IMG/VR virus record: IMGVR_UViG_2516143027_000009
Reading direction: 5' to 3' (one strand)
DNA from: a virus
Taxonomy: Duplodnaviria; Heunggongvirae; Uroviricota; Caudoviricetes
Length of the DNA stretch: 43,233 bases
In this document: positions 1-43,233 of the stretch, in pieces
Layout of the letters: every line of letters starts with the position of its first letter
Position numbering within the stretch: the stretch's first letter is position 1
Program-made: the position numbers and the translations under genes
Notes under the pieces: model-generated
The model's input: the letters and a program-made list of their open reading frames with translations, nothing else
Told to the model about the DNA's origin: nothing
The model's database searches: none

Positions 1-516
1 ATGAAATTTAAAAAATGTCTTCTGCCTGTGGCAATGTTAGCGTCATTCACTCTGGCAGGATGCCAGTCAAATGCTGATGATCATGCCGCCGATGTTTATC
101 AAACCGATCAACTGAATACCAAACAAGAAACTAAAACCGTTAATATTATTTCCATTCTTCCCGCAAAAGTTGCCGTAGACAACGCCCAAAATAAACGGAA
201 CGCACAAGCCTTCGGCGCGCTTATTGGCGCTGTCGCTGGCGGTGTTATCGGCCACAACGTCGGGTCTGGCAGCAATTCCGGAACGACGGCAGGTGCAGTT
301 GGCGGCGGAGCTGTAGGCGCGGCAGCGGGTTCGATGGTGAATGATAAAACCTTAGTGGAAGGTGTTTCTTTAACATATAAGGAAGGCACCAAAGTGTATA
401 CCTCCACCCAGGTGGGTAAAGAGTGCCAGTTTACGACAGGTTTAGCCGTTGTTATTACCACGACGTATAACGAAACGCGTATTCAGCCAAATACCAAATG
501 TCCTGAAAAGAGCTAA
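1..516 (+). CDS. yfgH: Outer-membrane lipoprotein with glycine-zipper motif (host gene, likely YfgH-like)
   Basis: ATG at position 1; lipoprotein signal peptide with lipobox LAGC; Gly/Ala-rich GxxxG zipper (GALIGAVAGGVIGHNVGSG). Symbol is from memory of the E. coli yfgH-yfgI pair and length match, tentative. Confidence 0.6.
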   Translation: MKFKKCLLPVAMLASFTLAGCQSNADDHAADVYQTDQLNTKQETKTVNIISILPAKVAVDNAQNKRNAQAFGALIGAVAGGVIGHNVGSGSNSGTTAGAVGGGAVGAAAGSMVNDKTLVEGVSLTYKEGTKVYTSTQVGKECQFTTGLAVVITTTYNETRIQPNTKCPEKS

Positions 517-531
517 TAATCAGGAGGAGTC

Positions 532-1071
532 ATGAAGAAAGTTTTTCTTTGCGCCATCTTAGCCTCCTTAAGCTATCCGGCTATCGCCTCATCATTGCAG
601 GATCAACTCTCGGCTGTCGCAGAAGCGGAACAGCAAGGTAAAAATGAAGAGCAAAGGCAGCATGACGAATGGGTCGCGGAGCGCAACAGGGAAATCCAGC
701 AAGAGAAGCAACGTCGCGCAAACGCCCAGGCCGCGGCTAATAAAAGAGCGGCAACGGCAGCAGCGAATAAGAAAGCTCGTCAGGATAAACTGGACGCCGA
801 AGCCACTGCGGACAAAAAACGCGATCAAAGTTATGAAGATGAGCTACGTAGCTTAGAGATTCAGAAACAAAAACTGGCGCTGGCGAAAGAAGAAGCCCGC
901 GTCAAGCGCGAAAACGAATTTATCGATCAGGAACTGAAGCACAAAGCTGCGCAAACCGATGTGGTGCAATCTGAAGCTGACGCAAACAGAAATATGACTG
1001 AAGGCGGTCGCGATCTGATGAAAAGCGTGGGCAAAGCAGAAGAGAACAAATCGGACAGCTGGTTTAATTAA
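532..1071 (+). CDS. yfgI: Secreted Lys/Glu/Ala-rich coiled-coil protein (host gene, likely YfgI-like)
   Basis: RBS AGGAGG upstream of ATG; N-terminal signal peptide; 179 aa charged low-complexity protein; adjacency to the lipoprotein gene. Symbol tentative. Confidence 0.55.
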   Translation: MKKVFLCAILASLSYPAIASSLQDQLSAVAEAEQQGKNEEQRQHDEWVAERNREIQQEKQRRANAQAAANKRAATAAANKKARQDKLDAEATADKKRDQSYEDELRSLEIQKQKLALAKEEARVKRENEFIDQELKHKAAQTDVVQSEADANRNMTEGGRDLMKSVGKAEENKSDSWFN

Positions 1072-1110
1072 TCGATGTAAGTAACTTCAAGCCTATAATT
1101 CTTGAAGATA

Positions 1111-1142
1111 AAAAACCCTCTGTAGTAACAGAGGGTTTTGTT
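1111..1142. terminator. Bidirectional rho-independent terminator after host genes
   Basis: Hairpin CCCTCTG-TAGTAA-CAGAGGG flanked by an A-tract and a T-tract. Confidence 0.6.
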
Positions 1143-1267
1143 CATTCATAGTGCAGGGATCAAAATCATTCCCACTCAATTATTTACGGCATGCATAACC
1201 AATTGGCTGGTAACAACTTTCTGTAACCTGATTTTCACCGTACCGTTTTATATACCGTCGCCGGAAA

Positions 1268-1765
1268 TCAGTGCCACGATTTTTGCTTCTTCAGTGAATC
1301 GTATTGCTGTTCGCAGGATTCTCCTGCAATCCGATACTTTTCAGCCTCAGCTGCTGTTGCGTTGTAAACTCGATTGCTTTCTTCAAGCATGTCGGCGAGC
1401 ACACCGATGACCTTGCTGGCTGGCGTGCCAGTGGGGAAAGATCCGGTATAGTGTTCGGCGAGTCGCTTGGTTTTGTCAAGCTCGGCGCGCAGGCTGTCAG
1501 CAGCGGCATTAGCATGCTCAGCATCAACACGCGCCACATCGATACGGGATTGTGCTTCACGTTCAATTTGTGTTTTCTCCTGATCACGTTGTGACCTGGC
1601 CTTATCATCAGCCTGTTTCTGATCTTCCTGTGCCTGCGCATACCCGGCATCGTACTGGCGGCTGCCGTGTATATTCCAGGCAACCACTCCGACGATGAAC
1701 AGAGCAGCAAGCATCAACACGATAAGCAGCTGTTTCCAATATGCTTTTACGAATGTCAGGATCAT
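1268..1765 (-). CDS. Rz-like inner-membrane spanin (i-spanin)
   Basis: N-terminal TM helix, charged coiled-coil periplasmic domain, last gene of the lysis cassette, overlaps the endolysin stop; contains a nested lipoprotein ORF in another frame. Confidence 0.65.
1291..1539 (-). CDS. Rz1-like outer-membrane lipoprotein spanin (o-spanin), nested inside Rz
   Basis: Out-of-frame ORF wholly inside the Rz-like gene; lipoprotein signal with lipobox LLTAC; Pro-rich short mature peptide. Start codon uncertain (several in-frame Met). Confidence 0.45.
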   Translation of the reverse strand: MWRVLMLSMLMPLLTACAPSLTKPSDSPNTIPDLSPLARQPARSSVCSPTCLKKAIEFTTQQQLRLKSIGLQENPANSNTIH

Positions 1766-2391
1766 ACCGCCAGCACCTTACTGGCATTGATGTATCGCGC
1801 GCGCCGGTCGTCGATGCCGTTCCGGCCACCATTGATAATCAGAGTTACACGTGCAATATCGCCGGTATACTTCATGCATCCTTTGCTGGCAAAGAACCAC
1901 GCCGCGCTACGAGCCGCATATTCGTCCTGCGCCAGCAGTTCAGGGCTCTCCAGCAGGTCAACCTTCAGACCGTTTCCGCAATCACGATAGTTATTCAAAC
2001 CGGTAATCTGGATAAGTCCGCGCCCTCGGTAATTCCAGCCATCACCAGGGGCATTGTTCCCCATGCGTTTGCTGTATACCAGATTTGCGATCGCGCGCTG
2101 GCGCTCAAGTGGCAATGGTGGTTCACCAGCACGGCGCCCCAATGCGTTGGCCTGTCCCTGAGTGAGACGCCCAGCCCGAACAAAGTTAGCCAGTCCGCTG
2201 ACGCTGTAGTTGAAATTCTCCTGCAACCGGGTGAAGCCTCCAGACTCATGCCCGACCTGAGCAATAAACATAGCCTGATCTTCTGGTTTGCTGATACCAA
2301 ACTCTTTCATCGCAGAAGTTATATGCGAGAACCAGCGTGCGGCCAGTGCCTCGCTGATACCAGCAGCTCGCTGGAATTGTTTAATCTCCAT
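1762..2391 (-). CDS. Endolysin, glycoside hydrolase family 19 (chitinase-like)
   Basis: Motifs HESGGF and [11 protein letters not shown] typical of GH19 lysozymes; start moved to Met MEIKQFQ (upstream ORF part overlaps the holin-like gene). Confidence 0.75.
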
Positions 2392-2689
2392 GTTTAGACC
2401 TCGATACTTTGAAAATTTGAACGACGTTACCGCGCGTTTTAATAACCGCAGCAAGCATGACAGCGTTGATAATGACCTCGGATAAATCCACAGCCATTGG
2501 CGTACGTAACCAGATTGCATAGGCGACTCGAACAGGAATACTGGCCGCAGCAACAATCAGGAAATAAGCAAGCCATCCTCCCCACCTTCGATGTTGAGAG
2601 CCGTTACGCCGGAATGTGACAACGCGAATTGCTATGCCAGTGCAAATAACTGCATTGGTGATAAGCAAAAAAAACTCATGCGTTACCAT
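2381..2689 (-). CDS. Holin or antiholin-like small membrane protein
   Basis: 102 aa, predicted multiple TM helices, sits between holin and endolysin. Confidence 0.45.
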
Positions 2690-3080
2690 CGTCTTTTCTC
2701 CCCGGAATTAACTCGCGTGGATTATCGGAACGGTGATAGAGCCATATACCAATACGCACAGCGACAATTGCTGACACGAATGCGCCTGCAGAGAAAACAA
2801 TCCCTTTTTCAAAAGAGTCCTGCGTGATGGTAGGGATCAGGCTGGCTATGCCGATAAGAATTGATGCTGCTGGTTTGTAAAAGAGAAGGCCGCAAAGAAA
2901 GCTGAGCATCGACAGGAGCACCCGGCGACGGATGGGGTACTCTACTGCAGAGGTAACAAAAATTACCGCCCCAGCCAAAGCCCCTAAAGCAACCTCCGGA
3001 GGGACACCTGCAATAACCGCAGCAAGAGAACCAAAACTAAGCAACTGATTTAATTGCTCACTTGTTACTTGAGCAGACAT
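2676..3080 (-). CDS. Holin (class I-like, three TM helices)
   Basis: 134 aa, three hydrophobic helices, charged C-terminus, first gene of the lysis cassette. Confidence 0.55.
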   Translation of the reverse strand: MSAQVTSEQLNQLLSFGSLAAVIAGVPPEVALGALAGAVIFVTSAVEYPIRRRVLLSMLSFLCGLLFYKPAASILIGIASLIPTITQDSFEKGIVFSAGAFVSAIVAVRIGIWLYHRSDNPRELIPGRKDDGNA

Positions 3081-3361
3081 ACTTTCTCCTGTTTACTATC
3101 TATAAGCCAGTCAATTATTGATGACTAAACCCGCATAGTAAACCATATATGAATCATTATTGTTCCGTATCATATATCTCAATAAAAGTACTAATGATTT
3201 TACAGAACGAGCCAGCAGAGTGGGGGCAGTTGTACAGGAACCATAGACTTAATTTTGTATTTAATAATGCTATGGTGTAATAAACCTGAACATGTATTTA
3301 AAATACGTACTGATTCATGATAGAATTCAAAGATAACTTTTCACAAACTCCGTTTTTGATA

Positions 3362-3388
3362 CCCGCAAAATATTGCGGGCTTTTTTTT
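3362..3388 (+). terminator. Rho-independent terminator, plus-strand orientation, overlapping tailspike stop
   Basis: Hairpin CCCGCAAAATATTGCGGG followed by T8 on the plus strand; the minus-strand reading lacks a U-tract. Confidence 0.5.
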
Positions 3389-6300
3389 AACGTTCTTCCA
3401 GAGACTGAATCCGCTCTTTTATCTTATCCATTTCTCTGCGCTGCCATGCCGCCTCGATATAGAATAAGAGATCAGGTCTGACCCCCCATCTAGATCCTGC
3501 TGGCGTTATTTCAACGCGCTCAATGATGTCTTCCATTACCATCACTGGATTATCATCCTCATCAACAATGATGCTCCCTTCATTATCAGTCAGCGGCATT
3601 TCCCTTTGGCCAGTAATGACGTCATCATATACTGCGGGATAATCGTCATAGCAAAGAAAGGCATAGCGGCATGTTGTGCTTTCTTCTTCCATGAGTCCGT
3701 GAGAAATAAGAACATCACGAAGTTGCTGCGCGATTACACCATGATGTATCCTCGCCCCTTCTTCCCCCTTTATAGCGACAGCGTTCAGCCATTTATAAGC
3801 GATATACCTGACGTCACCCCAGGCATCCAGCAATGCTTCGTCAGGAGAGACCGGCTCTGTCTTTAATGTTCCGTCACTGGTAACCACAGGATTGGAGCCA
3901 AGATAAACTGTCGAGAACCTGTTTCCCGGACCACCAAGAGCATTTACATTATCAAGATAAGGTTTAACATCTCCGTTCTCAAAAAGATGTTCGAGTGCGT
4001 TATATACCGCGCGACGTGGAGTACTGCTTCCGGAACCATGCAACGTTATCATTGCACCATCTGCTGAAGACGTTGTTTCACCGCCGCTAACGATTAATCT
4101 CTGAGCGGTAACATCATCAGACGGTACTTTCTTCGCAATAATGGCGTAATTACCCTCAAGTTTGACTTCCGCGCGAACTTGTCCTGATGTACCTGCATGG
4201 ACAGTCAGTGACTGGACGGCAACATCATCTGTGAAATCAACGGGTACAGGAACCGTCCTCACGCCTGACGTCGACATAAAAGTAGGAAGCGTTCTGTTAG
4301 GAGTGGCTCCGTAGACAAAATCCCTTGAAACAAATTCTTCCTGTTTAATTTTCACCCTGAAACAATACAAATCAGCCGGGTGACCATCGTGAACATAAGG
4401 ATATTTTCTGTTGTTATCCCCTATGCTCCATGGGTTTAGAAAGTCTTCCCCACCGAAAATGTAGTACAGCCAGTTGTCTTTGATACAAACTGAACCAACA
4501 CCAACCGCAGAGTTAACTATTCCGCCCTGATAAATCTGATCAGTAACATTAACCCACTCTACATTATCCAGACTCCACTCATTGACGTTAACTCTGGTCA
4601 TAAATGTTCTTGGATAATTTCCTGCATAACGGTTATCAGGTTCTCCTCCTTCCCACTCACCAAATGCGCGCTCACTGCCAAAAATAATCAGCTCATCGCC
4701 AACTTTGGCAAAAGGAAGGTTTGAGTGATGAACATTATTTGGGAAGCGAAGAGAATTCCATGATGTACCTAAATCAGAGCTTCTGTGCAATGAACTACCG
4801 GGTTGAGTACTTAATGTCCCCCTGGTCGTCAGATACAGAATGCCATCATAATATTTTACACATGGCTCAGATGCATTCGCCTCATATTCTGCAGGTATGC
4901 GTCTGCGAACAAAGCTACCAGGAGAACCGAAAGCATCAGAGAAATAGAGTATCCCAAGCTCGCGTGGACCAATATCACCATTATGGTAGCCAACAGCAAA
5001 ACTGTTATCGCTAATCGTCGCAAAACTGTGAATCTCAGTAACAGGAGTGCTTCCGTCAACAAAAGAAGGAATAGTTCCAAGACTGGTTTTTCTCCATGGT
5101 GACGAGTGAAATGATGTACCAAAACTCCAGTATCTACCCTCGTTATTCTGATCCACATCCTGGGTATTTTGCGTCGTAACTGTAAAAGTATTTTTATCAA
5201 TAACAGTAGTCACCGTCATATTCCCGGTAACACCTGTAACACCAGAGTTTGAGAAGTTGACAAAATCACCAGCAAATAATCCGTGATCAGTAATGCGAAT
5301 ATAAGCGACTTGCTGATTTGCTGCTTTCGTTATACCACCATAAACGCGAAGGCTGCGACTCATTGGGCGATCCCACAACTCTGCAACCTGCAGTTTATTT
5401 CCGCTCACGGTCCGCGTCTCAATTACAGCAAAAAGGCGATTTCTGACAACCCCCATACTCATGCAGTGATAGTTAACTGTGGGATAGTTTTCATGTAAAT
5501 CTGTAAGCCATTCCGGCGTTGTCCAGGTCTTCCCGTCATCTCCTGAGCGAACCCATGCAACATGGAGGTTATTTACACCATGGCGGTCTCCAGCCATAAA
5601 AGGCGCATAGATGACATTGTCATATACAAACGTTTTATCCTGCGTCCAGGCGTTGTACCACGGTGTATCTGTAATTTTAAATAACTCTCCCTGGATAAAA
5701 TCTTCAGAAGCATAAAAAAGAGGCTGACCCGGTATTCTCTCAAATAAAAAACGAGCATTTTTAAATCGACTGACATCCGGAAGAGTTGATACTTTAAAAG
5801 TAAGCCCTAATCCGTCAATTTTATAACCTGGAGATGAGGCTTCAAGGCACGCGCTTATTGCAGTGGAATCGTCATTTATACCATCACCAACAGCTCCAAA
5901 ATCTTTGGGGCTAATAGCATCACGCATTTTATCCTGGAACGTTCGGTACACAGCCCCAGAACCATACTGAATAAACCAACCAAAACCACCAACAACCCCG
6001 GCGATTGCAGCATCGACATAATTACGCATTGAGCGATTATTTACAGCGTCCTGCTCAAATGATGGATCTGCAAGGTTAGAAATTTTGTTTTGCTTTGCAT
6101 CGTAATATTTTGCAAGCAAAGATGGTTTCATCAATGCACGTCTGAACCACCCAAAACATTGCTGGATCAGCATCGTCAGGTAGTCAAAGGCATCTTCATG
6201 CACTTCGGGGAAAAATTTTCCCTGATTGCGAAGGTCTGTCTCCTGCACTACATCAAGCACACGATCTATCGTAATTCGCCATCCAGTAGCAAGCGGAGAC

Positions 6301-6506
6301 GGAAGAACCACAGAACCGCCACTATAAGTGCCCGCCCCAGTTACCGTATAACCGGTATCCAGAACCAATTCTGTTACGTTTCCGTTCAGGTCAGACACCT
6401 GAACAACCAGGTCTGATTTTCTGAAAATTCGAAAAGTATACGGAAACGATGTCGTAACGCCGTTACCGGTGTATTCGTTGTGGTCAACTTCGGTTGAGAC
6501 CGTCAT
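3387..6506 (-). CDS. Tailspike or tail fiber protein with C-terminal intramolecular chaperone (peptidase S74-like) domain
   Basis: 1039 aa; N-terminal podovirus tail-fiber anchor-like segment (TGNGVTTSFPYTF); C-terminal ~150 aa resembles the self-cleaving chaperone domain of endosialidases and L-shaped fibers; position after the internal virion protein genes. Confidence 0.75.
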   Translation of the reverse strand: MTVSTEVDHNEYTGNGVTTSFPYTFRIFRKSDLVVQVSDLNGNVTELVLDTGYTVTGAGTYSGGSVVLPSPLATGWRITIDRVLDVVQETDLRNQGKFFPEVHEDAFDYLTMLIQQCFGWFRRALMKPSLLAKYYDAKQNKISNLADPSFEQDAVNNRSMRNYVDAAIAGVVGGFGWFIQYGSGAVYRTFQDKMRDAISPKDFGAVGDGINDDSTAISACLEASSPGYKIDGLGLTFKVSTLPDVSRFKNARFLFERIPGQPLFYASEDFIQGELFKITDTPWYNAWTQDKTFVYDNVIYAPFMAGDRHGVNNLHVAWVRSGDDGKTWTTPEWLTDLHENYPTVNYHCMSMGVVRNRLFAVIETRTVSGNKLQVAELWDRPMSRSLRVYGGITKAANQQVAYIRITDHGLFAGDFVNFSNSGVTGVTGNMTVTTVIDKNTFTVTTQNTQDVDQNNEGRYWSFGTSFHSSPWRKTSLGTIPSFVDGSTPVTEIHSFATISDNSFAVGYHNGDIGPRELGILYFSDAFGSPGSFVRRRIPAEYEANASEPCVKYYDGILYLTTRGTLSTQPGSSLHRSSDLGTSWNSLRFPNNVHHSNLPFAKVGDELIIFGSERAFGEWEGGEPDNRYAGNYPRTFMTRVNVNEWSLDNVEWVNVTDQIYQGGIVNSAVGVGSVCIKDNWLYYIFGGEDFLNPWSIGDNNRKYPYVHDGHPADLYCFRVKIKQEEFVSRDFVYGATPNRTLPTFMSTSGVRTVPVPVDFTDDVAVQSLTVHAGTSGQVRAEVKLEGNYAIIAKKVPSDDVTAQRLIVSGGETTSSADGAMITLHGSGSSTPRRAVYNALEHLFENGDVKPYLDNVNALGGPGNRFSTVYLGSNPVVTSDGTLKTEPVSPDEALLDAWGDVRYIAYKWLNAVAIKGEEGARIHHGVIAQQLRDVLISHGLMEEESTTCRYAFLCYDDYPAVYDDVITGQREMPLTDNEGSIIVDEDDNPVMVMEDIIERVEITPAGSRWGVRPDLLFYIEAAWQRREMDKIKERIQSLEER

Positions 6507-6610
6507 GTTAAATCTCCAGATAGTCGCAGCACCCGTTGCGCCGCATATCTGGTTATTCTATTACCTGGAAAACCACATATGGATAGAAAGGCTGTAAATA
6601 CGAATAGATA

Positions 6611-6625
6611 TTACCTTTCAGGTAA
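6611..6625. promoter_or_regulatory. Operator-like palindrome TTACC-TTTCA-GGTAA (copy 1)
   Basis: Same 5-5-5 palindrome as in the OR/OL regions; lies between the tailspike start and the 6702 gene. Confidence 0.5.
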
Positions 6626-6662
6626 TTTGCAAAACGTGCTGGATAGCAAACAAATTATTTGA

Positions 6663-6682
6663 TACTGTATAAATATACAGTT
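6663..6682. promoter_or_regulatory. LexA (SOS) box TACTGTATAAATATACAGTT
   Basis: Perfect CTGT-N8-ACAG with AT-rich spacer, about 20 bp upstream of the RBS and ATG of the 6702 gene. Confidence 0.7.
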
Positions 6683-6701
6683 ATTGCATGGAGAAGATAA
6701 G

Positions 6702-6959
6702 ATGCAGCAGTATCACTATCCACTGGAAGACGGATTTACCGAAAGGATTCACACGCCGGGAGGCGTCAGGTCACTGGTGGAGGGATCGCACTTGATGAAA
6801 TTACTCCGGGATCTCGATAAGGATGGATTTAATGTCGATGGCCCACTTGCCGAACTGACTGCACTGATTAACTACGTCACCAGCTCACAGATGTCTATGC
6901 AGGATCTGCAAACACATCTCGACTATTGTGCCGAACAATTACGAAAACAAACCCGGTAA
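6702..6959 (+). CDS. Small antirepressor-like protein: standalone copy of the module shared by three antirepressor fusions
   Basis: RBS GGAGAAG then ATG 6702; 85 aa; roughly 40% identity by eye to the C-terminal ~80 aa of the 8108, 9930 and 41299 gene products (shared PL..G...IH.P.GV..L.E.S.LM.LL..L..DG..V.G..AELT....Y......QTH..Y). Confidence 0.6.
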   Translation: MQQYHYPLEDGFTERIHTPGGVRSLVEGSHLMKLLRDLDKDGFNVDGPLAELTALINYVTSSQMSMQDLQTHLDYCAEQLRKQTR

Positions 6960-6981
6960 ATTTAAAGGCCGCAAGAGCGGC

Positions 6982-7710
6982 CTATCGTTTCGCTTTGTGC
7001 TCGTCCCAGCACGTTTTGCACCATGCCATTAAGCCGTCCGCATTTTGATTATTAGGGTAAAAGCTGGTCCGTTTTCTGCGGACATTACAAATTGGGCACC
7101 ACTTCATATGGCGTGTATTCTTTGGGCCATCGAGACACCTTGCACACCACTTAGTCAATCCATCTGGATTTTTTGACGATTTCCGGAATTTGTCATATGG
7201 AAGGTTTATTCTGCATCGCAAACACTGCTTGCGGCCACTTGAAACTCTGTTAGCTGATTCTTCTTTTGGCGGCGATACAGAAGGTATTCTTGCTGGCTCT
7301 GATACTGCCTGAGGTGCTTTTTTAGATGACTGAGACGATATGTCATCACCAGGGAATCTTCCATGATATGCCGGACGCGTTGACACTCCAGGTGGAAGCT
7401 CAGCTGTAAACGGCTTTGGCTGAATCAGTTGCCTCTCTTTTGCTAACTCCTGCTGTTTATAATATGTCTGGATTACCGCACTATCATAAGCAGGAGGTAC
7501 GGAAATATCAGGCGCGTTACCTCCAGTTTTTTGAAAATGAGTAGATGTGTGTTCTATCACCTGTGTACGACTAATCGTTACCTCCCCATCTTCGGTCTTT
7601 ATCGTTTTGTTCTGATTAACGACCGTACGATCAGAGATCTTAGTCTTGTTCTGGTTGATAACGTAAATAATCACCGCAACCACACCAACAACTATCCAGA
7701 AAACTTCCAT
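6982..7710 (-). CDS. Membrane-anchored protein with Pro-rich linker and tandem CxxC zinc-ribbon repeats
   Basis: N-terminal TM helix; two repeats C-x2-C...DGL..WC-x2-C; operator copy in its promoter region. Confidence 0.5.
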   Translation of the reverse strand: MEVFWIVVGVVAVIIYVINQNKTKISDRTVVNQNKTIKTEDGEVTISRTQVIEHTSTHFQKTGGNAPDISVPPAYDSAVIQTYYKQQELAKERQLIQPKPFTAELPPGVSTRPAYHGRFPGDDISSQSSKKAPQAVSEPARIPSVSPPKEESANRVSSGRKQCLRCRINLPYDKFRKSSKNPDGLTKWCARCLDGPKNTRHMKWCPICNVRRKRTSFYPNNQNADGLMAWCKTCWDEHKAKR

Positions 7711-7730
7711 TGCTTTTCCTCACAATAACA

Positions 7731-7745
7731 TTACCTTAAAGGTAA
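7731..7745. promoter_or_regulatory. Operator-like palindrome TTACC-TTAAA-GGTAA (copy 2)
   Basis: Sequence match to the operator consensus; divergent region between the 6982..7710 and 8108 genes. Confidence 0.5.
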
Positions 7746-7823
7746 TATCTTGCTTTCAGGTGATCAAGCGTTAAACGCAATCAACCAAATACGGTTGATT
7801 TTAATATTTCTTCGCGTTTATCA

Positions 7824-7838
7824 TTACCTTTGCGGTAA
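7824..7838. promoter_or_regulatory. Operator-like palindrome TTACC-TTTGC-GGTAA (copy 3)
   Basis: Sequence match to the operator consensus; upstream of the long leader of the 8108 gene. Confidence 0.5.
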
Positions 7839-7929
7839 ATTTACATCGCACTCCTCTTGTGCCATAGTAATCGGGCACTGGCAAAATCCAGTGCCGGGAT
7901 TGGCGTCCCGGGTTACTAAGTGGCGCATA

Positions 7930-7951
7930 CCACGCCAGACGTGGTTTTTTT
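7930..7951 (+). terminator. Intrinsic terminator inside the 5' leader of the BRO-domain antirepressor gene
   Basis: Hairpin CCACG-CCAGA-CGTGG followed by T7; about 150 nt upstream of the 8108 start codon. Confidence 0.45.
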
Positions 7952-8107
7952 ATGCGTTAAGCACAGCTATATCCGAATTATGGTGGGCTGGGCAGGGGTC
8001 CGAAAGGACGCCGGTACCACTTAGGCCGGTACGCCAACCTTGTCCAGTTCACCACCAGTAATTGGCGTTGCGGTGGTGATTAAAATCACTAAGTGGAGAT
8101 AACCACC

Positions 8108-8818
8108 ATGGCTAATGCTCAAACTTCCATCTTCAAATTTGAATCTGTTAACCCTATCCGTTCCATCATTATCGATGGCCAACCATGGTTTGTAGCCCAA
8201 GACGTTTGTAGTGCGCTGCGTATCCAAAACGTCACCCAAGCACTTGAAAAACTGGATGATGATGAAAGGTCTATGTTCAACATAGGGCATGAACATCGTG
8301 CAATTTTTGACAGCCGAGTAAAAGAGATCAACATCATCTCCGAGTCAGGCCTCTACACACTGATCCTCCGCTGCCGCGACGCAGTGACACCAGGCACTAT
8401 CCCCTACCGCTTTCGTAAATGGGTTACAGGTGAGGTTCTTCCTCAGATCCGCCGCACCGGAAGTTACATTAAAAACTCGCTCCCGCAGGAAGAACGCATA
8501 AAGATGGTTGCCGACCAGGTAGCCAACGCCACGGCGTCAGCAGTAATGCAGGCGATGAAGATAGAGAACAAAACCTACAGTGCCCCACTGAAGCCCGGCT
8601 ACCGTAGCCTGATTCATTCGCCGTCTGGTGTTCTCGGCCTGACGGAGAACTCACTGCTGATGAATCTGCTGAACCAGTTACAGGAAGACGGGCACGACGT
8701 ATCGGGCGCGGCGGCGGAACTGACCACCATGTTCTGCTACATCGTCGGTGTGAGCAAATGCCTGCGTGATATCCAGACCCACGCGGAGTACATCAACGAC
8801 AAGGCAGGGTTCTTCTGA
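8108..8818 (+). CDS. Antirepressor-like protein, N-terminal BRO-N domain fused to the shared C-terminal module
   Basis: N-terminal region typical of the BRO-N family (IFKFE...IDGQPWFVAQDVCSAL); RBS AAGTGGAG before ATG 8108; C-terminal 80 aa near-identical to the 9930 and 41299 products. Confidence 0.7.
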   Translation: MANAQTSIFKFESVNPIRSIIIDGQPWFVAQDVCSALRIQNVTQALEKLDDDERSMFNIGHEHRAIFDSRVKEINIISESGLYTLILRCRDAVTPGTIPYRFRKWVTGEVLPQIRRTGSYIKNSLPQEERIKMVADQVANATASAVMQAMKIENKTYSAPLKPGYRSLIHSPSGVLGLTENSLLMNLLNQLQEDGHDVSGAAAELTTMFCYIVGVSKCLRDIQTHAEYINDKAGFF

Positions 8819-8840
8819 CGGCGGCGGCACAGGGACGTGC
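8576..8840 (+). repeat. Copy A of a ~260-bp near-identical repeat (3' end of BRO gene plus about 20 bp after the stop)
   Basis: Near-identical to 41706..41970 (direct) and 9906..10160 (inverted); estimated over 95% identity by eye. Confidence 0.8.
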
Positions 8841-8889
8841 CTTTAAATAATTCTGTACAGATTGCAGACTGGGAGTGAATAGCGTACTA

Positions 8890-8904
8890 TTACCTCAAGG
8901 GTAA
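8890..8904. promoter_or_regulatory. Operator-like palindrome TTACC-TCAAG-GGTAA (copy 4)
   Basis: Sequence match; about 60 bp upstream of the 8964 gene. Confidence 0.5.
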
Positions 8905-8963
8905 GAAAGCATTTTTAATCTTCCCTTCAAAACGCGTCCTGTAGCCAAACATGGGAGGACGAA

Positions 8964-9596
8964 ATGAGAACAAATACAACAAGAAAAGCGATGCCATACA
9001 TTATCCCAGAAGCAGATTTCGATAGAAAACTGAACATGTCTGAGAAGAACACTAGTCACACCGAAAGCTACTTAGCGAAAGGTGTGGTTGATTTCGTTCT
9101 TCCGGGATTCACAACACCTTATGGTTATCGCCTTGTAAAATCTTGTAATGGCGATCATTACAGAATGATTACTACCAGCGATACTCCAGAAACGGTGTAT
9201 GCGGTTAAGTTAATCTTTCGGGAAGATATCGTCGAAGCCAAAAGAACATGTACGCAGATCATGGTATGGCGTACGCCTAATGTTATTCATGACCGTGCTG
9301 TTCATGGTTTGCCTCAGATTTTTTTTCAGTTCTTCCTAGAGCAATATGCGATCGTTGTATCTGATGAGCAACAAACAATCGATGGGAGAAGATTCTGGGA
9401 AAGAATGATTTCTTGGGCTATAAACACCCCGGGATATAATGTATACGTTTCAGATGGCTCTGAAGAAGATAGACCTCTTAGCTTCATGACATCATGGGAT
9501 GATTTCTATAGCCAGTGGGCTGATTTCTGTTGGGGCAGTGATAAAGATGTGCATACCCACAGACTACTGGTTATAAGCAAAGATAAACTGCATTAA
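8964..9596 (+). CDS. Hypothetical protein (accessory gene, no recognisable motif)
   Basis: Strong RBS GGGAGGA before ATG; 210 aa; lower GC than neighbours; own terminator; lies between the inverted repeat copies A and B. Confidence 0.6.
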   Translation: MRTNTTRKAMPYIIPEADFDRKLNMSEKNTSHTESYLAKGVVDFVLPGFTTPYGYRLVKSCNGDHYRMITTSDTPETVYAVKLIFREDIVEAKRTCTQIMVWRTPNVIHDRAVHGLPQIFFQFFLEQYAIVVSDEQQTIDGRRFWERMISWAINTPGYNVYVSDGSEEDRPLSFMTSWDDFYSQWADFCWGSDKDVHTHRLLVISKDKLH

Positions 9597-9600
9597 TAGA

Positions 9601-9622
9601 AGCCCGCAGCGCGGGCTTTTTT
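9601..9622 (+). terminator. Rho-independent terminator after the 8964..9596 gene
   Basis: Hairpin AGCCCGC-AGC-GCGGGCT followed by T6. Confidence 0.65.
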
Positions 9623-9694
9623 GTGGACGAAACAAAAGTCAGTGCTACACTCATTGACGCCACATTGAGGTGGCTTATAGATGGAAATTTCACA

Positions 9695-9856
9695 ATGAAA
9701 AAAGCATTTGCTGCACTGTTCGTTTTGTTGTCTCTGGTAGCTTCAACTCAGGCCTTTGCCGGTCGTTGTCAGCACGACAGCGATACTGCCGCTGACGGCT
9801 CCCGCTGCGGTGGGCGTTCTGCGGATTCCCGCCCGGGTGGCGGTGGCATTCGTTAA
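9695..9856 (+). CDS. Small secreted Cys/Gly-rich peptide (hypothetical)
   Basis: 53 aa from Met MKKAFAALFVLLSLVASTQAFA with a signal peptide; promoter-like TTGACG..TATAGA upstream; weak RBS. Confidence 0.35.
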   Translation: MKKAFAALFVLLSLVASTQAFAGRCQHDSDTAADGSRCGGRSADSRPGGGGIR

Positions 9857-9879
9857 AAACAAGGCCGCGAAAGCGGCCT
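9855..9879 (-). terminator. Rho-independent terminator of the ant transcript
   Basis: On the minus strand: hairpin AGGCCGC-TTTC-GCGGCCT followed by TGTTTTT. Confidence 0.55.
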
Positions 9880-9905
9880 GTGACATGTCACGCTAGTTTC
9901 GTTTT

Positions 9906-10160
9906 GCACGTCCCTGTGCCGCCGTTCTGTCAGAAGAACCCTGCCTTGTCGTTGATGTATTCCGCGTGCGTCTGGATATCACGCAGGCATTTGCTCACAC
10001 CAACGATGTAGCAGAACATGGTGGTCAGCTCCGCCGCCGCGCCCGATACATCGTGCCCGTCTTCCTGTAACTGGTTCAGCAGATTCATCAGCAGTGAGTT
10101 CTCCGTCAGGCCGAGAACACCCGACGGCGAATGAATCAGACTGCGGTAGCCTGGCTTCAA
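9906..10160 (-). repeat. Copy B (inverted) of the ~260-bp repeat
   Basis: Reverse complement matches copies A and C, including the post-stop segment. Confidence 0.8.
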
Positions 10161-10868
10161 TGGATAACCATAACATTTTGTCTGTGTTTTAATTGCCTCA
10201 CGAAGCGCATCTAACATCTTGACTGCCACTTCATCATTCTCTGATGCAGATCCAGCAGGGAGATACTCCCCTTCAAGCGGAACCCGAGCAACAAGAGACA
10301 ACGCTTCGGCAAATTGATCTTCACCAATTTCTTTGTACGAACAGCCAAAATGAGATTTCAGTGACGACCACATGGTGATCATCGCCTTAGCCTGTTTTTC
10401 TTTTGGCAGAGACTGACCGCGACTCATGACGAGTTGTTTAATGGCTTCCTGCTGTTCAGTTGTTATTTTACCCGGCAACGCCTTTTTAGCTTTGCGTGGG
10501 TTAACCACATGGCCTTTAGTCCAGTACTCGTAGAGCACATCGTCACACTCTTCCTGATACTGGATTACCTTGTCGCGGATTTCAGGGCGGACTTTGTTAG
10601 GGCTGATGCTGTTCAACCAAGCTGCCAATTTTCGTAAAGCCATACAAATCATGGCTTGCACCCCACCGGCAGAAGGTATGGTGATTTCCACCATACCCTT
10701 CGAGAAGCGTTGAGAAATCTTCTTATGTTGAGATTTCCAGTCTAGCCCCATTCCCTCAACGATAGGTTTCATTGGGGTATACGGTTCGCCGTTGTGATTG
10801 ACAACATAAAGCTCTGCGCCGTGGAATGGCACGTTGATAGTAGATACTGCTGTTGCTATACTCGTCAT
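9930..10868 (-). CDS. ant: Antirepressor Ant-like protein (P22 Ant N-terminal-like domain plus shared C-terminal module)
   Basis: N-terminal FHGAELYVVNHNGEPYTPMKPIVEGMGLDWKSQ resembles the P22 antirepressor N-domain (from memory); located downstream of an Arc-like gene with a divergent Mnt-like gene, as in P22 immI. Confidence 0.65.
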   Translation of the reverse strand: MTSIATAVSTINVPFHGAELYVVNHNGEPYTPMKPIVEGMGLDWKSQHKKISQRFSKGMVEITIPSAGGVQAMICMALRKLAAWLNSISPNKVRPEIRDKVIQYQEECDDVLYEYWTKGHVVNPRKAKKALPGKITTEQQEAIKQLVMSRGQSLPKEKQAKAMITMWSSLKSHFGCSYKEIGEDQFAEALSLVARVPLEGEYLPAGSASENDEVAVKMLDALREAIKTQTKCYGYPLKPGYRSLIHSPSGVLGLTENSLLMNLLNQLQEDGHDVSGAAAELTTMFCYIVGVSKCLRDIQTHAEYINDKAGFF

Positions 10869-10942
10869 GTCGTTAATTCCTATACGTAGTTTTACGATAC
10901 TGAAGCCCTGACGGTCTGGCCACCGTGGGGCTTCGCTGTTTT
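10869..10942 (+). ncRNA. Candidate sar-like antisense RNA (antisense to the ant RBS and arc 3' end)
   Basis: Plus-strand promoter TTGATA-17 bp-TATACT at 10834..10862 inside the ant 5' end; hairpin 10902..10934 followed by a T-rich tract gives a predicted transcript of about 70 nt. Confidence 0.4.
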
Positions 10943-11108
10943 ATGCCACGCTATTCTTCTCACCAGTGAGTCCATACACTTTCCTCAGCTGATAGATAAT
11001 CTCTGTATTGAACTTTCGGCATTCTTTTTCGCCATTTCTTTCAATAGCTAACTTCACATCGTCCGGAAAACGAACTCGTCGTTGACACATCTCTTTTGCT
11101 TTTTGCAT
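10941..11108 (-). CDS. arc: Arc-like ribbon-helix-helix repressor
   Basis: 55 aa from ATG 11108 with RBS AAGGAG; motif RVRFPDDVKLAIERNGEKECRKFNTEIIYQL matches the Arc/Mnt RHH pattern. Confidence 0.65.
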   Translation of the reverse strand: MQKAKEMCQRRVRFPDDVKLAIERNGEKECRKFNTEIIYQLRKVYGLTGEKNSVA

Positions 11109-11228
11109 TTCATATCTCCTTAGCCCCACCGTGGGGCAAAATAATTGTCACACCGTGCGTCATTGATGTCAAGCACACGGTGAGGCATACTTCAATCATT
11201 GCAAGTAACTCAATATTTGGTGAAGAAC

Positions 11229-11660
11229 ATGAGCAGAGAAGATCCACAACTAAGGATCAGACTTCCCGTCGAAGTAAAAGAAAAAATAGAAATTTCTGCA
11301 AAAGCCAATAAGCGATCAATGAACGCTGAAATAGTACAACGTCTTGACACCAGCTTTCTGAAAGATATTCATGAAGATGACGTAATTTCTGCTTATGAAG
11401 CAAAAATCATTGCAAACAATGCACGACATGAAATATCAAATATTATTTTCAAAAGAACCTTTAATGAAATTAATAAGAAAATAACACTTGGACATACAAG
11501 TTTTTATATAAACCTTAATGACCTTGAACTGGAATCACTTGCAGATAATGATTACCAGATCATCTTTGAAAAAACATTTAATAGGCTCAATGAACTAGGT
11601 TACATCATCTGTGAAAACTCATGGGATGCAGATGGTTTTGGAATTGAAATACCTGAATAG
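11229..11660 (+). CDS. mnt: Mnt-like ribbon-helix-helix repressor with a C-terminal extension
   Basis: N-terminus MSREDPQLRIRLPVEVKEKIEISAKANKRSMNAEIVQRL closely parallels P22 Mnt; divergent from arc-ant; AT-rich. Confidence 0.65.
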   Translation: MSREDPQLRIRLPVEVKEKIEISAKANKRSMNAEIVQRLDTSFLKDIHEDDVISAYEAKIIANNARHEISNIIFKRTFNEINKKITLGHTSFYINLNDLELESLADNDYQIIFEKTFNRLNELGYIICENSWDADGFGIEIPE

Positions 11661-11749
11661 GAAGAACAAAAGGCGTGTACATATTACACGTCTTTAATAC
11701 AATTGAAAAACGCCACATTACTGATGTATGTTACAACAAGGAGCGATAT

Positions 11750-12314
11750 TTTGAAAACCATATCTATATTAAAGGTTGCATTAGGCGTCGCTATTATTTT
11801 GACTCTCTCAATATTGTTTTATTTTTACCACAAACAAACTGCTATTGCTCTTGATAGTCACGCGGCAAACTCATTTTTCTCAGAGTACATAGTGCCGCTA
11901 TCAGGAAGCGGTATAACAAATAAATATACTGACTATGACATCAAATATGGAATTGATGATGGGGAGACTATTGTATTACATGTAATCATTAAAAACCTAA
12001 TGACAGTAAATAAAAATACAGACTTCAACGATAAAAATACAATACATCACAACAACAGCAAAACATTAATTTCTTATAGTAGCAACATCTATACGGATAA
12101 ATACCTAAAATACATATCAGAAGATACAATAAAAGAAACCCGCGAAAAGTTAAAAAACATATATTGTGCATCCGGCAGTTTTCACAAATTATCGCCGCAA
12201 GAGCGTTTATTCTACGAAGCAAGAAAACAACGTAAGTCAATAATATTACATTATTATGCTGATTCAGGGGAGACACTCATATTTAATATTGGGGTTTCCC
12301 CTGAATCATGCTAA
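11750..12314 (+). CDS. Single-pass membrane protein, candidate superinfection-exclusion protein (sieA-like position)
   Basis: AAGGAG RBS 7 nt before a TTG start (alternative starts ATG 11724 or TTG 11703); N-terminal TM helix; very AT-rich; lies between mnt and the ejection-protein genes. Confidence 0.5.
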
Positions 12315-12325
12315 AGGTGTTTAAC

Positions 12326-13438
12326 TCACCGCATCACCGGATCCACTTGGTTTATTAGTGGCGCAATCCAGAACAGGTTATTGCCGGGTATCAGGGTTCG
12401 GACATTATGCACAATACGATCACCGGCATCACCATTCAACACTCCTGAGGTCACATCAATGATGCTATCCGCAAGACCAAATGACGGTCCGAATAGAGAT
12501 CCTACGAATCCACGACTGGCATACCTGGACTGTGTGCCAGTGCCAAATAAAGCCCCCAGCCCAACAGCACCACCAGTCGCCTTTTCAGCCATGTTGTTAT
12601 ATTCCATCAATGGCCCAAGAATACCGGATCTATCTATACCCTCAAGCACCAGCTTCTCTGGTGACCAGTCAACATTTTTCCCTTTCGATGCTTCTTTAAG
12701 CGCATAGACCAGTGAGCCAAGAGCAATCTGAAATGCAGTGCCATAATAAAATTGCGCAGTTCCTTCCTGTAACCCACCAAGTAGCGCACGGTTGTATGAA
12801 GCCGTTGTGAATGATTTAAACTGAAATATCGTTCGCCCCATTGGAGTACTCGCCCATAAAGGTGTGTCACCAATACCGGGGGTGATGATAGTGTTATTAA
12901 CGTCTTTCAGAACCGCTGACTGGAATACTCCGGCAACGTACTGATCGTCCCATTTATCAAAGTTACCAATGTGCCATCCATCAATTACCTCACCATGTTT
13001 CTCGAACTCACTGCGAATACGCGCAGCCATATTGTCGTTGATACCGAGTTTTGCCATGCGACGTGCAGAAAACGCACCAGACAAAATACCGTCTGACGTG
13101 AGCATTCCGTTCATGGATTTGTTTATGTCATTAAATCGATCCATGAGTGTCAGCTTGCCGAAGGCATCAGTAATTCGCTCCATTCCTGCTTCGACTGCTG
13201 TTGTCCTGGAAGAACTGTCAACAAGATCACCAATTGCACGAGAACGTGAATGTAGTACAGTTTCCAATCCAATCCCCATCTTCAACATCTCTTCTTTGCT
13301 GGCCTTAAATGCCGGTGATTGGGATATCTGAGAAGCATAGCCTTTCATGGAGTTACGGAAACCATTAACCATAACCCCTCTGGCCAGATCTGGAATAGCT
13401 GATACTGTCATTCCACCGAGTTTGGTCGTGAAGTTCAC
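12326..13438 (-). CDS. Internal virion or ejection protein
   Basis: 370 aa, Gly/Ser-rich, last gene of the internal-protein cluster; position by analogy with T7-like gene order. Confidence 0.55.
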   Translation of the reverse strand: MNFTTKLGGMTVSAIPDLARGVMVNGFRNSMKGYASQISQSPAFKASKEEMLKMGIGLETVLHSRSRAIGDLVDSSSRTTAVEAGMERITDAFGKLTLMDRFNDINKSMNGMLTSDGILSGAFSARRMAKLGINDNMAARIRSEFEKHGEVIDGWHIGNFDKWDDQYVAGVFQSAVLKDVNNTIITPGIGDTPLWASTPMGRTIFQFKSFTTASYNRALLGGLQEGTAQFYYGTAFQIALGSLVYALKEASKGKNVDWSPEKLVLEGIDRSGILGPLMEYNNMAEKATGGAVGLGALFGTGTQSRYASRGFVGSLFGPSFGLADSIIDVTSGVLNGDAGDRIVHNVRTLIPGNNLFWIAPLINQVDPVMR

Positions 13439-15339
13439 ATCCCGCAGAAAAGCGCCAGCACGAACAAAAACGAAGACGGGTCATCAGGCATACCATATGT
13501 ACCAACAAGACGATCGCGTAATGCTGTTATGTCTCTGAGATCATTTGCTCTTGATTTTGAAAGTCTGGACTGTTCTTTCCGTAATTCCTTTTCGTACTTT
13601 CGCATTAATGAATCGAGTTTACCCTGAGGAACAACTTCACCATTGCTCTCATAACGTGCTTTCAGATTTGCCACACTTTCGTCATATTTCGCCTTTATTT
13701 TTTCAGGCACTTCCCGTAACAGACTGTCATATTCGTCCTCAATTAATTGCAGACGCTCTGTCATAGTTCGTTTGCCAAATGTTCTCGTCAACTCAATTTC
13801 TGCTGCCGCTTCACGGATATGACGTTGTAGAACGTAATTCACATCACTTTCGAGATAATCCCTGATAAGACTATCAGGCACATTTAATGTTCTTTCTTTC
13901 GTACTACCTGCGGCTTTTACAGAAAATACGCTGACAAAATCCTGTGGAACCTTAGCACCAGTAATTTTATTAATTACGATATCCGCTGCAATTTCAGCAT
14001 CCTCAGGATCCAGTGTTTTATTGCCTCTCGACCACCAGTCAACCAAAATACGTCGAAATTTATCGCGTTCACTGATTATTTTTCCAACTTTATATATACG
14101 TGGGAAATAGCTTGCCTGGCCTAATGCTTTCAGTTCTTCATCTGGCGGCAATAAACCAAGCTTTTGCATTTCAACCTTCACCCGATTTAATACAGTTCGC
14201 ATCGCCTGCGCCGTTTCCTGAACAACAGGATTAGCATGCACATCACCGCTTCGCATAGCATTCCCAACCTGCTGACGAAATGAATCAAAACTCATGTCAC
14301 CACCATCAGCTTTATACTTTGCGTATGCCTGTTTATTTCCGACAACAACAGCAGCTTCTTCACGCTGCCATCCACGTGTACGGGTTTCTACAGCTACCGG
14401 TGTTTCAATCCCCCTTTCATTTCCTTTAAGGGTGAAATTATTTTCGGCTAACTCCAGCGTTGTTTTTCGCACTGTCTTGGACGGAGACTCCATTAACCTT
14501 GTCAAAGGAGTAAGATAGCTCCCTGCTTTCCATGCAGCCTTTCCAACCACCCCACCGGAAACAGGGGTTAAATCATCCAGAGTCGCTGTATCAATTTTCA
14601 TAGCACCAACACTACCACCATCAGAAAGCGAAGCGGCAGCCCTGTCAGTCGCTGATGTAATGCTCATATTATCAAGAGCATCAGCAACCTCACGCGTGGC
14701 TGCAGCCCGGACGGATGGCGAAAGCGCAACACCAGCACTGGCAAACACGCCGCTCATCATCGCACCCGCTGCAATGTGAGCGGCACTTTCACCCCATGAG
14801 CGTGTTATTTGCTGATTATTCAGCACAACCTCGCTTAATGCTGTACCGGCTGCACCAATCGCAATCTGTGAGCCAATACGCGCCAGTGCCCCTCCTTGAG
14901 CACCGGGGATAAACATTGACGCAACAGTAACCGGATCCATTCCCGCAGCAATACTGGCAAGGGTTCCAACTACGCCAGCATCAGACAATAAACGTCTGTC
15001 TTCATTTTCATCATCTATCTGCTGCTTAATCCACGCCGTTTCCTCTGGCGATCGGGAATCTGCAAATTTCGCCCCCCAGTATTCATAACCGTGCAACTCA
15101 TTTTTATCAGCATATGGGTTATAACCTTCGACCGGTTCAAACTGTCTGGCTGGTCGGAAAAAACCAGCCAGAATATTGTTCTGTCGCATTGCAGCCCCCC
15201 ATACGGAAGGCTCCGGTGGCAATGGCTCAGGATTAGCCCCTTCCGGAAGGGCAACATCAAACCCAGTTTGTTCCGGCAAAACATTACCTGACGGGATCAG
15301 TCCGTTATTAAGATCTTCAGCTTGTGCATAAACTGGCAT
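13435..15339 (-). CDS. Internal virion or ejection protein
   Basis: 634 aa, contiguous with the neighbouring internal virion protein genes on the minus strand. Confidence 0.55.
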   Translation of the reverse strand: MPVYAQAEDLNNGLIPSGNVLPEQTGFDVALPEGANPEPLPPEPSVWGAAMRQNNILAGFFRPARQFEPVEGYNPYADKNELHGYEYWGAKFADSRSPEETAWIKQQIDDENEDRRLLSDAGVVGTLASIAAGMDPVTVASMFIPGAQGGALARIGSQIAIGAAGTALSEVVLNNQQITRSWGESAAHIAAGAMMSGVFASAGVALSPSVRAAATREVADALDNMSITSATDRAAASLSDGGSVGAMKIDTATLDDLTPVSGGVVGKAAWKAGSYLTPLTRLMESPSKTVRKTTLELAENNFTLKGNERGIETPVAVETRTRGWQREEAAVVVGNKQAYAKYKADGGDMSFDSFRQQVGNAMRSGDVHANPVVQETAQAMRTVLNRVKVEMQKLGLLPPDEELKALGQASYFPRIYKVGKIISERDKFRRILVDWWSRGNKTLDPEDAEIAADIVINKITGAKVPQDFVSVFSVKAAGSTKERTLNVPDSLIRDYLESDVNYVLQRHIREAAAEIELTRTFGKRTMTERLQLIEDEYDSLLREVPEKIKAKYDESVANLKARYESNGEVVPQGKLDSLMRKYEKELRKEQSRLSKSRANDLRDITALRDRLVGTYGMPDDPSSFLFVLALFCGM

Positions 15340-18056
15340 TATTTAGATCCCCACGAAAAGTAATCTTTAAATTTGTCCATACGTTCGTTATGCAGGCGCT
15401 GATACTGCTCATCCAGAGCGCGATGCTTGTCTTTGAAGTTTCGTATAGCCTGTCCACGCATAATTTCTTCCTGCTCGTACTGCTCCCGTTCCTGCTGCAT
15501 TTTCTTATAAGGTTCCCAATCTTCTAGTGATGGTTCCCAACGCATAGGACGCCCATGTTTGTTATAAAACGGCTGGACCCGATCGATGCCATTTTCATCC
15601 TTAGTTCTTACCATAATGGCGTAATCACCATTACGAGGTGTTAACACGTCAGGGGTTATGAATAATTCTCCATTAATACGACTCTCAGGGGTTTTTGTCT
15701 CAACTACAGGAGCATTACCTGACGTGATCCCAAGCAACGTCGGACTGGTTGTTATAATCTCTTTGCGCTCACCGTACATCAGCCGTTCTTTTTCAGCTTT
15801 CCACTGCGCCGCCTGCCAGCCTGACGGCCCATATTGATAAAGCGCCTCCGGTGCATATTTCATAAACTGCGCTTCTCCGTTAACCTCGCTGATACTCCAG
15901 GTGCGGGCTATCTGCTGGTTGGTCATTTGCTTCGCTACGTCAGCGTTACCACCAGCAACGCGGTAGTTAATGTCATACAGCGTCTGATAGTCATTACGGA
16001 ATCTAGCTGCTTCCGGCGTCTGGTCATCCGCAGACGGATCCCAACGGAACCACTGCGCCATATTGCTGACAGCAGAATTCATCGCCTTGCTGCGATTATT
16101 TTTGTACTCTTTTGAACTCTGCGTTGATGCCAATTGAGCTTTAAGAGCATCGGTCTGGTTGTACGTCAGGTTCTGCGCCTGCTCGATAGCCGCATCAGCA
16201 GACATGCCAGAATCTGTTAGTTGCTTAACAGTCAGATAAAAACCCTGCATATCCTTCGGCATATTTCCAATAGATGCATTGTCTGTTTCATATAACCGAC
16301 TAAACAAATTCGCTGCATTTTTAACCACTTCCTGATTGCTGGATCTGGATACTGCTGAAAGCTGCGTGATGACCTGCGAAGGCATGATGCCAGTCTGAGC
16401 CACAAGCCGAACAACCCCATCATGAGTGGAGGCATCATTAATACGAAAGTTCTGCGCCATTTCTGTGTAATCAGCAGCTTTCTGCATTGATTTGTTGCTT
16501 GGGTCTAATTTTTCACCTATTGTCAGCGCCTCATTGAATCTGCGTGAATCACGTTGCGCCTGAATTGCTTCATTTGATCGCTGAAGCAATGCAGACAATT
16601 TTCCGTAAGCATCGAGTTTTAACGCATAGTGAGGATCGTTAACCTCAGGCTTCACTTTCTGCATTTCTTCTTGCTGCTGAGAAGGAGGTAAATACTGAAT
16701 TGCCTGGAATATTCTCGCGTTATCAATCGCTATATCCAGTTGATTGATTATTTTATCTGCATTTTTTCCATACCCCCTGATGATAGTCTCCTGAGCCGGT
16801 ATATAATCTGGAACCTCACCGTTATATAGCTGGGCCATGGTGTTATTAATAGCTGGCTCAAGCTGTTCTAATATTAACTTCCTTTGCTTTTCTATCTGAC
16901 TATTAGCAAGGTTATCTATTTGATAAATAGTCAGCGGATCCATTCCAGTTTTATTTTTTCTATATCGGGAAAGCCACCCTTGTGTTTCTGATGGAAGATT
17001 TCGGATAAATTCTTCTTCTGATATTTCACCTTTACGTGGATCACCGACTTTGGCGATCAGTTTATCCACGTTACCCATCCCCCAGTTATATGCTGCTCCG
17101 GTCAATATTTCGGAGCCGTACTTACCATACAGTTGATTTACATAGTCACTGGCGAGCATTTCATGCTGTTGTTCGTCCGTAGGGTTGTATTTAACGCCAC
17201 GCTTGGCCGCCAGTTCTTTCCCTGTGCCCGGCATTAACTGGTATTTCCCCTGGGCTCTCTCTCCAGAAGATGTTATCGGTCCTTCAAGAAGACTACCATC
17301 AGGATTAAAATGTCGATCACCTGATTCAACAAGGCGTATGGCACGCATGTCCATGCCTCCAGAATCATTTTTCTGAAACAGACCATTTAGCCATCCTTCT
17401 GGATTGGCAGCGGCATAATTCTTCGCCCGCATTTCTGTGGCACGGCGATCATCACTTTCTATTTCTTCCAGAATGCGTTCTTGTGACCATCCCCTGGCAG
17501 CTCCATATCTAGCAATGGCTACCATTCTGGAATTTCTGGCTAAAGTGGCAGTTTGCGGGTCATTCCAGGCATCCGCTTCATTTTGTATCCATAATTTTCT
17601 CGTTGCCTGATATTGCTCATCTTCATAGGCATTTGTCTGCCCTATCTCATGTCTGAGAACTCCAGTACTGAACTGAATTTTCTGTGTTCTGGCTTGTTGC
17701 AAAAACATATTTCTTGCTGCTTCATCAGTCAATGAAGCAGCTATTTCTTCCACATCCTGATCAAATCCAGATATGTACTCTTGCCCCTTACCAATCGCAT
17801 TTTTGCCTTGTTGTGCATAAAAACCGGTTTGAGGGTTATAAAGACGTTCATTGCTGCGCTGATTAAGCTGAAGGATGGCATCCTGAGACAATGCAACATT
17901 CGCTTTCTGCCTGGCTTCACCATATGCCACCGCATACTGATCTGCGACATTCGCCAGCACCTGACCTGCTTGAGGAACATCGAAGATCTGAAAACCACCG
18001 GTTTGCACACCACGACTTTGCACCTGGCGTCCGGATGTAGTAGGAACAACAGGCAT
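15339..18056 (-). CDS. Internal virion protein with lytic transglycosylase (SLT-like) domain
   Basis: 905 aa; segment ESGDRHFNPDGS...GERAQGKYQLMPGTGKE resembles the SLT catalytic region; position equivalent to T7 gp15/gp16. Confidence 0.65.
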   Translation of the reverse strand: MPVVPTTSGRQVQSRGVQTGGFQIFDVPQAGQVLANVADQYAVAYGEARQKANVALSQDAILQLNQRSNERLYNPQTGFYAQQGKNAIGKGQEYISGFDQDVEEIAASLTDEAARNMFLQQARTQKIQFSTGVLRHEIGQTNAYEDEQYQATRKLWIQNEADAWNDPQTATLARNSRMVAIARYGAARGWSQERILEEIESDDRRATEMRAKNYAAANPEGWLNGLFQKNDSGGMDMRAIRLVESGDRHFNPDGSLLEGPITSSGERAQGKYQLMPGTGKELAAKRGVKYNPTDEQQHEMLASDYVNQLYGKYGSEILTGAAYNWGMGNVDKLIAKVGDPRKGEISEEEFIRNLPSETQGWLSRYRKNKTGMDPLTIYQIDNLANSQIEKQRKLILEQLEPAINNTMAQLYNGEVPDYIPAQETIIRGYGKNADKIINQLDIAIDNARIFQAIQYLPPSQQQEEMQKVKPEVNDPHYALKLDAYGKLSALLQRSNEAIQAQRDSRRFNEALTIGEKLDPSNKSMQKAADYTEMAQNFRINDASTHDGVVRLVAQTGIMPSQVITQLSAVSRSSNQEVVKNAANLFSRLYETDNASIGNMPKDMQGFYLTVKQLTDSGMSADAAIEQAQNLTYNQTDALKAQLASTQSSKEYKNNRSKAMNSAVSNMAQWFRWDPSADDQTPEAARFRNDYQTLYDINYRVAGGNADVAKQMTNQQIARTWSISEVNGEAQFMKYAPEALYQYGPSGWQAAQWKAEKERLMYGERKEIITTSPTLLGITSGNAPVVETKTPESRINGELFITPDVLTPRNGDYAIMVRTKDENGIDRVQPFYNKHGRPMRWEPSLEDWEPYKKMQQEREQYEQEEIMRGQAIRNFKDKHRALDEQYQRLHNERMDKFKDYFSWGSK

Positions 18057-18631
18057 CAGTAACCTCCTATTTTGAATCGGGAGTCAGAATTCATAAAACC
18101 TGAGTTAGATAACATTGGCGTCCCACCACTAGATGTACTTCCTTTAGAGAACGGACTCCACGTCCCACCAAACATCTGGTACGCACCGTATGCCTTCAGA
18201 GGCGCAGTGAGCAATGTTGTTGCTGCTCCCACATTCCCCTGTTTACGGGCTGAACTGGCTTCTGCTTTATAGTTGGCAGCCTGAACCTGATAACCGTAAG
18301 CCTCGCGTTGCGCGTTATTCACCGTCGTCAGAGAATCAAGAGCGCCAAACTGGGCAGTGTCGCCAAATATATCCAGCGCGTTACCTGTAGATAAATCAGC
18401 GCCGGTAGCCCCCATTGTCGCCGCCTGTGTACCAAGCCGCTGTCGGGTCTCTCTGCGCCGTTGCTCAGCTTCAGCGTTACCTCTGTTTATTGCATCATTT
18501 GCCTGAGCTGTGGCTATATCTGCGTTCGCTTCTGCAACCTTCGAGGCATACTTTCCCTGTTGGTACTGGGTGTATGCCTGAATGCCACTCATGGCGAGCA
18601 TTGCGCCACCAGCAATAACCGGATCGCACAT
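18056..18631 (-). CDS. Internal virion protein (T7 gp14-like position)
   Basis: 191 aa, Ala/Gly/Gln-rich; gene order. Confidence 0.5.
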   Translation of the reverse strand: MCDPVIAGGAMLAMSGIQAYTQYQQGKYASKVAEANADIATAQANDAINRGNAEAEQRRRETRQRLGTQAATMGATGADLSTGNALDIFGDTAQFGALDSLTTVNNAQREAYGYQVQAANYKAEASSARKQGNVGAATTLLTAPLKAYGAYQMFGGTWSPFSKGSTSSGGTPMLSNSGFMNSDSRFKIGGY

Positions 18632-19095
18632 TATTTTCTCTCCATGTGAAATCTGTGGAAATTAAGACCAAGAGCACCATAAGGCGCGGCTTCTTCAAGC
18701 CTGAATCCAAGCCAGTGCAGCCATGCTTTGGCAACATGGTTTCGCTCGTCGACATAGTTTTCCAGGCGCGGATAAACTGCCAGCATCTGCTGCAATACAG
18801 GGCGGCAGTGGCGAAGAAATGTCTTCTGATATTTTTCGATACGACTGGTTCCGACCAGCCAGGGCGTACCATTGCCACCGATCATTGACGCCGGAGATAC
18901 GCCAAACATGGTTACCAGTTCTCCGTTCGCAAATCCTGACCAGGCCATAGTCGCAGTACGCAGACCAACACGCAGCGCATCTTCGGTAGTCATCAGTGAT
19001 ACCGCATACAGTTCGTCAATATCAGCCTGACGAACATCCGGCAAAATCATCTGAAGATGCTCTTCGGTTGCGGGAATAATTTGAACATCGACCAT
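18631..19095 (-). CDS. Internal virion protein (T7 gp13-like position)
   Basis: 154 aa; gene order between the tail tube B gene and the internal proteins. Confidence 0.45.
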   Translation of the reverse strand: MVDVQIIPATEEHLQMILPDVRQADIDELYAVSLMTTEDALRVGLRTATMAWSGFANGELVTMFGVSPASMIGGNGTPWLVGTSRIEKYQKTFLRHCRPVLQQMLAVYPRLENYVDERNHVAKAWLHWLGFRLEEAAPYGALGLNFHRFHMERK

Positions 19096-21566
19096 CAGAA
19101 TCCCCCAACAGTAAGGCGAGGAATAACGGCAAGAACAGACAGCGGCAACGGATCAAGCTGACGGATTTTTACACGTCCGTTTTTGCCCCAGTTACTGTCC
19201 AGTTTCACTTCTACTTTTCCGGTAGCATCATCAACAGGATCATCGTAGAACTCGAATTCACGCTGTGGATATTCGTACCATTTACCGCCGGGCGTAGTCG
19301 CCCAGATGCCGCGACTGGCATTCACAACCAGAGTAACGGACGGGATCACCTGTTTTTTGTCCAGCAGCGTTTCCTGTCCGTTAATGTTGATATCCAGTGT
19401 TTCGAATTCAGCAGTTATTGGCAGGCCGATGTGCACAACAGCCCCAGGTGATTCCAGCGTGACGGCACCTCCGGAAACCACTTTCTGTGGTTCCACGTTC
19501 GCATCAGAGAGGATGTTTACGGTCTGGCCTTCAAGATGAGACAAGCCGCCAAATGTCCGGCGCGCCATCTGCCAGTTCGTGGTGGCCACATTCCTGAGGG
19601 ATGGCGGGACGTTCCTGTTAGCACGAACCACTACAGCGGTATTGCTGGTTACAGAAATAATGTCGCAACGTAATTCTTTTGACACCTCATCGCCAGTATC
19701 AGGATCAGTTCCGGTATAAGGGAACTGTAGTTGCGCGCCGACATCACTACTGGTGAAGTACGCACCACCAGAAACACTGATTGTATATTCCGCGCGGTAA
19801 TCCCATTCGCCAGAACCACCAGTGATGGTCATCGTTCTGTCAGACGTATTTCTTCCATCATAGCTAAGGCCAGAATCAACAAAGAAAGCATCTTCATCGC
19901 TGGTAAATAAACGGCTGGACAGTCGCTCGATGTATCTCACTGTTTGCCCGTTAACGGTTCGGTTAATGACGAAATACACCGCATCTTCATTGCCTTCGCT
20001 GATACTGCATGTGCTTTCATATTTTCCGGTACTGGACTGTGGTGCCCATGCAAAAACCTGTTGATCACGCAGATAGGTCATCACCAGTAATTTACCGTCA
20101 TCACGAATGCAGAAGGCGCTGGAGTAAGGGACAATAGAGAAGCACCAGTCAACAATGCTGTGCTTCTGAAAAAGATGATTGGCAAGGATAGTAAGGTCGT
20201 TCCCCTGATAGCCGTCAACATCGAATGAATAGGCCAGATCACGGACAACACTGCCTTTCTCCTGGACGAACAGAGCAATATTCGCCACGGCAATTGGTGG
20301 GACGTTGCTTGAGCCATTTGATCCCTGAGAGCTGAATGCAAATGATGATGGGGTTAACACTTTGTTCTGGTCGCCGGTGATGACGTACTCACCTCCGGAA
20401 GTCAGCGCCACCAGCGAACCAACATCAATCAGGTGGCGGATCTCATTAACCTGACGCCCGGCATAGGTGTAGATAATTCTATCGTCATCCTGCGTAGGAT
20501 TGCTTTTGCCAAAATCCTTATAATCCCCAGTACGGCTGGCCCAGATAGTCTGAGGGAACGCAGTCGATGCGGCGAAGTAAAGACGCTGTTGATAATAAAC
20601 AACAGTGCCAGGATAACCATTAACACTGTTCCAGGCATATTTAGCCCATTTATAGCTGGCATTATCCTCGCCAACGACCTGCGAAGGGATATAGGAAATC
20701 ACCTCAGCAGTTGCAGTAGTGCCATTTACAGCAGTTATACGGGCAATGCCAAAACCACTGTGCAGATACTCCCACTCAATGCCAGTATCATCATCACCGG
20801 AGCCTCCCCAGCCATCCCATGATGTGCCTTCTGTATGCGAAGGGCGCAAAGTGCCTGTTTTGCCTGCTGTAACGGCGCGATAGTAGTTACTGTCTGCACG
20901 GCGAATATCGCCAATCGACGTACTCTTACTGGTTTCCCATACCGGTACTGAATCCACTGCTGGCTGTTCCAGATAGAACAATTTGCCTACCTGCTCCGCG
21001 CCAAAAATAGAGGCGCTTGCCGTTAACGTAATTGTCCCGGTGCTGGCGCTGGCATAAACCGTCACTGACTCGTCAATATTGATATCTTCAAATGGCCCGT
21101 TCTTCGTTACCACATCAACCAGTTGCCAGTTGTCATGCGCATAGCGGCGCAACTCTTTCGGCGGGTATGCCGGATGAACCAGCGTAAGCACGTCTGCGCT
21201 TTGCGTGAATTTAATTCTGAACAGATCGGCTTCAGTATATGGCGTGGCAATTTCATAAATAACATTGCTGCTGTTCAGCACCAACGCACCATCTTTGATA
21301 ACGCGCATGTACTGGTGTCCGAACTCCAGAGCATAAGTCTGAACCGTCGAGAACTGGAACGGGATCAGGCGGCATTTCCGATTTGGGTATTTGGCGGCAC
21401 CGACAAAACGCGTACCAGGTCGACTCTCAACGCCGCCATACTGCCGCACGATAAAGTTATCGCACTTGCGCAATGCCACCTGGTACTTCGCCATGTCGAT
21501 ACGACCGTACAACGACGGTCCAATCTCACCACCGGCAAAGCTGGGCTGGATCCAACTGATAGCCAT
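19095..21566 (-). CDS. Tail tubular protein B (nozzle, T7 gp12-like)
   Basis: 823 aa; size and position match T7-like gp12 downstream of the gp11-like gene. Confidence 0.65.
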   Translation of the reverse strand: MAISWIQPSFAGGEIGPSLYGRIDMAKYQVALRKCDNFIVRQYGGVESRPGTRFVGAAKYPNRKCRLIPFQFSTVQTYALEFGHQYMRVIKDGALVLNSSNVIYEIATPYTEADLFRIKFTQSADVLTLVHPAYPPKELRRYAHDNWQLVDVVTKNGPFEDINIDESVTVYASASTGTITLTASASIFGAEQVGKLFYLEQPAVDSVPVWETSKSTSIGDIRRADSNYYRAVTAGKTGTLRPSHTEGTSWDGWGGSGDDDTGIEWEYLHSGFGIARITAVNGTTATAEVISYIPSQVVGEDNASYKWAKYAWNSVNGYPGTVVYYQQRLYFAASTAFPQTIWASRTGDYKDFGKSNPTQDDDRIIYTYAGRQVNEIRHLIDVGSLVALTSGGEYVITGDQNKVLTPSSFAFSSQGSNGSSNVPPIAVANIALFVQEKGSVVRDLAYSFDVDGYQGNDLTILANHLFQKHSIVDWCFSIVPYSSAFCIRDDGKLLVMTYLRDQQVFAWAPQSSTGKYESTCSISEGNEDAVYFVINRTVNGQTVRYIERLSSRLFTSDEDAFFVDSGLSYDGRNTSDRTMTITGGSGEWDYRAEYTISVSGGAYFTSSDVGAQLQFPYTGTDPDTGDEVSKELRCDIISVTSNTAVVVRANRNVPPSLRNVATTNWQMARRTFGGLSHLEGQTVNILSDANVEPQKVVSGGAVTLESPGAVVHIGLPITAEFETLDININGQETLLDKKQVIPSVTLVVNASRGIWATTPGGKWYEYPQREFEFYDDPVDDATGKVEVKLDSNWGKNGRVKIRQLDPLPLSVLAVIPRLTVGGF

Positions 21567-22171
21567 CAGGACAACCTCGCAATGGTAAACTCGTCAACCG
21601 GTGGCTGTGGTTCCTGTGATTCATTCTGGCTATGCGAGCCAGCACTAAGAATCACGCGATTGTACATATTGAGGGCAAACGTACCGAGGTCTGCATTCCC
21701 AGTCAGCGCCATGTTAATAGCTGCCGCAAGACGCCAGGCCAACGCCTCCATAAAAATGGCATCAAACATGTTCACATCTGTAACGCGAGAGACATACTTG
21801 AGCCATGCCTGAGGCTGGTCTGTGTAGATCAACTTTCCTGTTCCGTTGGTGTCTACACCTACTTCGTACTGAACGCGCATTGCTGCTGTTGGATTGCGTA
21901 CACCAGGAAGCATAATTTCAGTAATGCGCAGACAATCGGACGGGTACTGATACGCATATTCCCAGTCAGGCGGTGGATTGCTCGTATCTGCAAGCGCCAC
22001 GCGTTTGGTAGCAAAGTTCCAGTCAAAATCAGAAAGCACAGCATCACGGCAGGCCTCAAAGTGCAGCGAACATTCCCCCGCTTCCTTGCTGGCTTCCGTC
22101 AGGCTGTTAATGCTGCGGCTGTTGCCAATATTGGACAGCGCACGATTGCAGATCTCTACTACAGAGGCCAT
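21566..22171 (-). CDS. Tail tubular protein A or adaptor (T7 gp11-like)
   Basis: 201 aa; size and position match gp11-like adaptor. Confidence 0.55.
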   Translation of the reverse strand: MASVVEICNRALSNIGNSRSINSLTEASKEAGECSLHFEACRDAVLSDFDWNFATKRVALADTSNPPPDWEYAYQYPSDCLRITEIMLPGVRNPTAAMRVQYEVGVDTNGTGKLIYTDQPQAWLKYVSRVTDVNMFDAIFMEALAWRLAAAINMALTGNADLGTFALNMYNRVILSAGSHSQNESQEPQPPVDEFTIARLS

Positions 22172-22227
22172 AAGTTTCTATACTCCTGCAATAAAGGGGC
22201 CGAAGCCCCTTGTCTGATTCGCGAGGC

Positions 22228-22572
22228 TTACACGCCCAGTTCTTTACGCTTATCTGCGATCTTCTCGCGGAGCGTTTCGGCTTTGGCGTTATGGTGTGGC
22301 TTCTCGTTAAAGAGCAATTCGTACTCTTCACGGAGCTTATCCAGTTCACCATCATCTGACACATCGTTGATGATTTTGGTGCTGGTTGCTGCCATAGACA
22401 CCTTTCCTGCTACCTTTGCTTTTGCCTGTCTGGCTGCATCGTTAACAGGTTCCAGTGCGCTACCAGGCTCACCTTCGTATTCGATTTCTGCCCCCTCCGG
22501 CCACAGTGTGTTATGGATATGAGAGAGGCGCAGAACGCGGTATCTTGGTTTCTCACCTGACATCGATATCAC
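22228..22572 (-). CDS. Hypothetical structural-module protein
   Basis: 114 aa ORF within the late operon. Confidence 0.45.
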   Translation of the reverse strand: MISMSGEKPRYRVLRLSHIHNTLWPEGAEIEYEGEPGSALEPVNDAARQAKAKVAGKVSMAATSTKIINDVSDDGELDKLREEYELLFNEKPHHNAKAETLREKIADKRKELGV

Positions 22573-22573
22573 C

Positions 22574-23011
22574 TTAACCAGTTACTTTTGAGCGGATCGG
22601 ATACGGCGTATTGGCATCAACATCAAGATTGATACCCGCAGTGAATTTGCCAGCCGTTAGTGGGCCAGTTGCGACGGAGTAGTTAACACGCAGATATCGC
22701 TGAACACCGGCTGGCACCTTTGCAGAAACAACTCGCTTACCTGCTGTCAGGGTGGCCTTTGCCAGTGCGCCACTATCATAAATAGTGGTCCATGAGCTGT
22801 TATTCTCACTCGTCTGCAACTGGATGTTTACAGTTGCCTCACCACTTGCCGTGGCGGCTTCGTTAACCAGCACCCAAAACTCAAGCGGGTAACCCACGCC
22901 GATATCACGACGTTTTCCGTCAATTGGACCGAGATCGATTACGTCAGTAGAAGCCGCGGTATTCGTAACCGCCTGAGCTTCGGAGAACATCAACAGTTTG
23001 TCGGTGATCAT
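22574..23011 (-). CDS. Hypothetical virion protein (possible capsid decoration or minor capsid protein)
   Basis: 145 aa, beta-rich composition, immediately downstream of the major capsid gene. Confidence 0.45.
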   Translation of the reverse strand: MITDKLLMFSEAQAVTNTAASTDVIDLGPIDGKRRDIGVGYPLEFWVLVNEAATASGEATVNIQLQTSENNSSWTTIYDSGALAKATLTAGKRVVSAKVPAGVQRYLRVNYSVATGPLTAGKFTAGINLDVDANTPYPIRSKVTG

Positions 23012-23062
23012 CTTCTTTCTCCATTAGTGGGTCTGTTACGACCCACAGGTTAATAACAGGCG

Positions 23063-24049
23063 TTACACCACGCGGGCTTCTGTTTCCAGAAGCGCATCAG
23101 TTTCACGGATTGGTACACCACGGAATGAAGTCCACCACTCGCCTTCAGTCTCTTTTACGCTGATAGCCAGAGATGTTTTCTCCAGAGACTGCAGATCAAG
23201 AGCCTGGCCTACAGTGCGGTTCATGTAGAACACCGGGCGGCCCATGCCACGGTTTGGAATGCGATGTAGTGCTTTAACCATCAACTTCGCAATATTTGCG
23301 GCAGAGGAAGGTTCTGAAAGATTGCTGACATCGATATTTGCAATGCGAACAACATAACGCCAGTCACGCAGAGAAAGTCCGTTATCCCATTTGTAATGGG
23401 TACGATAGCCTTCGTACTTGCCGCCATTAGCATCTTCCAGTGTCACCTGGCCTTTATCTTCCATCTGGATGCCAGCCTTCTGCCCTTTCGGGAAGATGCC
23501 ATGCACGGTGTTTTCGCCCCACACCACTAACCAGATTGAGGTGTTATCTGTACCCGTGCCACCAGCATCAATGATGTTCTGAGCATTACCCGCAGACAGG
23601 CTGGAATAGCGGGAGGACAGTCCCATAAACTGCTGAGGGTTAACGCTGGAATCACCATAAAACAGCGTCTGCGCCATCTGCTGATTCATCGCTTCAATAA
23701 ATGCGCGGTCTTCAGACAGGCGGAATTCGGCGGTATTGCCGTTCAGATCAGCCAGTGACTTATCGACTTCAGCATAGGTTTCCAACATACCAATGGAATC
23801 GGTGACCTGCACTGTGGTTGATTTGCTTGGTTGTACACCATAGTTCAACAAACGCCAGGTAGCTGAAGGTAAACCAGAACGAATGGTGGTTTTGTGTCCG
23901 GTAGGAAGGTTCCCTTCGACAAAAGGCATATCCTGAAGGATCGGGTTAGTTTGACCGAGAAGCTCGATAATCTTATCGACTTTCCCATCTTTATCGACGC
24001 GCTTACCCCAGTCAGCCAGCGTTAGCGCAGTTAAGCCTTTAACAGCCAT
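23063..24049 (-). CDS. Major capsid protein
   Basis: 328 aa; position after the scaffold gene; composition and size typical of podovirus major capsid proteins. Confidence 0.75.
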   Translation of the reverse strand: MAVKGLTALTLADWGKRVDKDGKVDKIIELLGQTNPILQDMPFVEGNLPTGHKTTIRSGLPSATWRLLNYGVQPSKSTTVQVTDSIGMLETYAEVDKSLADLNGNTAEFRLSEDRAFIEAMNQQMAQTLFYGDSSVNPQQFMGLSSRYSSLSAGNAQNIIDAGGTGTDNTSIWLVVWGENTVHGIFPKGQKAGIQMEDKGQVTLEDANGGKYEGYRTHYKWDNGLSLRDWRYVVRIANIDVSNLSEPSSAANIAKLMVKALHRIPNRGMGRPVFYMNRTVGQALDLQSLEKTSLAISVKETEGEWWTSFRGVPIRETDALLETEARVV

Positions 24050-24063
24050 TGTTATTTCCTCTC

Positions 24064-24765
24064 TTATTTGCCATAGAGCACTTCGGCCGCACTACGCTGG
24101 CCTTCATTACCACCGGTGACCATGCCATCCTCAGACATCGCCTTTCCGATTTTCACGAACGTTTTGACCAGATCAGGGTGATTACCCAGTCCGGTGGTGT
24201 TCAGATATTCTTTGAGTTCAGGTGTCCCGAACTGGTCAAGCGCACGCTGTGCGGCGCTAAGGTTAGAAATCAACTTGTCGCCACCGATTTCTTTGTCAGC
24301 TTTTACATCCGCAGCCCACTGCTCGGTTGTTTTCTGCCAGGCTTCTGCCTGGCGCTGCTGAACACCTGCCAGAATCTTCGGATAAGCATCAACCAGCTTT
24401 TGCGCTTGCTCGTTGGTCAGGTTAAGTTCTCGCGCCACCGGCTCGAATTCCTTCAACGCTTCTGTATCCAGCTCTACGCCTTCGGCTGCCTGAAACTCGT
24501 ACTTCTCAGGCGCACCCTCTGGTTTATCGCCGTCCTTTTTTTCATCCTGCTTATCGTTTTCAGGCTTTTTGTCATCAGCAGGTTTATCGCCATCAGCAAC
24601 AAGTTGTGGCTTATCACCTTCCTGTTGTGATGGATCACCAACTGGAGCAGGGTTATCACCTGCAGGCGCTGACGGTTCTGACGCAGCCGGAGCTGCTCCA
24701 CCATCGACTGGTTGCTCATTGCAAAGACGGCGATACAGCAAACGCTCAAATAAATTCATGATCAC
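24064..24765 (-). CDS. Scaffolding protein
   Basis: Acidic, Pro/Ala/Asp/Lys-rich disordered N-terminal half and helical C-terminal half; between portal and capsid genes. Confidence 0.6.
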   Translation of the reverse strand: MIMNLFERLLYRRLCNEQPVDGGAAPAASEPSAPAGDNPAPVGDPSQQEGDKPQLVADGDKPADDKKPENDKQDEKKDGDKPEGAPEKYEFQAAEGVELDTEALKEFEPVARELNLTNEQAQKLVDAYPKILAGVQQRQAEAWQKTTEQWAADVKADKEIGGDKLISNLSAAQRALDQFGTPELKEYLNTTGLGNHPDLVKTFVKIGKAMSEDGMVTGGNEGQRSAAEVLYGK

Positions 24766-25058
24766 TCCTGTTCACTGGCCTCTTTGGCCATCTTCAAATA
24801 CTGTTCAGGGCAATGCGCCATAACGCGCTGAAACAGTTCCAGCGCCAGATTGCGTTGCCCCTCATTAAATGCCATTGCCATAGCGTCCATCGGTGAGATA
24901 GCGGAAAACACACGGCCTTTCTCCAGCACCGACCAGACAACGCGACGCCCCTGTTCACTGCTCATGACAAAGCGAATGTCATCAATTTCACGCTGCGCCA
25001 TGTCACGTTGCTTACGGGCGTTTTCTTCTTTCAGTTGATCGTCTTCGTAATCTGTCAT
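24762..25058 (-). CDS. Hypothetical protein between portal and scaffold genes
   Basis: 98 aa, start and stop overlap the neighbouring genes. Confidence 0.45.
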   Translation of the reverse strand: MTDYEDDQLKEENARKQRDMAQREIDDIRFVMSSEQGRRVVWSVLEKGRVFSAISPMDAMAMAFNEGQRNLALELFQRVMAHCPEQYLKMAKEASEQE

Positions 25059-26734
25059 TGTGATTGCCCACCCTGACCACTAACTGCATTCGCCATAGCT
25101 GACAACACACTCGGATCCGAAGTTTTAGCTTCGCTTAGCGTCTTGGCCCCCTGTGCCGCCGCCATCCCCATCGCCATCATTTGTTGCTGCTGTTGCTGCT
25201 GTGCCCGTTGCTGGCGAGCCTGCTCAACCTGTTCCTGCGGAACAATGACGGTTGGAGACACTCCGGACATATCAGCGAATGCATCGATCGCCTGATCAAC
25301 GTTGAGTTTGTCGAGAGCTTCTGGTTTCGCTTGCGCAAGTTGACCAATGAAGTTAACCGTGGACGCCAGACTGGACAGGCCGATAGACTTCTGCGCCTGA
25401 GCCATGACGGAAATGTATTCGACCTTCAGGGGCATACCTTCCATCACGTCTGGCGGTGGCGGCAGCATGTTTTTACGCACCATCATCGAGAAAGAGCGGT
25501 CAATGAGAGGATTAAGACATTCGTCGTTCAGACGCTCCAGAACCGGCCCCAACATCAGAAGTTTTTCTTCTTTCATTTCGATCACCGCTTCAACAGGCAT
25601 CGAGCGGGTATTGATGTTCTGCAACATCATGAACAGATCGACAAAGTAGGCGCTGTTAATGATTTGACGAGTGTCCTGAATGTCTGCCACCAAATCTGCT
25701 GTACTGGGGTTAACCAGATAAGCAGGCCTGAAACCATCCTGACCAGTAATCTGATCGATATACGTGATGTCGCCAGGAAGAAGGGAGGCACGCTGATTCT
25801 TGAGGGAAGTCGGAGCAACCATCGGCGGATTGGTGGCTTTATCAATCAACTGCGACTTGCGCTTCTGGAGAAGCTGCAATGCCTTAACAGGTCCAAGCGC
25901 CAGCATACCCGGGCATGATGATCCATAAACATCTTCGCCGTTAACTTCCCAGCGCGGAGCCATAATTGGAAACTCATCGAATCCGGACTCACGCAACAAC
26001 TTGTCGTTATCGCCACAAACCTCGTAATAAACCGATTTGAATGGCTTGTTCTTGCTATCCAGCTTCGATGTATCGCGGTCAATGTTCGGGTAAACCGAAT
26101 GCATCACTTCAATCCACTTCTCGTAGGTTCCGCTTTCCCACATGCTTTTTACGGATTCGCTGACGTTATTTAGCCCGAACTCCTGAACAAGCTGACGAAC
26201 AGTCATAGAGAACTTGCGAAAACAGGTGTCCACACTGCCACGAGGTGAGTTAGCCAGGTAGTAACTGCCTATCGGGAATGGCATTGTGCGAATGATGTCC
26301 TCGTCATCCTCCAGCACCGCCATTGCACCAGTGCTGTATGTGCCGAGGCTTCCGTATAACTGCGGCAGCGACTGATAGAGATTCGACTTATTGAACATAT
26401 CGTTCATGCGGTTCTGCACCGCCTCAAGCCACAACTTAACAGGGCCATAATCCATCATTTCAGGATCTGGCGTAGCCAGGCGAAACCACGGACGCGCGGG
26501 GCTTGTGATGCCTGACATCATGCCGCTGGCGAGAGTGCGCGCCGCCATAGTCCCGGTCGAATCAATAATGCGTGTATTGCGTCGATCGTTACGGTTGACC
26601 TCAGAAGTCAGAAAGCGGGAACCACGCGGGTTGATGTAATCACTCAACTCGCGCCAGTGCGGCTCGAACGACTGACGCTCGCTTTCAAATTGTGCGAACT
26701 GTTTGTTCAATCGCTCTTTAGTTGTTTCCGCCAT
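25055..26734 (-). CDS. Portal protein
   Basis: 559 aa; position after terL; Gln/Ala-rich C-terminal tail. Confidence 0.75.
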   Translation of the reverse strand: MAETTKERLNKQFAQFESERQSFEPHWRELSDYINPRGSRFLTSEVNRNDRRNTRIIDSTGTMAARTLASGMMSGITSPARPWFRLATPDPEMMDYGPVKLWLEAVQNRMNDMFNKSNLYQSLPQLYGSLGTYSTGAMAVLEDDEDIIRTMPFPIGSYYLANSPRGSVDTCFRKFSMTVRQLVQEFGLNNVSESVKSMWESGTYEKWIEVMHSVYPNIDRDTSKLDSKNKPFKSVYYEVCGDNDKLLRESGFDEFPIMAPRWEVNGEDVYGSSCPGMLALGPVKALQLLQKRKSQLIDKATNPPMVAPTSLKNQRASLLPGDITYIDQITGQDGFRPAYLVNPSTADLVADIQDTRQIINSAYFVDLFMMLQNINTRSMPVEAVIEMKEEKLLMLGPVLERLNDECLNPLIDRSFSMMVRKNMLPPPPDVMEGMPLKVEYISVMAQAQKSIGLSSLASTVNFIGQLAQAKPEALDKLNVDQAIDAFADMSGVSPTVIVPQEQVEQARQQRAQQQQQQQMMAMGMAAAQGAKTLSEAKTSDPSVLSAMANAVSGQGGQSQ

Positions 26735-26748
26735 TTCAATGACTCCGG

Positions 26749-26955
26749 TTACTGACCAAGCAGCGTTTTACCGCTGGTATTAGCGGTTGATGTGTCGCCC
26801 TGAGAACCGGTAAGCAGCGTAGAACTACGACCAGCAGCAGCGCGACGGCGACGAGTTTCTTCGTCGCGGGCATCAACAACGGCGGCATCCTGCTCCTGTG
26901 GTGCTGCCTGAACTTCTGGTGTTGCAGGCACTGATGGTGAGCTACCCATGCACAT
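26749..26955 (-). CDS. Small hypothetical protein upstream of portal
   Basis: 68 aa with a plausible GGAG RBS; low-complexity, weak support. Confidence 0.3.
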   Translation of the reverse strand: MCMGSSPSVPATPEVQAAPQEQDAAVVDARDEETRRRRAAAGRSSTLLTGSQGDTSTANTSGKTLLGQ

Positions 26956-27045
26956 ATCAATGACTCCGTACGCAATTAAATCATTACCAATTTAACCACA
27001 TATGATTTATTTATCGTAGATGATTGACATTTAACGCACGAATTA

Positions 27046-27060
27046 TTACCTTTCAGGTAA
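27046..27060. promoter_or_regulatory. Operator-like palindrome TTACC-TTTCA-GGTAA (copy 5), next to a TTGACA hexamer
   Basis: Identical to copy 1; TTGACA at 27023..27028; lies between the portal operon start and the structured region and tRNA. Confidence 0.5.
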
Positions 27061-27382
27061 GTAAAGGATTCATTCCGGTTACTAACCTGACTGGCTTGTC
27101 GTTAAATTGAACAGGTGGAGTGAGCTTTTATTTTGAGCAGTACGGCGTATGGCACATGCGCCGATAGCGGTCTGGATACGTTTAAGGGGCACCCTCCCTT
27201 GCTCGGGCAAACGAACCAGGTAGCCGGAATGTGCAAGTCGAGCGGTTTTATTCCGCGCACGGGGATTCACCATCCCGGCGATTCGGTGTGACGCCTCGGA
27301 AGAGACGAGGGTACAACGATGAGAGCATTTATGGAGCCGCGACAAAGTGTGGCGCCTTAACAGGCTAAGTGCTCTCAGCGTT

Positions 27383-27459
27383 GTGGCATTAGCTCAGTTG
27401 GACAGAGCAACCGCCTTCTAAGCGGTTGGTCGCAGGTTCGAATCCTGCATGCCACGCCA
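27383..27459 (+). tRNA. tRNA-Arg (anticodon UCU), phage-encoded
   Basis: Cloverleaf by eye: acceptor GTGGCAT/ATGCCAC, D-arm GCTC-AGTTGGAC-AGAGC, anticodon stem ACCGC/GCGGT with loop CTTCTAA, T-arm GCAGG-TTCGAAT-CCTGC, discriminator G and encoded CCA. Confidence 0.85.
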
Positions 27460-27503
27460 GAATCACGCCTAAGGACCGTGATGCCAGAAGTTCCAGGTGC
27501 TTG

Positions 27504-27546
27504 GCGGTGATGGTTTCCCTTGAAGGACTATCACCGCCCTTTTTAC
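27504..27546 (+). terminator. Rho-independent terminator downstream of the tRNA
   Basis: Long hairpin GGCGGTGAT...ATCACCGCC followed by CTTTTT. Confidence 0.5.
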
Positions 27547-27619
27547 AGCAGGACGCCATTGCGATGACTTCATGCTGTAAACCAGTACAGCCACGGAAGG
27601 CATAACTCATTGCTTCCAG

Positions 27620-27642
27620 TTCGCCCGGTTCGCCGGGCATTT
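27620..27642 (+). terminator. Hairpin plus T-tract immediately upstream of the 27657 gene RBS
   Basis: GCCCGG-TTCG-CCGGGC followed by T6, then the RBS AAGGTGAG. Confidence 0.45.
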
Positions 27643-27656
27643 TTTAAGGTGAGATC

Positions 27657-28079
27657 ATGAAGACAATTGATATGTTGGCTAAGTATCTAAATGAATGGCC
27701 ATTAAAATATTCTCGTATCGTTCAGGCTGAAGACTGCATTTTTTATGGCGTTTTTGCTGGTAATGAAATGCATTACGAAGTAATTCAGAGTGAGGGACTG
27801 GCCGGGTTAACTCTTAGCGAAGACCATGGTACTAGCGTTACGTACCATGACTGGATTTCAGCGCAGAAAACTGAAATGGAAAAAGGCAATGTGTTTGATA
27901 TTTCTCGCGCTGTATACGCCAAAGAAAAAAGTGATGATGATTACATGCGCGAAAACTTATACAACATGAAGTTACAATGCCTGGCTGAAGTGCTTAGTAA
28001 AAGATCTTTACTTGATGTGGTTGGTGCTGAGCAGGACGCCAAGGCAATCAACGCCGCATTCGATAAAATAACCTTCTAA
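27657..28079 (+). CDS. Hypothetical acidic protein encoded opposite to the late operon (accessory gene)
   Basis: RBS AAGGTGAG; 140 aa; low GC; own terminator; plus strand while the flanking portal and terL are on the minus strand. Confidence 0.6.
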   Translation: MKTIDMLAKYLNEWPLKYSRIVQAEDCIFYGVFAGNEMHYEVIQSEGLAGLTLSEDHGTSVTYHDWISAQKTEMEKGNVFDISRAVYAKEKSDDDYMRENLYNMKLQCLAEVLSKRSLLDVVGAEQDAKAINAAFDKITF

Positions 28080-28100
28080 CGCCGTGACATGTCACAATCA

Positions 28101-28125
28101 GCCCGCCGATTCGCGGGCTTTTTTA
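28101..28125 (+). terminator. Rho-independent terminator of the 27657 gene
   Basis: Hairpin GCCCGC-CGATTC-GCGGGC followed by T7; overlaps the terL stop. Confidence 0.6.
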
Positions 28126-29598
28126 TGCAAAAGGATCATAGTCTGTGATGGCTTTGCCTTGCTGGTTCTGCTGCCCGGGAATTCGCAGACGCTTCGACAC
28201 AGGGAACGCAAACGTCAGCAGTAGCGCATCGCCTTTACCAGGAGAACGCCCAAGTCGCTCTTTGATATCTTCCTTCGGTTCGATAACGATTTTACCGTCC
28301 ACGCGAACTTTGTACTCTGCCGTCGACAGGTCGTCCGCTGTTTCCTGGTCATCCAGCATGCCGCCGAGCCTCAGCCATGTCTTGCATGAGTTGAACATCT
28401 CCCCACGCTTGTTGAGCATCTGCGGGTCAGTAGACGCGCCACCGAACGGAACAAGTTGCCATGTACGACCCCAGCCGTCACCGATTGACTTCAAACCGGT
28501 TCCGTAACCGAAGTCGATGAACACCGCGTCAGCCTGATACTGGTCTTCAAAGTCAGCGATACGCTTCGCCATAATCAGATCGTCGGTAGTCTTGTTGCCA
28601 GTCCACAGCACCTTACTGTGTAGCCCCTGCCGCAGGTATATCACCGCGTCATCAACGCCGGAGTATGCCGGGTCAACGCCGATTATCACCGGAGCATGTG
28701 CCACCTGCGCAGCGGTTACCACCCGTTTCATTGCCTCGTCAGTAAGACCGGTAGGGATAAACTGCAATTCAGATGCATCAGGGAATATGCCGCGCACACG
28801 GATTTTAACGAAGTCGCTGTCTTCCCCGTAGTCATCAACCCATTTCTGCAACTGCTGTTTGTTAGTGCCTTCCACCGTTCGGCTGTCAATCTGCGCAGTT
28901 TTCCAGCGGTGTTTATATTTGCGGAAACATTCGCGGAAACGTCCGGTATTACGCGTCGGGTTTCCGAACGCCACCCAGATAATCTCAGTGTCTTCGTCCG
29001 TTAGTGCACCCTCGGCAACTTCCCACACCAGATCCGCAATGTTCGACGCTTCATCGAATACCACGATGATGCGTTTGCGCTCGTTGTGTAGTCCGGCGAA
29101 TGCCTCAGTGTTGTGCTCAGACCAGGGGATTGCGTCAGCTCGCCACCGCTTGTCGTGTCCAGGATCATTGCTGTACATCGCGGTAGCGGTACAGGTAAAC
29201 CAGTCTTTCGTGATAGCAAGGTTCGACCACTTGATAATTTCCGGCCAGGTCTTCGTTCGTAGCTGGTTGTCGGTGTTGGCGGTCACCACAACCTTACAAT
29301 CCTCGCAAGTGGACATGCCCCAGTTGATCAGCATTGAGATGAATGCGGATTTACCAATACCGTGACCAGAAGCGCGTGCCAGCATAAGCGGCTGATAACG
29401 CGTCTCTGGATTCTGCAGGTGATCACGTATCTCTCGGAACGCATCGGCCTGCCACTGACGTGGACCGGTAGCATGTGCCAGTTCAGTCCCCTCTTCCCCC
29501 CAAGGGAACGCATAGAGGGCATAGCCAAGCGGATCGTGAGTGAACCCTGCAATATCTTCGATTAACTGCTCTTCAGGAGATAACGCTGCATCTGTCAC
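28123..29598 (-). CDS. terL: Terminase large subunit
   Basis: 491 aa; Walker A-like ARASGHGIGKS ATPase motif near the N-terminus; position after terS. Confidence 0.8.
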   Translation of the reverse strand: MTDAALSPEEQLIEDIAGFTHDPLGYALYAFPWGEEGTELAHATGPRQWQADAFREIRDHLQNPETRYQPLMLARASGHGIGKSAFISMLINWGMSTCEDCKVVVTANTDNQLRTKTWPEIIKWSNLAITKDWFTCTATAMYSNDPGHDKRWRADAIPWSEHNTEAFAGLHNERKRIIVVFDEASNIADLVWEVAEGALTDEDTEIIWVAFGNPTRNTGRFRECFRKYKHRWKTAQIDSRTVEGTNKQQLQKWVDDYGEDSDFVKIRVRGIFPDASELQFIPTGLTDEAMKRVVTAAQVAHAPVIIGVDPAYSGVDDAVIYLRQGLHSKVLWTGNKTTDDLIMAKRIADFEDQYQADAVFIDFGYGTGLKSIGDGWGRTWQLVPFGGASTDPQMLNKRGEMFNSCKTWLRLGGMLDDQETADDLSTAEYKVRVDGKIVIEPKEDIKERLGRSPGKGDALLLTFAFPVSKRLRIPGQQNQQGKAITDYDPFA

Positions 29599-30191
29599 TG
29601 ATTGCCATCCTGACGTTCTTTCAGTCTCTTCCTGGCTGCCGCTATGCGATCAGCAATTGTCACATTCACATTAACATCCAGGCGTTCTTTGAATGCATTG
29701 ACATCGACGTGCTTACCAATCAGTTCGAGGTTCTTCACCTTGTCAGGCCATTTAATTTTTTTGAGGATTGTCTCTATCGAATCCTCGTCCATGTTCATGA
29801 TGGTCGATGACAGATCAAAGCCGCTAAGCGTAGTGCGCCAGATTTTCGGCCACTCGCGGATTGGCTTAAGGCTCCCATCGTCGTTGAGGATATCAATCAC
29901 GTCCATCTGGTCGATCTCCACCAGGCGCATGAGAACGTAATCAGCACTGACGCGCATTCGTTTGTTGCGCTCCTCCATCAACTCGGCAATCCGTTTCTGA
30001 ATGCGTTCATCGCGCATCATGACACTGGCTTTAACTGCCGCTGTATTTGGGGAGAATCCTGCATTAATCGCAGCCTGAGTCTGATTTTCAGGCGTTTTGA
30101 TGTATGACTGGCAATAAGCCTCCTGCATTGCTGTTAGTGGCTTAAATTGCGTTGATTTGCGTTTATAGGTTTTAGGTTCAGCAGGCATCAT
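29595..30191 (-). CDS. terS: Terminase small subunit
   Basis: Region AMQEAYCQSYIKTPENQTQAAINAGFSPNTAAVKAS resembles the small terminase DNA-binding domain; start moved to internal Met pair with GGTGG RBS (the ORF extends to 30269). Confidence 0.65.
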   Translation of the reverse strand: MMPAEPKTYKRKSTQFKPLTAMQEAYCQSYIKTPENQTQAAINAGFSPNTAAVKASVMMRDERIQKRIAELMEERNKRMRVSADYVLMRLVEIDQMDVIDILNDDGSLKPIREWPKIWRTTLSGFDLSSTIMNMDEDSIETILKKIKWPDKVKNLELIGKHVDVNAFKERLDVNVNVTIADRIAAARKRLKERQDGNQ

Positions 30192-30196
30192 AACCA

Positions 30197-30230
30197 CCAT
30201 GGTAATAGTTACCGTTGTGGTAATAGTACC
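30197..30230. repeat. Tandem GGTAATAGT(T)ACC repeats directly upstream of terS
   Basis: CCATGGTAATAGTTACC-GTTGT-GGTAATAGTACCATG; half-sites related to the operator but in the opposite arrangement. Confidence 0.5.
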
Positions 30231-30233
30231 ATG

Positions 30234-30260
30234 CAAAATAAAGCCGCCATAGTTGGCGGC
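30234..30260 (-). terminator. Intrinsic terminator between the 30266..30478 gene and terS
   Basis: Minus-strand hairpin GCCGCC-AACTAT-GGCGGC followed by TTTATTTTG. Confidence 0.45.
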
Positions 30261-30265
30261 AGTAT

Positions 30266-30478
30266 TCAAAGTCCATCAAATTCATCGTAAAAACTCTCGT
30301 CAAGATACCCTTCCCATTTACCGCGAATGAAAATTACATCCTCGCCGCAAGGGTGCTGACTGTCGATAACTATATCCCTCCTGGCGCAACCATACTTATG
30401 CATGAGAAATTTAACCTCTTTCGGAAAATTTGCTGAGTTATCTCTCATATCTTCAAGGTCGTAGCGTATTTTTGGCAT
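30266..30478 (-). CDS. Hypothetical small protein
   Basis: 70 aa from Met MPKIRYD with RBS GAAGGTG; the ORF track's upstream extension starts at a GTG inside the palindrome. Confidence 0.5.
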   Translation of the reverse strand: MPKIRYDLEDMRDNSANFPKEVKFLMHKYGCARRDIVIDSQHPCGEDVIFIRGKWEGYLDESFYDEFDGL

Positions 30479-30495
30479 AACACCTTCGTGACATG

Positions 30496-30837
30496 TCACA
30501 CTATTAATTTCGTTTCATGCCAGCCTTTAGTCACCCAGCATTGCGAGTCACCATTACACGGGCATGAATTAACGGGAACTCTCTCGCCGCACTTACCGCA
30601 AAGTTTTCTGCTGATCGATTTTATACGCCCGCGCACACGTGCATCATCCTGGCGGATCAGCAGCGCGATGTACTCGGCCATTTCATAGGGATCGTGACCA
30701 GGGCGCCGGGCGGCGCAGTTCCGCGCCAGCATTTCCTGCTCCTGCTTATCCAGCACCAGTTCAATTTTGCGCTCACCGGCGGCGGACTGCCGAGCGCGCT
30801 GCGCGGCTTTGCGCTCTGCTGCTGATTTAGCCATCAA
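30496..30837 (-). CDS. Small basic protein with C-terminal zinc-finger-like cysteine cluster (possible regulator)
   Basis: 113 aa; Arg/Ala-rich N-terminus; CGKCG...CPCNGDSQC cluster; located just upstream of the packaging genes. Confidence 0.5.
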   Translation of the reverse strand: MMAKSAAERKAAQRARQSAAGERKIELVLDKQEQEMLARNCAARRPGHDPYEMAEYIALLIRQDDARVRGRIKSISRKLCGKCGERVPVNSCPCNGDSQCWVTKGWHETKLIV

Positions 30838-31108
30838 TATTCACCTTTATAGCGAACACCTTTACCGGTTTATCGCCGAAGTGCGGATGTGTGATTGTCT
30901 TGATTTCATATCCGTCATACGGGACGTCAATTCTGCGGCTGGAATCGTCGCGCTTCGGATATCCCTTTGTGATAATCAGGCGGTCATACTCGCGGAACAT
31001 AATTCGCTTATTCCAGTAGTCATTGCACAGGCGATACTCTTCCGTTTTCTCTCCGCGAATCATGGCATCGAAGTATTCACCTTTAACGGCAAGTTGCAGG
31101 TTAGCCAT
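30827..31108 (-). CDS. Hypothetical protein, possibly ASCH/PUA-like fold
   Basis: Strong RBS GGAGGTGAGG before Met MANLQLAV; 93 aa; weak resemblance to ASCH-domain proteins. Confidence 0.45.
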   Translation of the reverse strand: MANLQLAVKGEYFDAMIRGEKTEEYRLCNDYWNKRIMFREYDRLIITKGYPKRDDSSRRIDVPYDGYEIKTITHPHFGDKPVKVFAIKVNIDG

Positions 31109-31368
31109 TACCTCACCTCCAGTCTCCATACCGCCTGACCAATCCGGCTGGCATGGGTATCTTTGGATACTGTTCCGTCTTTAGCCAGCTCCATAAGAAT
31201 TTTGCGCAAATCTGCCGAACGCCATTCTTCATCAGGAAATTCCTTCTCCATTGCCAACCGCAGATTCCAGGTTGCCATCCTGAATGGATATTCCCCGCCG
31301 AGAGCTTTATCTTGCAGGGCAGCCCGGGAACGCATCACCTGCAAAACCTTCTCTTTTACATCCATCAT
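31108..31368 (-). CDS. Hypothetical small protein
   Basis: RBS AGGAGG before the Met-Met start; TAATG overlap with the downstream gene. Confidence 0.45.
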   Translation of the reverse strand: MMDVKEKVLQVMRSRAALQDKALGGEYPFRMATWNLRLAMEKEFPDEEWRSADLRKILMELAKDGTVSKDTHASRIGQAVWRLEVR

Positions 31369-32081
31369 TTCGCCTCCTGCGGCGGTTCTGGTAGCGGCAT
31401 CCAGAACAAGGCGTTCCCTAACCACGATAAAGTGCCGTCGCTCAACTCCACGTATTCCCCTTGTACCTGTCCAGCCATATACTCGCCGTGCTTTGAATAA
31501 ATTAAAATCCAATCATCTTGAGCGGGCATTCGCTCACTACAGCTTATCCAACCATCCGGAGTTACCGGATAGTTGCCAGCCTGAACAGTAGGCATATCAG
31601 GACCTTTGCGAATCGCCCTGGCAAGATCGATTGGGTCGTCGTACAACCAGTCACCTGTTTGCGGATGATTGGCTTCTGCCAATTGTGCAGCCCACTCCAG
31701 GCCGTCTTTGTGTCCTTGCAGATAGTCCAGCGGTAACTCATCACTATTACTTACAGGTTCGGCTTCCAGTTCTGCAATGCGCTTCTCTGCAGCTTCCAGC
31801 TCAACACGCAGCTTCCCTACCGTTAGCGCAATATCCTCGTTCTCCTGGTCGCGGCGTTTGATGTATTGCTGGTTTCTTTCCCGTTCATCCAGCAGTGCCA
31901 GCACGGTTTCTGGTCCGGTCAGAAATTTGAAGGCGTTGAGCGCATCAATATCCACACCGTAATCTTTAAGTTCCTGTTCACTTAACAAATCATCATCAAC
32001 TGGCAACATTAACAGGCGATCCATTGCCGGAATTGCACGCTCTGCCTCCTCACGCAGTGCCTGATAGTCAATCTTGCTCAC
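31365..32081 (-). CDS. Ead/Ea22-like protein with C-terminal DUF551-like domain
   Basis: Acidic coiled-coil N-terminal half; C-terminal DGWISCSERMP...WMPLPEPP resembles DUF551, common in lambdoid early regions. Confidence 0.55.
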   Translation of the reverse strand: MSKIDYQALREEAERAIPAMDRLLMLPVDDDLLSEQELKDYGVDIDALNAFKFLTGPETVLALLDERERNQQYIKRRDQENEDIALTVGKLRVELEAAEKRIAELEAEPVSNSDELPLDYLQGHKDGLEWAAQLAEANHPQTGDWLYDDPIDLARAIRKGPDMPTVQAGNYPVTPDGWISCSERMPAQDDWILIYSKHGEYMAGQVQGEYVELSDGTLSWLGNALFWMPLPEPPQEAK

Positions 32082-32614
32082 TGGTTGCCTCCTTTGCGAA
32101 GCTGGGCAGCAAAGTCAACTAACCACTCAGTCATTTCAACCTTCCCTACCAGGTCTGAACCAGGGTGCATACAGCAATCACTCTGCGCCGCTTTGAAATC
32201 CTTATACTCATATTCTTGGGCCACCAGATTTTTTGCAGCTTCTATAGCAGCATCCACCCCCTGCGCCCGTACTTCAGCCAGGAATGCGTCGGTGGCTGGG
32301 GTGTCTGATTGCAGAGACTTTGCGCGATAGTCATTCCACCCTCTTGCATACATGGGATTAACTTGCACTCCATCTTTTACGCAATATGCCTGACCTCCAC
32401 GGTTGATAACCTTGATTTCGCCCATAGCGCCAGACTTCAGCCCCGCATTCTCCACAGCCAGCGCATTAGCACGCACCAGTTGCACTTCCAGTTGCGTTGC
32501 CAAATCGCTGAGCAGCTTTGCCACACTGCGCATATCAACGGCACCACATTCTGCTTTCAGTTCCGAAGCCATCTCATGCCCGTCGGCAACTAACCCTTTG
32601 ATATTACTTTCCAT
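32078..32614 (-). CDS. Hypothetical early protein
   Basis: 178 aa ORF overlapping neighbours on the minus strand. Confidence 0.45.
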   Translation of the reverse strand: MESNIKGLVADGHEMASELKAECGAVDMRSVAKLLSDLATQLEVQLVRANALAVENAGLKSGAMGEIKVINRGGQAYCVKDGVQVNPMYARGWNDYRAKSLQSDTPATDAFLAEVRAQGVDAAIEAAKNLVAQEYEYKDFKAAQSDCCMHPGSDLVGKVEMTEWLVDFAAQLRKGGNQ

Positions 32615-32675
32615 CTTTACCCTCGCTTATCCACATAACTTATTGATTACATTGATAACTAAAAAGATCGTCGAT

Positions 32676-33023
32676 TCAGAACTCTTCGATGTTCCAGCCA
32701 CCACCTGCTTTCTTTGGTTTAACCGTTACCCCGATGATTCGGAACGGATACTGATCTGCGGCGACTTTGGTTTTCACCCTGGCGTCGTCGGTCCAGAATC
32801 CCCCTTTCACTTCGTGCAGCTCCATCTCGCCGGTGGCGAGCATCACAGCAAAATCGGGCGTATAGAACGTGTTGTCAGCTAACCGCAGCTTGATACCCTC
32901 AAATCGATACCAGACGATTTCTCCTGCACGTTTACGCATCTCAAGGTGCTGGCAATACGCAGATTCTGTTTTGTTCATCTGGCCTGTTTTGAGTCGACCA
33001 AGAGCCTGTATCTGTTTTCTCAT
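32676..33023 (-). CDS. DUF1064-like protein (possible PD-(D/E)XK-type nuclease fold)
   Basis: 115 aa; motif YTPDF...ELHEVKG reminiscent of a D...E.K nuclease core. Confidence 0.5.
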   Translation of the reverse strand: MRKQIQALGRLKTGQMNKTESAYCQHLEMRKRAGEIVWYRFEGIKLRLADNTFYTPDFAVMLATGEMELHEVKGGFWTDDARVKTKVAADQYPFRIIGVTVKPKKAGGGWNIEEF

Positions 33024-33026
33024 GAT

Positions 33027-33103
33027 TTACCTCTGAGGTAATTAAAAACCACATAAGACACGAAATCAATAGAGTTTAGAATATTTTGTTACCCAACAGG
33101 TAA
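33027..33103. promoter_or_regulatory. Two operator-like palindromes (TTACC-TCTGA-GGTAA and TTACC-CAACA-GGTAA; copies 6 and 7)
   Basis: Sites at 33027..33041 and 33089..33103 between the P-like gene stop and the 32676..33023 gene start. Confidence 0.5.
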
Positions 33104-33140
33104 CTATCAAGACATAAAAAAATGCGCTATCGCGCTGGTA

Positions 33141-33917
33141 TTACTTGATAAATCCTGCCGCCTTTCCCCGCCTGTATTCCTCCATCAGCCACTGCGCCGG
33201 TGTTATTCCCCCCAGGGTGGCGGCGTTAGGCATGCACCCGAAACTTCGCCCTGGCGGGTGGTAAACGTCTCTCCCTGTGTCCGGAGGCGTACTCATGGGT
33301 TCTGGCTTTGCCTGTATGCTGATCACCGGATCGGGTATCTGCTGTCCGGAAGCCACCTTTTTCGCCCAATCATCGAGCAGCCTGCGCGCGTGTTTCTCAA
33401 CCTCAATCTCGCTAAGCTGGCGCTGATACATTGCACGGCGGGTATCACATACGACCCAGTACATAACCGGATGCCGCCACGGGAATCTTTCGGGACCACC
33501 AGGATATAAACTTTTTTCCTTGCTGTACCGGTGAAACTCCGCCATCACATCGTCAATGGTGACGCCAAGAACCATCTTGCTGTCTTTACACCACTTGATG
33601 AATTGCCCTGGCGACGGCCAGAACGGAGACTCACTGGCGCGGGCGTGGCGCATACCAGCGTTAACCTGTTCCATTGTAGTGATCCCATTCTCCAGAAACG
33701 CAAGCATCCATTGCTTACGGAATTCATTAAGTTTGTTCTGCTCCCTTATGGTCGAAACGCTTGCAGGAAATGCAGCCTGTAACTGGACAAATAGTTCATT
33801 GAAAATTCTAGCGACCTGCTCCTTTTTGCCATTGCTGTCACGCCGCTCTTCATGCACAGCAACACCATACTCACGTAAGCGATCGTACTCATTGAGAAGT
33901 TCTGGAGTTGATTTCAT
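33141..33917 (-). CDS. Replication protein P-like (helicase loader)
   Basis: Segment FPASVSTIREQNKLNEFRKQWMLAFLENGITTMEQVNAGMRHAR...PSPGQFIKWC aligns by eye with lambda P. Confidence 0.75.
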   Translation of the reverse strand: MKSTPELLNEYDRLREYGVAVHEERRDSNGKKEQVARIFNELFVQLQAAFPASVSTIREQNKLNEFRKQWMLAFLENGITTMEQVNAGMRHARASESPFWPSPGQFIKWCKDSKMVLGVTIDDVMAEFHRYSKEKSLYPGGPERFPWRHPVMYWVVCDTRRAMYQRQLSEIEVEKHARRLLDDWAKKVASGQQIPDPVISIQAKPEPMSTPPDTGRDVYHPPGRSFGCMPNAATLGGITPAQWLMEEYRRGKAAGFIK

Positions 33918-34719
33918 CCCACACCCCTTCTATCCAGTCAGTGTTATTCCAGTCAAGCTCATCGCTTTTCCCGACGTTTTTTGATTTTCCCCTGATATGA
34001 TTTACGTGCCTGGCGAATTTTTGTTCCCACTGAACCTGCGTGAACACTTTGCCCTCAGCCATCCAGTAATCCCGGAATGCAGCAAGTTCAGCAGGTGTAA
34101 ATTCCGGTTCCGGCAGGGCCGTTCCCCACAGCGCAGCACGCCGTCGAAAATCCGGCGACGGATGCCAGCCATCGGTCATCGGAAATTTCCCAATAGGTTC
34201 ACTCAGGCCATCCAGAAATGCAGGTTCTGCCACCTGCAACGGCGTACCGTTCGCTTCACTGGTCGGAGCACCCTCGCGCACGTGCGCTATGTGTGGGGTT
34301 TTATATATATCTTCCTCTTCCTCTTCCTCTGGTAACTCCTTTTGTAACGCTGTTGGCGTTACTTTTTGCGTTACTCGTTTTCGATGCTCTGCCACTCTTC
34401 TATTCGTAAGTGCACGTTTTTTCGATGATTCTCCATTATGTCGCTCAAAGTTTGGAAGAATTAGTTTGCCGTCATGATAAGCAAGCCATCCGACGCTAAT
34501 GAGGGCGTCAGCAAATCCTGTAATAAAAGCGAGTCTATCAAGTACTCCTTTTGTAACGCTGCCAGCGTTACCGTCTATTGTTTGCTGGTCAGCCCATGCC
34601 CATATACGAACCAGCTTTCCAAGAACAGCATCTGGATCAATACCCAGAATTTCTGCTATCTGAAAAATTTCAGGTTTATCAGGAGTGATAACTTCAACCT
34701 TAATCCAGCTGCTTGCCAT
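33889..34719 (-). CDS. Replication initiation protein (O-like) with C-terminal DnaT-like domain
   Basis: Position upstream of the P-like gene; acidic linker EEEEEE; C-terminal FTPAELAAFRDYWMAEGKVFTQVQWEQKF resembles DnaT-type domains; start Met uncertain. Confidence 0.6.
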   Translation of the reverse strand: MASSWIKVEVITPDKPEIFQIAEILGIDPDAVLGKLVRIWAWADQQTIDGNAGSVTKGVLDRLAFITGFADALISVGWLAYHDGKLILPNFERHNGESSKKRALTNRRVAEHRKRVTQKVTPTALQKELPEEEEEEDIYKTPHIAHVREGAPTSEANGTPLQVAEPAFLDGLSEPIGKFPMTDGWHPSPDFRRRAALWGTALPEPEFTPAELAAFRDYWMAEGKVFTQVQWEQKFARHVNHIRGKSKNVGKSDELDWNNTDWIEGVWDEINSRTSQ

Positions 34720-34912
34720 AGGTTTCCCCTCTTGCACTCTTTAGTGCACAAGCAAATTCATTACGATGGCGGTTGGCGCTATTCATTGCACATTCAACAC
34801 ATGTTCCGTTCAGAACATACCTTTCAGAGAGATGGCCGTGACGGCACCGCTTTCCTGTGAAATAGCGATTTAACCCGGCTTTTGCGGCCTCCATTCTGGT
34901 TACTATCTTCAA
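34700..34912 (-). CDS. Small cysteine/histidine-containing protein in the cII position
   Basis: 70 aa; C-x15-C-x2-C with His residues; between the tR1-like terminator and the O-like gene. Confidence 0.45.
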   Translation of the reverse strand: MKIVTRMEAAKAGLNRYFTGKRCRHGHLSERYVLNGTCVECAMNSANRHRNEFACALKSARGETYGKQLD

Positions 34913-34990
34913 TTTTTCCGCCCCTTTTTGTTATTGATATTGGCTATTTTGCACAATTGGAAAATTTGATCAACCAGATTTGGTTTTTTA

Positions 34991-35005
34991 TTACCTTTGA
35001 GGTAC
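34991..35005. promoter_or_regulatory. Operator-like variant TTACC-TTTGA-GGTAC (copy 8)
   Basis: One mismatch in the right half-site; between the Cro-like gene and the next gene. Confidence 0.35.
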
Positions 35006-35011
35006 GAATAG

Positions 35012-35039
35012 ATATGAAAAGACCGCCGGGTGGCGGTCT
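35012..35039 (-). terminator. tR1-like terminator hairpin after the Cro-like gene
   Basis: Minus-strand hairpin AGACCGCC-ACCC-GGCGGTCT followed by TTTTC. Confidence 0.45.
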
Positions 35040-35060
35040 ACAGAGGGTTGTAGCTGGATA

Positions 35061-35291
35061 TCATGAGTAGAAGAAGTATGCCAGTTCTGCTTTTGAGCGC
35101 AGCCATTGTCTTGTTTTACAGGCTTTAAAAAGCCCATTCATCAATACCTTACCTGGCATTTTGCGCTTGCCTGTTAAGTGAGTCTGGATATAGTGACTCG
35201 TCGTTCCGGCTTCCTGTGCGAAGGCTTCACGCTCATCCGGAGTAAGTGCAAGCCAGTGCTTTTTGAAATCGAAATGTCCGTTATCGCTCAT
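35061..35291 (-). CDS. Cro-like HTH DNA-binding protein
   Basis: 76 aa; HTH-like segment EAFAQEAGTTSHYIQTHLTGKR; divergent from the repressor across a three-operator region; followed by a terminator and the O/P-like genes. Confidence 0.55.
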   Translation of the reverse strand: MSDNGHFDFKKHWLALTPDEREAFAQEAGTTSHYIQTHLTGKRKMPGKVLMNGLFKACKTRQWLRSKAELAYFFYS

Positions 35292-35327
35292 AGCTATTGC
35301 CTGATATTTATTTCAGATAATAAATAT

Positions 35328-35390
35328 TCACCCATAAGGTAACAAAAATCAAGGATGGTTACCTATGAGGTGCATTTACCTGTTGGGTAA
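35328..35390. promoter_or_regulatory. OR-like region with three operator palindromes between Cro-like and repressor genes
   Basis: TCACC-CATAA-GGTAA (35328..35342), TTACC-TATGA-GGTGC (35359..35373), TTACC-TGTTG-GGTAA (35376..35390). Confidence 0.65.
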
Positions 35391-35445
35391 TATTGCTTTA
35401 AATTGAATCATCTACTGATTCATATATGAGGCGATTTTCCAGAAA

Positions 35446-36030
35446 ATGAAAAGTATCCAGGACGTCCGCAGGCAAAATCTCAACGACTTGATCGACCGTG
35501 AATTCAATGGTGTTCAGACGCGGATGGCAGAAAAACTTGGAACTCAGGCAAATCTGGTAAACCGCTGGGCTCTTGGCAAGAAGGTTATCGGCGACCAGGT
35601 TGCGCGAAAAATTGAAGCTGCCGCCAATAAACCCCGTAACTGGCTTGATATCGATCGCTCGCTTTCTCAGGAAGGTTTTCAGCCTGTCGGCCCAAGCGAC
35701 ATTGGTCAGCTGGCGGCTCACAACCTGGAACGCTGGATGAGCGAAAGCCGCGACCTTTCAACACAGGGAAAACTTCACCGCGCATCCGGCGTCGCCCAGG
35801 TGACAATCAGCCGCCTGTTAAACAATGAGGTCAGCGTTTCCATTTCCACCCTGGAGAATGTTGCATCCGCATTCGGGCGTCACGGATATGAACTACTGAT
35901 TCACCCGCACGACCCTGCGACTATCAACTATGACCGCTCACGCTACGCATTGTTACCCGAAACCGAGAAAGCAAAGATCGAAAGTTACATTGAATTTGTC
36001 ATCAACCAGAACGAAAAAAGCAAACAATAA
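35446..36030 (+). CDS. Immunity repressor (CI-like), dual HTH, no S24 peptidase domain
   Basis: N-terminal HTH (TQANLVNRWALGKKVIGDQVARKIEAAANKPRNWL) and a second HTH-like segment (ASGVAQVTISRLLNNEVSVSISTLENVASAFG); no Ser/Lys autocleavage motifs; flanked by operator clusters. Confidence 0.65.
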   Translation: MKSIQDVRRQNLNDLIDREFNGVQTRMAEKLGTQANLVNRWALGKKVIGDQVARKIEAAANKPRNWLDIDRSLSQEGFQPVGPSDIGQLAAHNLERWMSESRDLSTQGKLHRASGVAQVTISRLLNNEVSVSISTLENVASAFGRHGYELLIHPHDPATINYDRSRYALLPETEKAKIESYIEFVINQNEKSKQ

Positions 36031-36050
36031 AACTATATTTTTCAGTAAGT

Positions 36051-36075
36051 AAGCCGCCTCATGGCGGCTTTTTTA
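36051..36075 (+). terminator. Rho-independent terminator after the repressor gene
   Basis: Hairpin AAGCCGCC-TCAT-GGCGGCTT followed by T7. Confidence 0.65.
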
Positions 36076-36087
36076 TTGCCATCAAGA

Positions 36088-36164
36088 TTACCTTATGGGT
36101 AATTTTTTTAACTCATATCTATTGACATCAAACCAAATACGCATAATCATTACCTCAACGGTAA
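36088..36164. promoter_or_regulatory. OL/PL-like region: two operator palindromes flanking a TTGACA promoter
   Basis: TTACC-TTATG-GGTAA (36088..36102); TTGACA at 36122..36127 with CATAAT about 15 bp downstream; TTACC-TCAAC-GGTAA (36150..36164). Confidence 0.6.
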
Positions 36165-36182
36165 CAAGCCGAGGTAACAAGT

Positions 36183-36332
36183 TATGCAGTGGAAAATCAT
36201 CAACGGTTGGTACTGCGTTACTGCATGCGGATTCATGAGCTGGAAGTTCCGCACCTTACAGGAAGGCATCAAGTGGGCTTTCGTCAGCAAAGAAGCTCGC
36301 GATGTGGCAAACGATAACGAGATATGGGAGTA
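36183..36332 (+). CDS. Small hypothetical protein, first gene of the early-left operon
   Basis: RBS GAGG 8 nt before ATG; 49 aa; below the ORF-track length cutoff. Confidence 0.35.
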
Positions 36333-36341
36333 GGTTAGCAA

Positions 36342-37376
36342 ATGAGTGAATTATCAATCATCGAAATCACACCAGACATGGCACCAAGAATTTACGTTGA
36401 AAAAGGGCTGGAAAAGTTTCTCGAGCAGATCCGTGAAGGTGTTAATGAAGTGCCTGACATTAGCACAGACAAAGGCAGAAAGCGCATTGCATCTCTGGCT
36501 GCGAAGGTTTCAAGAAGTAAAACAGCGGTAGAAAAACCAGGACGTGATTATCTGAAACGCCTGAAAGAACAGCCGAAAGTAGTTGAAGCAGAGTTACGAC
36601 GCTTCGTAACCGAATGCGATCGGCTTCGTGATGAAGTACGCCGCCCACTCACCGAGTGGGAAAATGCTGAGAAATTACGCACTGAAGCACTGCAACAACG
36701 CCTGACAAATTTGCGAGCACTAGCTGACGTGATCGATCTCTCCGGAAACTACTTGCCATCATCTGATATTCAGGAACGAATTCAAGAGGCTAAATCAGTA
36801 GCACTTGATGAAAGTTGGCAGGAGTACGCAGCAGAAGCTGGAGTAGCCAAGGATTCAACCATCAAGAAACTGGAAGAATCACTCGCAGTAGCTCAAAAAC
36901 GCGAGCATGAAGCCGCTGAGCTGGAGCGACTTCGCAAAGAAGCGGAGGAAAAAGCGCGCATTGAGCGAGAAGAGAATATCCGACGGGAAGCTGCTGAACA
37001 GGCCAGGCTCGAAGCTGAACAAAAAGCGAAAGCTGAAATTGAGGCTGCGGCACGCCTGGCGGCGGAAGAAAAAGCACGTGCTGAAGTAGCAGAACGTCAG
37101 CGAATTGAAGCAGAGCAGCGTGCACGACGCGAAAAAGAAGAAGCCGTTGCCGAGGAACGCCGACGCCAAGAGGCGGCAGAAAAAGCCCGCCTTGACGAAC
37201 AGAAGCGTATCGCCGACGAAGAAGCGCGCCGAGCTGCAGATAAAGAGCATCGCCGTACCGTTAACCGCAGAGTAATCGCAGATCTGATAGCCCAAGGCAT
37301 TCACGAAGAATTCGCGCAGAAAGCAATGTTGGCTATCGCTGGCGGCAAAGTGCAGGACGCGTATATCAAATATTGA
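36342..37376 (+). CDS. Coiled-coil protein with Ala/Glu/Lys/Arg-rich TolA-like repeats
   Basis: 344 aa; globular N-terminal domain followed by a long EAxxKA-type repeat region. Confidence 0.55.
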   Translation: MSELSIIEITPDMAPRIYVEKGLEKFLEQIREGVNEVPDISTDKGRKRIASLAAKVSRSKTAVEKPGRDYLKRLKEQPKVVEAELRRFVTECDRLRDEVRRPLTEWENAEKLRTEALQQRLTNLRALADVIDLSGNYLPSSDIQERIQEAKSVALDESWQEYAAEAGVAKDSTIKKLEESLAVAQKREHEAAELERLRKEAEEKARIEREENIRREAAEQARLEAEQKAKAEIEAAARLAAEEKARAEVAERQRIEAEQRARREKEEAVAEERRRQEAAEKARLDEQKRIADEEARRAADKEHRRTVNRRVIADLIAQGIHEEFAQKAMLAIAGGKVQDAYIKY

Positions 37377-37377
37377 G

Positions 37378-37683
37378 GTGGGTATGAACGTTAATCAGCA
37401 GAAAAATCTTCAAAAAATCATGCTGGCATTCGACAAGGACTACCGCCTGTCAGAACAGCTATATGACCGACAAGTTGAACTGATCGATAGCATCCGGCTT
37501 CATCAACTGGCCTCAACTTTTGACGCTGTAACAGGCAAAGGAGTTCGCCAGGAAGTACTGGAGGCTGCTAAAGACAGCCCTGAGTTCGAAGAACTGATGG
37601 ATGCCTACCGGCGAGAGGCAATGGCAATTATCGCCCGCTGGGATCTGGCGGATCGGATTGATGGGCAGAGGGAAGCGGCATGA
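37378..37683 (+). CDS. Hypothetical protein
   Basis: 101 aa ORF, translationally coupled between the coiled-coil gene and the nuclease gene. Confidence 0.5.
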   Translation: MGMNVNQQKNLQKIMLAFDKDYRLSEQLYDRQVELIDSIRLHQLASTFDAVTGKGVRQEVLEAAKDSPEFEELMDAYRREAMAIIARWDLADRIDGQREAA

Positions 37684-38501
37684 AACCGGGAATTTATTTC
37701 GACATCAGCAATGAGGACTACCACGCCGGTGACGGCGTGAGTAAGTCGCAACTGGACATGGTTGCCAAGAATCCGGCGCTTCTTAAATGGGTTCAGGCAG
37801 CACCAGAAGACGAAGAGAAAAAGTCTGCACTGGATATGGGAACCGCATTGCACTGCCTGCTTCTGGAGCCTGGAGAGTTCGACAAACGCTTCATTGTTTC
37901 ACCGAAATTCGATCGTCGGACGAAACAAGGTAAAGCTGACGAAGAAGCATTTCTTCGTGATGTAGCGGATATGGGGATTACGGTACTTGATGCCGAGCAG
38001 TGGCGGAAACTGGAGCTGATGCGTGATAGCGCAATGGCTCACCCGGCGGCACGCTGGATGCTGGAAGCACCTGGTTACTGCGAAGCATCAATGTACTGGA
38101 ATGATGAAGAGACTGGTGAGTTGTGCCGCATTCGTCCAGACAAATGGCTGAACGAGCACAACGTGATCGTCGACGTGAAAAAGGTTGCAGATATGGACCG
38201 TTTTGCACGCCACATCGAGGAATTCCGCTACCACGTGCAGGACGCAATGTACCGCGAAGGCGCAATGAGGGTTACTGGTCAGCCGCATGGTTTTTTCTTT
38301 CTTGCCGTGAGCGAAAGCATTGATTGTGGTCGGTATCCGGTACGCGTGTTCGAGCTGGATGCGCCGGATGTCGATGCCGGGCACGCTCTGTTCCGCCGGG
38401 ATCTGAATACCTATCACGAATGCCGCATCAACGATGAGTGGGGCGGAGTGGAAATTATTAAACGCCCTGACTGGGCACGTAAACAGGATATGTACGTATG
38501 A
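37680..38501 (+). CDS. recE: RecE-like exonuclease (PD-(D/E)XK nuclease domain)
   Basis: 273 aa; resembles the C-terminal nuclease domain of exonuclease VIII; immediately upstream of a RecT-like gene with start/stop overlap. Confidence 0.6.
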   Translation: MKPGIYFDISNEDYHAGDGVSKSQLDMVAKNPALLKWVQAAPEDEEKKSALDMGTALHCLLLEPGEFDKRFIVSPKFDRRTKQGKADEEAFLRDVADMGITVLDAEQWRKLELMRDSAMAHPAARWMLEAPGYCEASMYWNDEETGELCRIRPDKWLNEHNVIVDVKKVADMDRFARHIEEFRYHVQDAMYREGAMRVTGQPHGFFFLAVSESIDCGRYPVRVFELDAPDVDAGHALFRRDLNTYHECRINDEWGGVEIIKRPDWARKQDMYV

Positions 38502-39379
38502 GCAATGATATCGCAATCACATCACAACCAGGCGCAACTGTAGGTACTGCTGCGGCAATCTTCAGCCCGGAGGGCATGAATCAACTGGTGCGTTTCGCGG
38601 AGTTGATGTCACAAAGCAAAGCGACTGTACCGAAACATCTTGAAGGCAAACCTGCCGATTGTCTGGCGGTGACCATGCAGGCGGCACAGTGGGGAATGAA
38701 CCCTTTCGCCGTGGCGCAGAAAACGCATGTGGTAAACGGAACGTTAGGCTACGAAGCACAGTTGGTAAACGCGGTCGTATCCTCTTCCAGCCTGCTAGCG
38801 ACACGCCTGAATTATCGCTGGAGCGGTGACTGGTCGAATGTTAACGGCAAAACAGATAAATCACCGAATCTGACGGTAACTGTGTCAGCAGTTCTTAAAG
38901 GAGAAGCAGAACCCCGTGAGCTTACCATCAGTATGGCGCAAGCCGGAGTGCGTAACTCTCCATTGTGGGAACAGGATCCGCGCCAGCAGCTTGCCTATCT
39001 TTGCACGAAACGATGGGCTCGCCTGCACGCTCCTGATGTGCTTCTCGGTGTTTACACCCCTGACGAATTACAGGAAACGGCACCGCGCGTTGAGCGAGAC
39101 ATTACTCCGCAAACGACTACTGCTGCGGGAATGAACAGTCTGATCAACGCTAAACCAGTGAAAAAGCATGATGAGCAAACGCGTAAAGCGGATAGCCGTG
39201 ATCCAGAAGAAATGCTGATGGCCTTTACCAGCGCAGCGATGAATTACAGCACTGTCTCCGAACTGGATAAGGCTTACAAATACATTGCACAAAAACTTTC
39301 AGATGATGACGAACTGCTGGCAAAAGCCACCGACGTTTACAGCGTTCGTCGGGAAGAATTAAACGAAACATCTATGTAA
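38498..39379 (+). CDS. recT: RecT-family single-strand annealing recombinase
   Basis: 293 aa; conserved RecT-like central region (QAAQWGMNPF...GYEAQLVN); paired with the nuclease gene. Confidence 0.7.
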   Translation: MSNDIAITSQPGATVGTAAAIFSPEGMNQLVRFAELMSQSKATVPKHLEGKPADCLAVTMQAAQWGMNPFAVAQKTHVVNGTLGYEAQLVNAVVSSSSLLATRLNYRWSGDWSNVNGKTDKSPNLTVTVSAVLKGEAEPRELTISMAQAGVRNSPLWEQDPRQQLAYLCTKRWARLHAPDVLLGVYTPDELQETAPRVERDITPQTTTAAGMNSLINAKPVKKHDEQTRKADSRDPEEMLMAFTSAAMNYSTVSELDKAYKYIAQKLSDDDELLAKATDVYSVRREELNETSM

Positions 39380-39428
39380 CCACCACCGCGGCGCCACACG
39401 CGCCGCACTGCAACCAAGAGAGGTATTT

Positions 39429-39677
39429 ATGAAAGGTGCATTAGGTAAGAAGGAACTCCTGGCGGTGGTGCCACTGTCATGGAGCACTATCGACCGTATG
39501 GAGCGCGCAGGGGAATTTCCTAAACGCTGGTATATCACTGACAAACGCTGCGCATGGAACCGTGACGAAGTTGAGCGTTGGCTTGATGAACGTCAGGCAG
39601 CAAGCCCGGCAGAGTTCCAGGGTAAAAAACCTCCTGTTCAGCAACGTGTATATCGTCCCGTGAGCAACGCTGCATGA
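39429..39677 (+). CDS. AlpA-family transcriptional regulator or excisionase-like protein
   Basis: 82 aa; HTH region LSWSTIDRMERAGEFPKRWYITDKRCAWNRDEVERWL typical of AlpA/Xis-like proteins. Confidence 0.65.
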   Translation: MKGALGKKELLAVVPLSWSTIDRMERAGEFPKRWYITDKRCAWNRDEVERWLDERQAASPAEFQGKKPPVQQRVYRPVSNAA

Positions 39678-39791
39678 GTGCGCTGCTAAGGCACTGGATC
39701 AAATGGTCAGGATGGTACTTATTCCTGGCCTCTGTTTCAGCATGGCTTTATCTGCTGGCATTAATTTTCAGAGAGGGTTGGATTAAGTGAG
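39675..39791 (+). CDS. Small hydrophobic membrane peptide (38 aa)
   Basis: ATGA overlap with the AlpA-like stop; single TM helix WYLFLASVSAWLYLLALIF; below the ORF-track cutoff. Confidence 0.3.
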
Positions 39792-40086
39792 AAAGTTAAG
39801 CCGACTTGAAAAATATCACATGAATAAGGTTTCAATGCGCAGTCCGTCAAAGATTGTCGCCGTTACTCCTGCGGCGATAGAGATCGAAAAACGCGCGATT
39901 GAAAGAGAGAAAAAAGGGCAGTTCCGCATTGCCGCTCACCTTTGGCTTCAGTGTATGGATGTTGCTTCTGGTGATGTTGAGCGTGCAAGGATCGCGGTTC
40001 GCAGGGACCAATGTATCACAAAAGGTAACGGCCTTCGCCGTGGAGACTATAGCGGTATAGGATGTTGCGGGGTGGTTTATGACTAA
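39787..40086 (+). CDS. Hypothetical protein
   Basis: 99 aa ORF (GTG start, alternative ATG at 39820) overlapping neighbours. Confidence 0.4.
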   Translation: MRKLSRLEKYHMNKVSMRSPSKIVAVTPAAIEIEKRAIEREKKGQFRIAAHLWLQCMDVASGDVERARIAVRRDQCITKGNGLRRGDYSGIGCCGVVYD

Positions 40087-40729
40087 GAAATACACACTAA
40101 TCTATGCAGATCCACCCTGGGTATACCGGGACAAAGCCGCAGATGGTAATCGCGGTGCCGGTTTTAAATATCCGGTTATGAGTGTGATGGATATCTGCCG
40201 CCTTCCTGTGTGGGATTTGGCCGATGAAAACTGTCTGTTGGCCATGTGGTGGGTGCCAACACAACCACTCGAAGCACTAAAAGTTGTTGAAGCCTGGGGG
40301 TTCCGTCTGATGACCATGAAGGGCTTCACGTGGATAAAATGTGGTAGTCGACAACCAGATAAACTGGTTATGGGTATGGGACACATGACTCGCGCCAATA
40401 GTGAAGATTGCCTGTTTGCAGTTAAGGGAAAACTACCTCCGCGCATTAATGCAGGGATCGTTCAGTCATTTACCGCACCGCGGCTTGAGCATTCAAGAAA
40501 ACCAGATGTCGTTCGTGAAAAACTTGTGCAATTGTTAGGCGATGTTTCTCGCATTGAACTGTTCGCCCGCCAGACGTCTCATGGCTTCGATGTTTGGGGT
40601 AATCAGTGCGAAGACCCGGCAGTGCAACTACACCCCGGATACGCGTTGGATATTGGCGGATTAACAAATGCATTCAGCAATGCTCCGCTGTCACCAACAG
40701 ACAACCAGGGACGGGAGCGTGCAGCATGA
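40079..40729 (+). CDS. MT-A70-family DNA N6-adenine methyltransferase
   Basis: Catalytic motif DPPW near the N-terminus (IYADPPWVY); 216 aa. Confidence 0.75.
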   Translation: MTKKYTLIYADPPWVYRDKAADGNRGAGFKYPVMSVMDICRLPVWDLADENCLLAMWWVPTQPLEALKVVEAWGFRLMTMKGFTWIKCGSRQPDKLVMGMGHMTRANSEDCLFAVKGKLPPRINAGIVQSFTAPRLEHSRKPDVVREKLVQLLGDVSRIELFARQTSHGFDVWGNQCEDPAVQLHPGYALDIGGLTNAFSNAPLSPTDNQGRERAA

Positions 40730-40974
40730 AGCAGATTATGGTTGCACACAACGGCGTCAGGTTTGAAGTCGTCATGGTTTTGACTAAGTTCCACAATGAT
40801 GAGGTATTGCACAGAAAAGAAACTGTAACTTACCGTTATAAACACCGCAGTTCAGCTGTTAGAAAATTACGGAAGATTGCGGAAGAACTAAAAAATGATC
40901 CTCATCGTGTTATTGAGGTAAAAGGCAACCCATATAAAATCAAAACTTCAGTGGAGCTAAGACATATGCAATAA
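40726..40974 (+). CDS. Hypothetical small basic protein
   Basis: ATGA overlap with the methyltransferase stop; 82 aa. Confidence 0.45.
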   Translation: MKQIMVAHNGVRFEVVMVLTKFHNDEVLHRKETVTYRYKHRSSAVRKLRKIAEELKNDPHRVIEVKGNPYKIKTSVELRHMQ

Positions 40975-41097
40975 AATCACGCCTGACGAATCGCGATTAT
41001 CTCGCTATTGGTATTGCAGAGATTGCTGGACTCAATGGCGCATGATTTGACAATGCCGCCAGAGCTATCGCATACTGACCGCACTAGAAAACAAACA

Positions 41098-41135
41098 GCG
41101 GTCATCCGCACCCGATAGCTTTGCGGCTTTTTTAT
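41098..41135 (+). terminator. Rho-independent terminator ending the early-left operon
   Basis: Hairpin around CCGCA...TGCGG followed by CTTTTTT. Confidence 0.5.
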
Positions 41136-41298
41136 GCCTGCAATCTGGCATAGTCACATCCGTACAAAGGTCGGGTGGAGAGGCGTAATACAACACCCGA
41201 AAGGGGAATATGCCCGGAGCTACTGTTTGTGCTCTAGTTGACACCCGATCACCAGCTACTAACTGGTTTTCGTAACTAAAAACAAACAGGAGGTCATC

Positions 41299-41949
41299 AT
41301 GACCAGTCAACTCATCCCCGTATTCAACGGCACTATATCCAACGAAACCGCTCTTCTCGTTAATGCCCGTGATTTACACACTTTCCTCGATGTGGGTAAG
41401 CGATTTGCTTCGTGGATTGTCGAACGAATTGCTGAATATGGTTTCGTTGAAAATCAAGACTTTATGATTATTTCCCAAGTTCGGGAAAAAATAGGCAGAG
41501 GCCGTCCTGCAAAAGACTACCACCTCACCCTCGATACAGCCAAAGAGCTGGCGATGGTCGAGCGTAATGAAAAAGGTCGTCAGGTACGACGCTACTTCAT
41601 TGAATGCGAGAAACGTTTAAGACAACAAGAAACAAAAGTGGAGAAGGTCTTGTCAGGCTTCATGCCCGCCATTATGGAGGCGATCAAGCTGGAAGACAAA
41701 AAAGAATACAGTGCCCCACTGAAGCCCGGCTACCGCAGCCTGATTCACTCGCCGTCTGGTGTTCTCGGCCTGACGGAGCACTCACTGCTGATGAATCTGC
41801 TGAACCAGTTACAGGACGACGGGCACGACGTATCGGGCGCGGCGGCGGAGCTGACCACCATGTTCTGCTACATCGTCGGTGTGAGCAAATGCCTGCGTGA
41901 TATCCAGACTCACGCGGAGTACATCAACGACAAGGCAGGGTTCTTCTGA
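41299..41949 (+). CDS. Antirepressor-like protein, AntA-type N-terminal domain fused to the shared C-terminal module
   Basis: RBS CAGGAGG; N-terminal segment NARDLHTFLDVGKRFASWIVERIAEYGFVENQDF resembles AntA/AntB-type domains (from memory); C-terminal 80 aa near-identical to the 8108 and 9930 products. Confidence 0.65.
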   Translation: MTSQLIPVFNGTISNETALLVNARDLHTFLDVGKRFASWIVERIAEYGFVENQDFMIISQVREKIGRGRPAKDYHLTLDTAKELAMVERNEKGRQVRRYFIECEKRLRQQETKVEKVLSGFMPAIMEAIKLEDKKEYSAPLKPGYRSLIHSPSGVLGLTEHSLLMNLLNQLQDDGHDVSGAAAELTTMFCYIVGVSKCLRDIQTHAEYINDKAGFF

Positions 41950-41970
41950 CAGAACGGCGGCACAGGGATG
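41706..41970 (+). repeat. Copy C of the ~260-bp repeat (direct with copy A)
   Basis: Near-identical DNA including about 20 bp after the stop codon. Confidence 0.8.
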
Positions 41971-41982
41971 TGTCGGGCAAAA

Positions 41983-43233
41983 TTATTCCCCCGCTATCCA
42001 CTTCTCAAACTTCGACGGGGAGAACGGAATCAGATCTGTATGCTCCCCGTTAATCCAGGAATCAATCATATCGGCCCACTGCTGCAACATGTAGGCGCGC
42101 TGTCTGGCGTATTCCGCTTTGTTATATACGGCGCGCACACCTTTCTGCTCATGTGCCAGAGCCTTTTCAATCCAGTCTGAAGGATAACCAGCCTCATGCA
42201 ACAACGTACTGGCTGTACGGCGCATATCATGTACAGTGAAGTCCTGAATATGCTCACCATCTTCATTTATTATTTTCACCGTTCTGTCGATCAGAGAGTT
42301 CAGCGCGGCATTAGATAATGGCTTCCGGAAATTGTAACGACCAGGAACCAGATATTCACTTCCACCAGCGCACATCTGCAACCCGACCAATATATCCTGT
42401 GCCTGTTTAGGCAGGTAAATAACGTGCGCCCGGCTTCCCTTCATGCGGTCTGGAGGAATTGTCCATGTCCATTTTTTAAAATCTATTTCATCCCACGTTG
42501 CATTGGTGAATTCGCCCTTACGAACCATAGTGATAAGCACCAGTTTTAAAGCCATTTTCATAGTGCCCATAGCACCAATGGCATCCAGCGTACGGAAGAA
42601 CAGGCCAATTTCTTCTGGTGTCAGTGTTCGCTCTCGTGGTTTAAATATGGCGATAGACGAAGGTTTAATGTCAGCCGCAGGATTAAACAAACCATGACCA
42701 CGGTCATTGGCGTGACGGTATACGCTGCTGATGATCTCCCTTGCCTGTACTGCTGTTGCCCGACCACCGCGTTCGACAATCCGGTCACACAAATCACGAA
42801 CCATCGATGTGGTAATTTCAGCCATCATTTTGTTGCCAAGAACCGGAAGTATGTCACGGTCGATCACTGCCTGCTTCATTGCGCGGGTACTTTCAGCCAG
42901 GATGACGTGTTTCATATAACTGTCGGTATGTACCGCAAACGTCTCGGCACCACGAATCTTTTTGATACCGTCACGTTTAGCCGCAGCCGGCGACTGGCCT
43001 GCTTTAAGCAGCTTCTTTGCAGCAATCAGTTCTTCTCGCGCTTCTGCCAGGCTGATACCGTCACGCCCATACTGCCCGATTACCAGTGTTTCGCGGCGAC
43101 CGTTGATACGGTAGTCATAGCGAAACGAGACCGTGCCTGACGTAAGCACAGCTACATACAGCCCGTCACGATCGGAGACCTTGTACAGTTTGTCCTGCGG
43201 CTTGAGGTTTTTTAATTTTGTATCGGTAAGCAC
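41983..43233 (-). CDS. int: Tyrosine integrase (P4-like), 5' end cut by the window edge
   Basis: N-terminal DUF4102-like arm-binding region (LTDTKLKNLKPQDKLYKVSDRDGLYV...), catalytic core with HDMRRT and C-terminal Tyr; the ORF reaches the window end without a clear start. Confidence 0.85.
   Translation of the reverse strand: MLTDTKLKNLKPQDKLYKVSDRDGLYVAVLTSGTVSFRYDYRINGRRETLVIGQYGRDGISLAEAREELIAAKKLLKAGQSPAAAKRDGIKKIRGAETFAVHTDSYMKHVILAESTRAMKQAVIDRDILPVLGNKMMAEITTSMVRDLCDRIVERGGRATAVQAREIISSVYRHANDRGHGLFNPAADIKPSSIAIFKPRERTLTPEEIGLFFRTLDAIGAMGTMKMALKLVLITMVRKGEFTNATWDEIDFKKWTWTIPPDRMKGSRAHVIYLPKQAQDILVGLQMCAGGSEYLVPGRYNFRKPLSNAALNSLIDRTVKIINEDGEHIQDFTVHDMRRTASTLLHEAGYPSDWIEKALAHEQKGVRAVYNKAEYARQRAYMLQQWADMIDSWINGEHTDLIPFSPSKFEKWIAGE

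Follow-up and report, generated by a model that had tools for sequence, protein, structure and literature searches.

Between two convergent antirepressor genes of a temperate phage lies a short segment with two open reading frames, which we call ORF A and ORF B. The window, by which we mean the whole stretch of 43,233 nucleotides that was analysed, is by its sequence matches a phiV10/TL-2011b-like (epsilon15-like, Uetakevirus) temperate podophage carried as an E. coli prophage: 81% of its first 25 kb matches TL-2011b, at 97%, and the region is 99.4% identical to prophages of E. coli 07_3636 and others. Part of the cassette occurs in 533 of 5,426 complete genomes, and the version with full ORF A in 93.

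The left antirepressor gene (8093..8818, + strand, 241 aa) is of the Bro-N type (Pfam Bro-N, E 1e-19; PHROG anti-repressor Ant families) and has matches to isrK-like and C4 antisense RNAs ahead of it. The right one (9930..10868, - strand, 312 aa) is of the P22_AR_N type (Pfam P22_AR_N, E 6e-45). Upstream of it are a sar RNA match at 10870-10937 and an arc-like gene, and Arc-like ORFs were found. The right flank resembles immI of P22 (mnt-arc-sar-ant) in having a sar RNA, Arc-like and Mnt-like genes, and a P22_AR_N ant gene, and the left flank resembles immI of P1/P7 (c4-icd-ant) in having isrK/C4-like RNAs and a Bro-N ant gene. Unlike in those phages, the two types of module here converge, have one C-terminal domain in common and enclose a slot for other genes. 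P22 keeps an accessory exclusion gene, sieA, beside immI. ORF A itself has no counterpart in P22 or P1.

An earlier, sequence-only reading had placed the two ORFs between inverted copies of a repeat. The position was right, but the repeats are the 3' ends of the two ant genes and not the ends of a mobile element. The repeat scan reported 270 nt at 91% and a perfect 19-mer. After realignment, the left arm (8546..8840, + strand) consists of the 3' end of the Bro-N ant gene, which encodes the phrog_450 C-terminal domain, and 22 nt that include the 19-mer; the right arm (9906..10198, - strand) consists of the 3' end of the P22_AR_N ant gene and the 19-mer. The arms measure ~295 nt, with ~96% identity over the inner 254 nt, and the two Ant proteins do not differ in their final ~84 aa. 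The inverted repeats are coding sequence; each takes in ~90 terminal codons and 22 nt more, and the two convergent genes to which they belong share a C-terminal domain and differ in their N-terminal domains. They are not cassette ends of the transposon or shufflon type.

Comparison with related phages reveals that ORF A occupies an exchangeable slot. In a blastn map against TL-2011b, homology stops at 8904 and resumes at 9601, and among otherwise near-identical phages unrelated genes replace exactly this cargo segment (8905..9600, + strand), which comprises the 5' UTR and ORF A. The slot has at least six alternative cargos, of which ORF A is one. It is replaced in TL-2011b, EC.W1-9, phiv142-3, EFF60, and ETEC4077, and it is absent from phiV10, where the slot is almost empty. 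The other cargos encode a 59-aa protein with a YafO-like toxin, a 108-aa protein with a DUF2335 protein, a DUF4760 protein, proteins of 69 aa and 251 aa, or two small ORFs, and include toxin-like or membrane-protein-like products. None of nine alternative cargo proteins matched PADLOC at E <= 0.01. The accessory cassette with autonomous signals that had been proposed from the letters alone is well borne out by this exchange. Its low GC content stands for ORF A (40.9%) and its promoter region (40.7%), compared with 48.1% for the window, but not for ORF B (57.4%). We propose that cargos would be exchanged between phages by recombination within the conserved linkers on either side.

These linkers form the fixed frame of the slot. 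In an alignment of six slots, the ant stop codon, a hairpin, the -35 and -10 elements, and an operator are conserved, and divergence starts directly after GGTAA. The hairpin (8826..8852, + strand; sequence, RNAfold, and alignment) is weak, with the form GGCAC-N6-GTGCC followed by TTTAAATAATT. Reading of the sequence then gives a candidate slot promoter (8862..8890, + strand) with a -35 TTGCAG, a 17-nt spacer, and a -10 TACTAT (8885-8890). Its agreement with the consensus is weak (3/6 and 4/6), and the promoter scan did not call it. It is kept ahead of all alternative cargos, its TAnnAT-TACC layout recurs at 7726 and 7819, and we infer from the sequence that it is active. The right linker starts with an intrinsic terminator (9598..9622, + strand; RNAfold dG -15.3 kcal/mol), made of a 10-bp G+C-rich stem, a 3-nt loop, and a T run, which is absent from the list of the simple terminator scan. 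ORF A had been credited with its own terminator; the terminator is strong, but it belongs to the conserved frame and not to ORF A. It is followed by a candidate promoter for ORF B (9654..9681, + strand), TTGACG and TATAGA separated by 16 nt and free of any operator, which was missed by the consensus scan because the latter requires T at position 6 of the -10. As judged from these sequences, the frame consists on the left of the ant stop, the hairpin, and the putative promoter with its -10 overlapping the operator, and on the right of the terminator, ORF B with its own operator-less promoter, and the terminator of the opposing arc-ant operon (9852..9879, - strand; 7-bp stem and T run, from the terminator scan; RNAfold dG -15.7).

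ORF B (9695..9856, + strand, 53 aa) belongs, on the evidence of the alignments, to this frame and not to ORF A: it is 100% identical in five relatives with different cargos. It matches phrog_14503 (E 3e-40), which is labelled moron in PHROGs, is annotated elsewhere as 'transmembrane anchored protein', and is found in 57 protein clusters across Enterobacterales; no match to PADLOC was found at E <= 1. The possible secreted Cys/Gly-rich peptide of the sequence-only reading has turned out to be a conserved gene. Its sequence, MKKAFAALFVLLSLVASTQAFA|GRC..., has a signal-peptide-like N terminus, an AFA|G site, and a Cys/Gly-rich tail of 31 aa; the n-h-c pattern was read by eye, and there is no lipobox. 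Among 17 homologues the leader is variable and the mature 31 aa are nearly invariant, including C25 and C38. ORF B could be a constitutively expressed, exported mini-protein of the frame.

The operator, found by a palindrome search, links the slot to the regulation of the phage. The copy upstream of ORF A, already noticed in the sequence-only reading, is TTACCTCAAGGGTAA (8890..8904); it overlaps the -10 TACTAT, and cargo exchange has its left breakpoint at the right edge of this copy. When at most one mismatch is tolerated, the window contains 14 instances of TTACC-N5-GGTAA where 0.71 are expected, and none of 100 shuffles reaches 14. Dispersed operators have reportedly been described in the genome paper of epsilon15. 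A copy is found ahead of every alternative cargo and also upstream of the Bro-N ant gene. The copies cluster around the lysogeny repressor gene, with pairs of sites flanking a gene at 35446-36030 that encodes a 194-aa protein with two HTH motifs. The protein shares 99.5% identity with the ZX5 repressor, whose overexpression cut lysin and holin transcripts by >99.9% (PMC9782041). We infer from the location of the sites that the 194-aa repressor binds the operator. Because the slot promoter carries an operator of this kind, the lysogen probably does not express ORF A, although repression by a single operator may be only partial. The cassette appears to move together with its operator, as we read from the lambdoid phage LLS: it carries an ORF A homologue of 84% identity after Rz/Rz1, with TACTAT-TTACCCAGAAGGTAA upstream, and this operator copy is the only exact one in a genome that lacks this repressor.

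What does ORF A encode? The gene runs from the ATG at 8964 to the stop at 9596 (+ strand; phrog_1349), behind a strong RBS (GGGAGG at 8953-8958, 5 nt ahead of the ATG), and specifies a soluble, mildly acidic protein of 210 aa and 24.6 kDa. Length and RBS are as first described. Its 63 close homologues, of ~210 aa each, have 30 invariant positions, and the family extends to 918 clusters at 50% identity (E <= 1e-3). Judging from these matches, it is a large, unannotated, and mostly phage-borne family. The ORF A sequence has no match in Pfam, NCBIfam, or PADLOC (PADLOC-DB v2, E <= 1), none among PDB sequences with either the single sequence or a profile (E <= 10), and in PHROGs matches a family of unknown function only. 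A tblastn search of 50,697 phage records gave only four matches, none functionally annotated. The family is mentioned neither in the literature searched by protein accessions and PHROG identifiers nor in the supplements of an accessory-gene screen. A phage structural or replication protein, which would have spoken against an accessory role, was not matched in the sequence, profile, or structure searches.

The absence of recognisable motifs holds for the sequence but not for the predicted structure. The AlphaFold2 model (pLDDT 80, pTM 0.77) has the alpha/beta core of the GNAT fold, AAC(2')-Ia is its best match in a Foldseek search of the PDB, and structure matches in BFVD include 'NAT_SF domain' phage proteins, with E down to 4e-11. 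We predict from this model that ORF A has a divergent GNAT (acyl-CoA N-acyltransferase-like) fold. Neither ORF A nor any of 97 family members has a Pfam match to GNAT families (Acetyltransf_1 and relatives); the Pfam matches of the 97 distant members are to fusion partners only (MqsA N-domain, DUF5397, and a weak SRA). Alignment by hhalign of the family profile with two single GNAT sequences gave probabilities <2%, with mutually inconsistent and insignificant alignments. For the motif A loop between beta4 and alpha3 (Q/R-x-x-G-x-G/A) the candidates are two non-canonical stretches, S-D-x-x-Q-T-x-x-G-x-R-F-W (133-145), which is conserved, and R-A-V-H-G-L-P (110-117).

The neighborhoods of diverse homologues include tail genes, ant/arc/mnt genes, and small secreted proteins, with no constant partner. 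The SRA (modified-base-binding) fusion and a relative in a nucleotide-metabolism cluster hint at an action of the family on DNA or nucleotides. In addition, the toxin-like and membrane-like cargos, an island with HipA, TacA, and reverse transcriptase genes, and the SRA fusion fit a role in defence or as a toxin at least as well as a role that benefits the phage.

The reading that we favor, with somewhat better than even confidence, is that ORF A is a phage-benefit gene under the lysogeny repressor, placed as exchangeable cargo in a fixed frame. The 194-aa tandem-HTH repressor would bind the operator and keep ORF A off in a stable lysogen. At infection or induction, ORF A would be switched on along with the Bro-N antirepressor. 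Its product would then serve the phage: it would bind an acyl or nucleotide cofactor and would modify or sequester a target in the host or in a rival element.

The strongest alternative, which we regard as having a minor but real chance, is that ORF A, alone or together with ORF B, is a gene of lysogenic conversion or anti-phage function expressed from the prophage to the benefit of the host, by defence, superinfection exclusion, or a toxin-like effector. ORF A is indeed built like a moron in the sense of Hendrix and Juhala (lambda bor and lom, HK97 gene 15): it is a single accessory gene of deviating base composition, here low GC, between a promoter and a terminator, and it is present, absent, or replaced among close relatives. 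The promoter is predicted, and both signals are parts of the slot. ORF A also sits in classic moron positions of unrelated temperate phages, in LLS the post-lysis position that follows Rz/Rz1, and in Serratia and IMG/VR contigs the interior of tail clusters. The YafO-like toxin pair and the membrane proteins among the alternative cargos, the distant relatives within the HipA/TacA/reverse-transcriptase island and in the SRA fusion behind a Phd-type antitoxin gene, and the moron label and lack of operator of ORF B point the same way. Yet the promoter of ORF A, unlike that of morons, carries the phage's operator, overlapping the slot -10, clustering around the lysogeny repressor gene, and also preceding the Bro-N ant gene; expression probably depends on derepression and not on lysogeny, which counts against a classic host-benefit gene. 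Promoter, operator, and terminator moreover constitute a fixed frame that serves many cargos. Neither ORF A, ORF B, nor any alternative cargo matches PADLOC, no partner antitoxin gene adjoins ORF A, and the family has members in the jumbo phages Atu_ph07 and BCSR5 as well as in a lytic-phage-like cluster for nucleotide metabolism, where thymidylate synthase and DHFR genes are the neighbors on a metagenomic contig.

A more specific proposal, which we hold to be improbable, is that the family forms a new branch of GNAT-fold enzymes that is switched on at derepression against host immunity. By analogy with Mom, which did so for DNA glycylation, ORF A might use an unusual donor or acceptor. Among the closest known systems are GNAT enzymes of phage-host conflict, namely Mom of Mu, the anti-CRISPR AcrVA5, and toxins of the TacT/AtaT type. 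ORF A showed no homology to Mom, including the catalytic residues R111, S124, D149, and R151. It has no com-like translational activator gene upstream, the 59-nt 5' UTR after the operator being devoid of ORFs. ORF A is monocistronic between operator and terminator, and its neighbors are the ant genes and ORF B. A GNAT toxin-antitoxin module (TacAT, AtaRT, KacAT) was rejected because no RHH/DUF1778 antitoxin gene adjoins ORF A.

Still less probable, in our view, is that ORF A is a non-catalytic GNAT-like binder in the antirepressor/repressor circuit, for example one that modulates Ant, the repressor, or their targets. The idea draws on the Ant/Arc/Mnt-type genes beside ORF A homologues (28 of 45 IMG/VR loci and three of four Serratia prophage places, including unrelated siphovirus backbones), on the operator common to the promoters of ORF A and Bro-N ant, and on the canonical CoA loop not being recognisable in ORF A. 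However, unrelated genes freely replace ORF A in the Uetakevirus slot while the ant genes stay, and LLS and many IMG/VR loci have ORF A without a nearby ant gene. The Ant modules are themselves accessory and occur in the same variable regions, so the adjacency of ORF A and ant may be positional only.

The inversion of the segment, for which a check had been suggested, is indeed seen in a few natural genomes. In SCU-387, 8585-10163 is inverted within a collinear backbone at 98.8% identity, and in CUVET21-H2 and N21 the segment is inverted relative to the Bro-N ant gene. The SNP patterns in the repeat arms are mosaic, and the long inverted arms would permit an occasional flip of the whole unit through ordinary homologous recombination, which would leave both ant genes unaffected. 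That 8841-9905 is a programmed switch of gene expression like Mu G, P1 C, or a shufflon is hardly credible and largely refuted: it does lie between long inverted repeats and occurs in both orientations relative to the same flanking genes, but the ORFs at 6.9-12.3 kb include no invertase or recombinase, the arms consist of 295 nt of repeated coding sequence rather than short crossover sites, the P22_AR_N junction is native in 27 genomes and inverted in one, and nothing would be switched, because promoter and terminators lie within the cassette and either orientation leaves both ant genes intact. The slot is like Mu G, P1 C, and the e14 P segment in that DNA between inverted repeats is found in both orientations; it differs from them in the lack of an invertase, the long coding repeats, the rarity of the flip (1/28), and the absence of a consequence for expression.

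A close parallel to the linkers is provided by the 'bsq' boundary sequences of the mosaic lambdoid phages HK620 and CUS-3, which are likewise short conserved module borders at which unrelated genes are exchanged; in the annotation of CUS-3, a 'boundary sequence' adjoins the ant gene. In contrast to 'bsq', the left linker here is a functional-looking promoter-operator, the right one is a terminator with a small gene, and 295-nt coding repeats bracket the whole slot unit. Overall, this is fairly ordinary phage mosaicism, and nothing in our results overturns current views of such mosaicism. There may be a modest novelty in a whole exchangeable slot being wired to the lysogeny repressor, with the operator as the recombination boundary.

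These results define the slot as a repressor-wired accessory locus of phiV10/TL-2011b-like prophages, which are common among pathogenic and commensal E. coli. The locus is also a clear case from nature in which the duplication of a protein domain in convergent genes can supply homology arms, through which accessory genes are exchanged and occasionally flipped. A counter-defence or host-modifying function may reasonably be looked for in the ORF A family.

The segment between the two convergent antirepressor (ant) genes is a moron or accessory slot, an already known kind of element, here occupied by a divergent, predicted GNAT-like family. The window represents a temperate podophage in the genus Uetakevirus, of one type with phiV10, TL-2011b and epsilon15; phage TL-2011b matches 81% of its first 25 kb at 97%, and the region of ORF A (210 aa, 8964-9596) and ORF B (53 aa, 9695-9856) is 99.4% identical to prophages of E. 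coli 07_3636 and several further strains. Homology between the window and TL-2011b ends at 8904, the final base of the operator palindrome, and restarts at the terminator foot (9601). A six-slot alignment drawn from various phages and prophages is conserved on its left side, through the ant stop, a small hairpin, TTTAAATAAT, a -35-like TTGCAG, a -10-like TACTAT and the operator (8890-8904, TTACCTCAAGGGTAA), and diverges right after GGTAA. Unrelated cargos then take the place of 8905-9600, every one preceded by the operator: 59 aa plus a YafO-like toxin, 108 aa plus a DUF2335 membrane protein, DUF4760, 69 aa plus 251 aa, or two small ORFs. The slot of phiV10 is almost empty. In E. coli MS 196-1, two slots stand in tandem (locus coordinates 1898-4129), with 108 aa plus DUF2335 followed by 108 aa plus the YafO-like toxin and a 53-55 aa ORF B-like gene closing each set, which shows that the frame itself can duplicate.

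These comparisons support the accessory cassette that the sequence-only reading had proposed, and redraw its limits. Since ORF B is invariant across slots (100% identical in the five of five compared), it belongs to the constant frame, as does the strong intrinsic terminator 3' of ORF A (9598-9622; dG -15.3 kcal/mol) once assigned to that gene; this leaves 8905-9600 as the true cargo. The low GC attributed to the cassette holds for ORF A (40.9% vs 48.1% for the window), but not for ORF B (57.4%). The strong ribosome-binding site of ORF A (GGGAGG, 5 nt upstream) and the operator copy ahead of it were correctly recognized. The flanking inverted repeats are also present (270 nt at 91% and a perfect 19-mer; arms at 8546-8840 and 9906-10198 after realignment), but they are the final ~90 codons of the two ant genes, whose proteins are identical over their C-terminal ~84 residues.

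Each of the two ant genes comes with a classical control module. The left neighbor is a Bro-N-type ant gene (8093-8818, + strand). Directly upstream of it, Rfam matches to isrK and C4 antisense RNA (7875-7951 and 7976-8059, +; 67.7 and 66 bits, both above the gathering score) point to a putative RNA control of P1/P7 immI type or Gifsy-1 type. The right neighbor, a P22_AR_N-type ant gene (9930-10868, - strand), is accompanied by a module of the P22 immI type: a sar RNA match between the arc-like and ant genes (10870-10937, +; 44.8 bits vs a gathering score of 43), the Arc-like gene itself and, in divergent orientation, a Mnt-like gene for a 153-aa Arc-domain protein (11199-11660). Hence, two different antirepressor modules converge on the cassette. 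A free-standing third copy of the common Ant C-terminal domain (phrog_450, 37-39% identity) is encoded by an 85-aa gene (6702-6959, +) with an operator copy of its own at 6611; every relative examined has kept this gene.

Several other features of the window were recorded. A 242-aa ORF (6982-7710, -; phrog_6762) has a hydrophobic N-terminal segment and cysteine-rich C-terminal repeats matching endonuclease VII, Lar-like and Stc1 zinc-finger profiles. Among the relatives, E. coli 07_3636 and ETEC4077 have this ORF, and SCU-387 and phiV10 lack it. A 203-aa ORF (11703-12314, +; phrog_8033, unknown function) lies in the kilobase where the GC of the window is lowest (35%) and, with a weak ThsB/TIR-like PADLOC match (E 0.006), is a possible further accessory or defence gene. 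A tRNA-Arg(TCT) gene (27383-27459, +) lies inside the phage, and an sRNA-Xcc1 family match (41169-41258, +) is found near the right end, beside a 416-aa ORF running off the window.

Inversion of the segment, first raised as a possibility, occurs in natural genomes. A synthetic query with 8841-9905 reversed matched three complete E. coli genomes, with an unbroken match over at least 80% of it. In SCU-387, whose backbone on either side is collinear with the window, 8585-10163 is inverted at 98.8% identity, placing ORF A downstream of the P22_AR_N ant gene and not the Bro-N one; CUVET21-H2 and N21 have the inverted orientation relative to the Bro-N ant gene, and in DETEC-P793-type prophages the rearranged block is larger. 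The diagnostic SNPs of the arms form mosaics from genome to genome, a pattern that recombination or gene conversion inside the arms would be expected to leave. A programmed switch is rejected, since queries of the P22_AR_N ant junction found the ORF B side adjoining in 27 genomes and the ORF A side in 1, and no recombinase gene lies near the cassette. Flipping is thus an occasional homologous recombination, and should be neutral, since neither ant gene is disrupted and the cassette brings signals of its own.

ORF B is a real gene. Its signal-peptide-like leader varies among homologues, and the putative mature peptide is almost invariant (C-x-H-D-x-D-x-A-x-D-G-S-R-C-G-G-R-S-x-D-S-R-P-G-G). Its 57 clusters are spread over Enterobacterales and carry the annotation "transmembrane anchored protein"; its sequence has no lipobox. 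The D-x-D...D-G-x-x-C stretch may loosely resemble the Excalibur calcium-binding motif; no Pfam or NCBIfam family matched. A promoter-like TTGACG-16-TATAGA, read from the sequence, would serve ORF B separately from the slot promoter and has no operator.

ORF A had been described as lacking recognizable motifs, which holds for sequence searches of Pfam, NCBIfam, PADLOC and PDB but not for its predicted fold. It is a full match to phrog_1349, a function-unknown family. Its exact sequence is on at least 1,000 contigs, and close homologues of ~210 aa across Enterobacterales share 30 invariant positions, including W102, D134, Q137, T138, G141, R143, F144, W145 and D164. A profile search gathered 918 clusters at 50% identity (278 at E <= 1e-10), nearly all of ~200 aa, and none of 97 distant members had a Pfam match over the ORF A domain. 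The AlphaFold2 model (pLDDT 80, pTM 0.77) is GNAT-like: Foldseek matched viral models of phage proteins of ~190-230 aa, some labelled NAT_SF (E down to 4e-11), and in the PDB its top match was AAC(2')-Ia (E 7e-3). The canonical CoA loop is not recognizable in ORF A, and two hhalign runs meant to anchor it gave insignificant and mutually inconsistent alignments. ORF A was also tested as a Mom-like protein, and this identity was rejected. It is a soluble protein of mildly acidic pI (5.97).

Is this gene in the service of the host, as the sequence-only reading suggested, or of the phage? The settings of its family are mixed. Lambdoid phage LLS has an 84% homologue after Rz/Rz1, preceded by TACTAT-TTACCCAGAAGGTAA (operator 42053-42067), the sole exact operator copy in that genome; hence, the cargo moved with its -10 and operator. 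This orphan operator seems to record which way the transfer went and, LLS not being among the phages found with the tandem-HTH repressor described below, implies that expression there may be unregulated. Serratia siphovirus prophages carry a homologue in the tail region, adjoining an Arc gene and a P22_AR_N ant; its TTGAAA-17-TAGTAT promoter contains the palindrome with one mismatch. Of 45 IMG/VR loci, 28 have a gene of Ant, Arc or Mnt type no more than 3.5 kb away. Distant members are present in jumbo phages, as tandem paralogues, beside thymidylate synthase and DHFR genes on one contig, fused to an MqsA-type zinc-ribbon domain, fused to an SRA domain behind a Phd-type antitoxin gene, and inside a bacterial HipA/TacA/reverse-transcriptase island. 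Such a mixture would fit a family serving phages as well as one serving hosts.

The operator also bears on this choice. With one mismatch at most, TTACC-N5-GGTAA is matched 14 times in the window, where 0.71 would be expected (6611, 7731, 7824, 8890, 27046, 30191, 30209, 33027, 33089, 34991, 35328, 35376, 36088 and 36150), and at 7726, 7819 and 8885 a -10 hexamer TAnnAT overlaps the first T of the adjoining operator. Operator pairs flank both sides of a 194-aa gene with two tandem HTH domains (35446-36030). Its product shares 99.5% identity with the phage ZX5 repressor, whose overexpression abolished free phage and lowered lysin and holin transcripts by >99.9% (PMC9782041). A single repressor seems to govern many separate transcription units. 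Given this clustering of operators with the repressor gene and the identity to the ZX5 repressor, we infer that the slot promoter would be bound and repressed in the lysogen and active on infection or induction, like the adjoining Bro-N ant promoter. The operator at the slot promoter thus argues that ORF A would have a phage-side function, exerted at the time of derepression, rather than being a lysogenic-conversion gene.

Follow-up and report, generated by a model that had tools for sequence, protein, structure and literature searches.

A short palindrome at gene-module joints of an epsilon15-like phage as a predicted binding site of the p55 protein family

The window analysed here, a stretch of 43,233 nucleotides, is an epsilon15/phiV10-like E. 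coli podophage. It contains the perfect palindrome GTGACATGTCAC in three exact copies, to which no strand is assigned, at positions 9880..9891, 28084..28095 and 30488..30499. The sequence-only reading of this DNA had taken three exact copies to be more than chance would give, and this was borne out: no match to the 12-mer was obtained in 100 dinucleotide-preserving shuffles, versus three in the window. When we searched the window for GTGAC-N(0-8)-GTCAC, these three sites alone were recovered, and allowing two mismatches added one extra site, which is not significant. The 14-mer CGTGACATGTCACA is common to all three copies, copy 1 carrying it on the minus strand. The contexts given in the same reading also proved correct, copies 1 and 2 each being flanked by a stop codon on one side and a terminator on the other, and copy 3 lying at the stop of the p55-family gene. 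The string GTGACATGTCAC was not found by a text search of 8 million papers, and the epsilon15 record, richly annotated with repressor, IHF and RNase III sites, leaves the palindrome unmarked.

Copy 1 (9880..9891) lies between the stop of ant (9930, minus strand) and a minus-strand intrinsic terminator, read from 9879 to 9862 (AGGCCGCTTTCGCGGCCT then TGTTTTT), whose stem it touches and which ends the transcript running in the ant/late direction. This terminator is kept along with the palindrome in relatives, and copy 1 is also present in epsilon15 and phiV10. On the outer side stands the cargo gene ant, encoding an antirepressor (9930..10868, minus strand; Pfam P22_AR_N, E=5.9e-45), and on the conserved backbone side a 77-aa gene of phrog_3117 (9623..9856, plus strand).

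Copy 2 (28084..28095) is found 4 nt past the stop of a 140-aa cargo or 'moron' gene (27657..28079, plus strand; phrog_4846, a family annotated without a function), which is antisense to the late operon. The copy is 4 nt ahead of the plus-strand intrinsic terminator that serves this gene (AGCCCGCCGATTCGCGGGCT then TTTTTT, 28100..28119). The backbone side is occupied by the gene of the terminase large subunit, TerL (28123..29598, minus strand).

Copy 3 (30488..30499) provides the TGA stop codon of the p55-family gene (30496..30837, minus strand; 112 aa from the ATG at 30834), whose product is our candidate for the protein that binds the palindrome. Nine nucleotides separate the end of this copy from the ATG of a 70-aa gene (30266..30478, minus strand; phrog_1541), located between copy 3 and the terminator preceding terS. 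In phiV10 only a remnant of the 70-aa gene persists, consisting of the start codon and the last 7 codons (MHDEFDGF*). The terminator (GCCGCCAACTATGGCGGC then TTTATTTT, 30243..30262, minus strand) is just 5' of the probable terS ATG, and phiV10 and epsilon15 have the same hairpin after the stop of p55. The terminase small subunit is listed as an open reading frame at 29595..30269 (minus strand; Pfam Terminase_2, E=1.4e-29); its true start is probably the ATG near 30231.

We rejected the palindrome itself as an intrinsic terminator, its fold having only -1.2 kcal/mol and no T run; the real terminators are the separate adjacent hairpins. No sigma-70-like promoter was found at the three copies, and inspection of the p55 loci showed no conserved -35/-10 elements around the site.

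The p55 family corresponds to phrog_536 and includes epsilon15 gp49, phiV10 p55 and N15 gp46-like proteins. Searches returned 775 and 913 protein clusters, from phages of Escherichia, Salmonella, Klebsiella, Pantoea, Xenorhabdus, Yersinia and Vibrio. No match to any characterised protein was found at the sequence level; p55 shows neither sequence nor profile similarity to MatP, and no similarity to the Q families. The structural model (pLDDT 86) presents a basic, Arg-rich N-terminal helix, a putative ribbon-helix-helix core and a Cys-rich C-terminal domain, and residues ~20-70 appear to match ribbon-helix-helix DNA binders including MatP. The earlier suggestion that the neighbouring 'zinc-finger' protein may be the binder is the one favoured by comparison of genomes, the motif accompanying this gene family in at least three unrelated phage architectures, and the protein is modelled as a DNA binder with a Cys-rich domain; binding itself is predicted from the co-occurrence of gene and site.

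A count of the 12-mer in related phages, which had been proposed as a check, finds it kept: epsilon15 has the exact 12-mer at all three equivalent positions, whereas in phiV10 two of the equivalent positions hold it exactly and one holds a form with a single mismatch, GTGACATGTTAC. In Sf6 and P22, both of which are without p55, neither exact nor one-mismatch copies were found, and the terminators after Sf6 gene 66 and P22 ant, homologues of the cargo genes, have no palindrome. We then sampled the p55 locus in 65 species-representative genomes chosen by protein homology alone, at 40-86% identity. An intact GTGAC-N2-GTCAC occurs within -25..+40 of the p55 stop in 41 of them, as the exact 12-mer in 29 loci and with other centres in 12, against a chance expectation of ~5e-5 per locus; 24 of the 65 loci have no intact site near the stop codon. 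These sites stand in six different offsets, or registers, relative to the stop. Across 391 kb of related loci the N2 spacing was counted 54 times and the N1, N3 and N4 spacings not once. The arms are invariant while the centre may be AT, AC, CT, GT, AG or GC.

The pair formed by the gene and the site was found in epsilon15-like, lambdoid (nin region) and P2-like (after gpA) prophages, with differing neighbours. Of 77 epsilon15-like loci, 73 have the palindrome at the stop of p55; all 77 examined carry p55, so that this group holds no natural p55-less control. Epsilon15-like phages have two or more extra copies of the site in the late region, within its few gaps between coding sequences, a fourth site position is seen in more distant relatives, and a Vibrio phage with a p55 homologue of 34% identity has three GTGAC-N2-GTCAC in 36 kb. 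Taken on sequence comparison, GTGAC-N2-GTCAC accompanies the p55 gene across several unrelated temperate phage groups.

In one further phage group, the 12-mer falls within the coding region of a CII-like gene. Among 68 distinct sequences of this gene, Arg128 is encoded by CGT in 68/68 and Ser131 by TCA in 67/67; by contrast, 4-6 codons are in use at each of ten further conserved Arg positions. As judged from these frozen synonymous positions, the palindrome is under selection at the nucleotide level. In this group a p55 homologue is found 2.5-6 kb away in 46 of 80 loci, without a site at its own stop.

To examine the joints we used two samples picked independently of the motif, one anchored on TerL and the other on the 77-aa gene, each with 80 relatives. 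In the TerL-anchored set, the exact 12-mer of copy 2 is present in about 60 of the 80, and at least six different cargo sequences start 0-4 nt beyond it. Copy 1 is present in 69/80 of the other set, where at least seven unrelated sequences fill the ant slot, again starting 0-4 nt beyond the palindrome. In close relatives, unrelated cargo genes adjoin the outer edge of the palindrome. In both samples, a short conserved sequence marks the junction of conserved and exchangeable DNA, as expected of a mosaic boundary or 'linker': the palindrome is a sharp joint between the conserved backbone and exchangeable accessory genes. The earlier proposal of a recombination signal holds as a description of this boundary. 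The position of the breakpoint alone does not separate a hotspot from a selected site beside a tolerant slot.

We favour, with moderate confidence, the reading in which GTGAC-N2-GTCAC is the predicted binding site of p55 and doubles as a mosaic boundary. The string GTGACATGTCAC is one form of a conserved double-stranded element, which p55 would recognise as a symmetric dimer with one subunit on each GTGAC arm; invariant arms around a variable centre fit such a dimer reading duplex DNA. The p55 gene and the site at its 3' end move jointly among unrelated temperate phages. The same 12 bp and the adjoining terminator are kept throughout the group, so the sites are also the joints between backbone and accessory genes. 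Against p55 as the binder count the 24 p55 loci with no intact site near the stop, the p55 homologues of the CII-like-gene group, which have none at their own stop, and the p55 family's lack of sequence matches among characterised proteins. As to what binding would bring about, our leading guess, weakly held, is a barrier or insulator that is bound to the DNA where transcription units end at their 3' side. The sites lie in no recognisable promoters and keep close company with terminators in epsilon15-like phages alone, so that any regulatory output is a matter of guessing.

The best surviving alternative, possible though rather unlikely in our judgement, does without p55 as the binder. The 12-mer would be kept purely as a linker, a short patch of homology for which the p55 stop is just one more module boundary, or as the site of a host protein such as MatP. 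Breakpoints exactly at the palindrome edges in the two unconditioned samples are consistent with a linker, as are the RecE/RecT-type recombinases annotated in these phages, but 12 bp is very short for exchange by a recombinase. Descent as a linker only would also leave unexplained the frozen synonymous codons of the CII-like gene and the six registers kept beside p55 genes of as little as 40% identity. For a host protein speak the arms, identical to those of matS (GTGACRNYGTCAC), and for this alternative as a whole at least one element (L026) with two sites and no p55 within the 14 kb covered. MatP itself is disfavoured by the spacing, which is 2 in all 54 sites and the 3 of matS in none, and by Sf6 and P22, which infect MatP-bearing hosts and have no copies. 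We accordingly rejected the palindrome as a matS site, the 2-bp spacer being constant in the window and the 391 kb of related loci; a host protein of the same specificity is a less probable binder than p55.

An unlikely alternative is that the site loads an antitermination or termination factor, with p55 acting like lambda Q so that the polymerase passes or halts at the next intrinsic terminator; p55 would then be the missing late-gene regulator of epsilon15-like phages. The order p55, site, terminator and terS in phiV10 and epsilon15 mirrors that of Q, qut and tR', copies 1 and 2 are only 0-4 nt 5' of terminators, and p55 has an Arg-rich N-terminal helix. As inferred from the maps, transcription of the tail-fibre and lysis genes in addition requires the late transcript to cross the terminator that comes after the final structural gene. 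However, comparison of the loci showed neither a conserved promoter nor a -10-like pause element around the site, and in the window a ribosome-binding site directly follows copy 3. A terminator is found within 130 nt in 18 of 41 site-bearing loci versus 6 of 24 site-less ones. The terminator that comes after copy 2 belongs to the antisense cargo gene and not to the late operon. In lambdoid and P2-like prophages, moreover, the p55 gene has accessory genes as neighbours, and the lambdoid carriers have their own Q.

It is still less probable that the palindrome acts at the RNA level, as a small 3' UTR hairpin for processing, stability or help in termination. Two copies do have a stop codon on one side and a terminator hairpin on the other, and the minimum-energy fold of the copy 2 context contains a separate 4-bp hairpin. 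This hairpin is nevertheless weak (-1.2 kcal/mol, no better than shuffles), the three contexts fold differently, and a 5-bp stem closed by a 2-nt loop is sterically impossible. The arms are invariant without covariation, and sites also occur within a coding region and 5' of start codons. Rfam covariance models at gathering score gave five matches in the window, all away from the palindromes, so the 'processing site' once suggested finds no backing. The packaging signal suggested with it, a pac site recognised or cleaved by the adjacent terminase, is very improbable: copies 2 and 3 bracket terS-terL, a pair 2.2-2.6 kb apart recurs in other genera and a Vibrio phage site is 19 nt 5' of terS, but each genome has three copies, with a fourth position added in relatives that are more distant, the gene and site also occur in the lambdoid nin region, far from terminase genes (terminases being different, or none nearby), and the published records of phiV10 and epsilon15 take a gene boundary, not a mapped end, as their starting point.

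Returning to p55 as the predicted binder, we suggest tentatively, as an idea that is more probably wrong than right, a previously unrecognised two-part phage system in which tight complexes of a ribbon-helix-helix p55 with its few sites on the phage chromosome would form barriers to replication or transcription, or MatP-like bridges, and would thereby make the sites preferred break-and-join points for the capture and exchange of accessory genes. If true, phage mosaicism would here follow the much-discussed 'linker' mechanism in a dedicated, protein-guided form. In a weaker variant of this idea, p55 could be the late-gene antiterminator of epsilon15-like phages.

Neither the p55 family nor the motif has an assigned function so far, and if p55 binds the site, the two would constitute a new and widespread pair of regulator and site. 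The palindrome also offers a concrete, testable case for an old question in phage evolution, whether mosaic joints form at particular conserved sequences or form randomly and are then sorted by selection; in this case the joints lie exactly at a selected 12-bp element. Its near-identity to matS raises the question whether a phage protein also touches the Ter macrodomain sites of the host.

Four known systems can be compared with this one. MatP has a four-helix bundle and a coiled coil, both missing from the p55 model, which shows a Cys-rich C-terminal domain. The consensus of matS is the 13-bp GTGAC-RNY-GTCAC, with a 3-bp spacer (PMC6907758). The phage element shares the GTGAC/GTCAC arms but has a spacer of 2 bp, is phage-borne and is missing from p55-less phages of the same hosts. 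In lambda, a regulator gene is followed at once by its DNA site and a terminator ahead of the late genes (Q/qut/tR'), and the gene of the putative regulator p55 is similarly placed in these phages, but the palindrome comes without a promoter or pause element, p55 is unlike Q, and lambdoid carriers keep a separate Q.

The ribbon-helix-helix repressors P22 Arc and Mnt, CopG and the antitoxins KacA and TacA may resemble p55 in its predicted fold (residues ~20-70), and their targets, like the putative one of p55, are short dyad-symmetric DNA sites. Operators of such repressors overlap promoters 5' of the regulated gene; no such overlap was found at the three copies. Unlike those operators, the putative p55 site is at the 3' end of the p55 gene itself, where other genes end and in one case within a coding sequence, and p55 carries an extra Cys-rich domain.

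The linker idea for the exchange of phage modules is said to go back to Susskind and Botstein, and boundary sequences of lambdoid phages were reportedly described by Clark et al. in 2001, in HK620. Like the palindrome, these bsq sequences are short, conserved and located exactly where interchangeable modules meet. Those annotated in Sf6 and CUS-3, bsq1-7, measure 30-480 bp and are each unique per genome, and bsq1 of CUS-3, which separates ant from the tailspike gene, does not include the palindrome. The palindrome, in contrast, is a perfect 12 bp, repeated within the genome, selected even within a coding region and tied to the gene of one protein.

The palindrome GTGACATGTCAC is a selected duplex-DNA element that is linked to p55 and lies at the joints between backbone and exchangeable cargo genes. 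The window belongs to an E. coli temperate podophage of the epsilon15/phiV10/TL-2011b type (genus Uetakevirus) and holds exactly three copies of this 12-mer, at 9880, 28084 and 30488. The sequence-only reading considered three copies to be more than chance would give, and indeed we did not find one in any of 100 dinucleotide-preserving shuffles. A search for GTGAC-N(0-8)-GTCAC returned the same three sites and no more, and permitting two mismatches added a single, unremarkable site. With one flanking base on each side, the three copies have the 14-mer CGTGACATGTCACA in common, copy 1 being on the minus strand.

The contexts initially described for all three copies are correct. Copy 1 is located between the stop of ant (9930..10868, minus strand; Pfam P22_AR_N) and a terminator (9879..9862, minus strand), against the terminator stem. 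Copy 2 lies 4 nt past the stop of the gene 27657..28079 (plus strand) and 4 nt ahead of the terminator 28100..28119. Copy 3 provides the TGA that ends gene 30496..30837, first described as a zinc-finger gene and named here p55 as in phiV10, and ends 9 nt ahead of the ATG of a 70-aa gene (30266..30478). No recognisable promoter was observed around these copies in the window.

The late genes of the window are on the minus strand, in the order p55 (30496..30837), 70-aa gene (30266..30478), terminator (30262..30243), terS and then terL, an antisense cargo region with a tRNA-Arg and a 140-aa gene, portal and structural genes and, finally, the arc/ant/sar module. The tRNA-Arg (anticodon TCT; 27383..27459, plus strand), in the terL-portal interval, overlaps a mechanically listed 83-aa ORF (27389..27640, minus strand) that is the counterpart of phiV10 p04. 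In phiV10 (L123, positions 1-45), the p55-terS interval contains a mini-ORF, MHDEFDGF-stop. It is a deletion remnant, in which the start codon of the window's 70-aa gene is joined to the seven codons at its end (...YDEFDGL-stop in the window). Upstream of the gene 8093..8818, Rfam matches identify isrK (7875..7951) and a C4 antisense RNA (7976..8059), an arrangement that resembles P1 immI. Rfam also detects a sar RNA at 10870..10937, complementary to the beginning of ant on the opposite strand, and sRNA-Xcc1 (41169..41258; 64.8 bits for a gathering score of 53) towards that end of the window where the integrase lies. Since the tblastn matches of the products of 8093..8818, 9930..10868 and 41299..41949 overlap one another in related loci, there are probably two or three modules of the antirepressor type in this phage, each under the control of its own antisense RNA.

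The 12-mer is conserved in position in epsilon15 and phiV10. In epsilon15, whose conserved genes are about 80% identical in DNA to those of the window, it is exact in three matching places: past gp50, the antisense cargo gene; where gp18 ends, with a terminator just after; and at the stop of gp49, the p55 counterpart. In phiV10 two copies are exact and the p55 stop has GTGACATGTTAC instead. We also analysed two samples of relatives picked blind to the motif, one by TerL (80 viral contigs, 98-100% identity) and the other by the 77-aa gene that neighbours copy 1 (80 contigs). In the TerL sample, the exact 12-mer follows the terminator downstream of terL in about 60 of the 80 contigs and a one-base variant is present in six; the remainder have another insert and lack both the terminator and the palindrome. 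In the sample chosen by the 77-aa gene, the 12-mer is exact in 69/80, variant in 1/80 and absent in 10/80.

In both samples the backbone side is common (terL or the 77-aa gene, with the terminator hairpin), and the outer side consists of at least six (TerL sample) and at least seven (77-aa gene sample) unrelated sequences, starting 0-4 nt past the palindrome. The palindrome sites are sharp mosaic boundaries, and the TGA inside the palindrome serves as stop codon of several abutting genes. The palindrome is part of the backbone and not of the cargo. An import by the cargo genes was ruled out because the terminators behind Sf6 gene 66, homologous to the cargo gene of phiV10, and behind P22 ant have no palindrome next to them. 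The whole genomes of Sf6 and P22 contain neither exact nor one-mismatch copies, and there is no palindrome in bsq1, the annotated boundary sequence of CUS-3 in the ant-tailspike interval. The coincidence with the joints may come from recombination anchored on the common 12 bp and terminator, or from rare non-coding gaps that tolerate both site and cargo. The recombination signal that had been proposed is supported descriptively, as a sharp joint.

In more distant epsilon15-like phages (50-69% protein identity; L031:1568, L059:9430, L073:3545), an exact copy is found at a fourth position within the structural operon, 9 nt past the stop of the homologue of the window gene 22574..23011, with no obvious terminator in these three loci. 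In addition, prophages of four species (L206:4057-6336, L226, L242, L252) encode an epsilon15-type TerL into which about 320 aa are inserted in frame, directly after the Walker A motif (GHGIGK|ALRPDD...VTHN|S). The insertion contains LAGLIDADG-like blocks and resembles an intein that carries a homing endonuclease.

Scanning viral contigs with the 14-mer gave 120 stretches, and in 47 of these a p55 homologue ends at the site, with its stop codon there. The remaining intergenic occurrences are all in epsilon15-like phages, and p55 is present in 77/77 of those with enough flanking DNA. Other exact matches (a Q protein, MRDMSQ..., a tail-fibre gene and GTGAC-iteron regions) were taken as coding or unrelated coincidences. 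For a stronger test, loci were picked by the protein alone, in 65 bacterial genomes, all species representatives, whose p55 homologues are 40-86% identical, and the site was counted within -25..+40 of the p55 stop. The exact 12-mer was found in 29 of the 65 loci, another GTGAC-N2-GTCAC (centre AC, CT, GT, AG or GC) in 12 and a one-base arm change in two, for a chance expectation of about 5e-5 per locus. The site occupies six registers relative to the p55 stop codon, supplying the TGA in 30 loci, lying 5-9 nt past the stop in nine and just inside the gene in two; coding constraint therefore does not explain it. Sites with a 2-bp spacing number 54 over the 391 kb of p55 loci, and there are none with a 1-, 3- or 4-bp spacing.

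Three different architectures carry p55 and the site. In epsilon15-like phages p55 is ahead of terS and terL; in lambdoid phages it belongs to the nin region, where it precedes ninB...Q and follows either a DnaB-like gene or a methyltransferase (e.g. Pectobacterium phage ZF40 gp22); in P2-like phages (e.g. Yersinia phages) it follows the gpA replicase, with portal and terminase genes adjoining on the other strand. A Vibrio siphophage whose p55 homologue is 34% identical has three GTGAC-N2-GTCAC in 36 kb (about 0.04 expected). What lies downstream of the p55-stop site varies: the window has a ribosome-binding site there, and other loci have a promoter of a cargo gene or a sequence resembling a LexA box. 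A terminator does not always follow (18/41 site-bearing loci versus 6/24 without site). In Serratia and Symbiopectobacterium prophages without the palindrome (L220, L224, L225, L228), ACTGTTTTTATATACAG is present just after the p55 stop; its fit to the LexA-box pattern CTGT-N8-ACAG suggests an SOS-controlled downstream gene.

In a further phage group (L355-L434), the 12-mer is within the gene of a CII-like protein of 151 aa and codes for R-D-M-S (e.g. L053:6515-6526). It is kept in 74 of 80 loci picked by that protein (61-100% identity). Among the 68 distinct sequences of this gene, the codon for Arg128 is CGT in 68/68, that for Ser131 TCA in 67/67 and that for Asp129 GAC in 65/68; the ten other conserved Arg positions each use 4-6 synonymous codons. 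This codon usage is direct evidence that the 12-mer is selected at the DNA level. In most of these loci another exact copy is present about 5 kb upstream, adjoining a small ORF near an integrase; in L026, the one locus inspected, this copy lies 3 nt past a terminator and 13 nt ahead of an ATG. In 46/80 loci a homologue of p55 (49-59% identity) is encoded 2.5-6 kb downstream, and in this group the site is absent from p55's own stop.

Sequence and profile searches of p55 against Pfam, NCBIfam and PDB gave no match. PHROGs assigns it to phrog_536, labelled 'transcriptional regulator', and the family is large (775 and 913 clusters returned by searches). The epsilon15 annotation mentions a likeness of its counterpart to N15 gp46; we found no functional study of the latter in the literature, and nothing relevant on the motif or on epsilon15/phiV10 late regulation. 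An AlphaFold2 model from a shallow alignment (78-97% identity) was poor (pLDDT 61); with homologues at 33-70% identity added, the resulting 93-sequence alignment gave a pLDDT of 86. This model has a basic helix (5-18), an extended segment (22-28), two helices (30-42 and 52-74) and, following these, a Cys-rich domain, with Cys79 and Cys82 invariant and Cys91 and Cys99 nearly so. We therefore read the monomer model as that of a predicted dimeric ribbon-helix-helix DNA-binding protein. Foldseek searches of the model against PDB and BFVD gave nothing useful. The terS neighbourhood prompted us to consider an HNH endonuclease, a role rejected since the HNH motif is absent and the sole conserved His is replaced in several homologues.

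A p55 dimer would bind the 12-mer with one subunit per GTGAC arm, since the invariant arms and free centre fit such binding. As the site lies 0-4 nt upstream of terminators and at convergent transcription unit ends in epsilon15-like phages, bound p55 might form a barrier or insulator, a suggestion that we hold weakly. The order p55 - site - terminator - terS makes it attractive to think of p55 as acting like Q in reading through terminators, but the site has no promoter or pause element around it, and lambdoid as well as P2-like carriers do not agree with such a role. A position within a promoter spacer, like that of the Q binding element, was rejected, weak -35/-10 matches being seen in a few loci and in an inconsistent pattern (phiV10-type TTAATA-17-TAGATT; L212 TTAGCG-16-TATAAT). 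The palindrome is unlikely to be a pac site, the packaging signal once envisaged, with its three or four positions per genome and its location far from the terminase genes in lambdoid prophages. RNA structure, and with it the suggested processing site, was discarded: the hairpin (-1.2 kcal/mol) is no better than shuffles, it folds in another way in each of the contexts, covariation between the arms is absent, and Rfam gave no match at the copies. Nor is the palindrome itself the terminator, the terminators being separate hairpins alongside.

A close known site is matS, bound by MatP in the E. coli Ter macrodomain, with the sequence GTGACRNYGTCAC (PMC6907758). Its arms are the same as those of the palindrome but matS is one base longer, and identity with it was ruled out by the absence of the 3-bp spacing from the 391 kb of loci. 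An hhalign comparison of the p55 profile with an approximate MatP sequence was not significant. A palindromic site with a small DNA-binding protein is of a familiar kind; the p55/palindrome pair itself is undescribed, and its placement at gene 3' ends and within a gene is unusual. Near-identity to matS, together with the exact match to mosaic boundaries, makes this pair deserve experiment.

Follow-up and report, generated by a model that had tools for sequence, protein, structure and literature searches.

The window, by which we mean the whole stretch of 43,233 nucleotides that was analysed, belongs to a prophage of the TL-2011b/phiV10-like type, a Uetakevirus (epsilon15/phiV10 type podovirus; PMC9782041). 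From 9930 to 11660 it holds an immI-type gene order in which a mnt-like gene diverges from arc-ant. A first-pass annotation of this DNA had recognised the immunity I layout of phage P22 in an ant gene, a 55-aa Arc-like gene and a divergent Mnt-like gene, and the Pfam, PDB and PHROG assignments of Ant and Mnt agree with it. The locus carries the following genes and features:

9930..10868, minus strand: ant, antirepressor, 312 aa (PF10547 P22_AR_N; PHROG 524/245)
10834..10862, plus strand: Psar, with -35 TTGATA (10834..10839), a 17-nt spacer and a TGn-extended -10 TATACT (10857..10862)
10869..10942, plus strand: predicted sar antisense RNA of about 74 nt (Rfam RF00262; fold; our own covariance model R1)
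10941..11108, minus strand: arc-like gene, 55 aa, first of the Pant operon, with Shine-Dalgarno sequence AGGAG at 11120..11116
11123..11137, no strand assigned: site 1, candidate Mnt operator, a perfect 15-bp palindrome GCCCCAC-C-GTGGGGC
11144..11172, minus strand: Pant, with -35 TTGACA (11172..11167), a 17-nt spacer and a TGn-extended -10 GACAAT (11149..11144)
11149..11159, no strand assigned: site 2 (centre 11154), CACAC-C-GTGCG, in the Pant spacer and overlapping its -10
11163..11191, plus strand: putative Pmnt, TTGATG, a 17-nt spacer and CATACT, read from the sequence
11174..11184, no strand assigned: site 3 (centre 11179), CACAC-G-GTGAG, just upstream of the Pant -35 and inside the Pmnt spacer
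11229..11660, plus strand: mnt-like gene, 143 aa (PF03869; 1mnt; PHROG 1388)

Residues 12-121 of Ant match the P22_AR_N domain (PF10547, E 5.9e-45 in Pfam), and the protein belongs to PHROG 524/245, anti-repressor Ant. We place the start of ant at the ATG 10868..10866, which is favoured by a P22-like geometry and by the Shine-Dalgarno sequence AGGA 9 nt upstream (10881..10878). In the region of the RefSeq E. coli annotation that was fetched, the Arc-like protein is named hypothetical and ant is begun 12 codons downstream; in NZ_CP126940 (L069, 3131..4033) RefSeq passes over the ATG adjoining sar and begins ant 36 nt further downstream.

The Mnt-like protein carries an Arc-like DNA-binding domain (PF03869, E 1.1e-14 in Pfam), matches PHROG 1388 over its full length and has P22 Mnt as its best solved relative (1mnt, E 3.4e-7, aligned from residue 3). 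Its AF2 model (pLDDT 82) has helices at residues 14-26 and 31-44, and the protein consists of an N-terminal ribbon-helix-helix domain joined to an unrelated alpha/beta C-terminal domain of about 95 aa. This 95-aa domain stands in place of the tetramerising C-terminal domain of P22 Mnt (PMC3325190), which is absent from the Mnt-like protein. The head, MSREDPQLRIRLP, does not vary among the viral loci, and the C-terminal domains attached to it there are of at least four unrelated kinds. Across 34 homologues with 59-68% overall identity, drawn from many genera of Enterobacterales, it is almost constant, with substitutions of L8 and of L12 in a few sequences each. At the DNA-facing positions the protein and all 34 have Gln, Arg and Arg; the aligned reading residues of P22 Mnt are His6, Asn8 and Arg10. 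The mnt-like gene of TL-2011b differs by an extra G in codon 8 (L001, about position 5310; window 11252), reading CTAAGGGATC as against CTAAGGATC. Through the resulting frameshift the DNA-binding head is lost, and the annotation of TL-2011b has just an ORF of 113 aa at this place; the window copy is intact.

The sequence evidence is weaker for the second repressor than for the other parts, and the 55-aa gene is read as probably Arc-like. The ORF is placed between Pant and ant, directly upstream of the latter, as in P22, whose Arc of about 53 aa is likewise encoded first in the Pant operon. Its product is 33% identical to P22 Arc from residue 1 in a pairwise alignment and matches PHROG 228, Arc-like repressor, with an E of 3.4e-5, and hhalign relates its family to that of the Mnt-like protein with 77.5% probability. 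There was no match in Pfam and nothing useful in NCBIfam; against PDB sequences only spurious matches to TALE repeats and designed proteins appeared, none significant, and PDB profiles matched Arc only at E 0.08-0.2. The AF2 model is of low confidence (pLDDT 59.5) and contains two helices, 16-25 and 27-44, placed as in a ribbon-helix-helix protein.

Inside the 5' end of ant, embedded in codons 3-12, lies a plus-strand promoter sequence directed toward the arc-ant junction. The first-pass annotation had reported it as TTGATA-17-TATACT; it is present as described, with an additional TG before the -10, and it scores 10/12 against consensus in a promoter scan. The region shows no excess of promoter-like sites over shuffles (4 against 3.6 expected), so the consensus match of Psar alone is weak evidence. 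Every one of the 21 unique variants has the -10 hexamer, as TAnnnT, in ant codons 3-4, and 15 of them have the TGn too, over Ant N-termini that differ widely (at least eight different sequences). Such conservation would be expected where a promoter is kept in bases that also have to encode protein. The annotated sar promoter of P22 likewise sits in the first codons of ant, in the same place as the putative Psar.

After TATACT come six bases, the last three of which (CAT) are complementary to the ant ATG, and then G10869, likely the first base of sar RNA. The predicted RNA is encoded antisense to the arc-ant junction and covers the ant ribosome-binding site (10878..10881). The Rfam sar model RF00262 matches 10870..10937(+) over its full length (1-68/68) with 44.8 bits and E 5e-6, which is 1.8 bits above the gathering score of 43. 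Stem-loop I (10869..10898) holds the anti-SD UUCCU in its loop, and the terminator hairpin (10901..10935) is followed by GCUGUUUU, a U-tract that overlaps the arc stop codon TAA at 10941..10943. This is the hairpin with T-tract that had been expected behind the promoter; a simple terminator scan did not list it. The region 10869..10943 folds into the two hairpins at -24.1 kcal/mol (z = -2.35; 4 of 200 shuffles fold as well), a fold that resembles that of P22 sar. P22 sar, as annotated, likewise starts at the base adjoining the ant ATG and overlaps the arc stop codon with its 3' end. In the window, what comes after the hairpin on the ant-sense strand is AGUAUCGUAAAAC instead of a U-tract, and Pant transcripts should therefore read through into ant. 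P22 sar RNA has been detected in infected cells, and its described role is pairing with the ant ribosome-binding site, stopping Ant translation (PMC13397905); by analogy, the RNA predicted here would repress Ant translation at the window locus. A search for trans targets of sar within the window returned only its own locus and a 12-mer in common with site 1.

The same two-hairpin fold is obtained for each of the 18 distinct junction sequences, with inner terminator stems of several unrelated sequence types. These stems were misaligned in a MAFFT alignment (A1), which we replaced with one made with a covariance model of our own (R1). The model finds the sar element beside arc/ant in all 27 other sources searched, P22 included. 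In its alignment 93% of the cells pair, and 10 of the 19 pairs have changed on both sides; the same is true of four of the five pairs of stem-loop I, which is not a terminator. Covariation scores 0.384 on this alignment and 0.184 on shuffles, of which none in 500 attains the observed value, and pairs with slid partners reach at most 0.09; the alignment was fitted to the structure of the model, which favours this score somewhat. An antisense RNA of about 70 nt over the ant ribosome-binding site, as had been predicted from the letters, is thus borne out at the sequence level by the RF00262 match, the geometry equal to that of P22 and the covariation.

One could still argue that the hairpin 10901..10935 is merely a terminator or mRNA-stability element lying near a plus-strand promoter that arose by chance, and that there is no functional antisense RNA. 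The frequency of promoter-like matches, no higher than in shuffles, the modest fold z-score of -2.35 and the RF00262 score barely over the gathering score would all fit such an account. It does not, however, explain why 21 variants whose Ant N-termini are unrelated all retain the -10 hexamer in the same codons, nor why stem-loop I, which terminates nothing, covaries as well (4/5 pairs changed on both sides). Moreover, as AGUAUCGUAAAAC, which comes after it on the ant-sense strand, is no U-tract, the hairpin should terminate plus-strand transcripts only, and the homologous P22 RNA has been detected in infected cells (PMC13397905). We therefore regard a terminator without an antisense RNA as very unlikely and retain sar.

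Read on the arc strand, the arc-mnt control region is CACCGTGTG-c-TTGACA-tcaatgacg-CACGGTGTG-ACAAT-tattttg-CCCCACGGTGGGG-cta-AGGAG-atatgaa-ATG. Pant matches the consensus at 10/12 in the promoter scan, and its block is almost invariant in relatives. The putative Pmnt matches at only 8/12, below the threshold of the scan; relatives have TTGCTG-17-CATAAT at its place. The two promoters would stand back-to-back, with overlapping -35 hexamers.

The motif on which the first-pass annotation had drawn attention occurs here as CACCGTG at 10921, 11127 and 11151 and as CACGGTG at 11176, the last two being the pair that it had located in the divergent region at 11149..11182. CACSGTG as such is not unusual in the 43-kb window (6 copies against 4.8 expected); its clustering is, with four of the six copies in 262 bp (P ~1e-5). 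The longer form CNCACSGTGNG occurs three times in the window, always within 11125..11184, where 0.27 would be expected and none of 100 shuffles reaches 3, and CCACSGTGG occurs twice against 0.25 expected. Sites 1-3 are conserved in 63 related loci while flanks and spacers drift. Among 27 unique control regions the stretch from site 3 to the Pant -10 is an almost invariant block and site 1 reads GCCyCAC-N-GTGrGGC, between spacers that vary freely. At the centre of sites 1 and 3 the relatives have C, G, A or T, as expected at an uncontacted symmetry centre.

Site 1 (centre 11130) covers about +1..+15 of Pant, starting 7 nt past the Pant -10, so that a symmetric palindrome lies at the predicted start site. 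Its 9-bp core, CCACCGTGG, is that of the annotated P22 mnt operator, whose position is likewise equal: the P22 operator, AGGTCCACCGTGGACCT, also starts 7 nt after the Pant -10. We propose that site 1 is the Mnt operator. Site 2 reads GCACGGTGTG on the arc-sense strand in all 27 unique relatives and sits where P22 has its Arc operator. Site 3 is a full CCCCAC-N-GTGGGG palindrome in more distant relatives and is weaker, CCTCACCGTGTGC, in the window and in close relatives with an identical Arc-like protein. Between site 3 and the mnt start, some 85-105 nt upstream of arc, the more distant relatives L024..L064 have a conserved near-palindrome, TTCACAATAWGTAAA, perhaps another operator or else an element of the mnt leader; its counterpart in the window is only a diverged version, CTTGCAATGATTGAA.

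As candidate operators, the three copies of the motif between arc and mnt, kept in 63 loci, stood up, and the copy at 10919..10930, within the sar terminator, did not. If all four copies were operators, a repressor bound in the arc-ant junction might also control readthrough into ant or the termination of sar, and the identity of 10920..10931 with 11126..11137 (12/12), together with the presence of CCACCGTGG at site 1 and in the terminator copy and nowhere else in the window, could be taken in this sense. A 12-mer match of this kind has, however, an E of 0.14 within the window. Six near-identical loci read CAACGGTGG at the terminator copy, other and more distant relatives have entirely different inner stems in which pairing alone is kept, and the left half, GGCCAC, is without the CnCAC form. 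We consider a fourth operator unlikely and have rejected this copy, which is lost in near-identical relatives; it is probably not an operator, and the ACGGU/ACCGU stem, of which it would be a by-product, explains it best. A different question is whether the GCCCCAC-N-GTGGGGC elements act as DNA at all, or instead as RNA hairpins (a stabiliser or attenuator) in the arc-ant 5' leader. Transcripts from Pant include site 1, which could fold into a stem of 5 bp, and the change at +/-4 in locus L064, which is symmetric (T...A), would suit an RNA stem as well as an operator. Sites 2 and 3, on the other hand, have the same motif within promoter spacers that are transcribed from neither promoter, and asymmetric variants such as GCCCCACAGTGAGGC are tolerated. 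Site 1 also has the core and position of the experimentally defined P22 mnt operator, and the motif co-occurs with an invariant ribbon-helix-helix reading head, all of which makes RNA hairpins extremely unlikely and favours DNA operators at the three sites.

The reading residues offer a further view of these sites. The Arc-like family aligns with Gln, Arg/Lys and Arg at the positions where the Mnt-like protein has Q-R-R; P22 Mnt has H-N-R and P22 Arc Q-N-R. As both repressors of the window carry Q-R/K-R residues, they may read the same core, and for the same reason the sites cannot be assigned one by one to the Arc-like or the Mnt-like protein. One may speculate that the cassette represents a distinct, widespread immI sub-type, in which two paralogous repressors with one reading head (Q-R/K-R) face one operator motif (CnCAC-N-GTGnG) repeated three times over back-to-back Pant and Pmnt; we put this forward as a tentative and rather doubtful idea. 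If such a sub-type is real, Arc and Mnt would compete for sites or share them, as opposed to the separate operators of P22. The interchangeable C-terminal domains of the Mnt-like protein, of which there are at least four, might set its oligomerisation or its sensitivity to some signal.

The likeness to P22 immI extends to gene order and orientation, to the position, length, two-hairpin shape and promoter placement of sar, to an operator at Pant +1 with the core CCACGGTGG, to the ribbon-helix-helix N-terminus of Mnt and to the P22_AR_N domain of Ant. Nucleotide searches did not reach P22, which was compared via its annotated record, and there is no similarity of DNA outside sar. The two also differ in the promoters, superimposed in P22 and back-to-back in the window; between the Pant -35 and -10 P22 has a 21-bp Arc operator with TAGA boxes, whereas the window has CACAC-C-GTGCG, a copy of the Mnt-type palindrome; and the host phage of the window cassette is of the epsilon15/phiV10 type. 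Also akin are the "ant morons" described in P22-like phages (epsilon34, CUS-3, HK620, Sf6 and others; Villafane et al. 2008, PMC2629481), with which the window shares a mobile, variable cassette of ant with Mnt/Arc repressors inserted beside virion genes, here in a podovirus that is not P22-like. CUS-3 has 94% DNA identity to the window over the 5' part of ant and sar, as far as the sar terminator; the similarity breaks at the sar hairpin, no arc gene is annotated in CUS-3, and its mnt genes are different. Escherichia phage TL-2011b (NC_019445) carries the same cassette (gp40-gp42, 96-99.6% identical), and its annotation uses the names "anti-repressor Ant" and "Arc-like repressor". In the immI region of P1/P7, where C4 antisense RNA controls ant, a small antisense RNA likewise limits antirepressor synthesis, but C4 is of a different RNA family, is processed from a leader and acts upstream of the gene, and there are no Arc/Mnt repressors.

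What the analysis shows is sequence, structure and conservation; how the cassette would work we infer by analogy with P22. The Mnt-like ribbon-helix-helix repressor, expressed from Pmnt in the lysogen, would occupy the palindrome 11123..11137 at Pant +1, and probably also the related sites at 11154 and 11179, keeping arc-ant silent. Upon infection, or if Mnt is lost, Pant would fire and Arc and Ant would be made. Ant is then expected to inactivate the main prophage repressor, and the Arc-like protein to shut Pant down again. In parallel, the sar RNA of about 74 nt from Psar would pair with the ant ribosome-binding site (10878..10881) and block translation of Ant.

Several further features of the prophage were observed. 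Gathering-level Rfam matches to isrK (7875..7951, plus strand) and C4 antisense RNA (7976..8059, plus strand) lie directly upstream of a Bro-N antirepressor-like ORF (8093..8818, plus strand), so that the prophage carries a second antirepressor module, with RNA control of the P1/P7 or Gifsy type, about 2 kb from sar/ant. In the related phage ZX5, an overexpressed Bro-N anti-repressor promoted the lytic cycle (PMC9782041). The two convergent ant-type genes share their C-terminal ~80 aa (window 8550..8840 and 9906..10198), and these ends form a 270-nt inverted repeat, 91% complementary; a perfect repeat of 19 nt follows immediately after the stop codons. Enclosed by the repeats is a segment of 1.1 kb that carries other genes in TL-2011b and in APEC E18055, with a YafO-family toxin in APEC E18055; the segment may represent a cargo slot prone to recombination. 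Between the two ant genes of the window lies a small ORF (9695..9856, plus strand) with a signal-peptide-like start (MKKAFAALFVLLSLVASTQAFA) and a Cys/Gly-rich tail. Just downstream of mnt and on the same strand is a 203-aa ORF (11703..12314, plus strand) with an N-terminal hydrophobic segment, in PHROG 8033 (unknown function); in P22 its place is held by orf59a and sieA, which are downstream of mnt and expressed from the prophage. The virion gene at 12326..15339 (minus strand) is split into 634 and 370 aa in the window and is a single CDS of 1004 aa in TL-2011b and APEC E18055. The split, near 13436, is caused by an A-run shorter by one base (A5 as against A6), either a frameshift mutation or a homopolymer sequencing error. 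An sRNA-Xcc1 match (Rfam, 64.8 bits, gathering score 53) at 41169..41258 (plus strand) and a tRNA-Arg gene (anticodon UCU) at 27383..27459 (plus strand) were also found.

The complete cassette is present in 36 of 5426 complete E. coli genomes. A search using the Arc-like protein found a relative of it in 63 viral contigs, and similar junctions occur also in CUS-3, Salmonella phage Oslo and a Klebsiella phage. In a megablast comparison phiV10 aligned only from about 18150 of the window on, with no match over the cassette-adjacent 12300..18150; judged from this adjacent region alone, the cassette itself not being in the comparison, phiV10 may lack the cassette. The annotated regions of TL-2011b and of the RefSeq E. 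coli genome list neither a sar gene nor operators, and judging from the regions fetched, automatic annotation misses parts of the cassette: sar and the operators are unlisted, Arc is "hypothetical" and the ant start is set 12 codons downstream.

Taken together, the locus amounts to a complete, if unremarkable, version of the phage P22 "immunity I" switch, housed in an E. coli prophage of a different phage type, and we are confident that it is best described as a P22-type immI cassette, or "ant moron", carried by a TL-2011b/phiV10-like prophage. The data support the original observation and, largely, its interpretation, with an operator logic modestly distinct from that of P22. The cassette opens no new question, and a complete immI set in a phage that is not P22-like agrees with published descriptions of the "ant moron", which present it as mobile and variable (PMC2629481). 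It does add a natural set of Mnt/Arc variants and operators that is usable for studies of ribbon-helix-helix specificity. For the biology of these phages, the finding means that the whole P22 immI circuit, small RNA included, moves as a cassette into unrelated temperate phages, the recipients being an epsilon15/phiV10-like podovirus in the window and, among its relatives, siphoviruses and a Klebsiella myovirus.

Follow-up and report, generated by a model that had tools for sequence, protein, structure and literature searches.

An AT-rich stretch in a TL-2011b-like prophage holds two modules: a long Mnt-type repressor and an exported protein that is a candidate for superinfection exclusion

The stretch at positions 11229–12314 of a 43,233-nt viral sequence (Caudoviricetes, IMG/VR record IMGVR_UViG_2516143027_000009; the whole sequence is called the window here) raises two questions. 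The first is whether its two genes were acquired as one unit, and the second is whether the gene that lies where phage P22 carries the superinfection-exclusion gene sieA serves exclusion as well. A preliminary description of this DNA had regarded the stretch as a separately acquired island and the second gene as a candidate exclusion or abortive-infection function. The base composition, the regulatory region, the protein families and the gene order in related phages were analyzed. Among the listed titles and abstracts of papers mentioning the phage TL-2011b, none concerns these genes and no title names the phage, and a search by accession numbers returned nothing.

With a GC content of 0.327 (32.7%), compared with a window mean of 0.481 (48.1%; standard deviation 0.036 for 1086-bp segments), the stretch is the GC minimum of the window and lies more than 4 standard deviations under the mean. 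The sharp drop over about 1.1 kb reported before was thus borne out. Segments of 1086 bp that are as GC-poor make up 0.2% of all segments, and each of them overlaps 11229–12314. The two plus-strand genes within the stretch have GC contents of 0.326 (mnt-like gene) and 0.324 (gene for an exported protein), while those of the flanking genes are 0.488 (ant) and 0.466 (internal virion protein). Over positions 9617–13465 the window matches a prophage in the APEC strain E. coli E18055 without a difference, and positions 10800–12600 share 99.3% identity with the temperate phage TL-2011b. The structural genes are of a podophage type with T7-like internal core proteins. The island is carried by 36 of 5,426 complete E. 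coli genomes, STEC and APEC strains included. The features of the locus are collected in Table 1.

Table 1. Features of the locus around the AT-rich stretch, in window coordinates
Feature	Position	Strand	Basis
ant, antirepressor, 312 aa	9930..10868	-	Pfam P22_AR_N, E 5.9e-45; PHROG 524 and 245 'anti-repressor Ant'; RefSeq antirepressor
sar antisense RNA, between arc and ant	10870..10937	+	Rfam RF00262
arc-like small repressor, 55 aa	10941..11108	-	PHROG 228 'Arc-like repressor', E 1.8e-05; labeled 'Arc-like repressor' in TL-2011b
Divergent control region between arc and long mnt, 120 bp	11109..11228	.	Promoter scan, repeats
Long Mnt-type repressor gene, 143 aa	11229..11660	+	Pfam Arc, 1mnt, BLASTP versus P22 Mnt
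Hairpin directly 3' of the mnt stop, 11-bp stem	11669..11695	+	Minus-strand terminator-like match, RNA fold
Two overlapping sigma-70-like promoter matches 5' of the exported-protein gene	11676..11732	+	Promoter scan, weak
Exported protein, 187 aa, TTG start, PHROG 8033	11751..12314	+	PHROG profile, family alignment, hydropathy
Last internal virion (ejection-type) protein gene	12326..15339	-	1004-aa CDS in E18055 and TL-2011b

In the product of the first gene, Pfam PF03869 (Arc/RHH) matched residues 2–46 (E 1.1e-14; 54.5 bits versus a cut-off of 20.4), and the best match among solved structures was the Mnt repressor (1mnt, E 3.4e-07); its initial reading as a Mnt-like protein was therefore upheld. 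In BLASTP, residues 1–86 (11229–11486) covered all 83 residues of P22 Mnt with 32% identity (E 3e-14). As a complete Mnt is contained in this part, the extension amounts to about 57–60 residues; specifically, residues 87–143 (11487–11657) form an additional alpha/beta module of 57 aa. The roughly 90 extra C-terminal residues stated previously are correct only when the end of the RHH fold is taken as the starting point, and not relative to Mnt. The AF2 model had a mean pLDDT of 81 (about 90 over residues 60–140), and in it a long helix (residues 55–86) packs against the extra module. Few identities were shared with P22 Mnt in the BLASTP alignment over the tetramerization helix of Mnt (residues 54–83), and a profile comparison of the two proteins with hhalign was supported over residues 1–41 only.

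More than 260 full-length relatives (clusters) of the long Mnt were found in prophages of Enterobacterales, the majority of them without the gene for the exported protein. Among E. coli alleles of the long mnt gene, pN/pS was approximately 0.04–0.25. A search with the C-terminal 90 residues, which has limited sensitivity, returned the same family and no other architectures. No defense model of PADLOC-DB v2 matched the protein, and a literature search by accession numbers brought up no description of the long variant. As a repressor the long Mnt is ordinary; its extra domain is common but, as far as these searches show, has not been described. It most likely keeps the antirepressor operon shut in the lysogen as a ribbon-helix-helix repressor of the Mnt type, and its alpha/beta module would most likely serve oligomerization or the binding of a partner. 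The variant, common in prophages of Enterobacterales, thereby adds an unexplored domain to a repressor known from textbooks.

A complete P22-type immI circuit is present in the window, with mnt, a divergent control region, arc, sar, and ant, and for this reason the 143-aa protein is best read as the Mnt of this circuit. The sar model of Rfam was matched over its full length with 44.8 bits (gathering score 43; E 3.6e-07), and sar occupies the equivalent arc/ant position in the P22 annotation. The same long Mnt recurs in siphophage prophages of Enterobacter, where its gene diverges from those for Arc-like and antirepressor proteins. In the control region, a near-consensus Pant-like promoter on the minus strand faces arc-ant (TTGACA at 11172, a 17-nt spacer, and GACAAT ending at 11144). 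A palindrome, GCCCCACCGTGGGGC, is found at 11123–11137, and the arms of a second one, TGTCACACCGTG and CACGGTGAGGCA (11146–11157 and 11176–11187), span the Pant-like promoter. Of the six copies of CACSGTG in the window, four fall in 10921–11182. A reading of this cluster as four operators was dropped, as the copy at 10921 sits inside the sar terminator hairpin and belongs to it. The operator assignment was accordingly restricted to the intergenic palindromes, which are putative operators judging by the P22 layout. The hairpin behind mnt, where the P22 annotation has a terminator, gave an RNA fold z-score of only -1.4 and may be a weak or bidirectional terminator.

The start of the second gene, formerly given as 11750, was corrected to the TTG at 11751, which is annotated in RefSeq for the identical sequence and follows a GGAG (11740–11743) by seven bases; an in-frame ATG lies at 11727. 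Both promoter-like matches upstream of the gene score 9/12, which is not above the shuffle expectation, and we therefore infer expression in the prophage solely from orientation and analogy.

The 187-aa product contains a single hydrophobic segment (residues 1–28) and is hydrophilic over the remainder. Relatives with about 50% identity to the window protein start with textbook signal peptides (MKKLIPLLLIFPFIASA and MRILFPLLIMFPFTAFA, each followed by ST), which places the conserved domain in the periplasm. The single-pass topology with a large extracytoplasmic domain that had been proposed agrees with the single hydrophobic segment. In the window member the hydrophobic stretch of approximately 18 residues is longer than in the relatives and is followed by AIA at residues 31–33; its N-terminus may be an uncleaved signal anchor or may belong to a cleaved precursor. 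The conserved periplasmic domain spans residues ~46–187 and includes the invariant C139 and C187, which probably form a disulfide within these ~140 residues.

The protein matched PHROG 8033, a family of uncharacterized function, over 187/187 residues (E 1.4e-128), and this was its sole match in a PHROG scan at E ≤ 1. The statement that it has no recognizable motifs is right with respect to Pfam, NCBIfam, and PADLOC, in which no family was found, but it does not hold for PHROG. All 12 aligned relatives matched PHROG 8033 and no other PHROG. A word-based search of 5.8 billion proteins yielded five clusters of the family, and an exhaustive profile search of 1.84 billion representative proteins yielded 17 members, all of them short single-domain proteins. 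A search of IMG/VR with a single distant member found nothing. Members with a named source were found in Escherichia, Serratia, Superficieibacter, Morganella, and Klebsiella, each labeled hypothetical. Conserved blocks in the alignment are Y-[IV]-x-P, Y-x-x-x-Y-G-x-D, L-x-x-x-Y-C, K-x-I-x-x-x-Y-Y-D, and P-x-S-C, and the two cysteines are invariant throughout. The exact window protein was found on 767 contigs.

The reading frame is intact in 17/17 IMG/VR loci from which the gene was extracted (8 distinct alleles). In a better-sampled subgroup of the family with ~45 synonymous changes, pN/pS was ~0.2, which indicates purifying selection and hence a functional gene. The differences between the closest E. 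coli alleles are mostly nonsynonymous (3/3 and 6/8), and they are too few for a claim of positive selection. With 28–51% identity within the family, versus 50–74% for the adjoining ejection-protein gene, the exported protein evolves faster than its neighbor. We conclude that it is an uncharacterized, lineage-restricted, exported moron protein.

Its gene converges with that of the last ejection-type protein, and the two are 11 bp apart. In the window, an A-run near 13466 has lost 1 nt, and the latter gene is thereby split into parts of 634 and 370 aa; the 1004-aa reading frame is intact in E18055 and TL-2011b and is annotated as hypothetical in RefSeq. Upstream of it, RefSeq lists a 905-aa protein with an SLT domain and a core protein of the T7 gp14 family. 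BLASTP detected no similarity of the 1004-aa protein to epsilon15 gp16/gp17 or P22 gp16/gp20.

Nine loci were read besides the window (L003, L010 with its variants L011/L012, L013, L014, L015, L016, L041, and L043). In all nine, as in the window, the family gene and the last large gene for an internal virion protein converge, with a gap of 0–30 bp or overlapping 3' ends. Ejection-protein homologs with 50–74% identity flank every family member whose neighboring gene is complete. The upstream neighbor varies: immI in the window, and elsewhere Arc with a KilA-N antirepressor, Bro-N with HicAB, a zinc-ribbon protein of PHROG 6762, or the small terminase. In each of the seven loci measured (the window and six related loci), the family gene was 10–19 GC points under its ejection-protein neighbor; for comparison, the GC content of P22 sieA is 0.337 and that of gene 16 is 0.499.

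The end of the ejection-protein gene was detected in 46 complete E. coli genomes, 36 of which have the island. Four of the others were inspected; they match the end of this gene with at least 95% identity but have other genes in the slot. Specifically, TUM9803, MS8345, and MS 196-1 encode a 175-aa protein (PHROG 21690) that has a TM segment at its N-terminus, and UTME-10 encodes a 98-aa protein with two TM segments (PHROG 21905). The exported-protein family is absent from epsilon15 and phiV10, where the product of the gene past the last core protein is likewise tiny and has two hydrophobic segments. Small envelope proteins from unrelated families thus fill this slot next to the ejection-protein genes again and again.

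Several homology and fold leads for the exported protein were followed and rejected. A match of the family profile to iota-carbonic anhydrase among PDB sequences (E 2e-06) broke down into three weak repeat matches (12, 14, and 1 bits) over a beta-hairpin-like stretch and, with E > 0.4 for each of them, is not significant. A ThsB/TIR-like match of the window protein in PADLOC (15 bits, E 0.005) was absent in the relatives and without Pfam support, and the protein is exported; in PADLOC-DB v2, no defense match rose above noise for this protein and none was obtained for three relatives. Weak Pfam matches to DUF3836 and Imm42 were regarded as noise. The structure model of the exported protein was built from only three sequences, and a Foldseek search of BFVD gave nothing at E ≤ 0.001. 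A fold lead to the type II secretion pilotins AspS/YghG and to PA3611 (PDB 4ftf, 3npd) was weak, and hhalign against E. coli YghG was empty. Neither a lipobox nor AspS/YghG similarity in sequence or fold, the marks of AspS/PulS-type pilotins, was found in the exported protein.

Our best guess for the exported protein, made by analogy and with a probability of roughly 40%, is superinfection exclusion acting in the periplasm. The sieA-like position, the AT-richness, the swapping of genes in the slot and the export of the product speak for the exclusion candidacy that had been put forward, while the missing homology to SieA and the missing PADLOC defense match speak against it. Abortive infection, the other option named at that time, is unlikely since the protein has no cytoplasmic domain. 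The module is a moron whose product is exported across the inner membrane and is either anchored by its N-terminus or cleaved after AIA33. If it is expressed in the lysogen, the protein would occupy the periplasm or the outer side of the inner membrane and would most likely interfere with the DNA-delivery step from this location. Its target might be the trans-envelope conduit that incoming related phages would build from their ejected proteins, namely the T7 gp14-like, the SLT-bearing, and the ~1000-aa protein, and it might act by binding the ~1000-aa protein directly or by inhibiting the SLT domain.

Alternatively, the exported protein could be a periplasmic factor for lysogenic conversion or fitness that alters the host envelope and has no part in phage exclusion. 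The slot would then be a permissive junction of the late operon, and the gene would be co-inherited with the structural module. The gene has the traits of a moron: it is AT-rich, the late genes lie on the other strand, and unrelated genes can take its place. As all carriers share homologous internal virion proteins, synteny can be vertical, and the conserved position may be plain co-inheritance at a moron-tolerant operon junction. The lack of a match to the PADLOC defense models also fits a conversion factor. However, this reading leaves unexplained why every other protein encoded in the slot, and the product of the analogous P22 gene, is also a small membrane or envelope protein. Furthermore, the family has been found in a single phage lineage, whereas many conversion genes have spread among prophage types, and the fold lead toward a pilotin is the weak one described above. 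We consider such a role the main rival, somewhat less likely than exclusion.

The linkage to the ejection-protein operon could mean that the exported protein serves the lytic cycle of its own phage by restraining the phage's own SLT or ejected proteins in the periplasm once infection has occurred, by tuning lysis, or by guarding newly infected cells and progeny against secondary adsorption or injection. The linkage is tight in all loci, and the gene was kept while the ejection-protein gene diverged to 50% identity. Such a role is improbable, given that the gene is dispensable, being replaced in phages with nearly the same ejection-protein gene end and missing from epsilon15 and phiV10, and that it is transcribed against the late operon.

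The two genes of the island could also be a co-acquired functional pair in which the long Mnt regulates or partners the membrane protein, such as a sensor and its effector or an abortive-infection system of the toxin-antitoxin type. They are neighbors with a shared orientation and the same degree of AT-richness, and they always occur together in the 36 island-bearing complete E. coli genomes. In locus L003, moreover, a gene with an Arc domain overlaps the family gene by 17 nt. However, the Arc protein of L003 is a different one of 120 aa, seven of the nine other loci have no Arc-type neighbor of the family gene, and the immI modules of the Enterobacter siphophages hold the long Mnt without it. 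A comparison of the window with TL-2011b shows 24 nucleotide differences in the mnt gene and 3 in the exported-protein gene, a tenfold contrast in divergence that indicates recombination between the two. An exported protein without a cytoplasmic part would also be a poor abortive-infection effector. A functional pair is thus very unlikely. As each gene occurs widely without the other, the two do not form one unit, and the view of the island as a single acquisition had to be given up: the AT-rich stretch is made up of two independent, neighboring modules of a temperate podophage that resembles TL-2011b and is integrated in E. coli. Their shared AT-richness is a property of each module and not a sign of joint acquisition.

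Finally, the idea that 11751–12314 is a non-functional, AT-rich remnant with a chance open frame, for which the mostly nonsynonymous differences between close alleles could be cited, is effectively refuted by the intact frame in all 17 IMG/VR loci, the purifying pN/pS at larger divergence, the GGAG ribosome-binding site, and relatives with 26–51% identity from several genera that share the motifs and both invariant cysteines.

If the exported protein does act in superinfection exclusion, the problem solved by SieA in P22 would have been solved a second time by an unrelated protein, found in a podophage lineage with T7-type core proteins and acting from the periplasm, whereas SieA acts from within the inner membrane. 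The exported protein would also offer a handle on how ejected core proteins assemble a DNA conduit, and the locus beside the ejection-protein genes would be a predictable site for injection blockers. Considering the number of contigs with the exact protein and the presence of the island in STEC and APEC genomes, effects on the phage typing or phage therapy of such strains would then be possible. In a wider and more doubtful interpretation, PHROG 8033 might represent a new class of superinfection-exclusion proteins, soluble or single-anchored, disulfide-bonded and periplasmic, that block the T7-type ejectosome of incoming TL-2011b-like podophages, for instance by binding to the C-terminal part of the ~1000-aa internal protein or by inhibiting its partner's SLT domain. 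The slot past the last ejection-protein gene might then be a general hot spot for interchangeable injection blockers in short-tailed temperate phages, with SieA as only one example.

Compared with the known systems, the repressor shares with P22 Mnt (1mnt, PF03869) the RHH N-terminus, an alignment along the entire Mnt, and the divergent arrangement with arc-sar-ant across a palindrome-rich control region. It differs in its length (143 versus 83 aa) and in the weak similarity over the tetramerization helix.

SieA of P22 blocks DNA injection via the ejection proteins of genes 16 and 20, in which the escape mutations are located; its gene always adjoins gene 16, and three types with less than 30% identity to each other exist (PMC10883804). 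It is polytopic in the inner membrane, and its motif FxRYPxEAxxFNK lies on the cytoplasmic side (PMC10883804). In its gene order, P22 agrees with the window (ejection gene, convergent small gene, mnt, divergent arc-ant), in agreement with the sieA position to which the gene was first assigned. The two genes have in common their place downstream of mnt and beside arc-ant, convergent with the last ejection-protein gene, a strong AT-richness relative to the neighboring gene, an envelope protein as the prophage gene's product, and their dispensability, with replacement by unrelated types in relatives. BLASTP against P22 SieA gave E 0.25 over 42 residues of TM-like sequence, which is not a similarity. 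The PHROG scan assigned P22 SieA to phrog_7745, and neither this nor an exclusion-annotated PHROG was among the matches of the exported protein at E ≤ 1. The motif FGRYPGEANGFNK was found in P22 SieA and is missing from the exported protein. While P22 SieA has three or more hydrophobic segments, the exported protein combines one N-terminal segment with a periplasmic domain, and some of its relatives are simply secreted. The phages differ as well, as the TL-2011b-like phage carries internal core proteins of the T7 type instead of P22 gp7/20/16. As judged by sequence comparison, the exported protein is not a homolog of SieA; the likeness is positional and architectural.

Other injection blockers, namely T4 Sp and Imm, lactococcal Sie2009, and streptococcal Ltp, are small proteins encoded by phages or prophages, with one N-terminal membrane segment or a lipid anchor and an extracytoplasmic functional domain that targets the DNA-delivery proteins of incoming phages; T4 Sp acts on the tail lysozyme. 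The exported protein resembles them in architecture alone, and no PHROG annotated as being of the T4 Sp/Imm, Sie2009, or Ltp type was matched at E ≤ 1. To our knowledge, every well-studied injection blocker of Gram-negative phages is unlike a soluble periplasmic protein. Some members of the exported family are of this soluble kind, an observation that counts against reading them as injection blockers. In the preferred reading, superinfection exclusion at the DNA-delivery step, the exported protein would function like P22 SieA on gp16/gp20 or T4 Sp on the tail lysozyme, through an unrelated protein.

The position occupied in the window by the PHROG 8033 family gene (11751-12314), beside the end of the convergent internal virion (ejection-type) protein gene, holds unrelated genes in E. 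coli prophages that share this gene end at 95% identity or more. Two such occupants, WP_000451652.1 and WP_001555166.1 (Table), are both uncharacterised and both AT-rich (GC 0.35-0.37). Furthermore, many E. coli ST131 genomes hold only 45 bp of the internal virion protein gene, taken from its 3' end. This copy (locus L050, 4001-4045) is 97.8% identical to window 12332-12376 and lies in unannotated DNA adjoining the WP_001555166.1 gene; the prophage there has a different set of structural genes (a DUF919 protein). It looks like boundary sequence that was brought along as the moron cassette moved.

Elsewhere, in Superficieibacter and Morganella prophages, the PHROG 8033 member is immediately preceded, on its own strand, by a PHROG 6762 gene, with a 4-nt overlap between the two genes in locus L015. 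The encoded protein carries a Lar-like/endonuclease VII-like zinc-ribbon at its C-terminus, and its gene may represent a second recurrent neighbour of the family. In the Serratia-type members, the family gene and the convergent gene for the internal virion protein share 29-66 bp at their 3' ends; the C-terminal tail of these members is thus encoded antisense to the last codons of the neighbour.

Table. Features of the window and of related loci (L-numbers, each with its own coordinates).
Feature	Location	Strand	Family or accession	Remarks
Tailspike gene, 1039 aa	3387-6506	-		Endosialidase beta-propeller domain according to the annotation of the related E18055 record
210-aa ORF, function unknown	8964-9596		PHROG 1349	In the window only, compared with E18055 and TL-2011b
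55-aa moron protein, secreted or membrane-associated	9689-9856		PHROG 14503	Follows the 210-aa ORF
sar antisense RNA	10870-10937	+	Rfam RF00262	Full-length match to P22 sar (44.8 bits, E 3.6e-07), between arc and ant
175-aa protein, one N-terminal TM segment	L019, L021, L022: 4448-4975 / 2448-2975		WP_000451652.1, PHROG 21690	
98-aa two-TM protein	L020: 4680-4976		WP_001555166.1, PHROG 21905	
PHROG 6762 gene beside PHROG 8033 member	L013: 6236-6958; L015: 5354-6004		PHROG 6762, PHROG 8033	
3'-end overlap of PHROG 8033 and internal virion protein genes	L010: 7493-7558; L013: 7491-7519			

In the window, the gene for the 1004-aa internal virion protein (12326-15339, minus strand) is broken into two ORFs, one of 634 and one of 370 aa, by a 1-nt deletion at 13460-13470 (CGAACAAAAA[A]CGAAG), where the window has A5 and both the prophage of E. 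coli APEC E18055 and the temperate phage TL-2011b have A6. Over 12300-15400 the deletion is the sole difference from E18055. Either it is a homopolymer sequencing error, or the prophage is inactivated and defective.

Additionally, the window diverges at 7919-9616 from E18055 and TL-2011b, in both of which a YafO-family toxin gene, preceded by a small gene, takes the place of this segment.

As the sar match is full-length and lies between arc and ant, the entire immI regulatory circuit has been transplanted into a podophage that is not P22-like. In the arc-mnt spacer, three CACSGTG motifs and two palindromes (11120-11190) extend across a near-consensus minus-strand promoter and may serve Arc and Mnt as operators. 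The 5' end of the arc-ant transcript would, in addition, fold into a hairpin through GCCCCACCGTGGGGC in the same spacer.

Judged from its annotation, the endosialidase beta-propeller of the tailspike suggests that the phage would be both temperate and specific to the K1 capsule. The 5' end of ant is approximately 90% identical to that of the K1 phage CUS-3, at a CUS-3 feature annotated as 'boundary sequence'.

Follow-up and report, generated by a model that had tools for sequence, protein, structure and literature searches.

Organization of the portal–terL interval

The window, which is the whole 43,233-nucleotide stretch of phage DNA analysed here, belongs to an E. coli prophage or temperate phage of the phiV10-like type. 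Its plus-strand interval 27024–28125 is a self-contained accessory unit that lies antisense to the late genes (Table 1). The initial annotation had described such a unit, inverted relative to the late genes, with a TTGACA hexamer, an operator, a non-coding stretch, a tRNA, terminators and an ORF for an acidic protein. All of these elements were found, with coordinates that are exact or a few bases off; the hexamer lies one base from the start originally given. Three points were missing from that description: the widespread conservation of the RNA family, the position of the tRNA in a structural slot, and a break in the homology to phiV10 at the start of the ORF.

Table 1. Features of the plus-strand unit and of its flanks in the window
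Feature	Position	Strand	Basis or remark
Gp3-like ORF and portal (left flank)	25055–26955		
Predicted sigma-70-type promoter: −35 TTGACA (27024–27029), 17-nt spacer, weak −10 TACCTT (27047–52)	27024–27052	+	Inferred from sequence and composite pattern search
Operator-like 17-bp palindrome ATTACCTTTCAGGTAAG, spanning −10 and +1	27045–27061	none	Site-family count
Conserved structured RNA domain, new family	27141–27316	+	Covariation counts; covariance model match of 142 bits
H1	27143–48/27158–63	+	
PK1, possible pseudoknot	27152–57/27229–34	+	
H2, variable tip	27171–74/27217–20	+	
Invariant 19-mer GGTAGCCGGAATGTGCAAG	27219–37	+	
H3	about 27241–57	+	
H4	27262–65/27273–76	+	
Pseudoknot PK2	27268–71/27285–88	+	
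H5	27294–98/27306–10	+	
M-helix, arms CAACGATGAGAGCATT and AGTGCTCTCAGCGTTG, closing a 38-nt variable insert	27314–27383	+	Arm listings
tRNA-Arg(UCU), CCA encoded	27383–27459	+	ARAGORN (anticodon tct); Rfam tRNA
Trailer hairpin ATCACG-CCTAAGGAC-CGTGAT	27462–27482	+	Sequence; relatives keep it behind their tRNA or tRNA-like domain
Intrinsic terminator T1: 14-bp stem (27503–27538), then CTTTTT	27503–27545	+	Terminator scan
Conserved short segment ending in terminator T2: hairpin (27623–27638), then ATTTTTT	27592–27646	+	
RBS AAGGTGAG (27647–54) and cargo ORF of 140 aa (27657–28079)	27647–28079	+	phrog_4846
Terminator T3: hairpin (28100–28119), then TTTTTT; ends the unit 2 bp ahead of the converging terL stop codon	28100–28125	+	
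terL (right flank)	28123–29598	−	

The unit had also been described as lower in GC than its surroundings. This holds for the promoter region (0.44) and the ORF (0.42), but not for the RNA part, which has a GC content of 0.57 compared with 0.52–0.56 in the flanks. Phage morons and accessory cassettes are recognized by a promoter and terminator of their own, a deviating composition, and a presence or content that varies among close relatives, and all of these properties are present here.

The two hairpin terminators ahead of the ORF and the one behind it, which had been annotated before, are all plus-strand terminators with T-runs, and the sequence contains no T-run on the minus strand of T1, T2, or T3. 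Our terminator count over 130 loci was equal on both strands. In lambdoid relatives, the RNA ends at a terminator homologous to T1. The T1 segment was rejected as a DicF sRNA (RF00039) because it scored 13 bits (E 2) in the window and 24–28 bits in two relatives against a cut-off of 48. The T2 segment contains CAUUGCUUCCAGU, the consensus core of the Rfam RyhB model (RF00057). It was likewise rejected as an RyhB sRNA, with 16.5 bits (E about 1) against a cut-off of 55, and the resemblance is confined to the 13-nt core identity and a terminator.

Structure and conservation of the RNA domain

The non-coding stretch of about 300 nt, previously annotated as a structured RNA region, contains a covarying domain of five helices. 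When 46 non-redundant members were aligned with MAFFT, 98.6% of the cells were paired, and both sides had changed in 11 of 31 pairs (93 cells). None of 500 shuffles was as good, and slid controls reached at most 6 pairs and 18 cells. For 70 distinct members aligned with the model, 98.9% were paired and 12 pairs had changed on both sides (167 cells). The compensatory changes are spread over five helices, and a clean replacement of C-G by A-U was seen in PK2, in 5 sequences of the 46-member alignment and in 7 of the 70-member set. G-U pairs are frequent, with U-G in 44 of 46 and in 46 of 46 sequences at two positions; therefore, the RNA strand is the plus strand. The two strands are not told apart by their MFE z-scores (plus −3.5, minus −3.3). 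No reading frame stays open across the domain, and its variable regions differ in length in all classes modulo 3.

The domain is about 150–180 nt in length and has ~55 invariant positions, which cluster in junctions and pseudoknots. RNAalifold suggested that GGCACAU pairs over a long range with AUGUGC; this pairing was kept only as a possible pseudoknot (PK1). PK1 is invariant and is therefore beyond covariation testing; a variant (L163) breaks one of its pairs. The outer pairs of H2 (27167–68/27223–24) were dropped because they are contradicted by a G-to-A variant in two loci (L157 and L162).

The resulting model of the new family, R1, comprises H1–H5, PK2, and the invariant GGUAGCCGGAAUGUGCAAG. 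The window matched it with an E value of 5e-44, full members scored 113–168 bits over 75 matches, and a degenerate copy in epsilon15 scored 39 bits. In Rfam 15, no family reached the gathering score over 27040–27382 of the window or E ≤ 10 over 26950–27700, and no match at E ≤ 1 was obtained over the RNA element in eight related loci. The structured RNA is the part of the unit that is under the strongest selection.

Connection of the domain to the tRNA

ARAGORN and Rfam agree on the tRNA-Arg(UCU) of the initial annotation, which scored 73.3 bits against RF00005 (cut-off 29). A check of codon usage, proposed along with that annotation, indicated that the phage over-uses AGA: among the Arg codons of the window ORFs, 13% are AGA (8.1 per 1000 codons), and tail genes hold a disproportionate share of them.

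The M-helix (16 bp) joins the RNA domain directly to the tRNA, and its last base is G1 of the tRNA. Folding gave −18.4 kcal/mol for cognate arms compared with −12.6 kcal/mol for non-cognate arms. The ban operon of P1 has a further copy of the M-helix. Relatives fill the tRNA slot with other tRNAs or with a degenerate tRNA-like domain that has D-arm-like and T-arm-like hairpins and in some cases ends in ACCA. The tRNA-like arm of relatives has a hypervariable middle, and rRNA-like pieces were seen in some of them. A boxA/nut reading of UGCUCUUU was rejected because this strand is base-paired and covaries with its partner in the helix, and it is not a conserved single-stranded site.

Predicted promoter and operator

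A generic promoter scan of the window did not call the promoter at 27024–27052 because its −10 is weak. The layout of the −35 and operator is kept in related Uetakevirus loci, and the transcription start is predicted near 27058. Sites resembling ATTACCnnnnnGGTAAT, among them the palindrome ATTACCTTTCAGGTAAG, occur 14 times in the window, compared with 1.5 expected by chance, which bears out the operator proposed earlier. The composite TTGACA-N17-TACC-N5-GGTA occurs twice in the window (0.18 expected). The same promoter/operator layout is found at 36123–36165, beside the HTH repressor ORF 35446–36030, and the epsilon15 record has a repressor site annotated at the place homologous to 27045–27061.

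An operator of the phage's own was found at the promoter in each context examined, namely the window and cdtI (by sequence), mEp460 and L069 (by eye), and P1 (by record annotation). In cdtI, the RNA is preceded by a promoter with 11 of 12 positions matched and a cI operator in its spacer, according to a tool-based test, and a terminator lies between cI and this promoter. Phages of the mEp460 type carry mEp460-type operators at the promoter ahead of the RNA. The P1 copy (NC_005856, 71023–71191) follows trnI at a distance of 14 nt, within the ban operon, which is controlled by C1. The presence of an own-phage operator in each of these contexts is the reason why we regard the unit as an early one under repressor control, and not as one expressed in the lysogen.

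The unit had previously been assigned expression in the lysogen or early. The second option is favored and the first disfavored by the palindrome over −10 and +1, by the same design beside a repressor gene, and by the homologous RNAs behind own-phage operators. Early, derepression-dependent expression thus appears to be the better reading, and the unit would probably be repressed in the lysogen.

The cargo ORF

The product of the cargo ORF has a pI of 4.8 and contains 23 D+E and 15 K+R residues, in agreement with the acidic protein described before. No Pfam or PADLOC model matched it, and its only assignment was phrog_4846. A match to a virion component, which had been named as a finding that would speak against the initial interpretation, was not obtained. 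Its AlphaFold model is of low confidence (mean pLDDT 59.5). The homology to phiV10 ends exactly where the ORF starts, and relatives have other genes at the same ATG (Gp49-like, Tad2-like); a sister cassette encodes a Tad2-like protein. Judged from these comparisons, the gene in the cargo slot is exchangeable.

Distribution of the family

The family is present in 1064 of 5426 complete E. coli genomes (about one fifth), and in these 1064 genomes the RNA carries no annotation except for the tRNA overlapped by the query. It was also found in 86 phage records, including P1, P7, cdtI, mEp460, Stx2a and Stx2c phages, and phages of Klebsiella, Salmonella, and Enterobacter. Three contexts recur: the gap between portal and terL in Uetakevirus, the position directly after the PL-type promoter of N-less lambdoid phages, and the ban operon of P1 under C1 control. 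The RNA immediately follows a cI-type repressor gene, behind an operator-bearing PL-type promoter, in about 63 of 135 contexts. The whole cdtI genome and the window contain one copy each.

In P1, a C1 operator governs the ban operon, in which a family member stands together with three tRNAs, the M-helix, and a region annotated as dicF-like. The modules shared with the window (M-helix, tRNAs, and RNA domain) stand in another order, and the P1 record leaves the conserved domain unannotated. Some members consist of the domain and a terminator only and face a convergent gene, and a few have a terminator-like hairpin directly after H5. In epsilon15, most of the domain was lost by a deletion between two similar loop sequences, and T2 and the ORF were kept.

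In one locus (L050), the domain is present in duplicate and flanks inserted morons. Hypothetical CDSs have been drawn across the RNA in GenBank records (mEp460_037, TL-2011b). A pattern match in an Oscillospiraceae genome (L018) was a chance match without a model match. The Pas sRNAs were rejected as the same RNA because of their other context, near Q and lysis genes. Literature searches on the P1 ban operon, phiV10/epsilon15, and lambdoid structured RNAs yielded no description of the RNA. It is a conserved, pseudoknotted, and unannotated new family, which moves as a module between unrelated temperate phages.

Discussion

Our working interpretation, held with slightly less than even confidence, is that the interval is an early, repressor-controlled, and mostly RNA-coding operon with a processed, structured RNA that acts in trans. 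Once the repressor leaves the operator (27045–61), host RNA polymerase would start near 27058 and produce a single precursor consisting of the 175-nt pseudoknotted domain, the 16-bp helix, tRNA-Arg(UCU), the trailer hairpin, and T1. Read-through of T1 and T2 would yield transcripts that include the cargo ORF. Host tRNA-processing enzymes may act on the precursor by an RNase P cut at 27382/27383, 3′-end trimming after 27459, and possibly RNase III cleavage in the long helix. The expected products are a stable structured RNA of ~240 nt (or ~325 nt with the 5′ leader retained), a tRNA that reads the over-used AGA codon of the phage, and short RNAs ending at the terminators. Our proposal is that the structured RNA would regulate in trans, by binding a protein or an RNA, as soon as lytic growth begins.

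Processing is suggested by the M-helix abutting G1 of the tRNA, by the tRNA or tRNA-like domain in the slot of the relatives, and by the same modules in P1. Because this G1 is part of the outermost pair of the M-helix, RNase P would find no single-stranded leader, and the entire RNA might remain uncut. Other observations also speak against the working interpretation. One is the weak −10 of a promoter that the generic scan missed. Another is the location of the lambdoid RNA exactly at the place of nutL/N or putL, followed by a terminator and early-left genes, which a cis role fits at least equally well. Moreover, epsilon15 is viable even though most of the domain is lost; therefore, the RNA is dispensable in the laboratory.

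Several known systems share parts of this architecture. The species 1 and 2 RNAs of T4 are stable RNAs that are co-transcribed with the phage tRNA cluster. Like the present RNA, they are structured RNAs inside a phage tRNA transcription unit, presumably freed by tRNA-processing enzymes. However, there is no sequence or structural relation, and T4 is virulent, whereas the present RNA is under temperate-phage repressor operators. In MALAT1-mascRNA, a tRNA-like element is the signal for 3′-end processing, and in plant viruses a pseudoknot domain lies upstream of a tRNA-like structure. In these cases too, a structured RNA stands directly before a tRNA-like module that can be recognized by RNase P or the CCA-adding enzyme. 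They are eukaryotic or plant-viral, whereas the module described here is a true tRNA in some members and degenerate in others.

Polycistronic, processed early RNAs are also made from the leader of the P1 ban operon and from the dicF operon of Qin. The P1 operon has modules of the same kinds as the window unit, but their order differs, and the T1 segment of the window does not reach the DicF cut-off (13 bits compared with 48). Phage morons and tRNA supplements resemble the unit as well: they are cassettes with a promoter and terminators of their own, their ORF is exchangeable and low in GC, and the tRNA serves a codon that the phage over-uses and the host uses rarely. They differ from the unit in the window in that its operator implies early and not prophage expression, and in that a conserved RNA and not a protein gene makes up most of the cassette.

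A processed, trans-acting early RNA is the favored reading, and its main rival is a put-like antiterminator acting in cis. According to this rival, which we regard as possible but doubtful, the nascent domain would make RNA polymerase resistant to terminators, either alone, like HK022 put, or with host Nus factors. In consequence, and with the same reservation, window transcripts would pass T1 and T2 to the cargo ORF, and lambdoid PL transcripts would reach the early-left genes, with N/nutL replaced. The contexts directly after a cI-type gene (about 63 of 135) agree with this proposal, as do downstream genes that are co-oriented with the RNA, a T1-type terminator between the RNA and the early-left genes, and, in the window, two strong terminators ahead of the ORF with no promoter-like site between them.

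No N-like protein was found by a Pfam search of the early-left genes or by an Arg-rich-motif scan of the cdtI genome, which returned spurious frames only. This result is compatible with the replacement of N and speaks against a lambda-type nut site with N, as does the fact that UGCUCUUU is helical and not conserved. The mEp collection, which includes mEp460 and mEp390, has been described as Nus-dependent (PMC11893012), and in HK022, putL already provides an example of antitermination by RNA alone immediately behind PL (PMC9378689). As with putL and putR, the present RNA element just follows the repressor-controlled early promoter PL and is itself followed by terminators and early genes, and its lambdoid carriers have no N.

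However, put RNA is about 70 nt in length, has two stem-loops, and occurs at both PL and PR (PMC9378689), whereas the present domain is 2–3 times that size and structurally unrelated, and folds into five helices plus one pseudoknot or more. Each genome has a single copy of the domain, and none lies behind PR. It also occurs in the middle of a P1 operon and in the late-region gap of Uetakevirus, and it is fused to a tRNA or tRNA-like domain, for which antitermination in cis provides no role. The boxA-like UGCUCUUU is paired and covarying and is thus not a conserved single-stranded site. The P1 domain is 2.3 kb away from the promoter and immediately precedes ban, without an intervening terminator; after some members, only a bidirectional terminator and a convergent gene follow; and epsilon15 lacks most of the domain but has kept T2 and the ORF.

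Transcription from the prophage, which would supply the host with the tRNA and a fitness or exclusion protein, was the option favored in the initial annotation, and we now consider it unlikely. The promoter and terminators of the unit, its antisense position to the late genes, and its low-GC ORF would suit a moron expressed in the lysogen. So would the variable cargo slot, with a Tad2-like gene in one relative, and the adjacency of the lambdoid RNA to cI, a frequent site of such morons. However, the operator covers −10 and +1, and homologous promoters carry cI operators (in cdtI by tool, in mEp460 by eye) or an annotated C1 operator (P1). In addition, the terminator in cdtI separates cI from the RNA promoter, and anti-defence cargo such as Tad2 is needed in infection and not in the lysogen.

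It is quite improbable that the domain is a riboswitch or attenuator, that is, an aptamer for a ligand or factor through which host physiology would control termination at T1/T2 or the translation of P1 ban. Its length of ~160 nt, its 5′ leader position, the ~55 invariant positions in junctions and pseudoknots, and the hairpin directly after H5 in a few members would be consistent with such a device. In most members, however, 150–350 nt of helix and tRNA or tRNA-like domain separate it from the first terminator, mutually exclusive pairing was not seen by eye, and the genes downstream have no relation to each other. The notion that conservation is not at the RNA level but reflects a small protein gene or a DNA site (recombination linker, packaging or binding site), to which the GenBank CDSs and the behavior of the domain as a recombination substrate in L050 (duplicates) and epsilon15 (deletion) might point, is largely refuted and highly improbable, given five helices with compensatory changes, strand-specific G-U pairs, indels in every length class, and no open frame kept.

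A structured RNA of 160–250 nt, in which five helices covary and a pseudoknot forms, occurs in the model phages P1 and P7, in Stx2a, Stx2c, and cdt toxin-converting phages, and in about 20% of complete E. coli genomes, without an Rfam family. The RNA family is worth adding to annotation pipelines, and the spurious CDS calls are worth removing. In the examined contexts, the RNA is tied to the master repressor of the phage, which would place it in the first seconds of the lysis programme. It is conceivable, although we would not count on it, that this RNA defines a new functional class among phage RNAs. Such a class could be an N-replacing antiterminator, RNA-only or Nus-factor-dependent, that drives early transcription in a large group of lambdoid, P1-like, and epsilon15-like temperate phages, including Stx-converting ones. 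It could also be a tRNA-scaffolded early effector, with a conserved pseudoknotted head and a hypervariable tRNA-like arm, that binds and neutralizes host factors or defence systems. Antitermination in cis, if true, would explain the expression of the early-left operon in N-less lambdoid phages, clinically relevant toxin phages included. Action in trans, if true, would make the RNA a new phage effector, and its fusion to a tRNA-like domain would be a natural counterpart of engineered tRNA scaffolds.

Setting and elements of the unit

The window comes from a phiV10/epsilon15-like (Uetakevirus) phage or prophage of E. coli, and the interval under study is 93-99% identical to phiV10, O157 typing phages 9 and 10, TL-2011b, PAS61, and HEMP4. 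The unit fills a 1.1-kb gap between terS/terL on one side and the gp3-like ORF and portal on the other, on the strand opposite to both. Every element listed in the initial annotation is present in the sequence. A 17-nt spacer separates the TTGACA hexamer from a weak -10 (TACCTT). The operator is a palindrome (ATTACCTTTCAGGTAAG) of a kind that occurs 14 times in the window (1.5 expected), and its combination with TTGACA occurs twice (0.18 expected). The protein gene is acidic as described (pI 4.8). The lower GC content holds for the promoter (0.44) and the ORF (0.42) but not for the RNA part (0.57). As read from the sequence, all three plus-strand terminators lack a minus-strand T-run; therefore, late transcription could still cross the gap.

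Elsewhere in the window, the isrK/C4/sar set is a P1/P22-type antisense immunity module, adjoined by operator palindromes at 7730 and 7823. The sRNA-Xcc1 match belongs to a family that we take to be integron-associated.

Features of the unit, its neighbours, and other RNA elements in the window
Feature	Position	Strand	Remark
isrK	7875-7951		Rfam gathering-score match
C4 antisense RNA	7976-8059		Rfam gathering-score match
sar RNA	10870-10937		Rfam gathering-score match
gp3-like ORF and portal	25055-26955	minus	Head-tail_con, 5e-186
TTGACA	27024-29	plus	
Operator palindrome	27045-61		
RNA domain	27141-27316	plus	
M-helix	27314-27383	plus	16 bp
tRNA-Arg(UCU)	27383-27459	plus	
Conserved hairpin	27462-82	plus	
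Terminator T1	27503-45	plus	
Segment ending in T2	27592-27646	plus	
Terminator T2	27623-46	plus	
Cargo ORF	27657-28079	plus	140 aa
Terminator T3	28100-25	plus	
terS and terL	28123-30269	minus	
sRNA-Xcc1 match	41169-41258		64.8 bits
Palindrome-rich stretch	41325-41449		helix scan

A conserved RNA domain

The non-coding stretch was described at the outset as structured RNA, and it indeed holds a conserved domain with covarying helices and a pseudoknot. When 46 non-redundant members are aligned with MAFFT, variable hairpins alternate with invariant blocks. The structure, derived by eye and partly from RNAalifold, comprises helices H1, H2, H4, and H5, the pseudoknot PK2, in which the H4 loop UCACC pairs with a downstream GGUG, and a possible pseudoknot PK1. 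In this alignment, 98.6% of the pairing cells are paired, and 11 pairs change on both sides (93 cells); none of 500 shuffles reached this level, and slid controls gave at most 6 pairs and 18 cells. R1, a covariance model of the domain, recovered single full copies in 73 further loci, two copies in locus L050, and a degenerate one in epsilon15. The model-based alignment is 98.9% paired, with 12 pairs changing on both sides (167 cells). In PK2, a C-G pair is cleanly replaced by A-U in 5 sequences of the first alignment and 7 of the second. U-G and G-U pairs, which are A-C mismatches on the opposite strand, are near-universal and therefore place the RNA on the plus strand. A protein gene across the domain is largely ruled out because the variable regions differ in length across all classes modulo 3 and no frame is open throughout; nonetheless, mEp460_037 and one TL-2011b CDS are annotated across it.

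The otherwise variable H2 tip retains a YCCUUG motif family-wide (A2 columns 56-59). The motif recurs in the T1 loop (27518-27526), and an extra AAGGGG strand pairs with it in the subgroup of the window, P1, and cdtI. In L050, a cI-like gene is followed by an AT-rich moron, probably for a membrane protein, that runs on the opposite strand between the two copies of the domain (3994-4154 and 4801-4959 on the minus strand of the locus). One of these copies is decaying. The second has a 30-nt direct repeat in front of it, as is also the case in L112.

By BLAST, 27142-27386 matches the lambdoid phages cdtI, mEp460, Ayreon, 2H10, and Stx2c and Stx2a phages at 80-84% identity. The core (27142-27305) also matches P1, P7, D6, SJ46, and RCS47, as well as Klebsiella, Salmonella, and Enterobacter phages and one phage recorded on Stenotrophomonas. 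The domain is carried by 1064 of 5426 complete E. coli genomes, at 965 chromosomal places and 276 on plasmids, where the sole annotation beneath the matches is the tRNA overlapped by the query. Exact searches with the 19-mer GGTAGCCGGAATGTGCAAG retrieved more than 120 viral contigs and, in species-representative genomes, 24 places, 22 of them in Enterobacterales; L018, one of the other two, is without a model match.

The tRNA slot and the downstream elements

The M-helix starts three nucleotides 3' of H5, and its final base is G1 of the tRNA. Its arms covary among members (cognate fold -18.4 kcal/mol versus -12.6 for non-cognate), and among 23 arms the cognate one is usually in the top three. 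At the GTTGTGG... position, relatives hold the same tRNA-Arg, a tRNA called Ile(aat) by ARAGORN, or tRNA-like sequences with intact D- and T-arms. The commonest content is a degenerate tRNA-like domain composed, in order, of GTGGTGAAT, a 4-bp stem with an 8-nt loop, a hypervariable 40-140 nt, GCCGG-AGATCAGCA-CCGGC, and CACCAC; some copies have an ACCA end. Therefore, the tRNA of the window fills a slot in the architecture of a composite RNA. Three members (L127, L096, and L123) have a piece resembling 16S rRNA in the variable middle; in L127 (3971-4017), it is ~47 nt long (SSU model, 38 bits, E 4e-7).

In most contexts, the slot is followed by the conserved hairpin and T1. The segment ending in T2 contains CAUUGCUUCCAGU, which is identical to the core of the RyhB consensus in Rfam, and then the terminator hairpin. 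This motif is conserved in related Uetakevirus loci, and the RyhB model scores only 16.5 bits on the segment in the window and 27.4 bits in L108.

Of the Arg codons in the window ORFs, 13% are AGA (8.1 per 1000 codons), and these are concentrated in tail and tailspike genes. In ORF 8964-9596, 10 of the 14 Arg codons are AGA, and the tail genes at 3387-6506 and 13435-18056 contain 38 further AGA codons. Because the E. coli average is ~2 per 1000, codon supplementation by the tRNA is plausible.

The cargo ORF gave no match in Pfam or PADLOC. It corresponds to phrog_4846, annotated as function unknown, and its 107 homologues, where named, are all from Enterobacterales genera. Homology to phiV10 ends exactly at the ATG. 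The same ATG begins a Gp49/Gp66-family protein in phiV10 and epsilon15 and, in other relatives, a Tad2-like anti-Thoeris domain protein, an 86-88-aa protein, or a member of the window ORF's family. In the IMG/VR contigs L117 and L128, the Tad2-like Thoeris anti-defence protein (PF11195, 3e-24) follows T2. Because homology stops at the ATG and differing proteins are encoded there, the slot is a site at which accessory genes, possibly with anti-defence roles, are exchanged. The AlphaFold model of the ORF is confident for the C-terminal helical hairpin only. These 45 residues (NLYxxKLQCL...AINAAFDKI), found also in the cargo ORFs of L007 and L014, are common to cargo proteins whose N-terminal parts are unrelated or missing.

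Promoter control

The operator palindrome in the window covers -10/+1. The same layout recurs at 36123-36165, beside an HTH repressor ORF (35446-36030) and its divergent cro-like partner, and a repressor site is annotated at the homologous position in the epsilon15 record. Of 135 non-redundant contexts, ~63 have a cI-type repressor gene immediately upstream of the RNA and in the same orientation. In cdtI, a terminator closes cI and is followed by a promoter (TTGACA-16-CATAAT, 11/12 positions). Its spacer holds a TGTACC-N5-GGTACA palindrome that also occurs twice between cI and cro (3 sites versus 0.16 expected). The repressor and operators of mEp460 differ, and by eye the operators again lie at the RNA promoter. 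In lambdoid carriers, this is the position of the early-left promoter PL, and the genes downstream are all co-oriented. The P1 operon is annotated under the C1 operator Op72. Thus, the RNA stands behind the phage's own operator in each context examined, by sequence in the window, cdtI, mEp460, and L069 and by annotation in P1. From this placement we infer that expression is early and derepression-dependent; of the timing first proposed, lysogen or early, the lysogenic part is disfavoured.

Rearranged copies and a possible mode of action

The P1 ban operon contains modules of the same types, arranged differently: an annotated dicF-like region, the M-helix, trnA and trnT, tciABC, trnI, the RNA domain starting 14 nt past trnI, and ban. 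The P1 M-helix (CAACAGGTAAGGGCGC...GCGTCCTTTCCTGTTG) is unannotated and lies between the dicF-like region and trnA (NC_005856 69066-69142; L004 1044-1120). In the type phage epsilon15 (L005, NC_004775, 2544-2647), a deletion has fused the tip of H2 with the loop of T1. Both bear UUCCCUUGAUGCU, and the domain was lost by recombination between these two similar loop sequences. H1 and half of H2 are left (39 bits), and T2 and the ORF are kept. In the record, an opposite-strand RNase III site is annotated here.

The unit may work as a processed early RNA operon. Derepression would produce a precursor RNA, which RNase P would cut at the 5' end of the tRNA or tRNA-like domain and RNase III possibly in the long helix. 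The structured RNA would thereby be freed, along with the tRNA and short RNAs ending at terminators; the cargo protein would come from read-through. We favour this reading because the RNA domain is directly fused to tRNA-type modules, P1 keeps the modules together, some members are limited to the domain and a terminator, with a convergent gene opposite, and the domain moves as a unit among unrelated phages. Its main rival is a cis-acting antiterminator, put-like or Nus-dependent. The domain occupies the place of nutL/N or putL in lambdoid phages, no N gene was found in the carriers examined, and Nus dependence has been described for the mEp phage collection (PMC11893012). A terminator also separates the RNA from the early-left genes, and two strong terminators precede the ORF in the window. 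However, the single RNA copy per genome, its position in P1, and the domain-and-terminator members speak against antitermination, as does epsilon15, in which T2 and the ORF persist although the domain has been deleted; moreover, the fusion to tRNA-like modules would be left unexplained.

Taken as a whole, the unit resembles a moron and carries a tRNA, which is an ordinary kind of cassette, but its RNA domain is not ordinary. The domain matches no Rfam family, no description of it was found in the literature searched, and it is widespread, including in P1 and toxin-converting phages. We rate it as a new RNA class.

Follow-up and report, generated by a model that had tools for sequence, protein, structure and literature searches.

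A conserved, modular structured RNA predicted upstream of tRNA-Arg(TCT) in an epsilon15-type phage, with relatives in P1-like and lambdoid phages

Introduction

What is specified by the roughly 300 GC-rich nucleotides that precede a tRNA gene in a phage of the epsilon15 type, in a stretch that offers no convincing protein? The original prediction had described positions 27082-27380 of the window (the whole stretch of viral DNA that was analysed, 43,233 nt) as a non-coding region with many short hairpins, possibly a co-transcribed structured RNA such as a tRNA leader, a degraded tRNA-like element or a regulatory RNA. Comparison with its homologues identifies the interval as the central part of a structured RNA, conserved and modular, that is composed of a pseudoknotted 5' domain of 172 nt and a closing stem, P6.

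Genomic setting and coding potential

The window represents the genome of an epsilon15/phiV10-type phage (Uetakevirus), and its positions 26900-27700 are 98-99% identical to phiV10, TL-2011b and their relatives according to BLAST. The interval is part of a short plus-strand insert in the structural operon on the minus strand, located between the gp3-like/portal genes (25055-26955, minus strand), which form its upstream flank, and the large terminase gene (28123-29598). Apart from the interval the insert comprises tRNA-Arg(TCT) with an encoded CCA (27383-27459, plus strand; ARAGORN, Rfam 73.3 bits), two terminators and an ORF of 140 aa (27657-28079, plus strand, taken from the ORF listing), for which a Pfam search returned no match. 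The RNA of 27082-27380 is almost certainly co-transcribed with tRNA-Arg(TCT).

The G+C content of the interval is indeed elevated (54.8% versus 48.1% in the window), which places it among the top 8% of the 300-nt windows. ORFs of 87, 52, 52 and 45 aa can be called mechanically (87 aa on the minus strand; 52 and 45 aa on the plus strand), none of which is conserved. Among 147 distinct homologues the variability showed no codon periodicity (mean entropy of 0.65, 0.76 and 0.64 at codon positions 1-3) and no open frame is shared, the stop-free frames being spread over five phases; the domain lengths of the homologues furthermore occupy all three residue classes modulo 3. Lacking both a conserved reading frame and third-position variability, a protein-coding gene was rejected, so that the proposed absence of a credible ORF was borne out. 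The hairpins are real as well, since the fold of 27135-27385 is more stable than expected by chance (z-score of -2.5) and the fold of P6 alone reaches -33.9 kcal/mol with a z-score of -6.2.

Conservation sets in abruptly at 27142, and the conserved unit extends over 27142-27383. The first 60 nt of the predicted interval (27082-27141) belong to a poorly conserved leader (27059-27141, plus strand), as revealed by comparison with the loci L135 and L157 and with Klebsiella and Enterobacter phages. There an intact "stem module" closed by GGAGTGCGCTTCCAGTTGTG is found, of which the leader of the window holds a degenerate remnant of the 3' half (GGTGGAGTGAGCTTTT, 27114-27129, plus strand).

Fold, covariation and functional strand

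The 5' domain (27142-27313, plus strand) forms the core of the family and contains five helices, one of them a pseudoknot, as derived from alignment A3, pair counts, mutual information and a table of the pseudoknot pairs. All of its elements were assigned to the plus strand. P1 (27143-27151/27155-27163) is followed by P2a (27168-27170/27224-27226) and P2 (27171-27175/27216-27220), the latter carrying a variable distal insert, by the variable hairpin P3 (about 27240-27260), by P4 (27262-27265/27273-27276), whose loop pairs with a downstream strand to form the pseudoknot (27268-27271/27285-27288), and by P5 (27294-27298/27306-27310). In the alignments, invariant sequence blocks alternate with hairpins of variable length. 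The near-invariant block GGTAGCCGGAATGTGCAAG (27219-27237, plus strand), which includes the 3' strand of P2/P2a and a joining strand, is identical in all eight homologues that keep this part of the domain and that stem from several phage families; a divergent subfamily found with a second search pattern carries GAACAACCGGAATGTGCAAG in its place.

The helices were derived by eye and from mutual information and were then tested on A3, which MAFFT had built without structural information from 44 sequences sharing less than 92% identity pairwise. Canonical pairs account for 94.8% of the pair cells, compared with 86.4 +/- 0.5% in shuffled alignments (the observed value was reached by none of 500 shuffles) and 29-48% with slid partners, and double-sided changes occur in 15 of the 30 pairs (104 cells). 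Of 136 distinct sequences, 113 have C-G and 22 have A-U at the pseudoknot pair 27268:27288; mixed combinations were not found, and the A-U form is present on more than one sequence background. The comparative alignment that the original prediction had proposed as a check therefore reveals strong covariation and a structure conserved across the homologues. A covariance model built from A3, R1, detects one copy in the window (141.9 bits).

G-U wobbles are abundant on one strand only (in A3, pair 7:17 is UG in 42 sequences and pair 30:83 is UG in 37), and every adjacent tRNA lies on the same strand as the RNA. Due to both observations the plus strand is regarded as the functional one. A pairing of GCACAU with AUGUGC (27152-27157 with 27229-27234) suggested by RNAalifold was rejected as a helix since it competes with P1, which covaries; both of its strands are invariant and hence provide no covariation evidence, and a tertiary contact is possible.

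The compensatory changes and the near-invariant blocks recur across P1-like, lambdoid and epsilon15-like phages, which argues for purifying selection on the fold. We consider it highly probable that the element represents a selected, structured RNA family encoded on the plus strand, which is missing from Rfam and from every annotation examined.

Search for known RNA families

The covariance-model scan proposed by the original prediction was run with Rfam 15 (4227 models) on 27082-27380 and returned no match, neither at the gathering thresholds nor at E <= 10. Rfam 15 likewise gave no match in 16 related loci or in the mEp460 copy with a tRNA-like module. The only tRNA or tmRNA called by ARAGORN and the Rfam tRNA model is the one at 27383-27459. 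A cloverleaf was rejected for 27142-27313, the covariation-supported fold being a different one. The suggestion of a degraded tRNA-like element is consequently not supported for the interval, given the missing tRNA matches within 27082-27380 and the pseudoknotted fold of its own. The further suggestion of a regulatory RNA may hold.

Membership in GOLLD or ROOL was rejected since neither Rfam model matched. Ribozyme and riboswitch models yielded nothing at E <= 10 except for a chance match to the hairpin ribozyme of 14.5 bits, which lies outside the element in locus L001. A boxA motif (YGCTCTTTA-type) was detected near the element in one of 201 distinct loci and not in the window, and this sole boxA-like string overlaps an apparent terminator on the opposite strand, as judged by eye. 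On the basis of boxA, a lambda-type nut site or an rrn leader was therefore rejected. Homology to HK022 put was also rejected, because size and topology differ and because R1 found no match at E <= 1 in positions 24000-31000 of HK022, a 7-kb stretch that is expected to hold the immunity region and in which the put sites are not annotated. A search for antisense targets with 11- to 14-mers of 27100-27650 against the rest of the window remained at chance level (twelve 11-mers versus 11.3 expected). No description of the RNA was found in the literature, including a search by sequence string.

The closing stem, the tRNA slot and accessory modules

P6, the "stem module" of the window (27314-27327/27370-27383, plus strand; CAACGAUGAGAGCA / UGCUCUCAGCGUUG), encloses a variable insert (27328-27369). 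Across the loci 38 distinct versions of the stem were found, with several types of compensatory change, for example GAGAGCA/UGCUCUC, AAGAGCA/UGCUCUU, GAGCGCAC/GUGCGCUC and GAGAGUA/UACUCUC. The last G of P6 is at the same time base +1 of the tRNA, leaving no spacer between the RNA and tRNA-Arg.

The slot 3' of P6 is occupied either by tRNA-Arg(TCT), as in the window, or by a tRNA-like module. The junction, CGTTG followed by TGGCATTAGCTC, is identical in loci with P6 inserts of different length and in the tRNA and tRNA-like versions. Among 130 loci, 45 have a tRNA that adjoins the element on its own strand and about 85 have none next to it. Of the suggested co-transcribed tRNA leader, the structured RNA on the strand of the tRNA is thus retained, strongly supported by covariation, whereas the designation as a leader of a tRNA proved too narrow.

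The tRNA-like module combines an acceptor-like stem of 7 bp (UGUGGUG/CACCACA) with a variable insert and a pair of hairpins whose loops are complementary (GCUGAU/AUCAGC), and is often followed by A-CCA. It takes the place of the tRNA in mEp460 (L001, 3238-3370) and in L085, L135 and L010, and was not called by ARAGORN or Rfam. A pairing of the two loops with each other is suggestive only: among 16 distinct versions, the kissing-loop test provided one compensatory example (GCUAAU/AUUAGC in L085).

Usually a hairpin and then a terminator with a conserved base are found 3' of the slot in the related loci. In the window the hairpin, AUCACG-CCUAAGGAC-CGUGAU, is located at 27462-27482 (plus strand), and its motif follows tRNA-bearing and tRNA-like versions alike (L085, L124, L073 and L135). 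Stem modules and tRNA-like modules are sometimes duplicated or located ahead of the 5' domain, and T-loop hairpins occur within some of the variable inserts. In L177 (about 1137-1240) the slot is taken by a His-like tRNA that ARAGORN did not call and whose extra region is very large, and two UUCGAUY T-loop hairpins lie in the stem module that comes next; in L104 (3580-3786) the P6 insert includes a T-arm, GGTTCGATTCC. Across the family the whole unit measures 400-700 nt, its core about 240 nt and the 5' domain 146-178 nt.

Distribution among phages and bacterial genomes

The 5' domain was found, with or without a tRNA and at 70-84% identity, in lambdoid phages, in P1 and in Klebsiella, Enterobacter and Salmonella phages. 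According to BLAST, 27142-27385 is 82-84% identical to unannotated DNA of the lambdoid phages mEp460, cdtI, 2H10 and Ayreon and of Stx2c and Stx2a phages, and its first ~170 nt are 77-81% identical to DNA of P1, P7, D6, SJ46 and RCS47; weaker matches were obtained in Klebsiella, Enterobacter and Salmonella phages and in one Stenotrophomonas phage. The RNA occurs once per phage. The lambdoid copies are located just 3' of cI, on the strand of cI and with no tRNA nearby.

The copy of P1 is an unannotated 5' domain between trnI and the start codon of ban (L004 3001-3169; NC_005856 71023-71191), and none of the 535 features of the P1 record lies over 71023-71191. Since this copy has neither P6 nor a tRNA slot, it appears as the 5' UTR of ban. 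In the P1-like phages tRNA-Ile2 ends about 18 nt upstream of the domain.

In epsilon15 itself (L005 2550-2619; NC_004775) the P1 helix and a portion of P2 are all that is left of the domain, joined to the 3' half of the terminator. This copy is a deletion remnant, and the phage keeps the 140-aa-type ORF though most of the domain is lost. Its record annotates an "RNaseIII mRNA processing" site nearby on the opposite strand. Another truncated form was observed in L159 (8821-8900) and L175, where a consensus promoter (TTGACA-17-TAATAT) with an embedded palindrome (TTAGG-N5-CCTAA) drives a copy that has lost the 5' half of the 5' domain and keeps P3, P4 with its pseudoknot, P5 and P6.

A scan for the exact 19-mer GGTAGCCGGAATGTGCAAG detected at least 120 viral contigs with 109 distinct versions. 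Bacterial genomes, sampled with one genome per species, yielded 24 loci, 22 of them in Enterobacteriaceae or Erwinia (about 18 species). The other two are on MAG contigs labelled Bacillota, one of which carries the full domain; on the other, L139, GGTAGCCGGAATGTGCAAG is present without the surrounding domain and without an R1 match. The RNA is carried by 1840 of 5426 complete E. coli genomes, on chromosomes and P1-like plasmids, and by 1472 of them at a coverage of at least 80%. Among the E. coli matches listed, no annotated feature lies beneath the RNA except for the abutting tRNA-Arg.

In public phage records hypothetical proteins are annotated over the RNA (L001 2943-3311, mEp460_037; L209 3561-3680, Ayreon SJJBTUD_0037), on differing strands. 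Considering the covariation and G-U evidence for an RNA and the lack of a conserved frame, these are probably mis-annotations.

Promoter, operator and terminator context

Upstream of the RNA a putative early promoter can be read from the window (27024-27060, plus strand), consisting of TTGACA (27024-27029), a 17-nt spacer and TACCTT (27047-27052), and overlapped by the palindrome TTACC-N5-GGTAA (27046-27060). It is weak by consensus and remained below the threshold of the promoter scan. TTGACA-17-TACCTT with its palindrome recurs in L135, and the palindrome was also found upstream of the RNA in L147, L150, L164 and L195. We take the palindrome to correspond to the "repressor" binding site of the epsilon15 record, which was mapped by its distance from the gp3 start and not by sequence.

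The RNA unit of the window ends at an intrinsic terminator (27503-27544, plus strand; terminator scan and fold) with the base GGCGGU...ACCGCC and a terminal U5, which has homologues in mEp460 and other loci. Its base, (C/T)TTGGCGGT...ACCGCC (27503-27510 in the window), is kept across phage families and its distal stem varies; the GGCGGT(A) of the base is presumably similar to the first bases of the RfaH ops element, GGCGGTAGNNTG. Between the RNA unit and the ribosome binding site of the 140-aa ORF (27546-27656) the window contains a conserved segment, CAGGACGCCATTGCGATGAC...CATTGCTTCCAGTT, and a second intrinsic terminator (27623-27645, plus strand; terminator scan), which directly precedes this binding site. 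The combination of segment and second terminator was also observed in L085 and L135.

Upstream of the RNA and on its strand, 84 of 200 distinct loci have a repressor-type gene, which ends at a median distance of 156 nt, and the mEp460 representative of this repressor cluster has HTH and peptidase S24 domains (Pfam). About 54 of the 200 loci show the epsilon15-like and about 15 the P1-like arrangement. In mEp460 the gap after cI contains a terminator and two palindromes, TTGC-N7-GCAA, that are similar to the ones at oR; TTGCAT-17-TATCTT is located in this gap as well, about 40 nt upstream of the RNA. At the corresponding place the authors of the Ayreon record annotated a terminator and then a promoter, and L157 and L167 follow the plan of mEp460 with a different operator sequence. 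One terminator follows the RNA in mEp460 before the next ORF, and no promoter-like site was found between this terminator and the early genes. An N-like gene was not detected between promoter and terminator, and the first downstream ORFs gave no N-related Pfam match. A count of 57 of 153 loci with a terminator before the next ORF, obtained with our own terminator counter, was discarded since this counter misses terminators with long loops.

Other contexts differ. The domain of P1 is located about 2.6 kb downstream of Pban and directly before ban, with no terminator after it, and in L157-type loci it lies in a 5' UTR with no terminator before the gene. The epsilon15-like unit runs only into the 140-aa ORF and then converges on the terminase gene. 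As read from these arrangements, the RNA is probably the first product of an early promoter in most contexts, with P1 as the exception, and this promoter is probably controlled by a repressor. In the window the RNA would accordingly be transcribed together with the abutting tRNA from a probably repressor-controlled early promoter about 85 nt upstream.

Possible functions of the RNA

Since the RNA is the first to be made from the early promoter and is the sole conserved element between promoter and terminators, we tentatively propose, with a probability of roughly one in three and on the basis of its position, that it is a cis-acting early-leader RNA comparable to HK022 put in role, not in sequence. 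The 5' domain would be an RNA-only leader that affects the early transcription unit co-transcriptionally and in cis. Its near-invariant unpaired blocks would be bound by a conserved factor of enterobacteria, with the elongating RNA polymerase or the termination machinery as the most plausible candidates, and transcription would thereby be carried through downstream terminators or an untranslated stretch. With the tRNA or tRNA-like module located exactly where P6 ends, RNase P would be able to part the leader from the downstream RNA. However, the distance from Pban and the missing terminator in P1, the 5' UTR position without a terminator in L157-type loci and the epsilon15-like unit, which reaches nothing beyond the 140-aa ORF, do not fit such a leader, nor does epsilon15, which has lost most of the domain and keeps the ORF. 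Antitermination, moreover, neither needs nor explains the repeated stem and tRNA-like modules, the weak promoter of the window failed the scan, and P6 pairs the nucleotides just 5' of the tRNA, which may hinder RNase P. A unit running from promoter to terminator is furthermore equally typical of a stand-alone ncRNA gene. Such a gene is the main rival explanation and almost as probable: an early transcript could be processed by RNase P at the tRNA or tRNA-like slot and by RNase E upstream to a stable RNA of ~240 nt. Working in trans and comparable to other tRNA-linked phage RNAs, this RNA would bind or sequester a host factor that is conserved, for instance an enzyme that handles tRNAs, a defence protein or the translation apparatus. 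Both of the commonest contexts show the RNA as a separate unit that has a promoter of its own and ends in a strong terminator, the junction is identical for both occupants of the slot, as expected of a processing signal, and the epsilon15-like unit leads only to a small ORF. In P1-like phages the RNA follows trnI, where tRNA arrays end, and in epsilon15-like phages it is tied to a tRNA as well; this association, the T-loop hairpins in the variable inserts and the long near-invariant unpaired blocks across unrelated phages of one host family also point to an action in trans. Against it, the complementarity search in the window remained at chance level, and the domain is simply the 5' UTR of an mRNA in L157-type and P1 loci, with neither slot nor terminator. 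The P1 and L157-type contexts, the dead-end unit of the epsilon15-like phages and the accessory modules thus keep both the cis-acting leader and the trans-acting RNA from being secure.

Three further explanations are less likely than these two. It appears improbable that early transcripts begin with a ligand-sensing riboswitch aptamer or with a ribozyme that processes itself, which would couple the early genes to a cellular signal or cut the transcript at the sharp 5' boundary. The architecture typical of such RNAs is indeed present, with invariant joining strands, a pseudoknot and peripheral hairpins of variable length, conservation begins abruptly at the first base of the P1 helix, the domain is a 5' UTR in L157-type and P1 loci, and the 3' GUUG of P6 could pair with an upstream CAAC or, in versions with the tRNA-like module, with a downstream CACCACAAC. 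However, the downstream genes (ban helicase, RdgC-like, DUF2303, tRNA, small ORF) are unrelated to one another and thus suggest no common metabolite, neither a terminator nor a ribosome binding site overlaps the conserved domain, and no known model matches at E <= 10. A passive tRNA leader or processing scaffold, or decaying old tRNA genes, conserved by travelling with the tRNA, would explain why the RNA abuts the tRNA without a spacer, the tRNA-arm-like fragments in related loci and the degenerate module remnant in the leader upstream of 27142. This explanation is very improbable and largely refuted by the copies without a tRNA, which are the majority, by the covariation and by the pseudoknot pair; near-invariant blocks and compensatory helix changes extend across P1-like, lambdoid and epsilon15-like phages, and no cloverleaf was detected in the domain. 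Hardly any credence is given to a site that acts at the DNA level in packaging, recombination or replication, or to a small protein gene on one of the two strands. The location between terminase and portal genes in epsilon15-like phages and the short hypothetical proteins annotated over the RNA in mEp460 and Ayreon may suggest it, but G-U wobbles are frequent on one strand only, frame conservation and codon periodicity are absent, and the genomic positions are unrelated between the phage types save for the shared orientation with the local transcription unit.

Comparison with known phage RNAs

Next to the cis-acting leader proposed here, the put RNAs of HK022 (putL and putR) are RNA-only processive antiterminators of about 70 nt with two stem-loops, present twice per phage (PMC9378689). 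Similar to put, the new RNA is a cis-encoded structured RNA that in lambdoid phages is located just 3' of a probably CI-controlled early promoter with terminators downstream (PMC9378689), and no N-type gene was detected between the early promoter and the first terminator. The put-like location was found in mEp460, Ayreon, L157 and L167, in the order cI, terminator, operators with promoter, and RNA, as well as in the window and L135, where a promoter with a putative operator palindrome lies about 85 nt upstream (window terminators at 27503 and 27623); it was not found in P1. Unlike put, the 5' domain has 146-178 nt and five helices including the pseudoknot, has a single copy per phage and extends to P1-like and epsilon15-like phages.

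GOLLD and ROOL, the subject of Weinberg et al. in 2009 and 2017, are said to adjoin tRNA genes often, with GOLLD sometimes enclosing one. The new RNA is likewise borne by phages and prophages, highly structured and composed of conserved cores with variable inserts, and its association with tRNAs in 45 of the 130 loci is an analogy and not homology. It differs in its smaller size, in its occurrence in phages of Enterobacteriaceae, in its promoter-proximal position in early operons and in its shuffled modules. In the C4 RNA of P1/P7, the CI RNA of P4 and the MALAT1-mascRNA system a tRNA or tRNA-like structure abuts the RNA and RNase P defines its end. The present RNA is similar in that a tRNA or tRNA-like structure stands directly at its predicted end, the last G of P6, but its upstream nucleotides are base-paired in P6 and it has no sequence relation to C4. 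Stable non-tRNA phage RNAs that are co-transcribed with tRNA genes are also known from T4 (rnaC and rnaD), which differ in belonging to an unrelated phage group and in base composition.

A survey of IMG/VR reported 8495 candidate structured motifs, among them DNAVirus_2961, which only sometimes overlaps a tRNA-Arg prediction (PMC10690425). A motif of this type could be part of the RNA family; the paper contains no description of the architecture, distribution or context of the family (PMC10690425). Taken together, the RNA is a new structured RNA family of phages, related in kind to early-leader RNAs and to the ornate phage RNAs linked to tRNAs.

Other RNAs predicted in the window

At the level of the Rfam gathering thresholds the window encodes isrK (7875-7951, 67.7 bits) and the C4 antisense RNA (7976-8059, 66 bits) side by side, a pair that is also present in the mEp460 and L029 loci near the new RNA. 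Their predicted presence suggests an antisense control of an antirepressor of the P1/P7 type in the phage of the window. A sar RNA (10870-10937, 44.8 bits, just above threshold) and sRNA-Xcc1 (41169-41258, 64.8 bits) were further Rfam matches.

Significance

The RNA is present in the textbook phage P1, in Shiga-toxin phages and in the 1840 complete E. coli genomes mentioned above, with no Rfam family and no annotation in the records examined. Pipelines for genome annotation should carry a model of it, as spurious hypothetical proteins overlie the RNA in several records. With E. coli as host and phages in culture collections it is experimentally tractable. The slot for a tRNA or a tRNA-like module links it to the question why large phage RNAs cluster with tRNA genes.

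With considerable doubt, the 5' domain may represent a new class of functional RNA that requires no dedicated protein of the phage. Besides put and EAR it could form a third type of processive antiterminator made of RNA only; otherwise it could be an RNA that binds the polymerase, binds a host factor or is catalytic. If so, such a class would be carried by P1, Stx-converting, other lambdoid and epsilon15-like phages and hence be present, without annotation, in roughly a third of the sequenced E. coli genomes. Located at the head of early transcripts that are probably repressor-controlled, the position of lambda nut and HK022 put, the RNA could explain how lambdoid phages without a recognisable N gene read through their first terminators.
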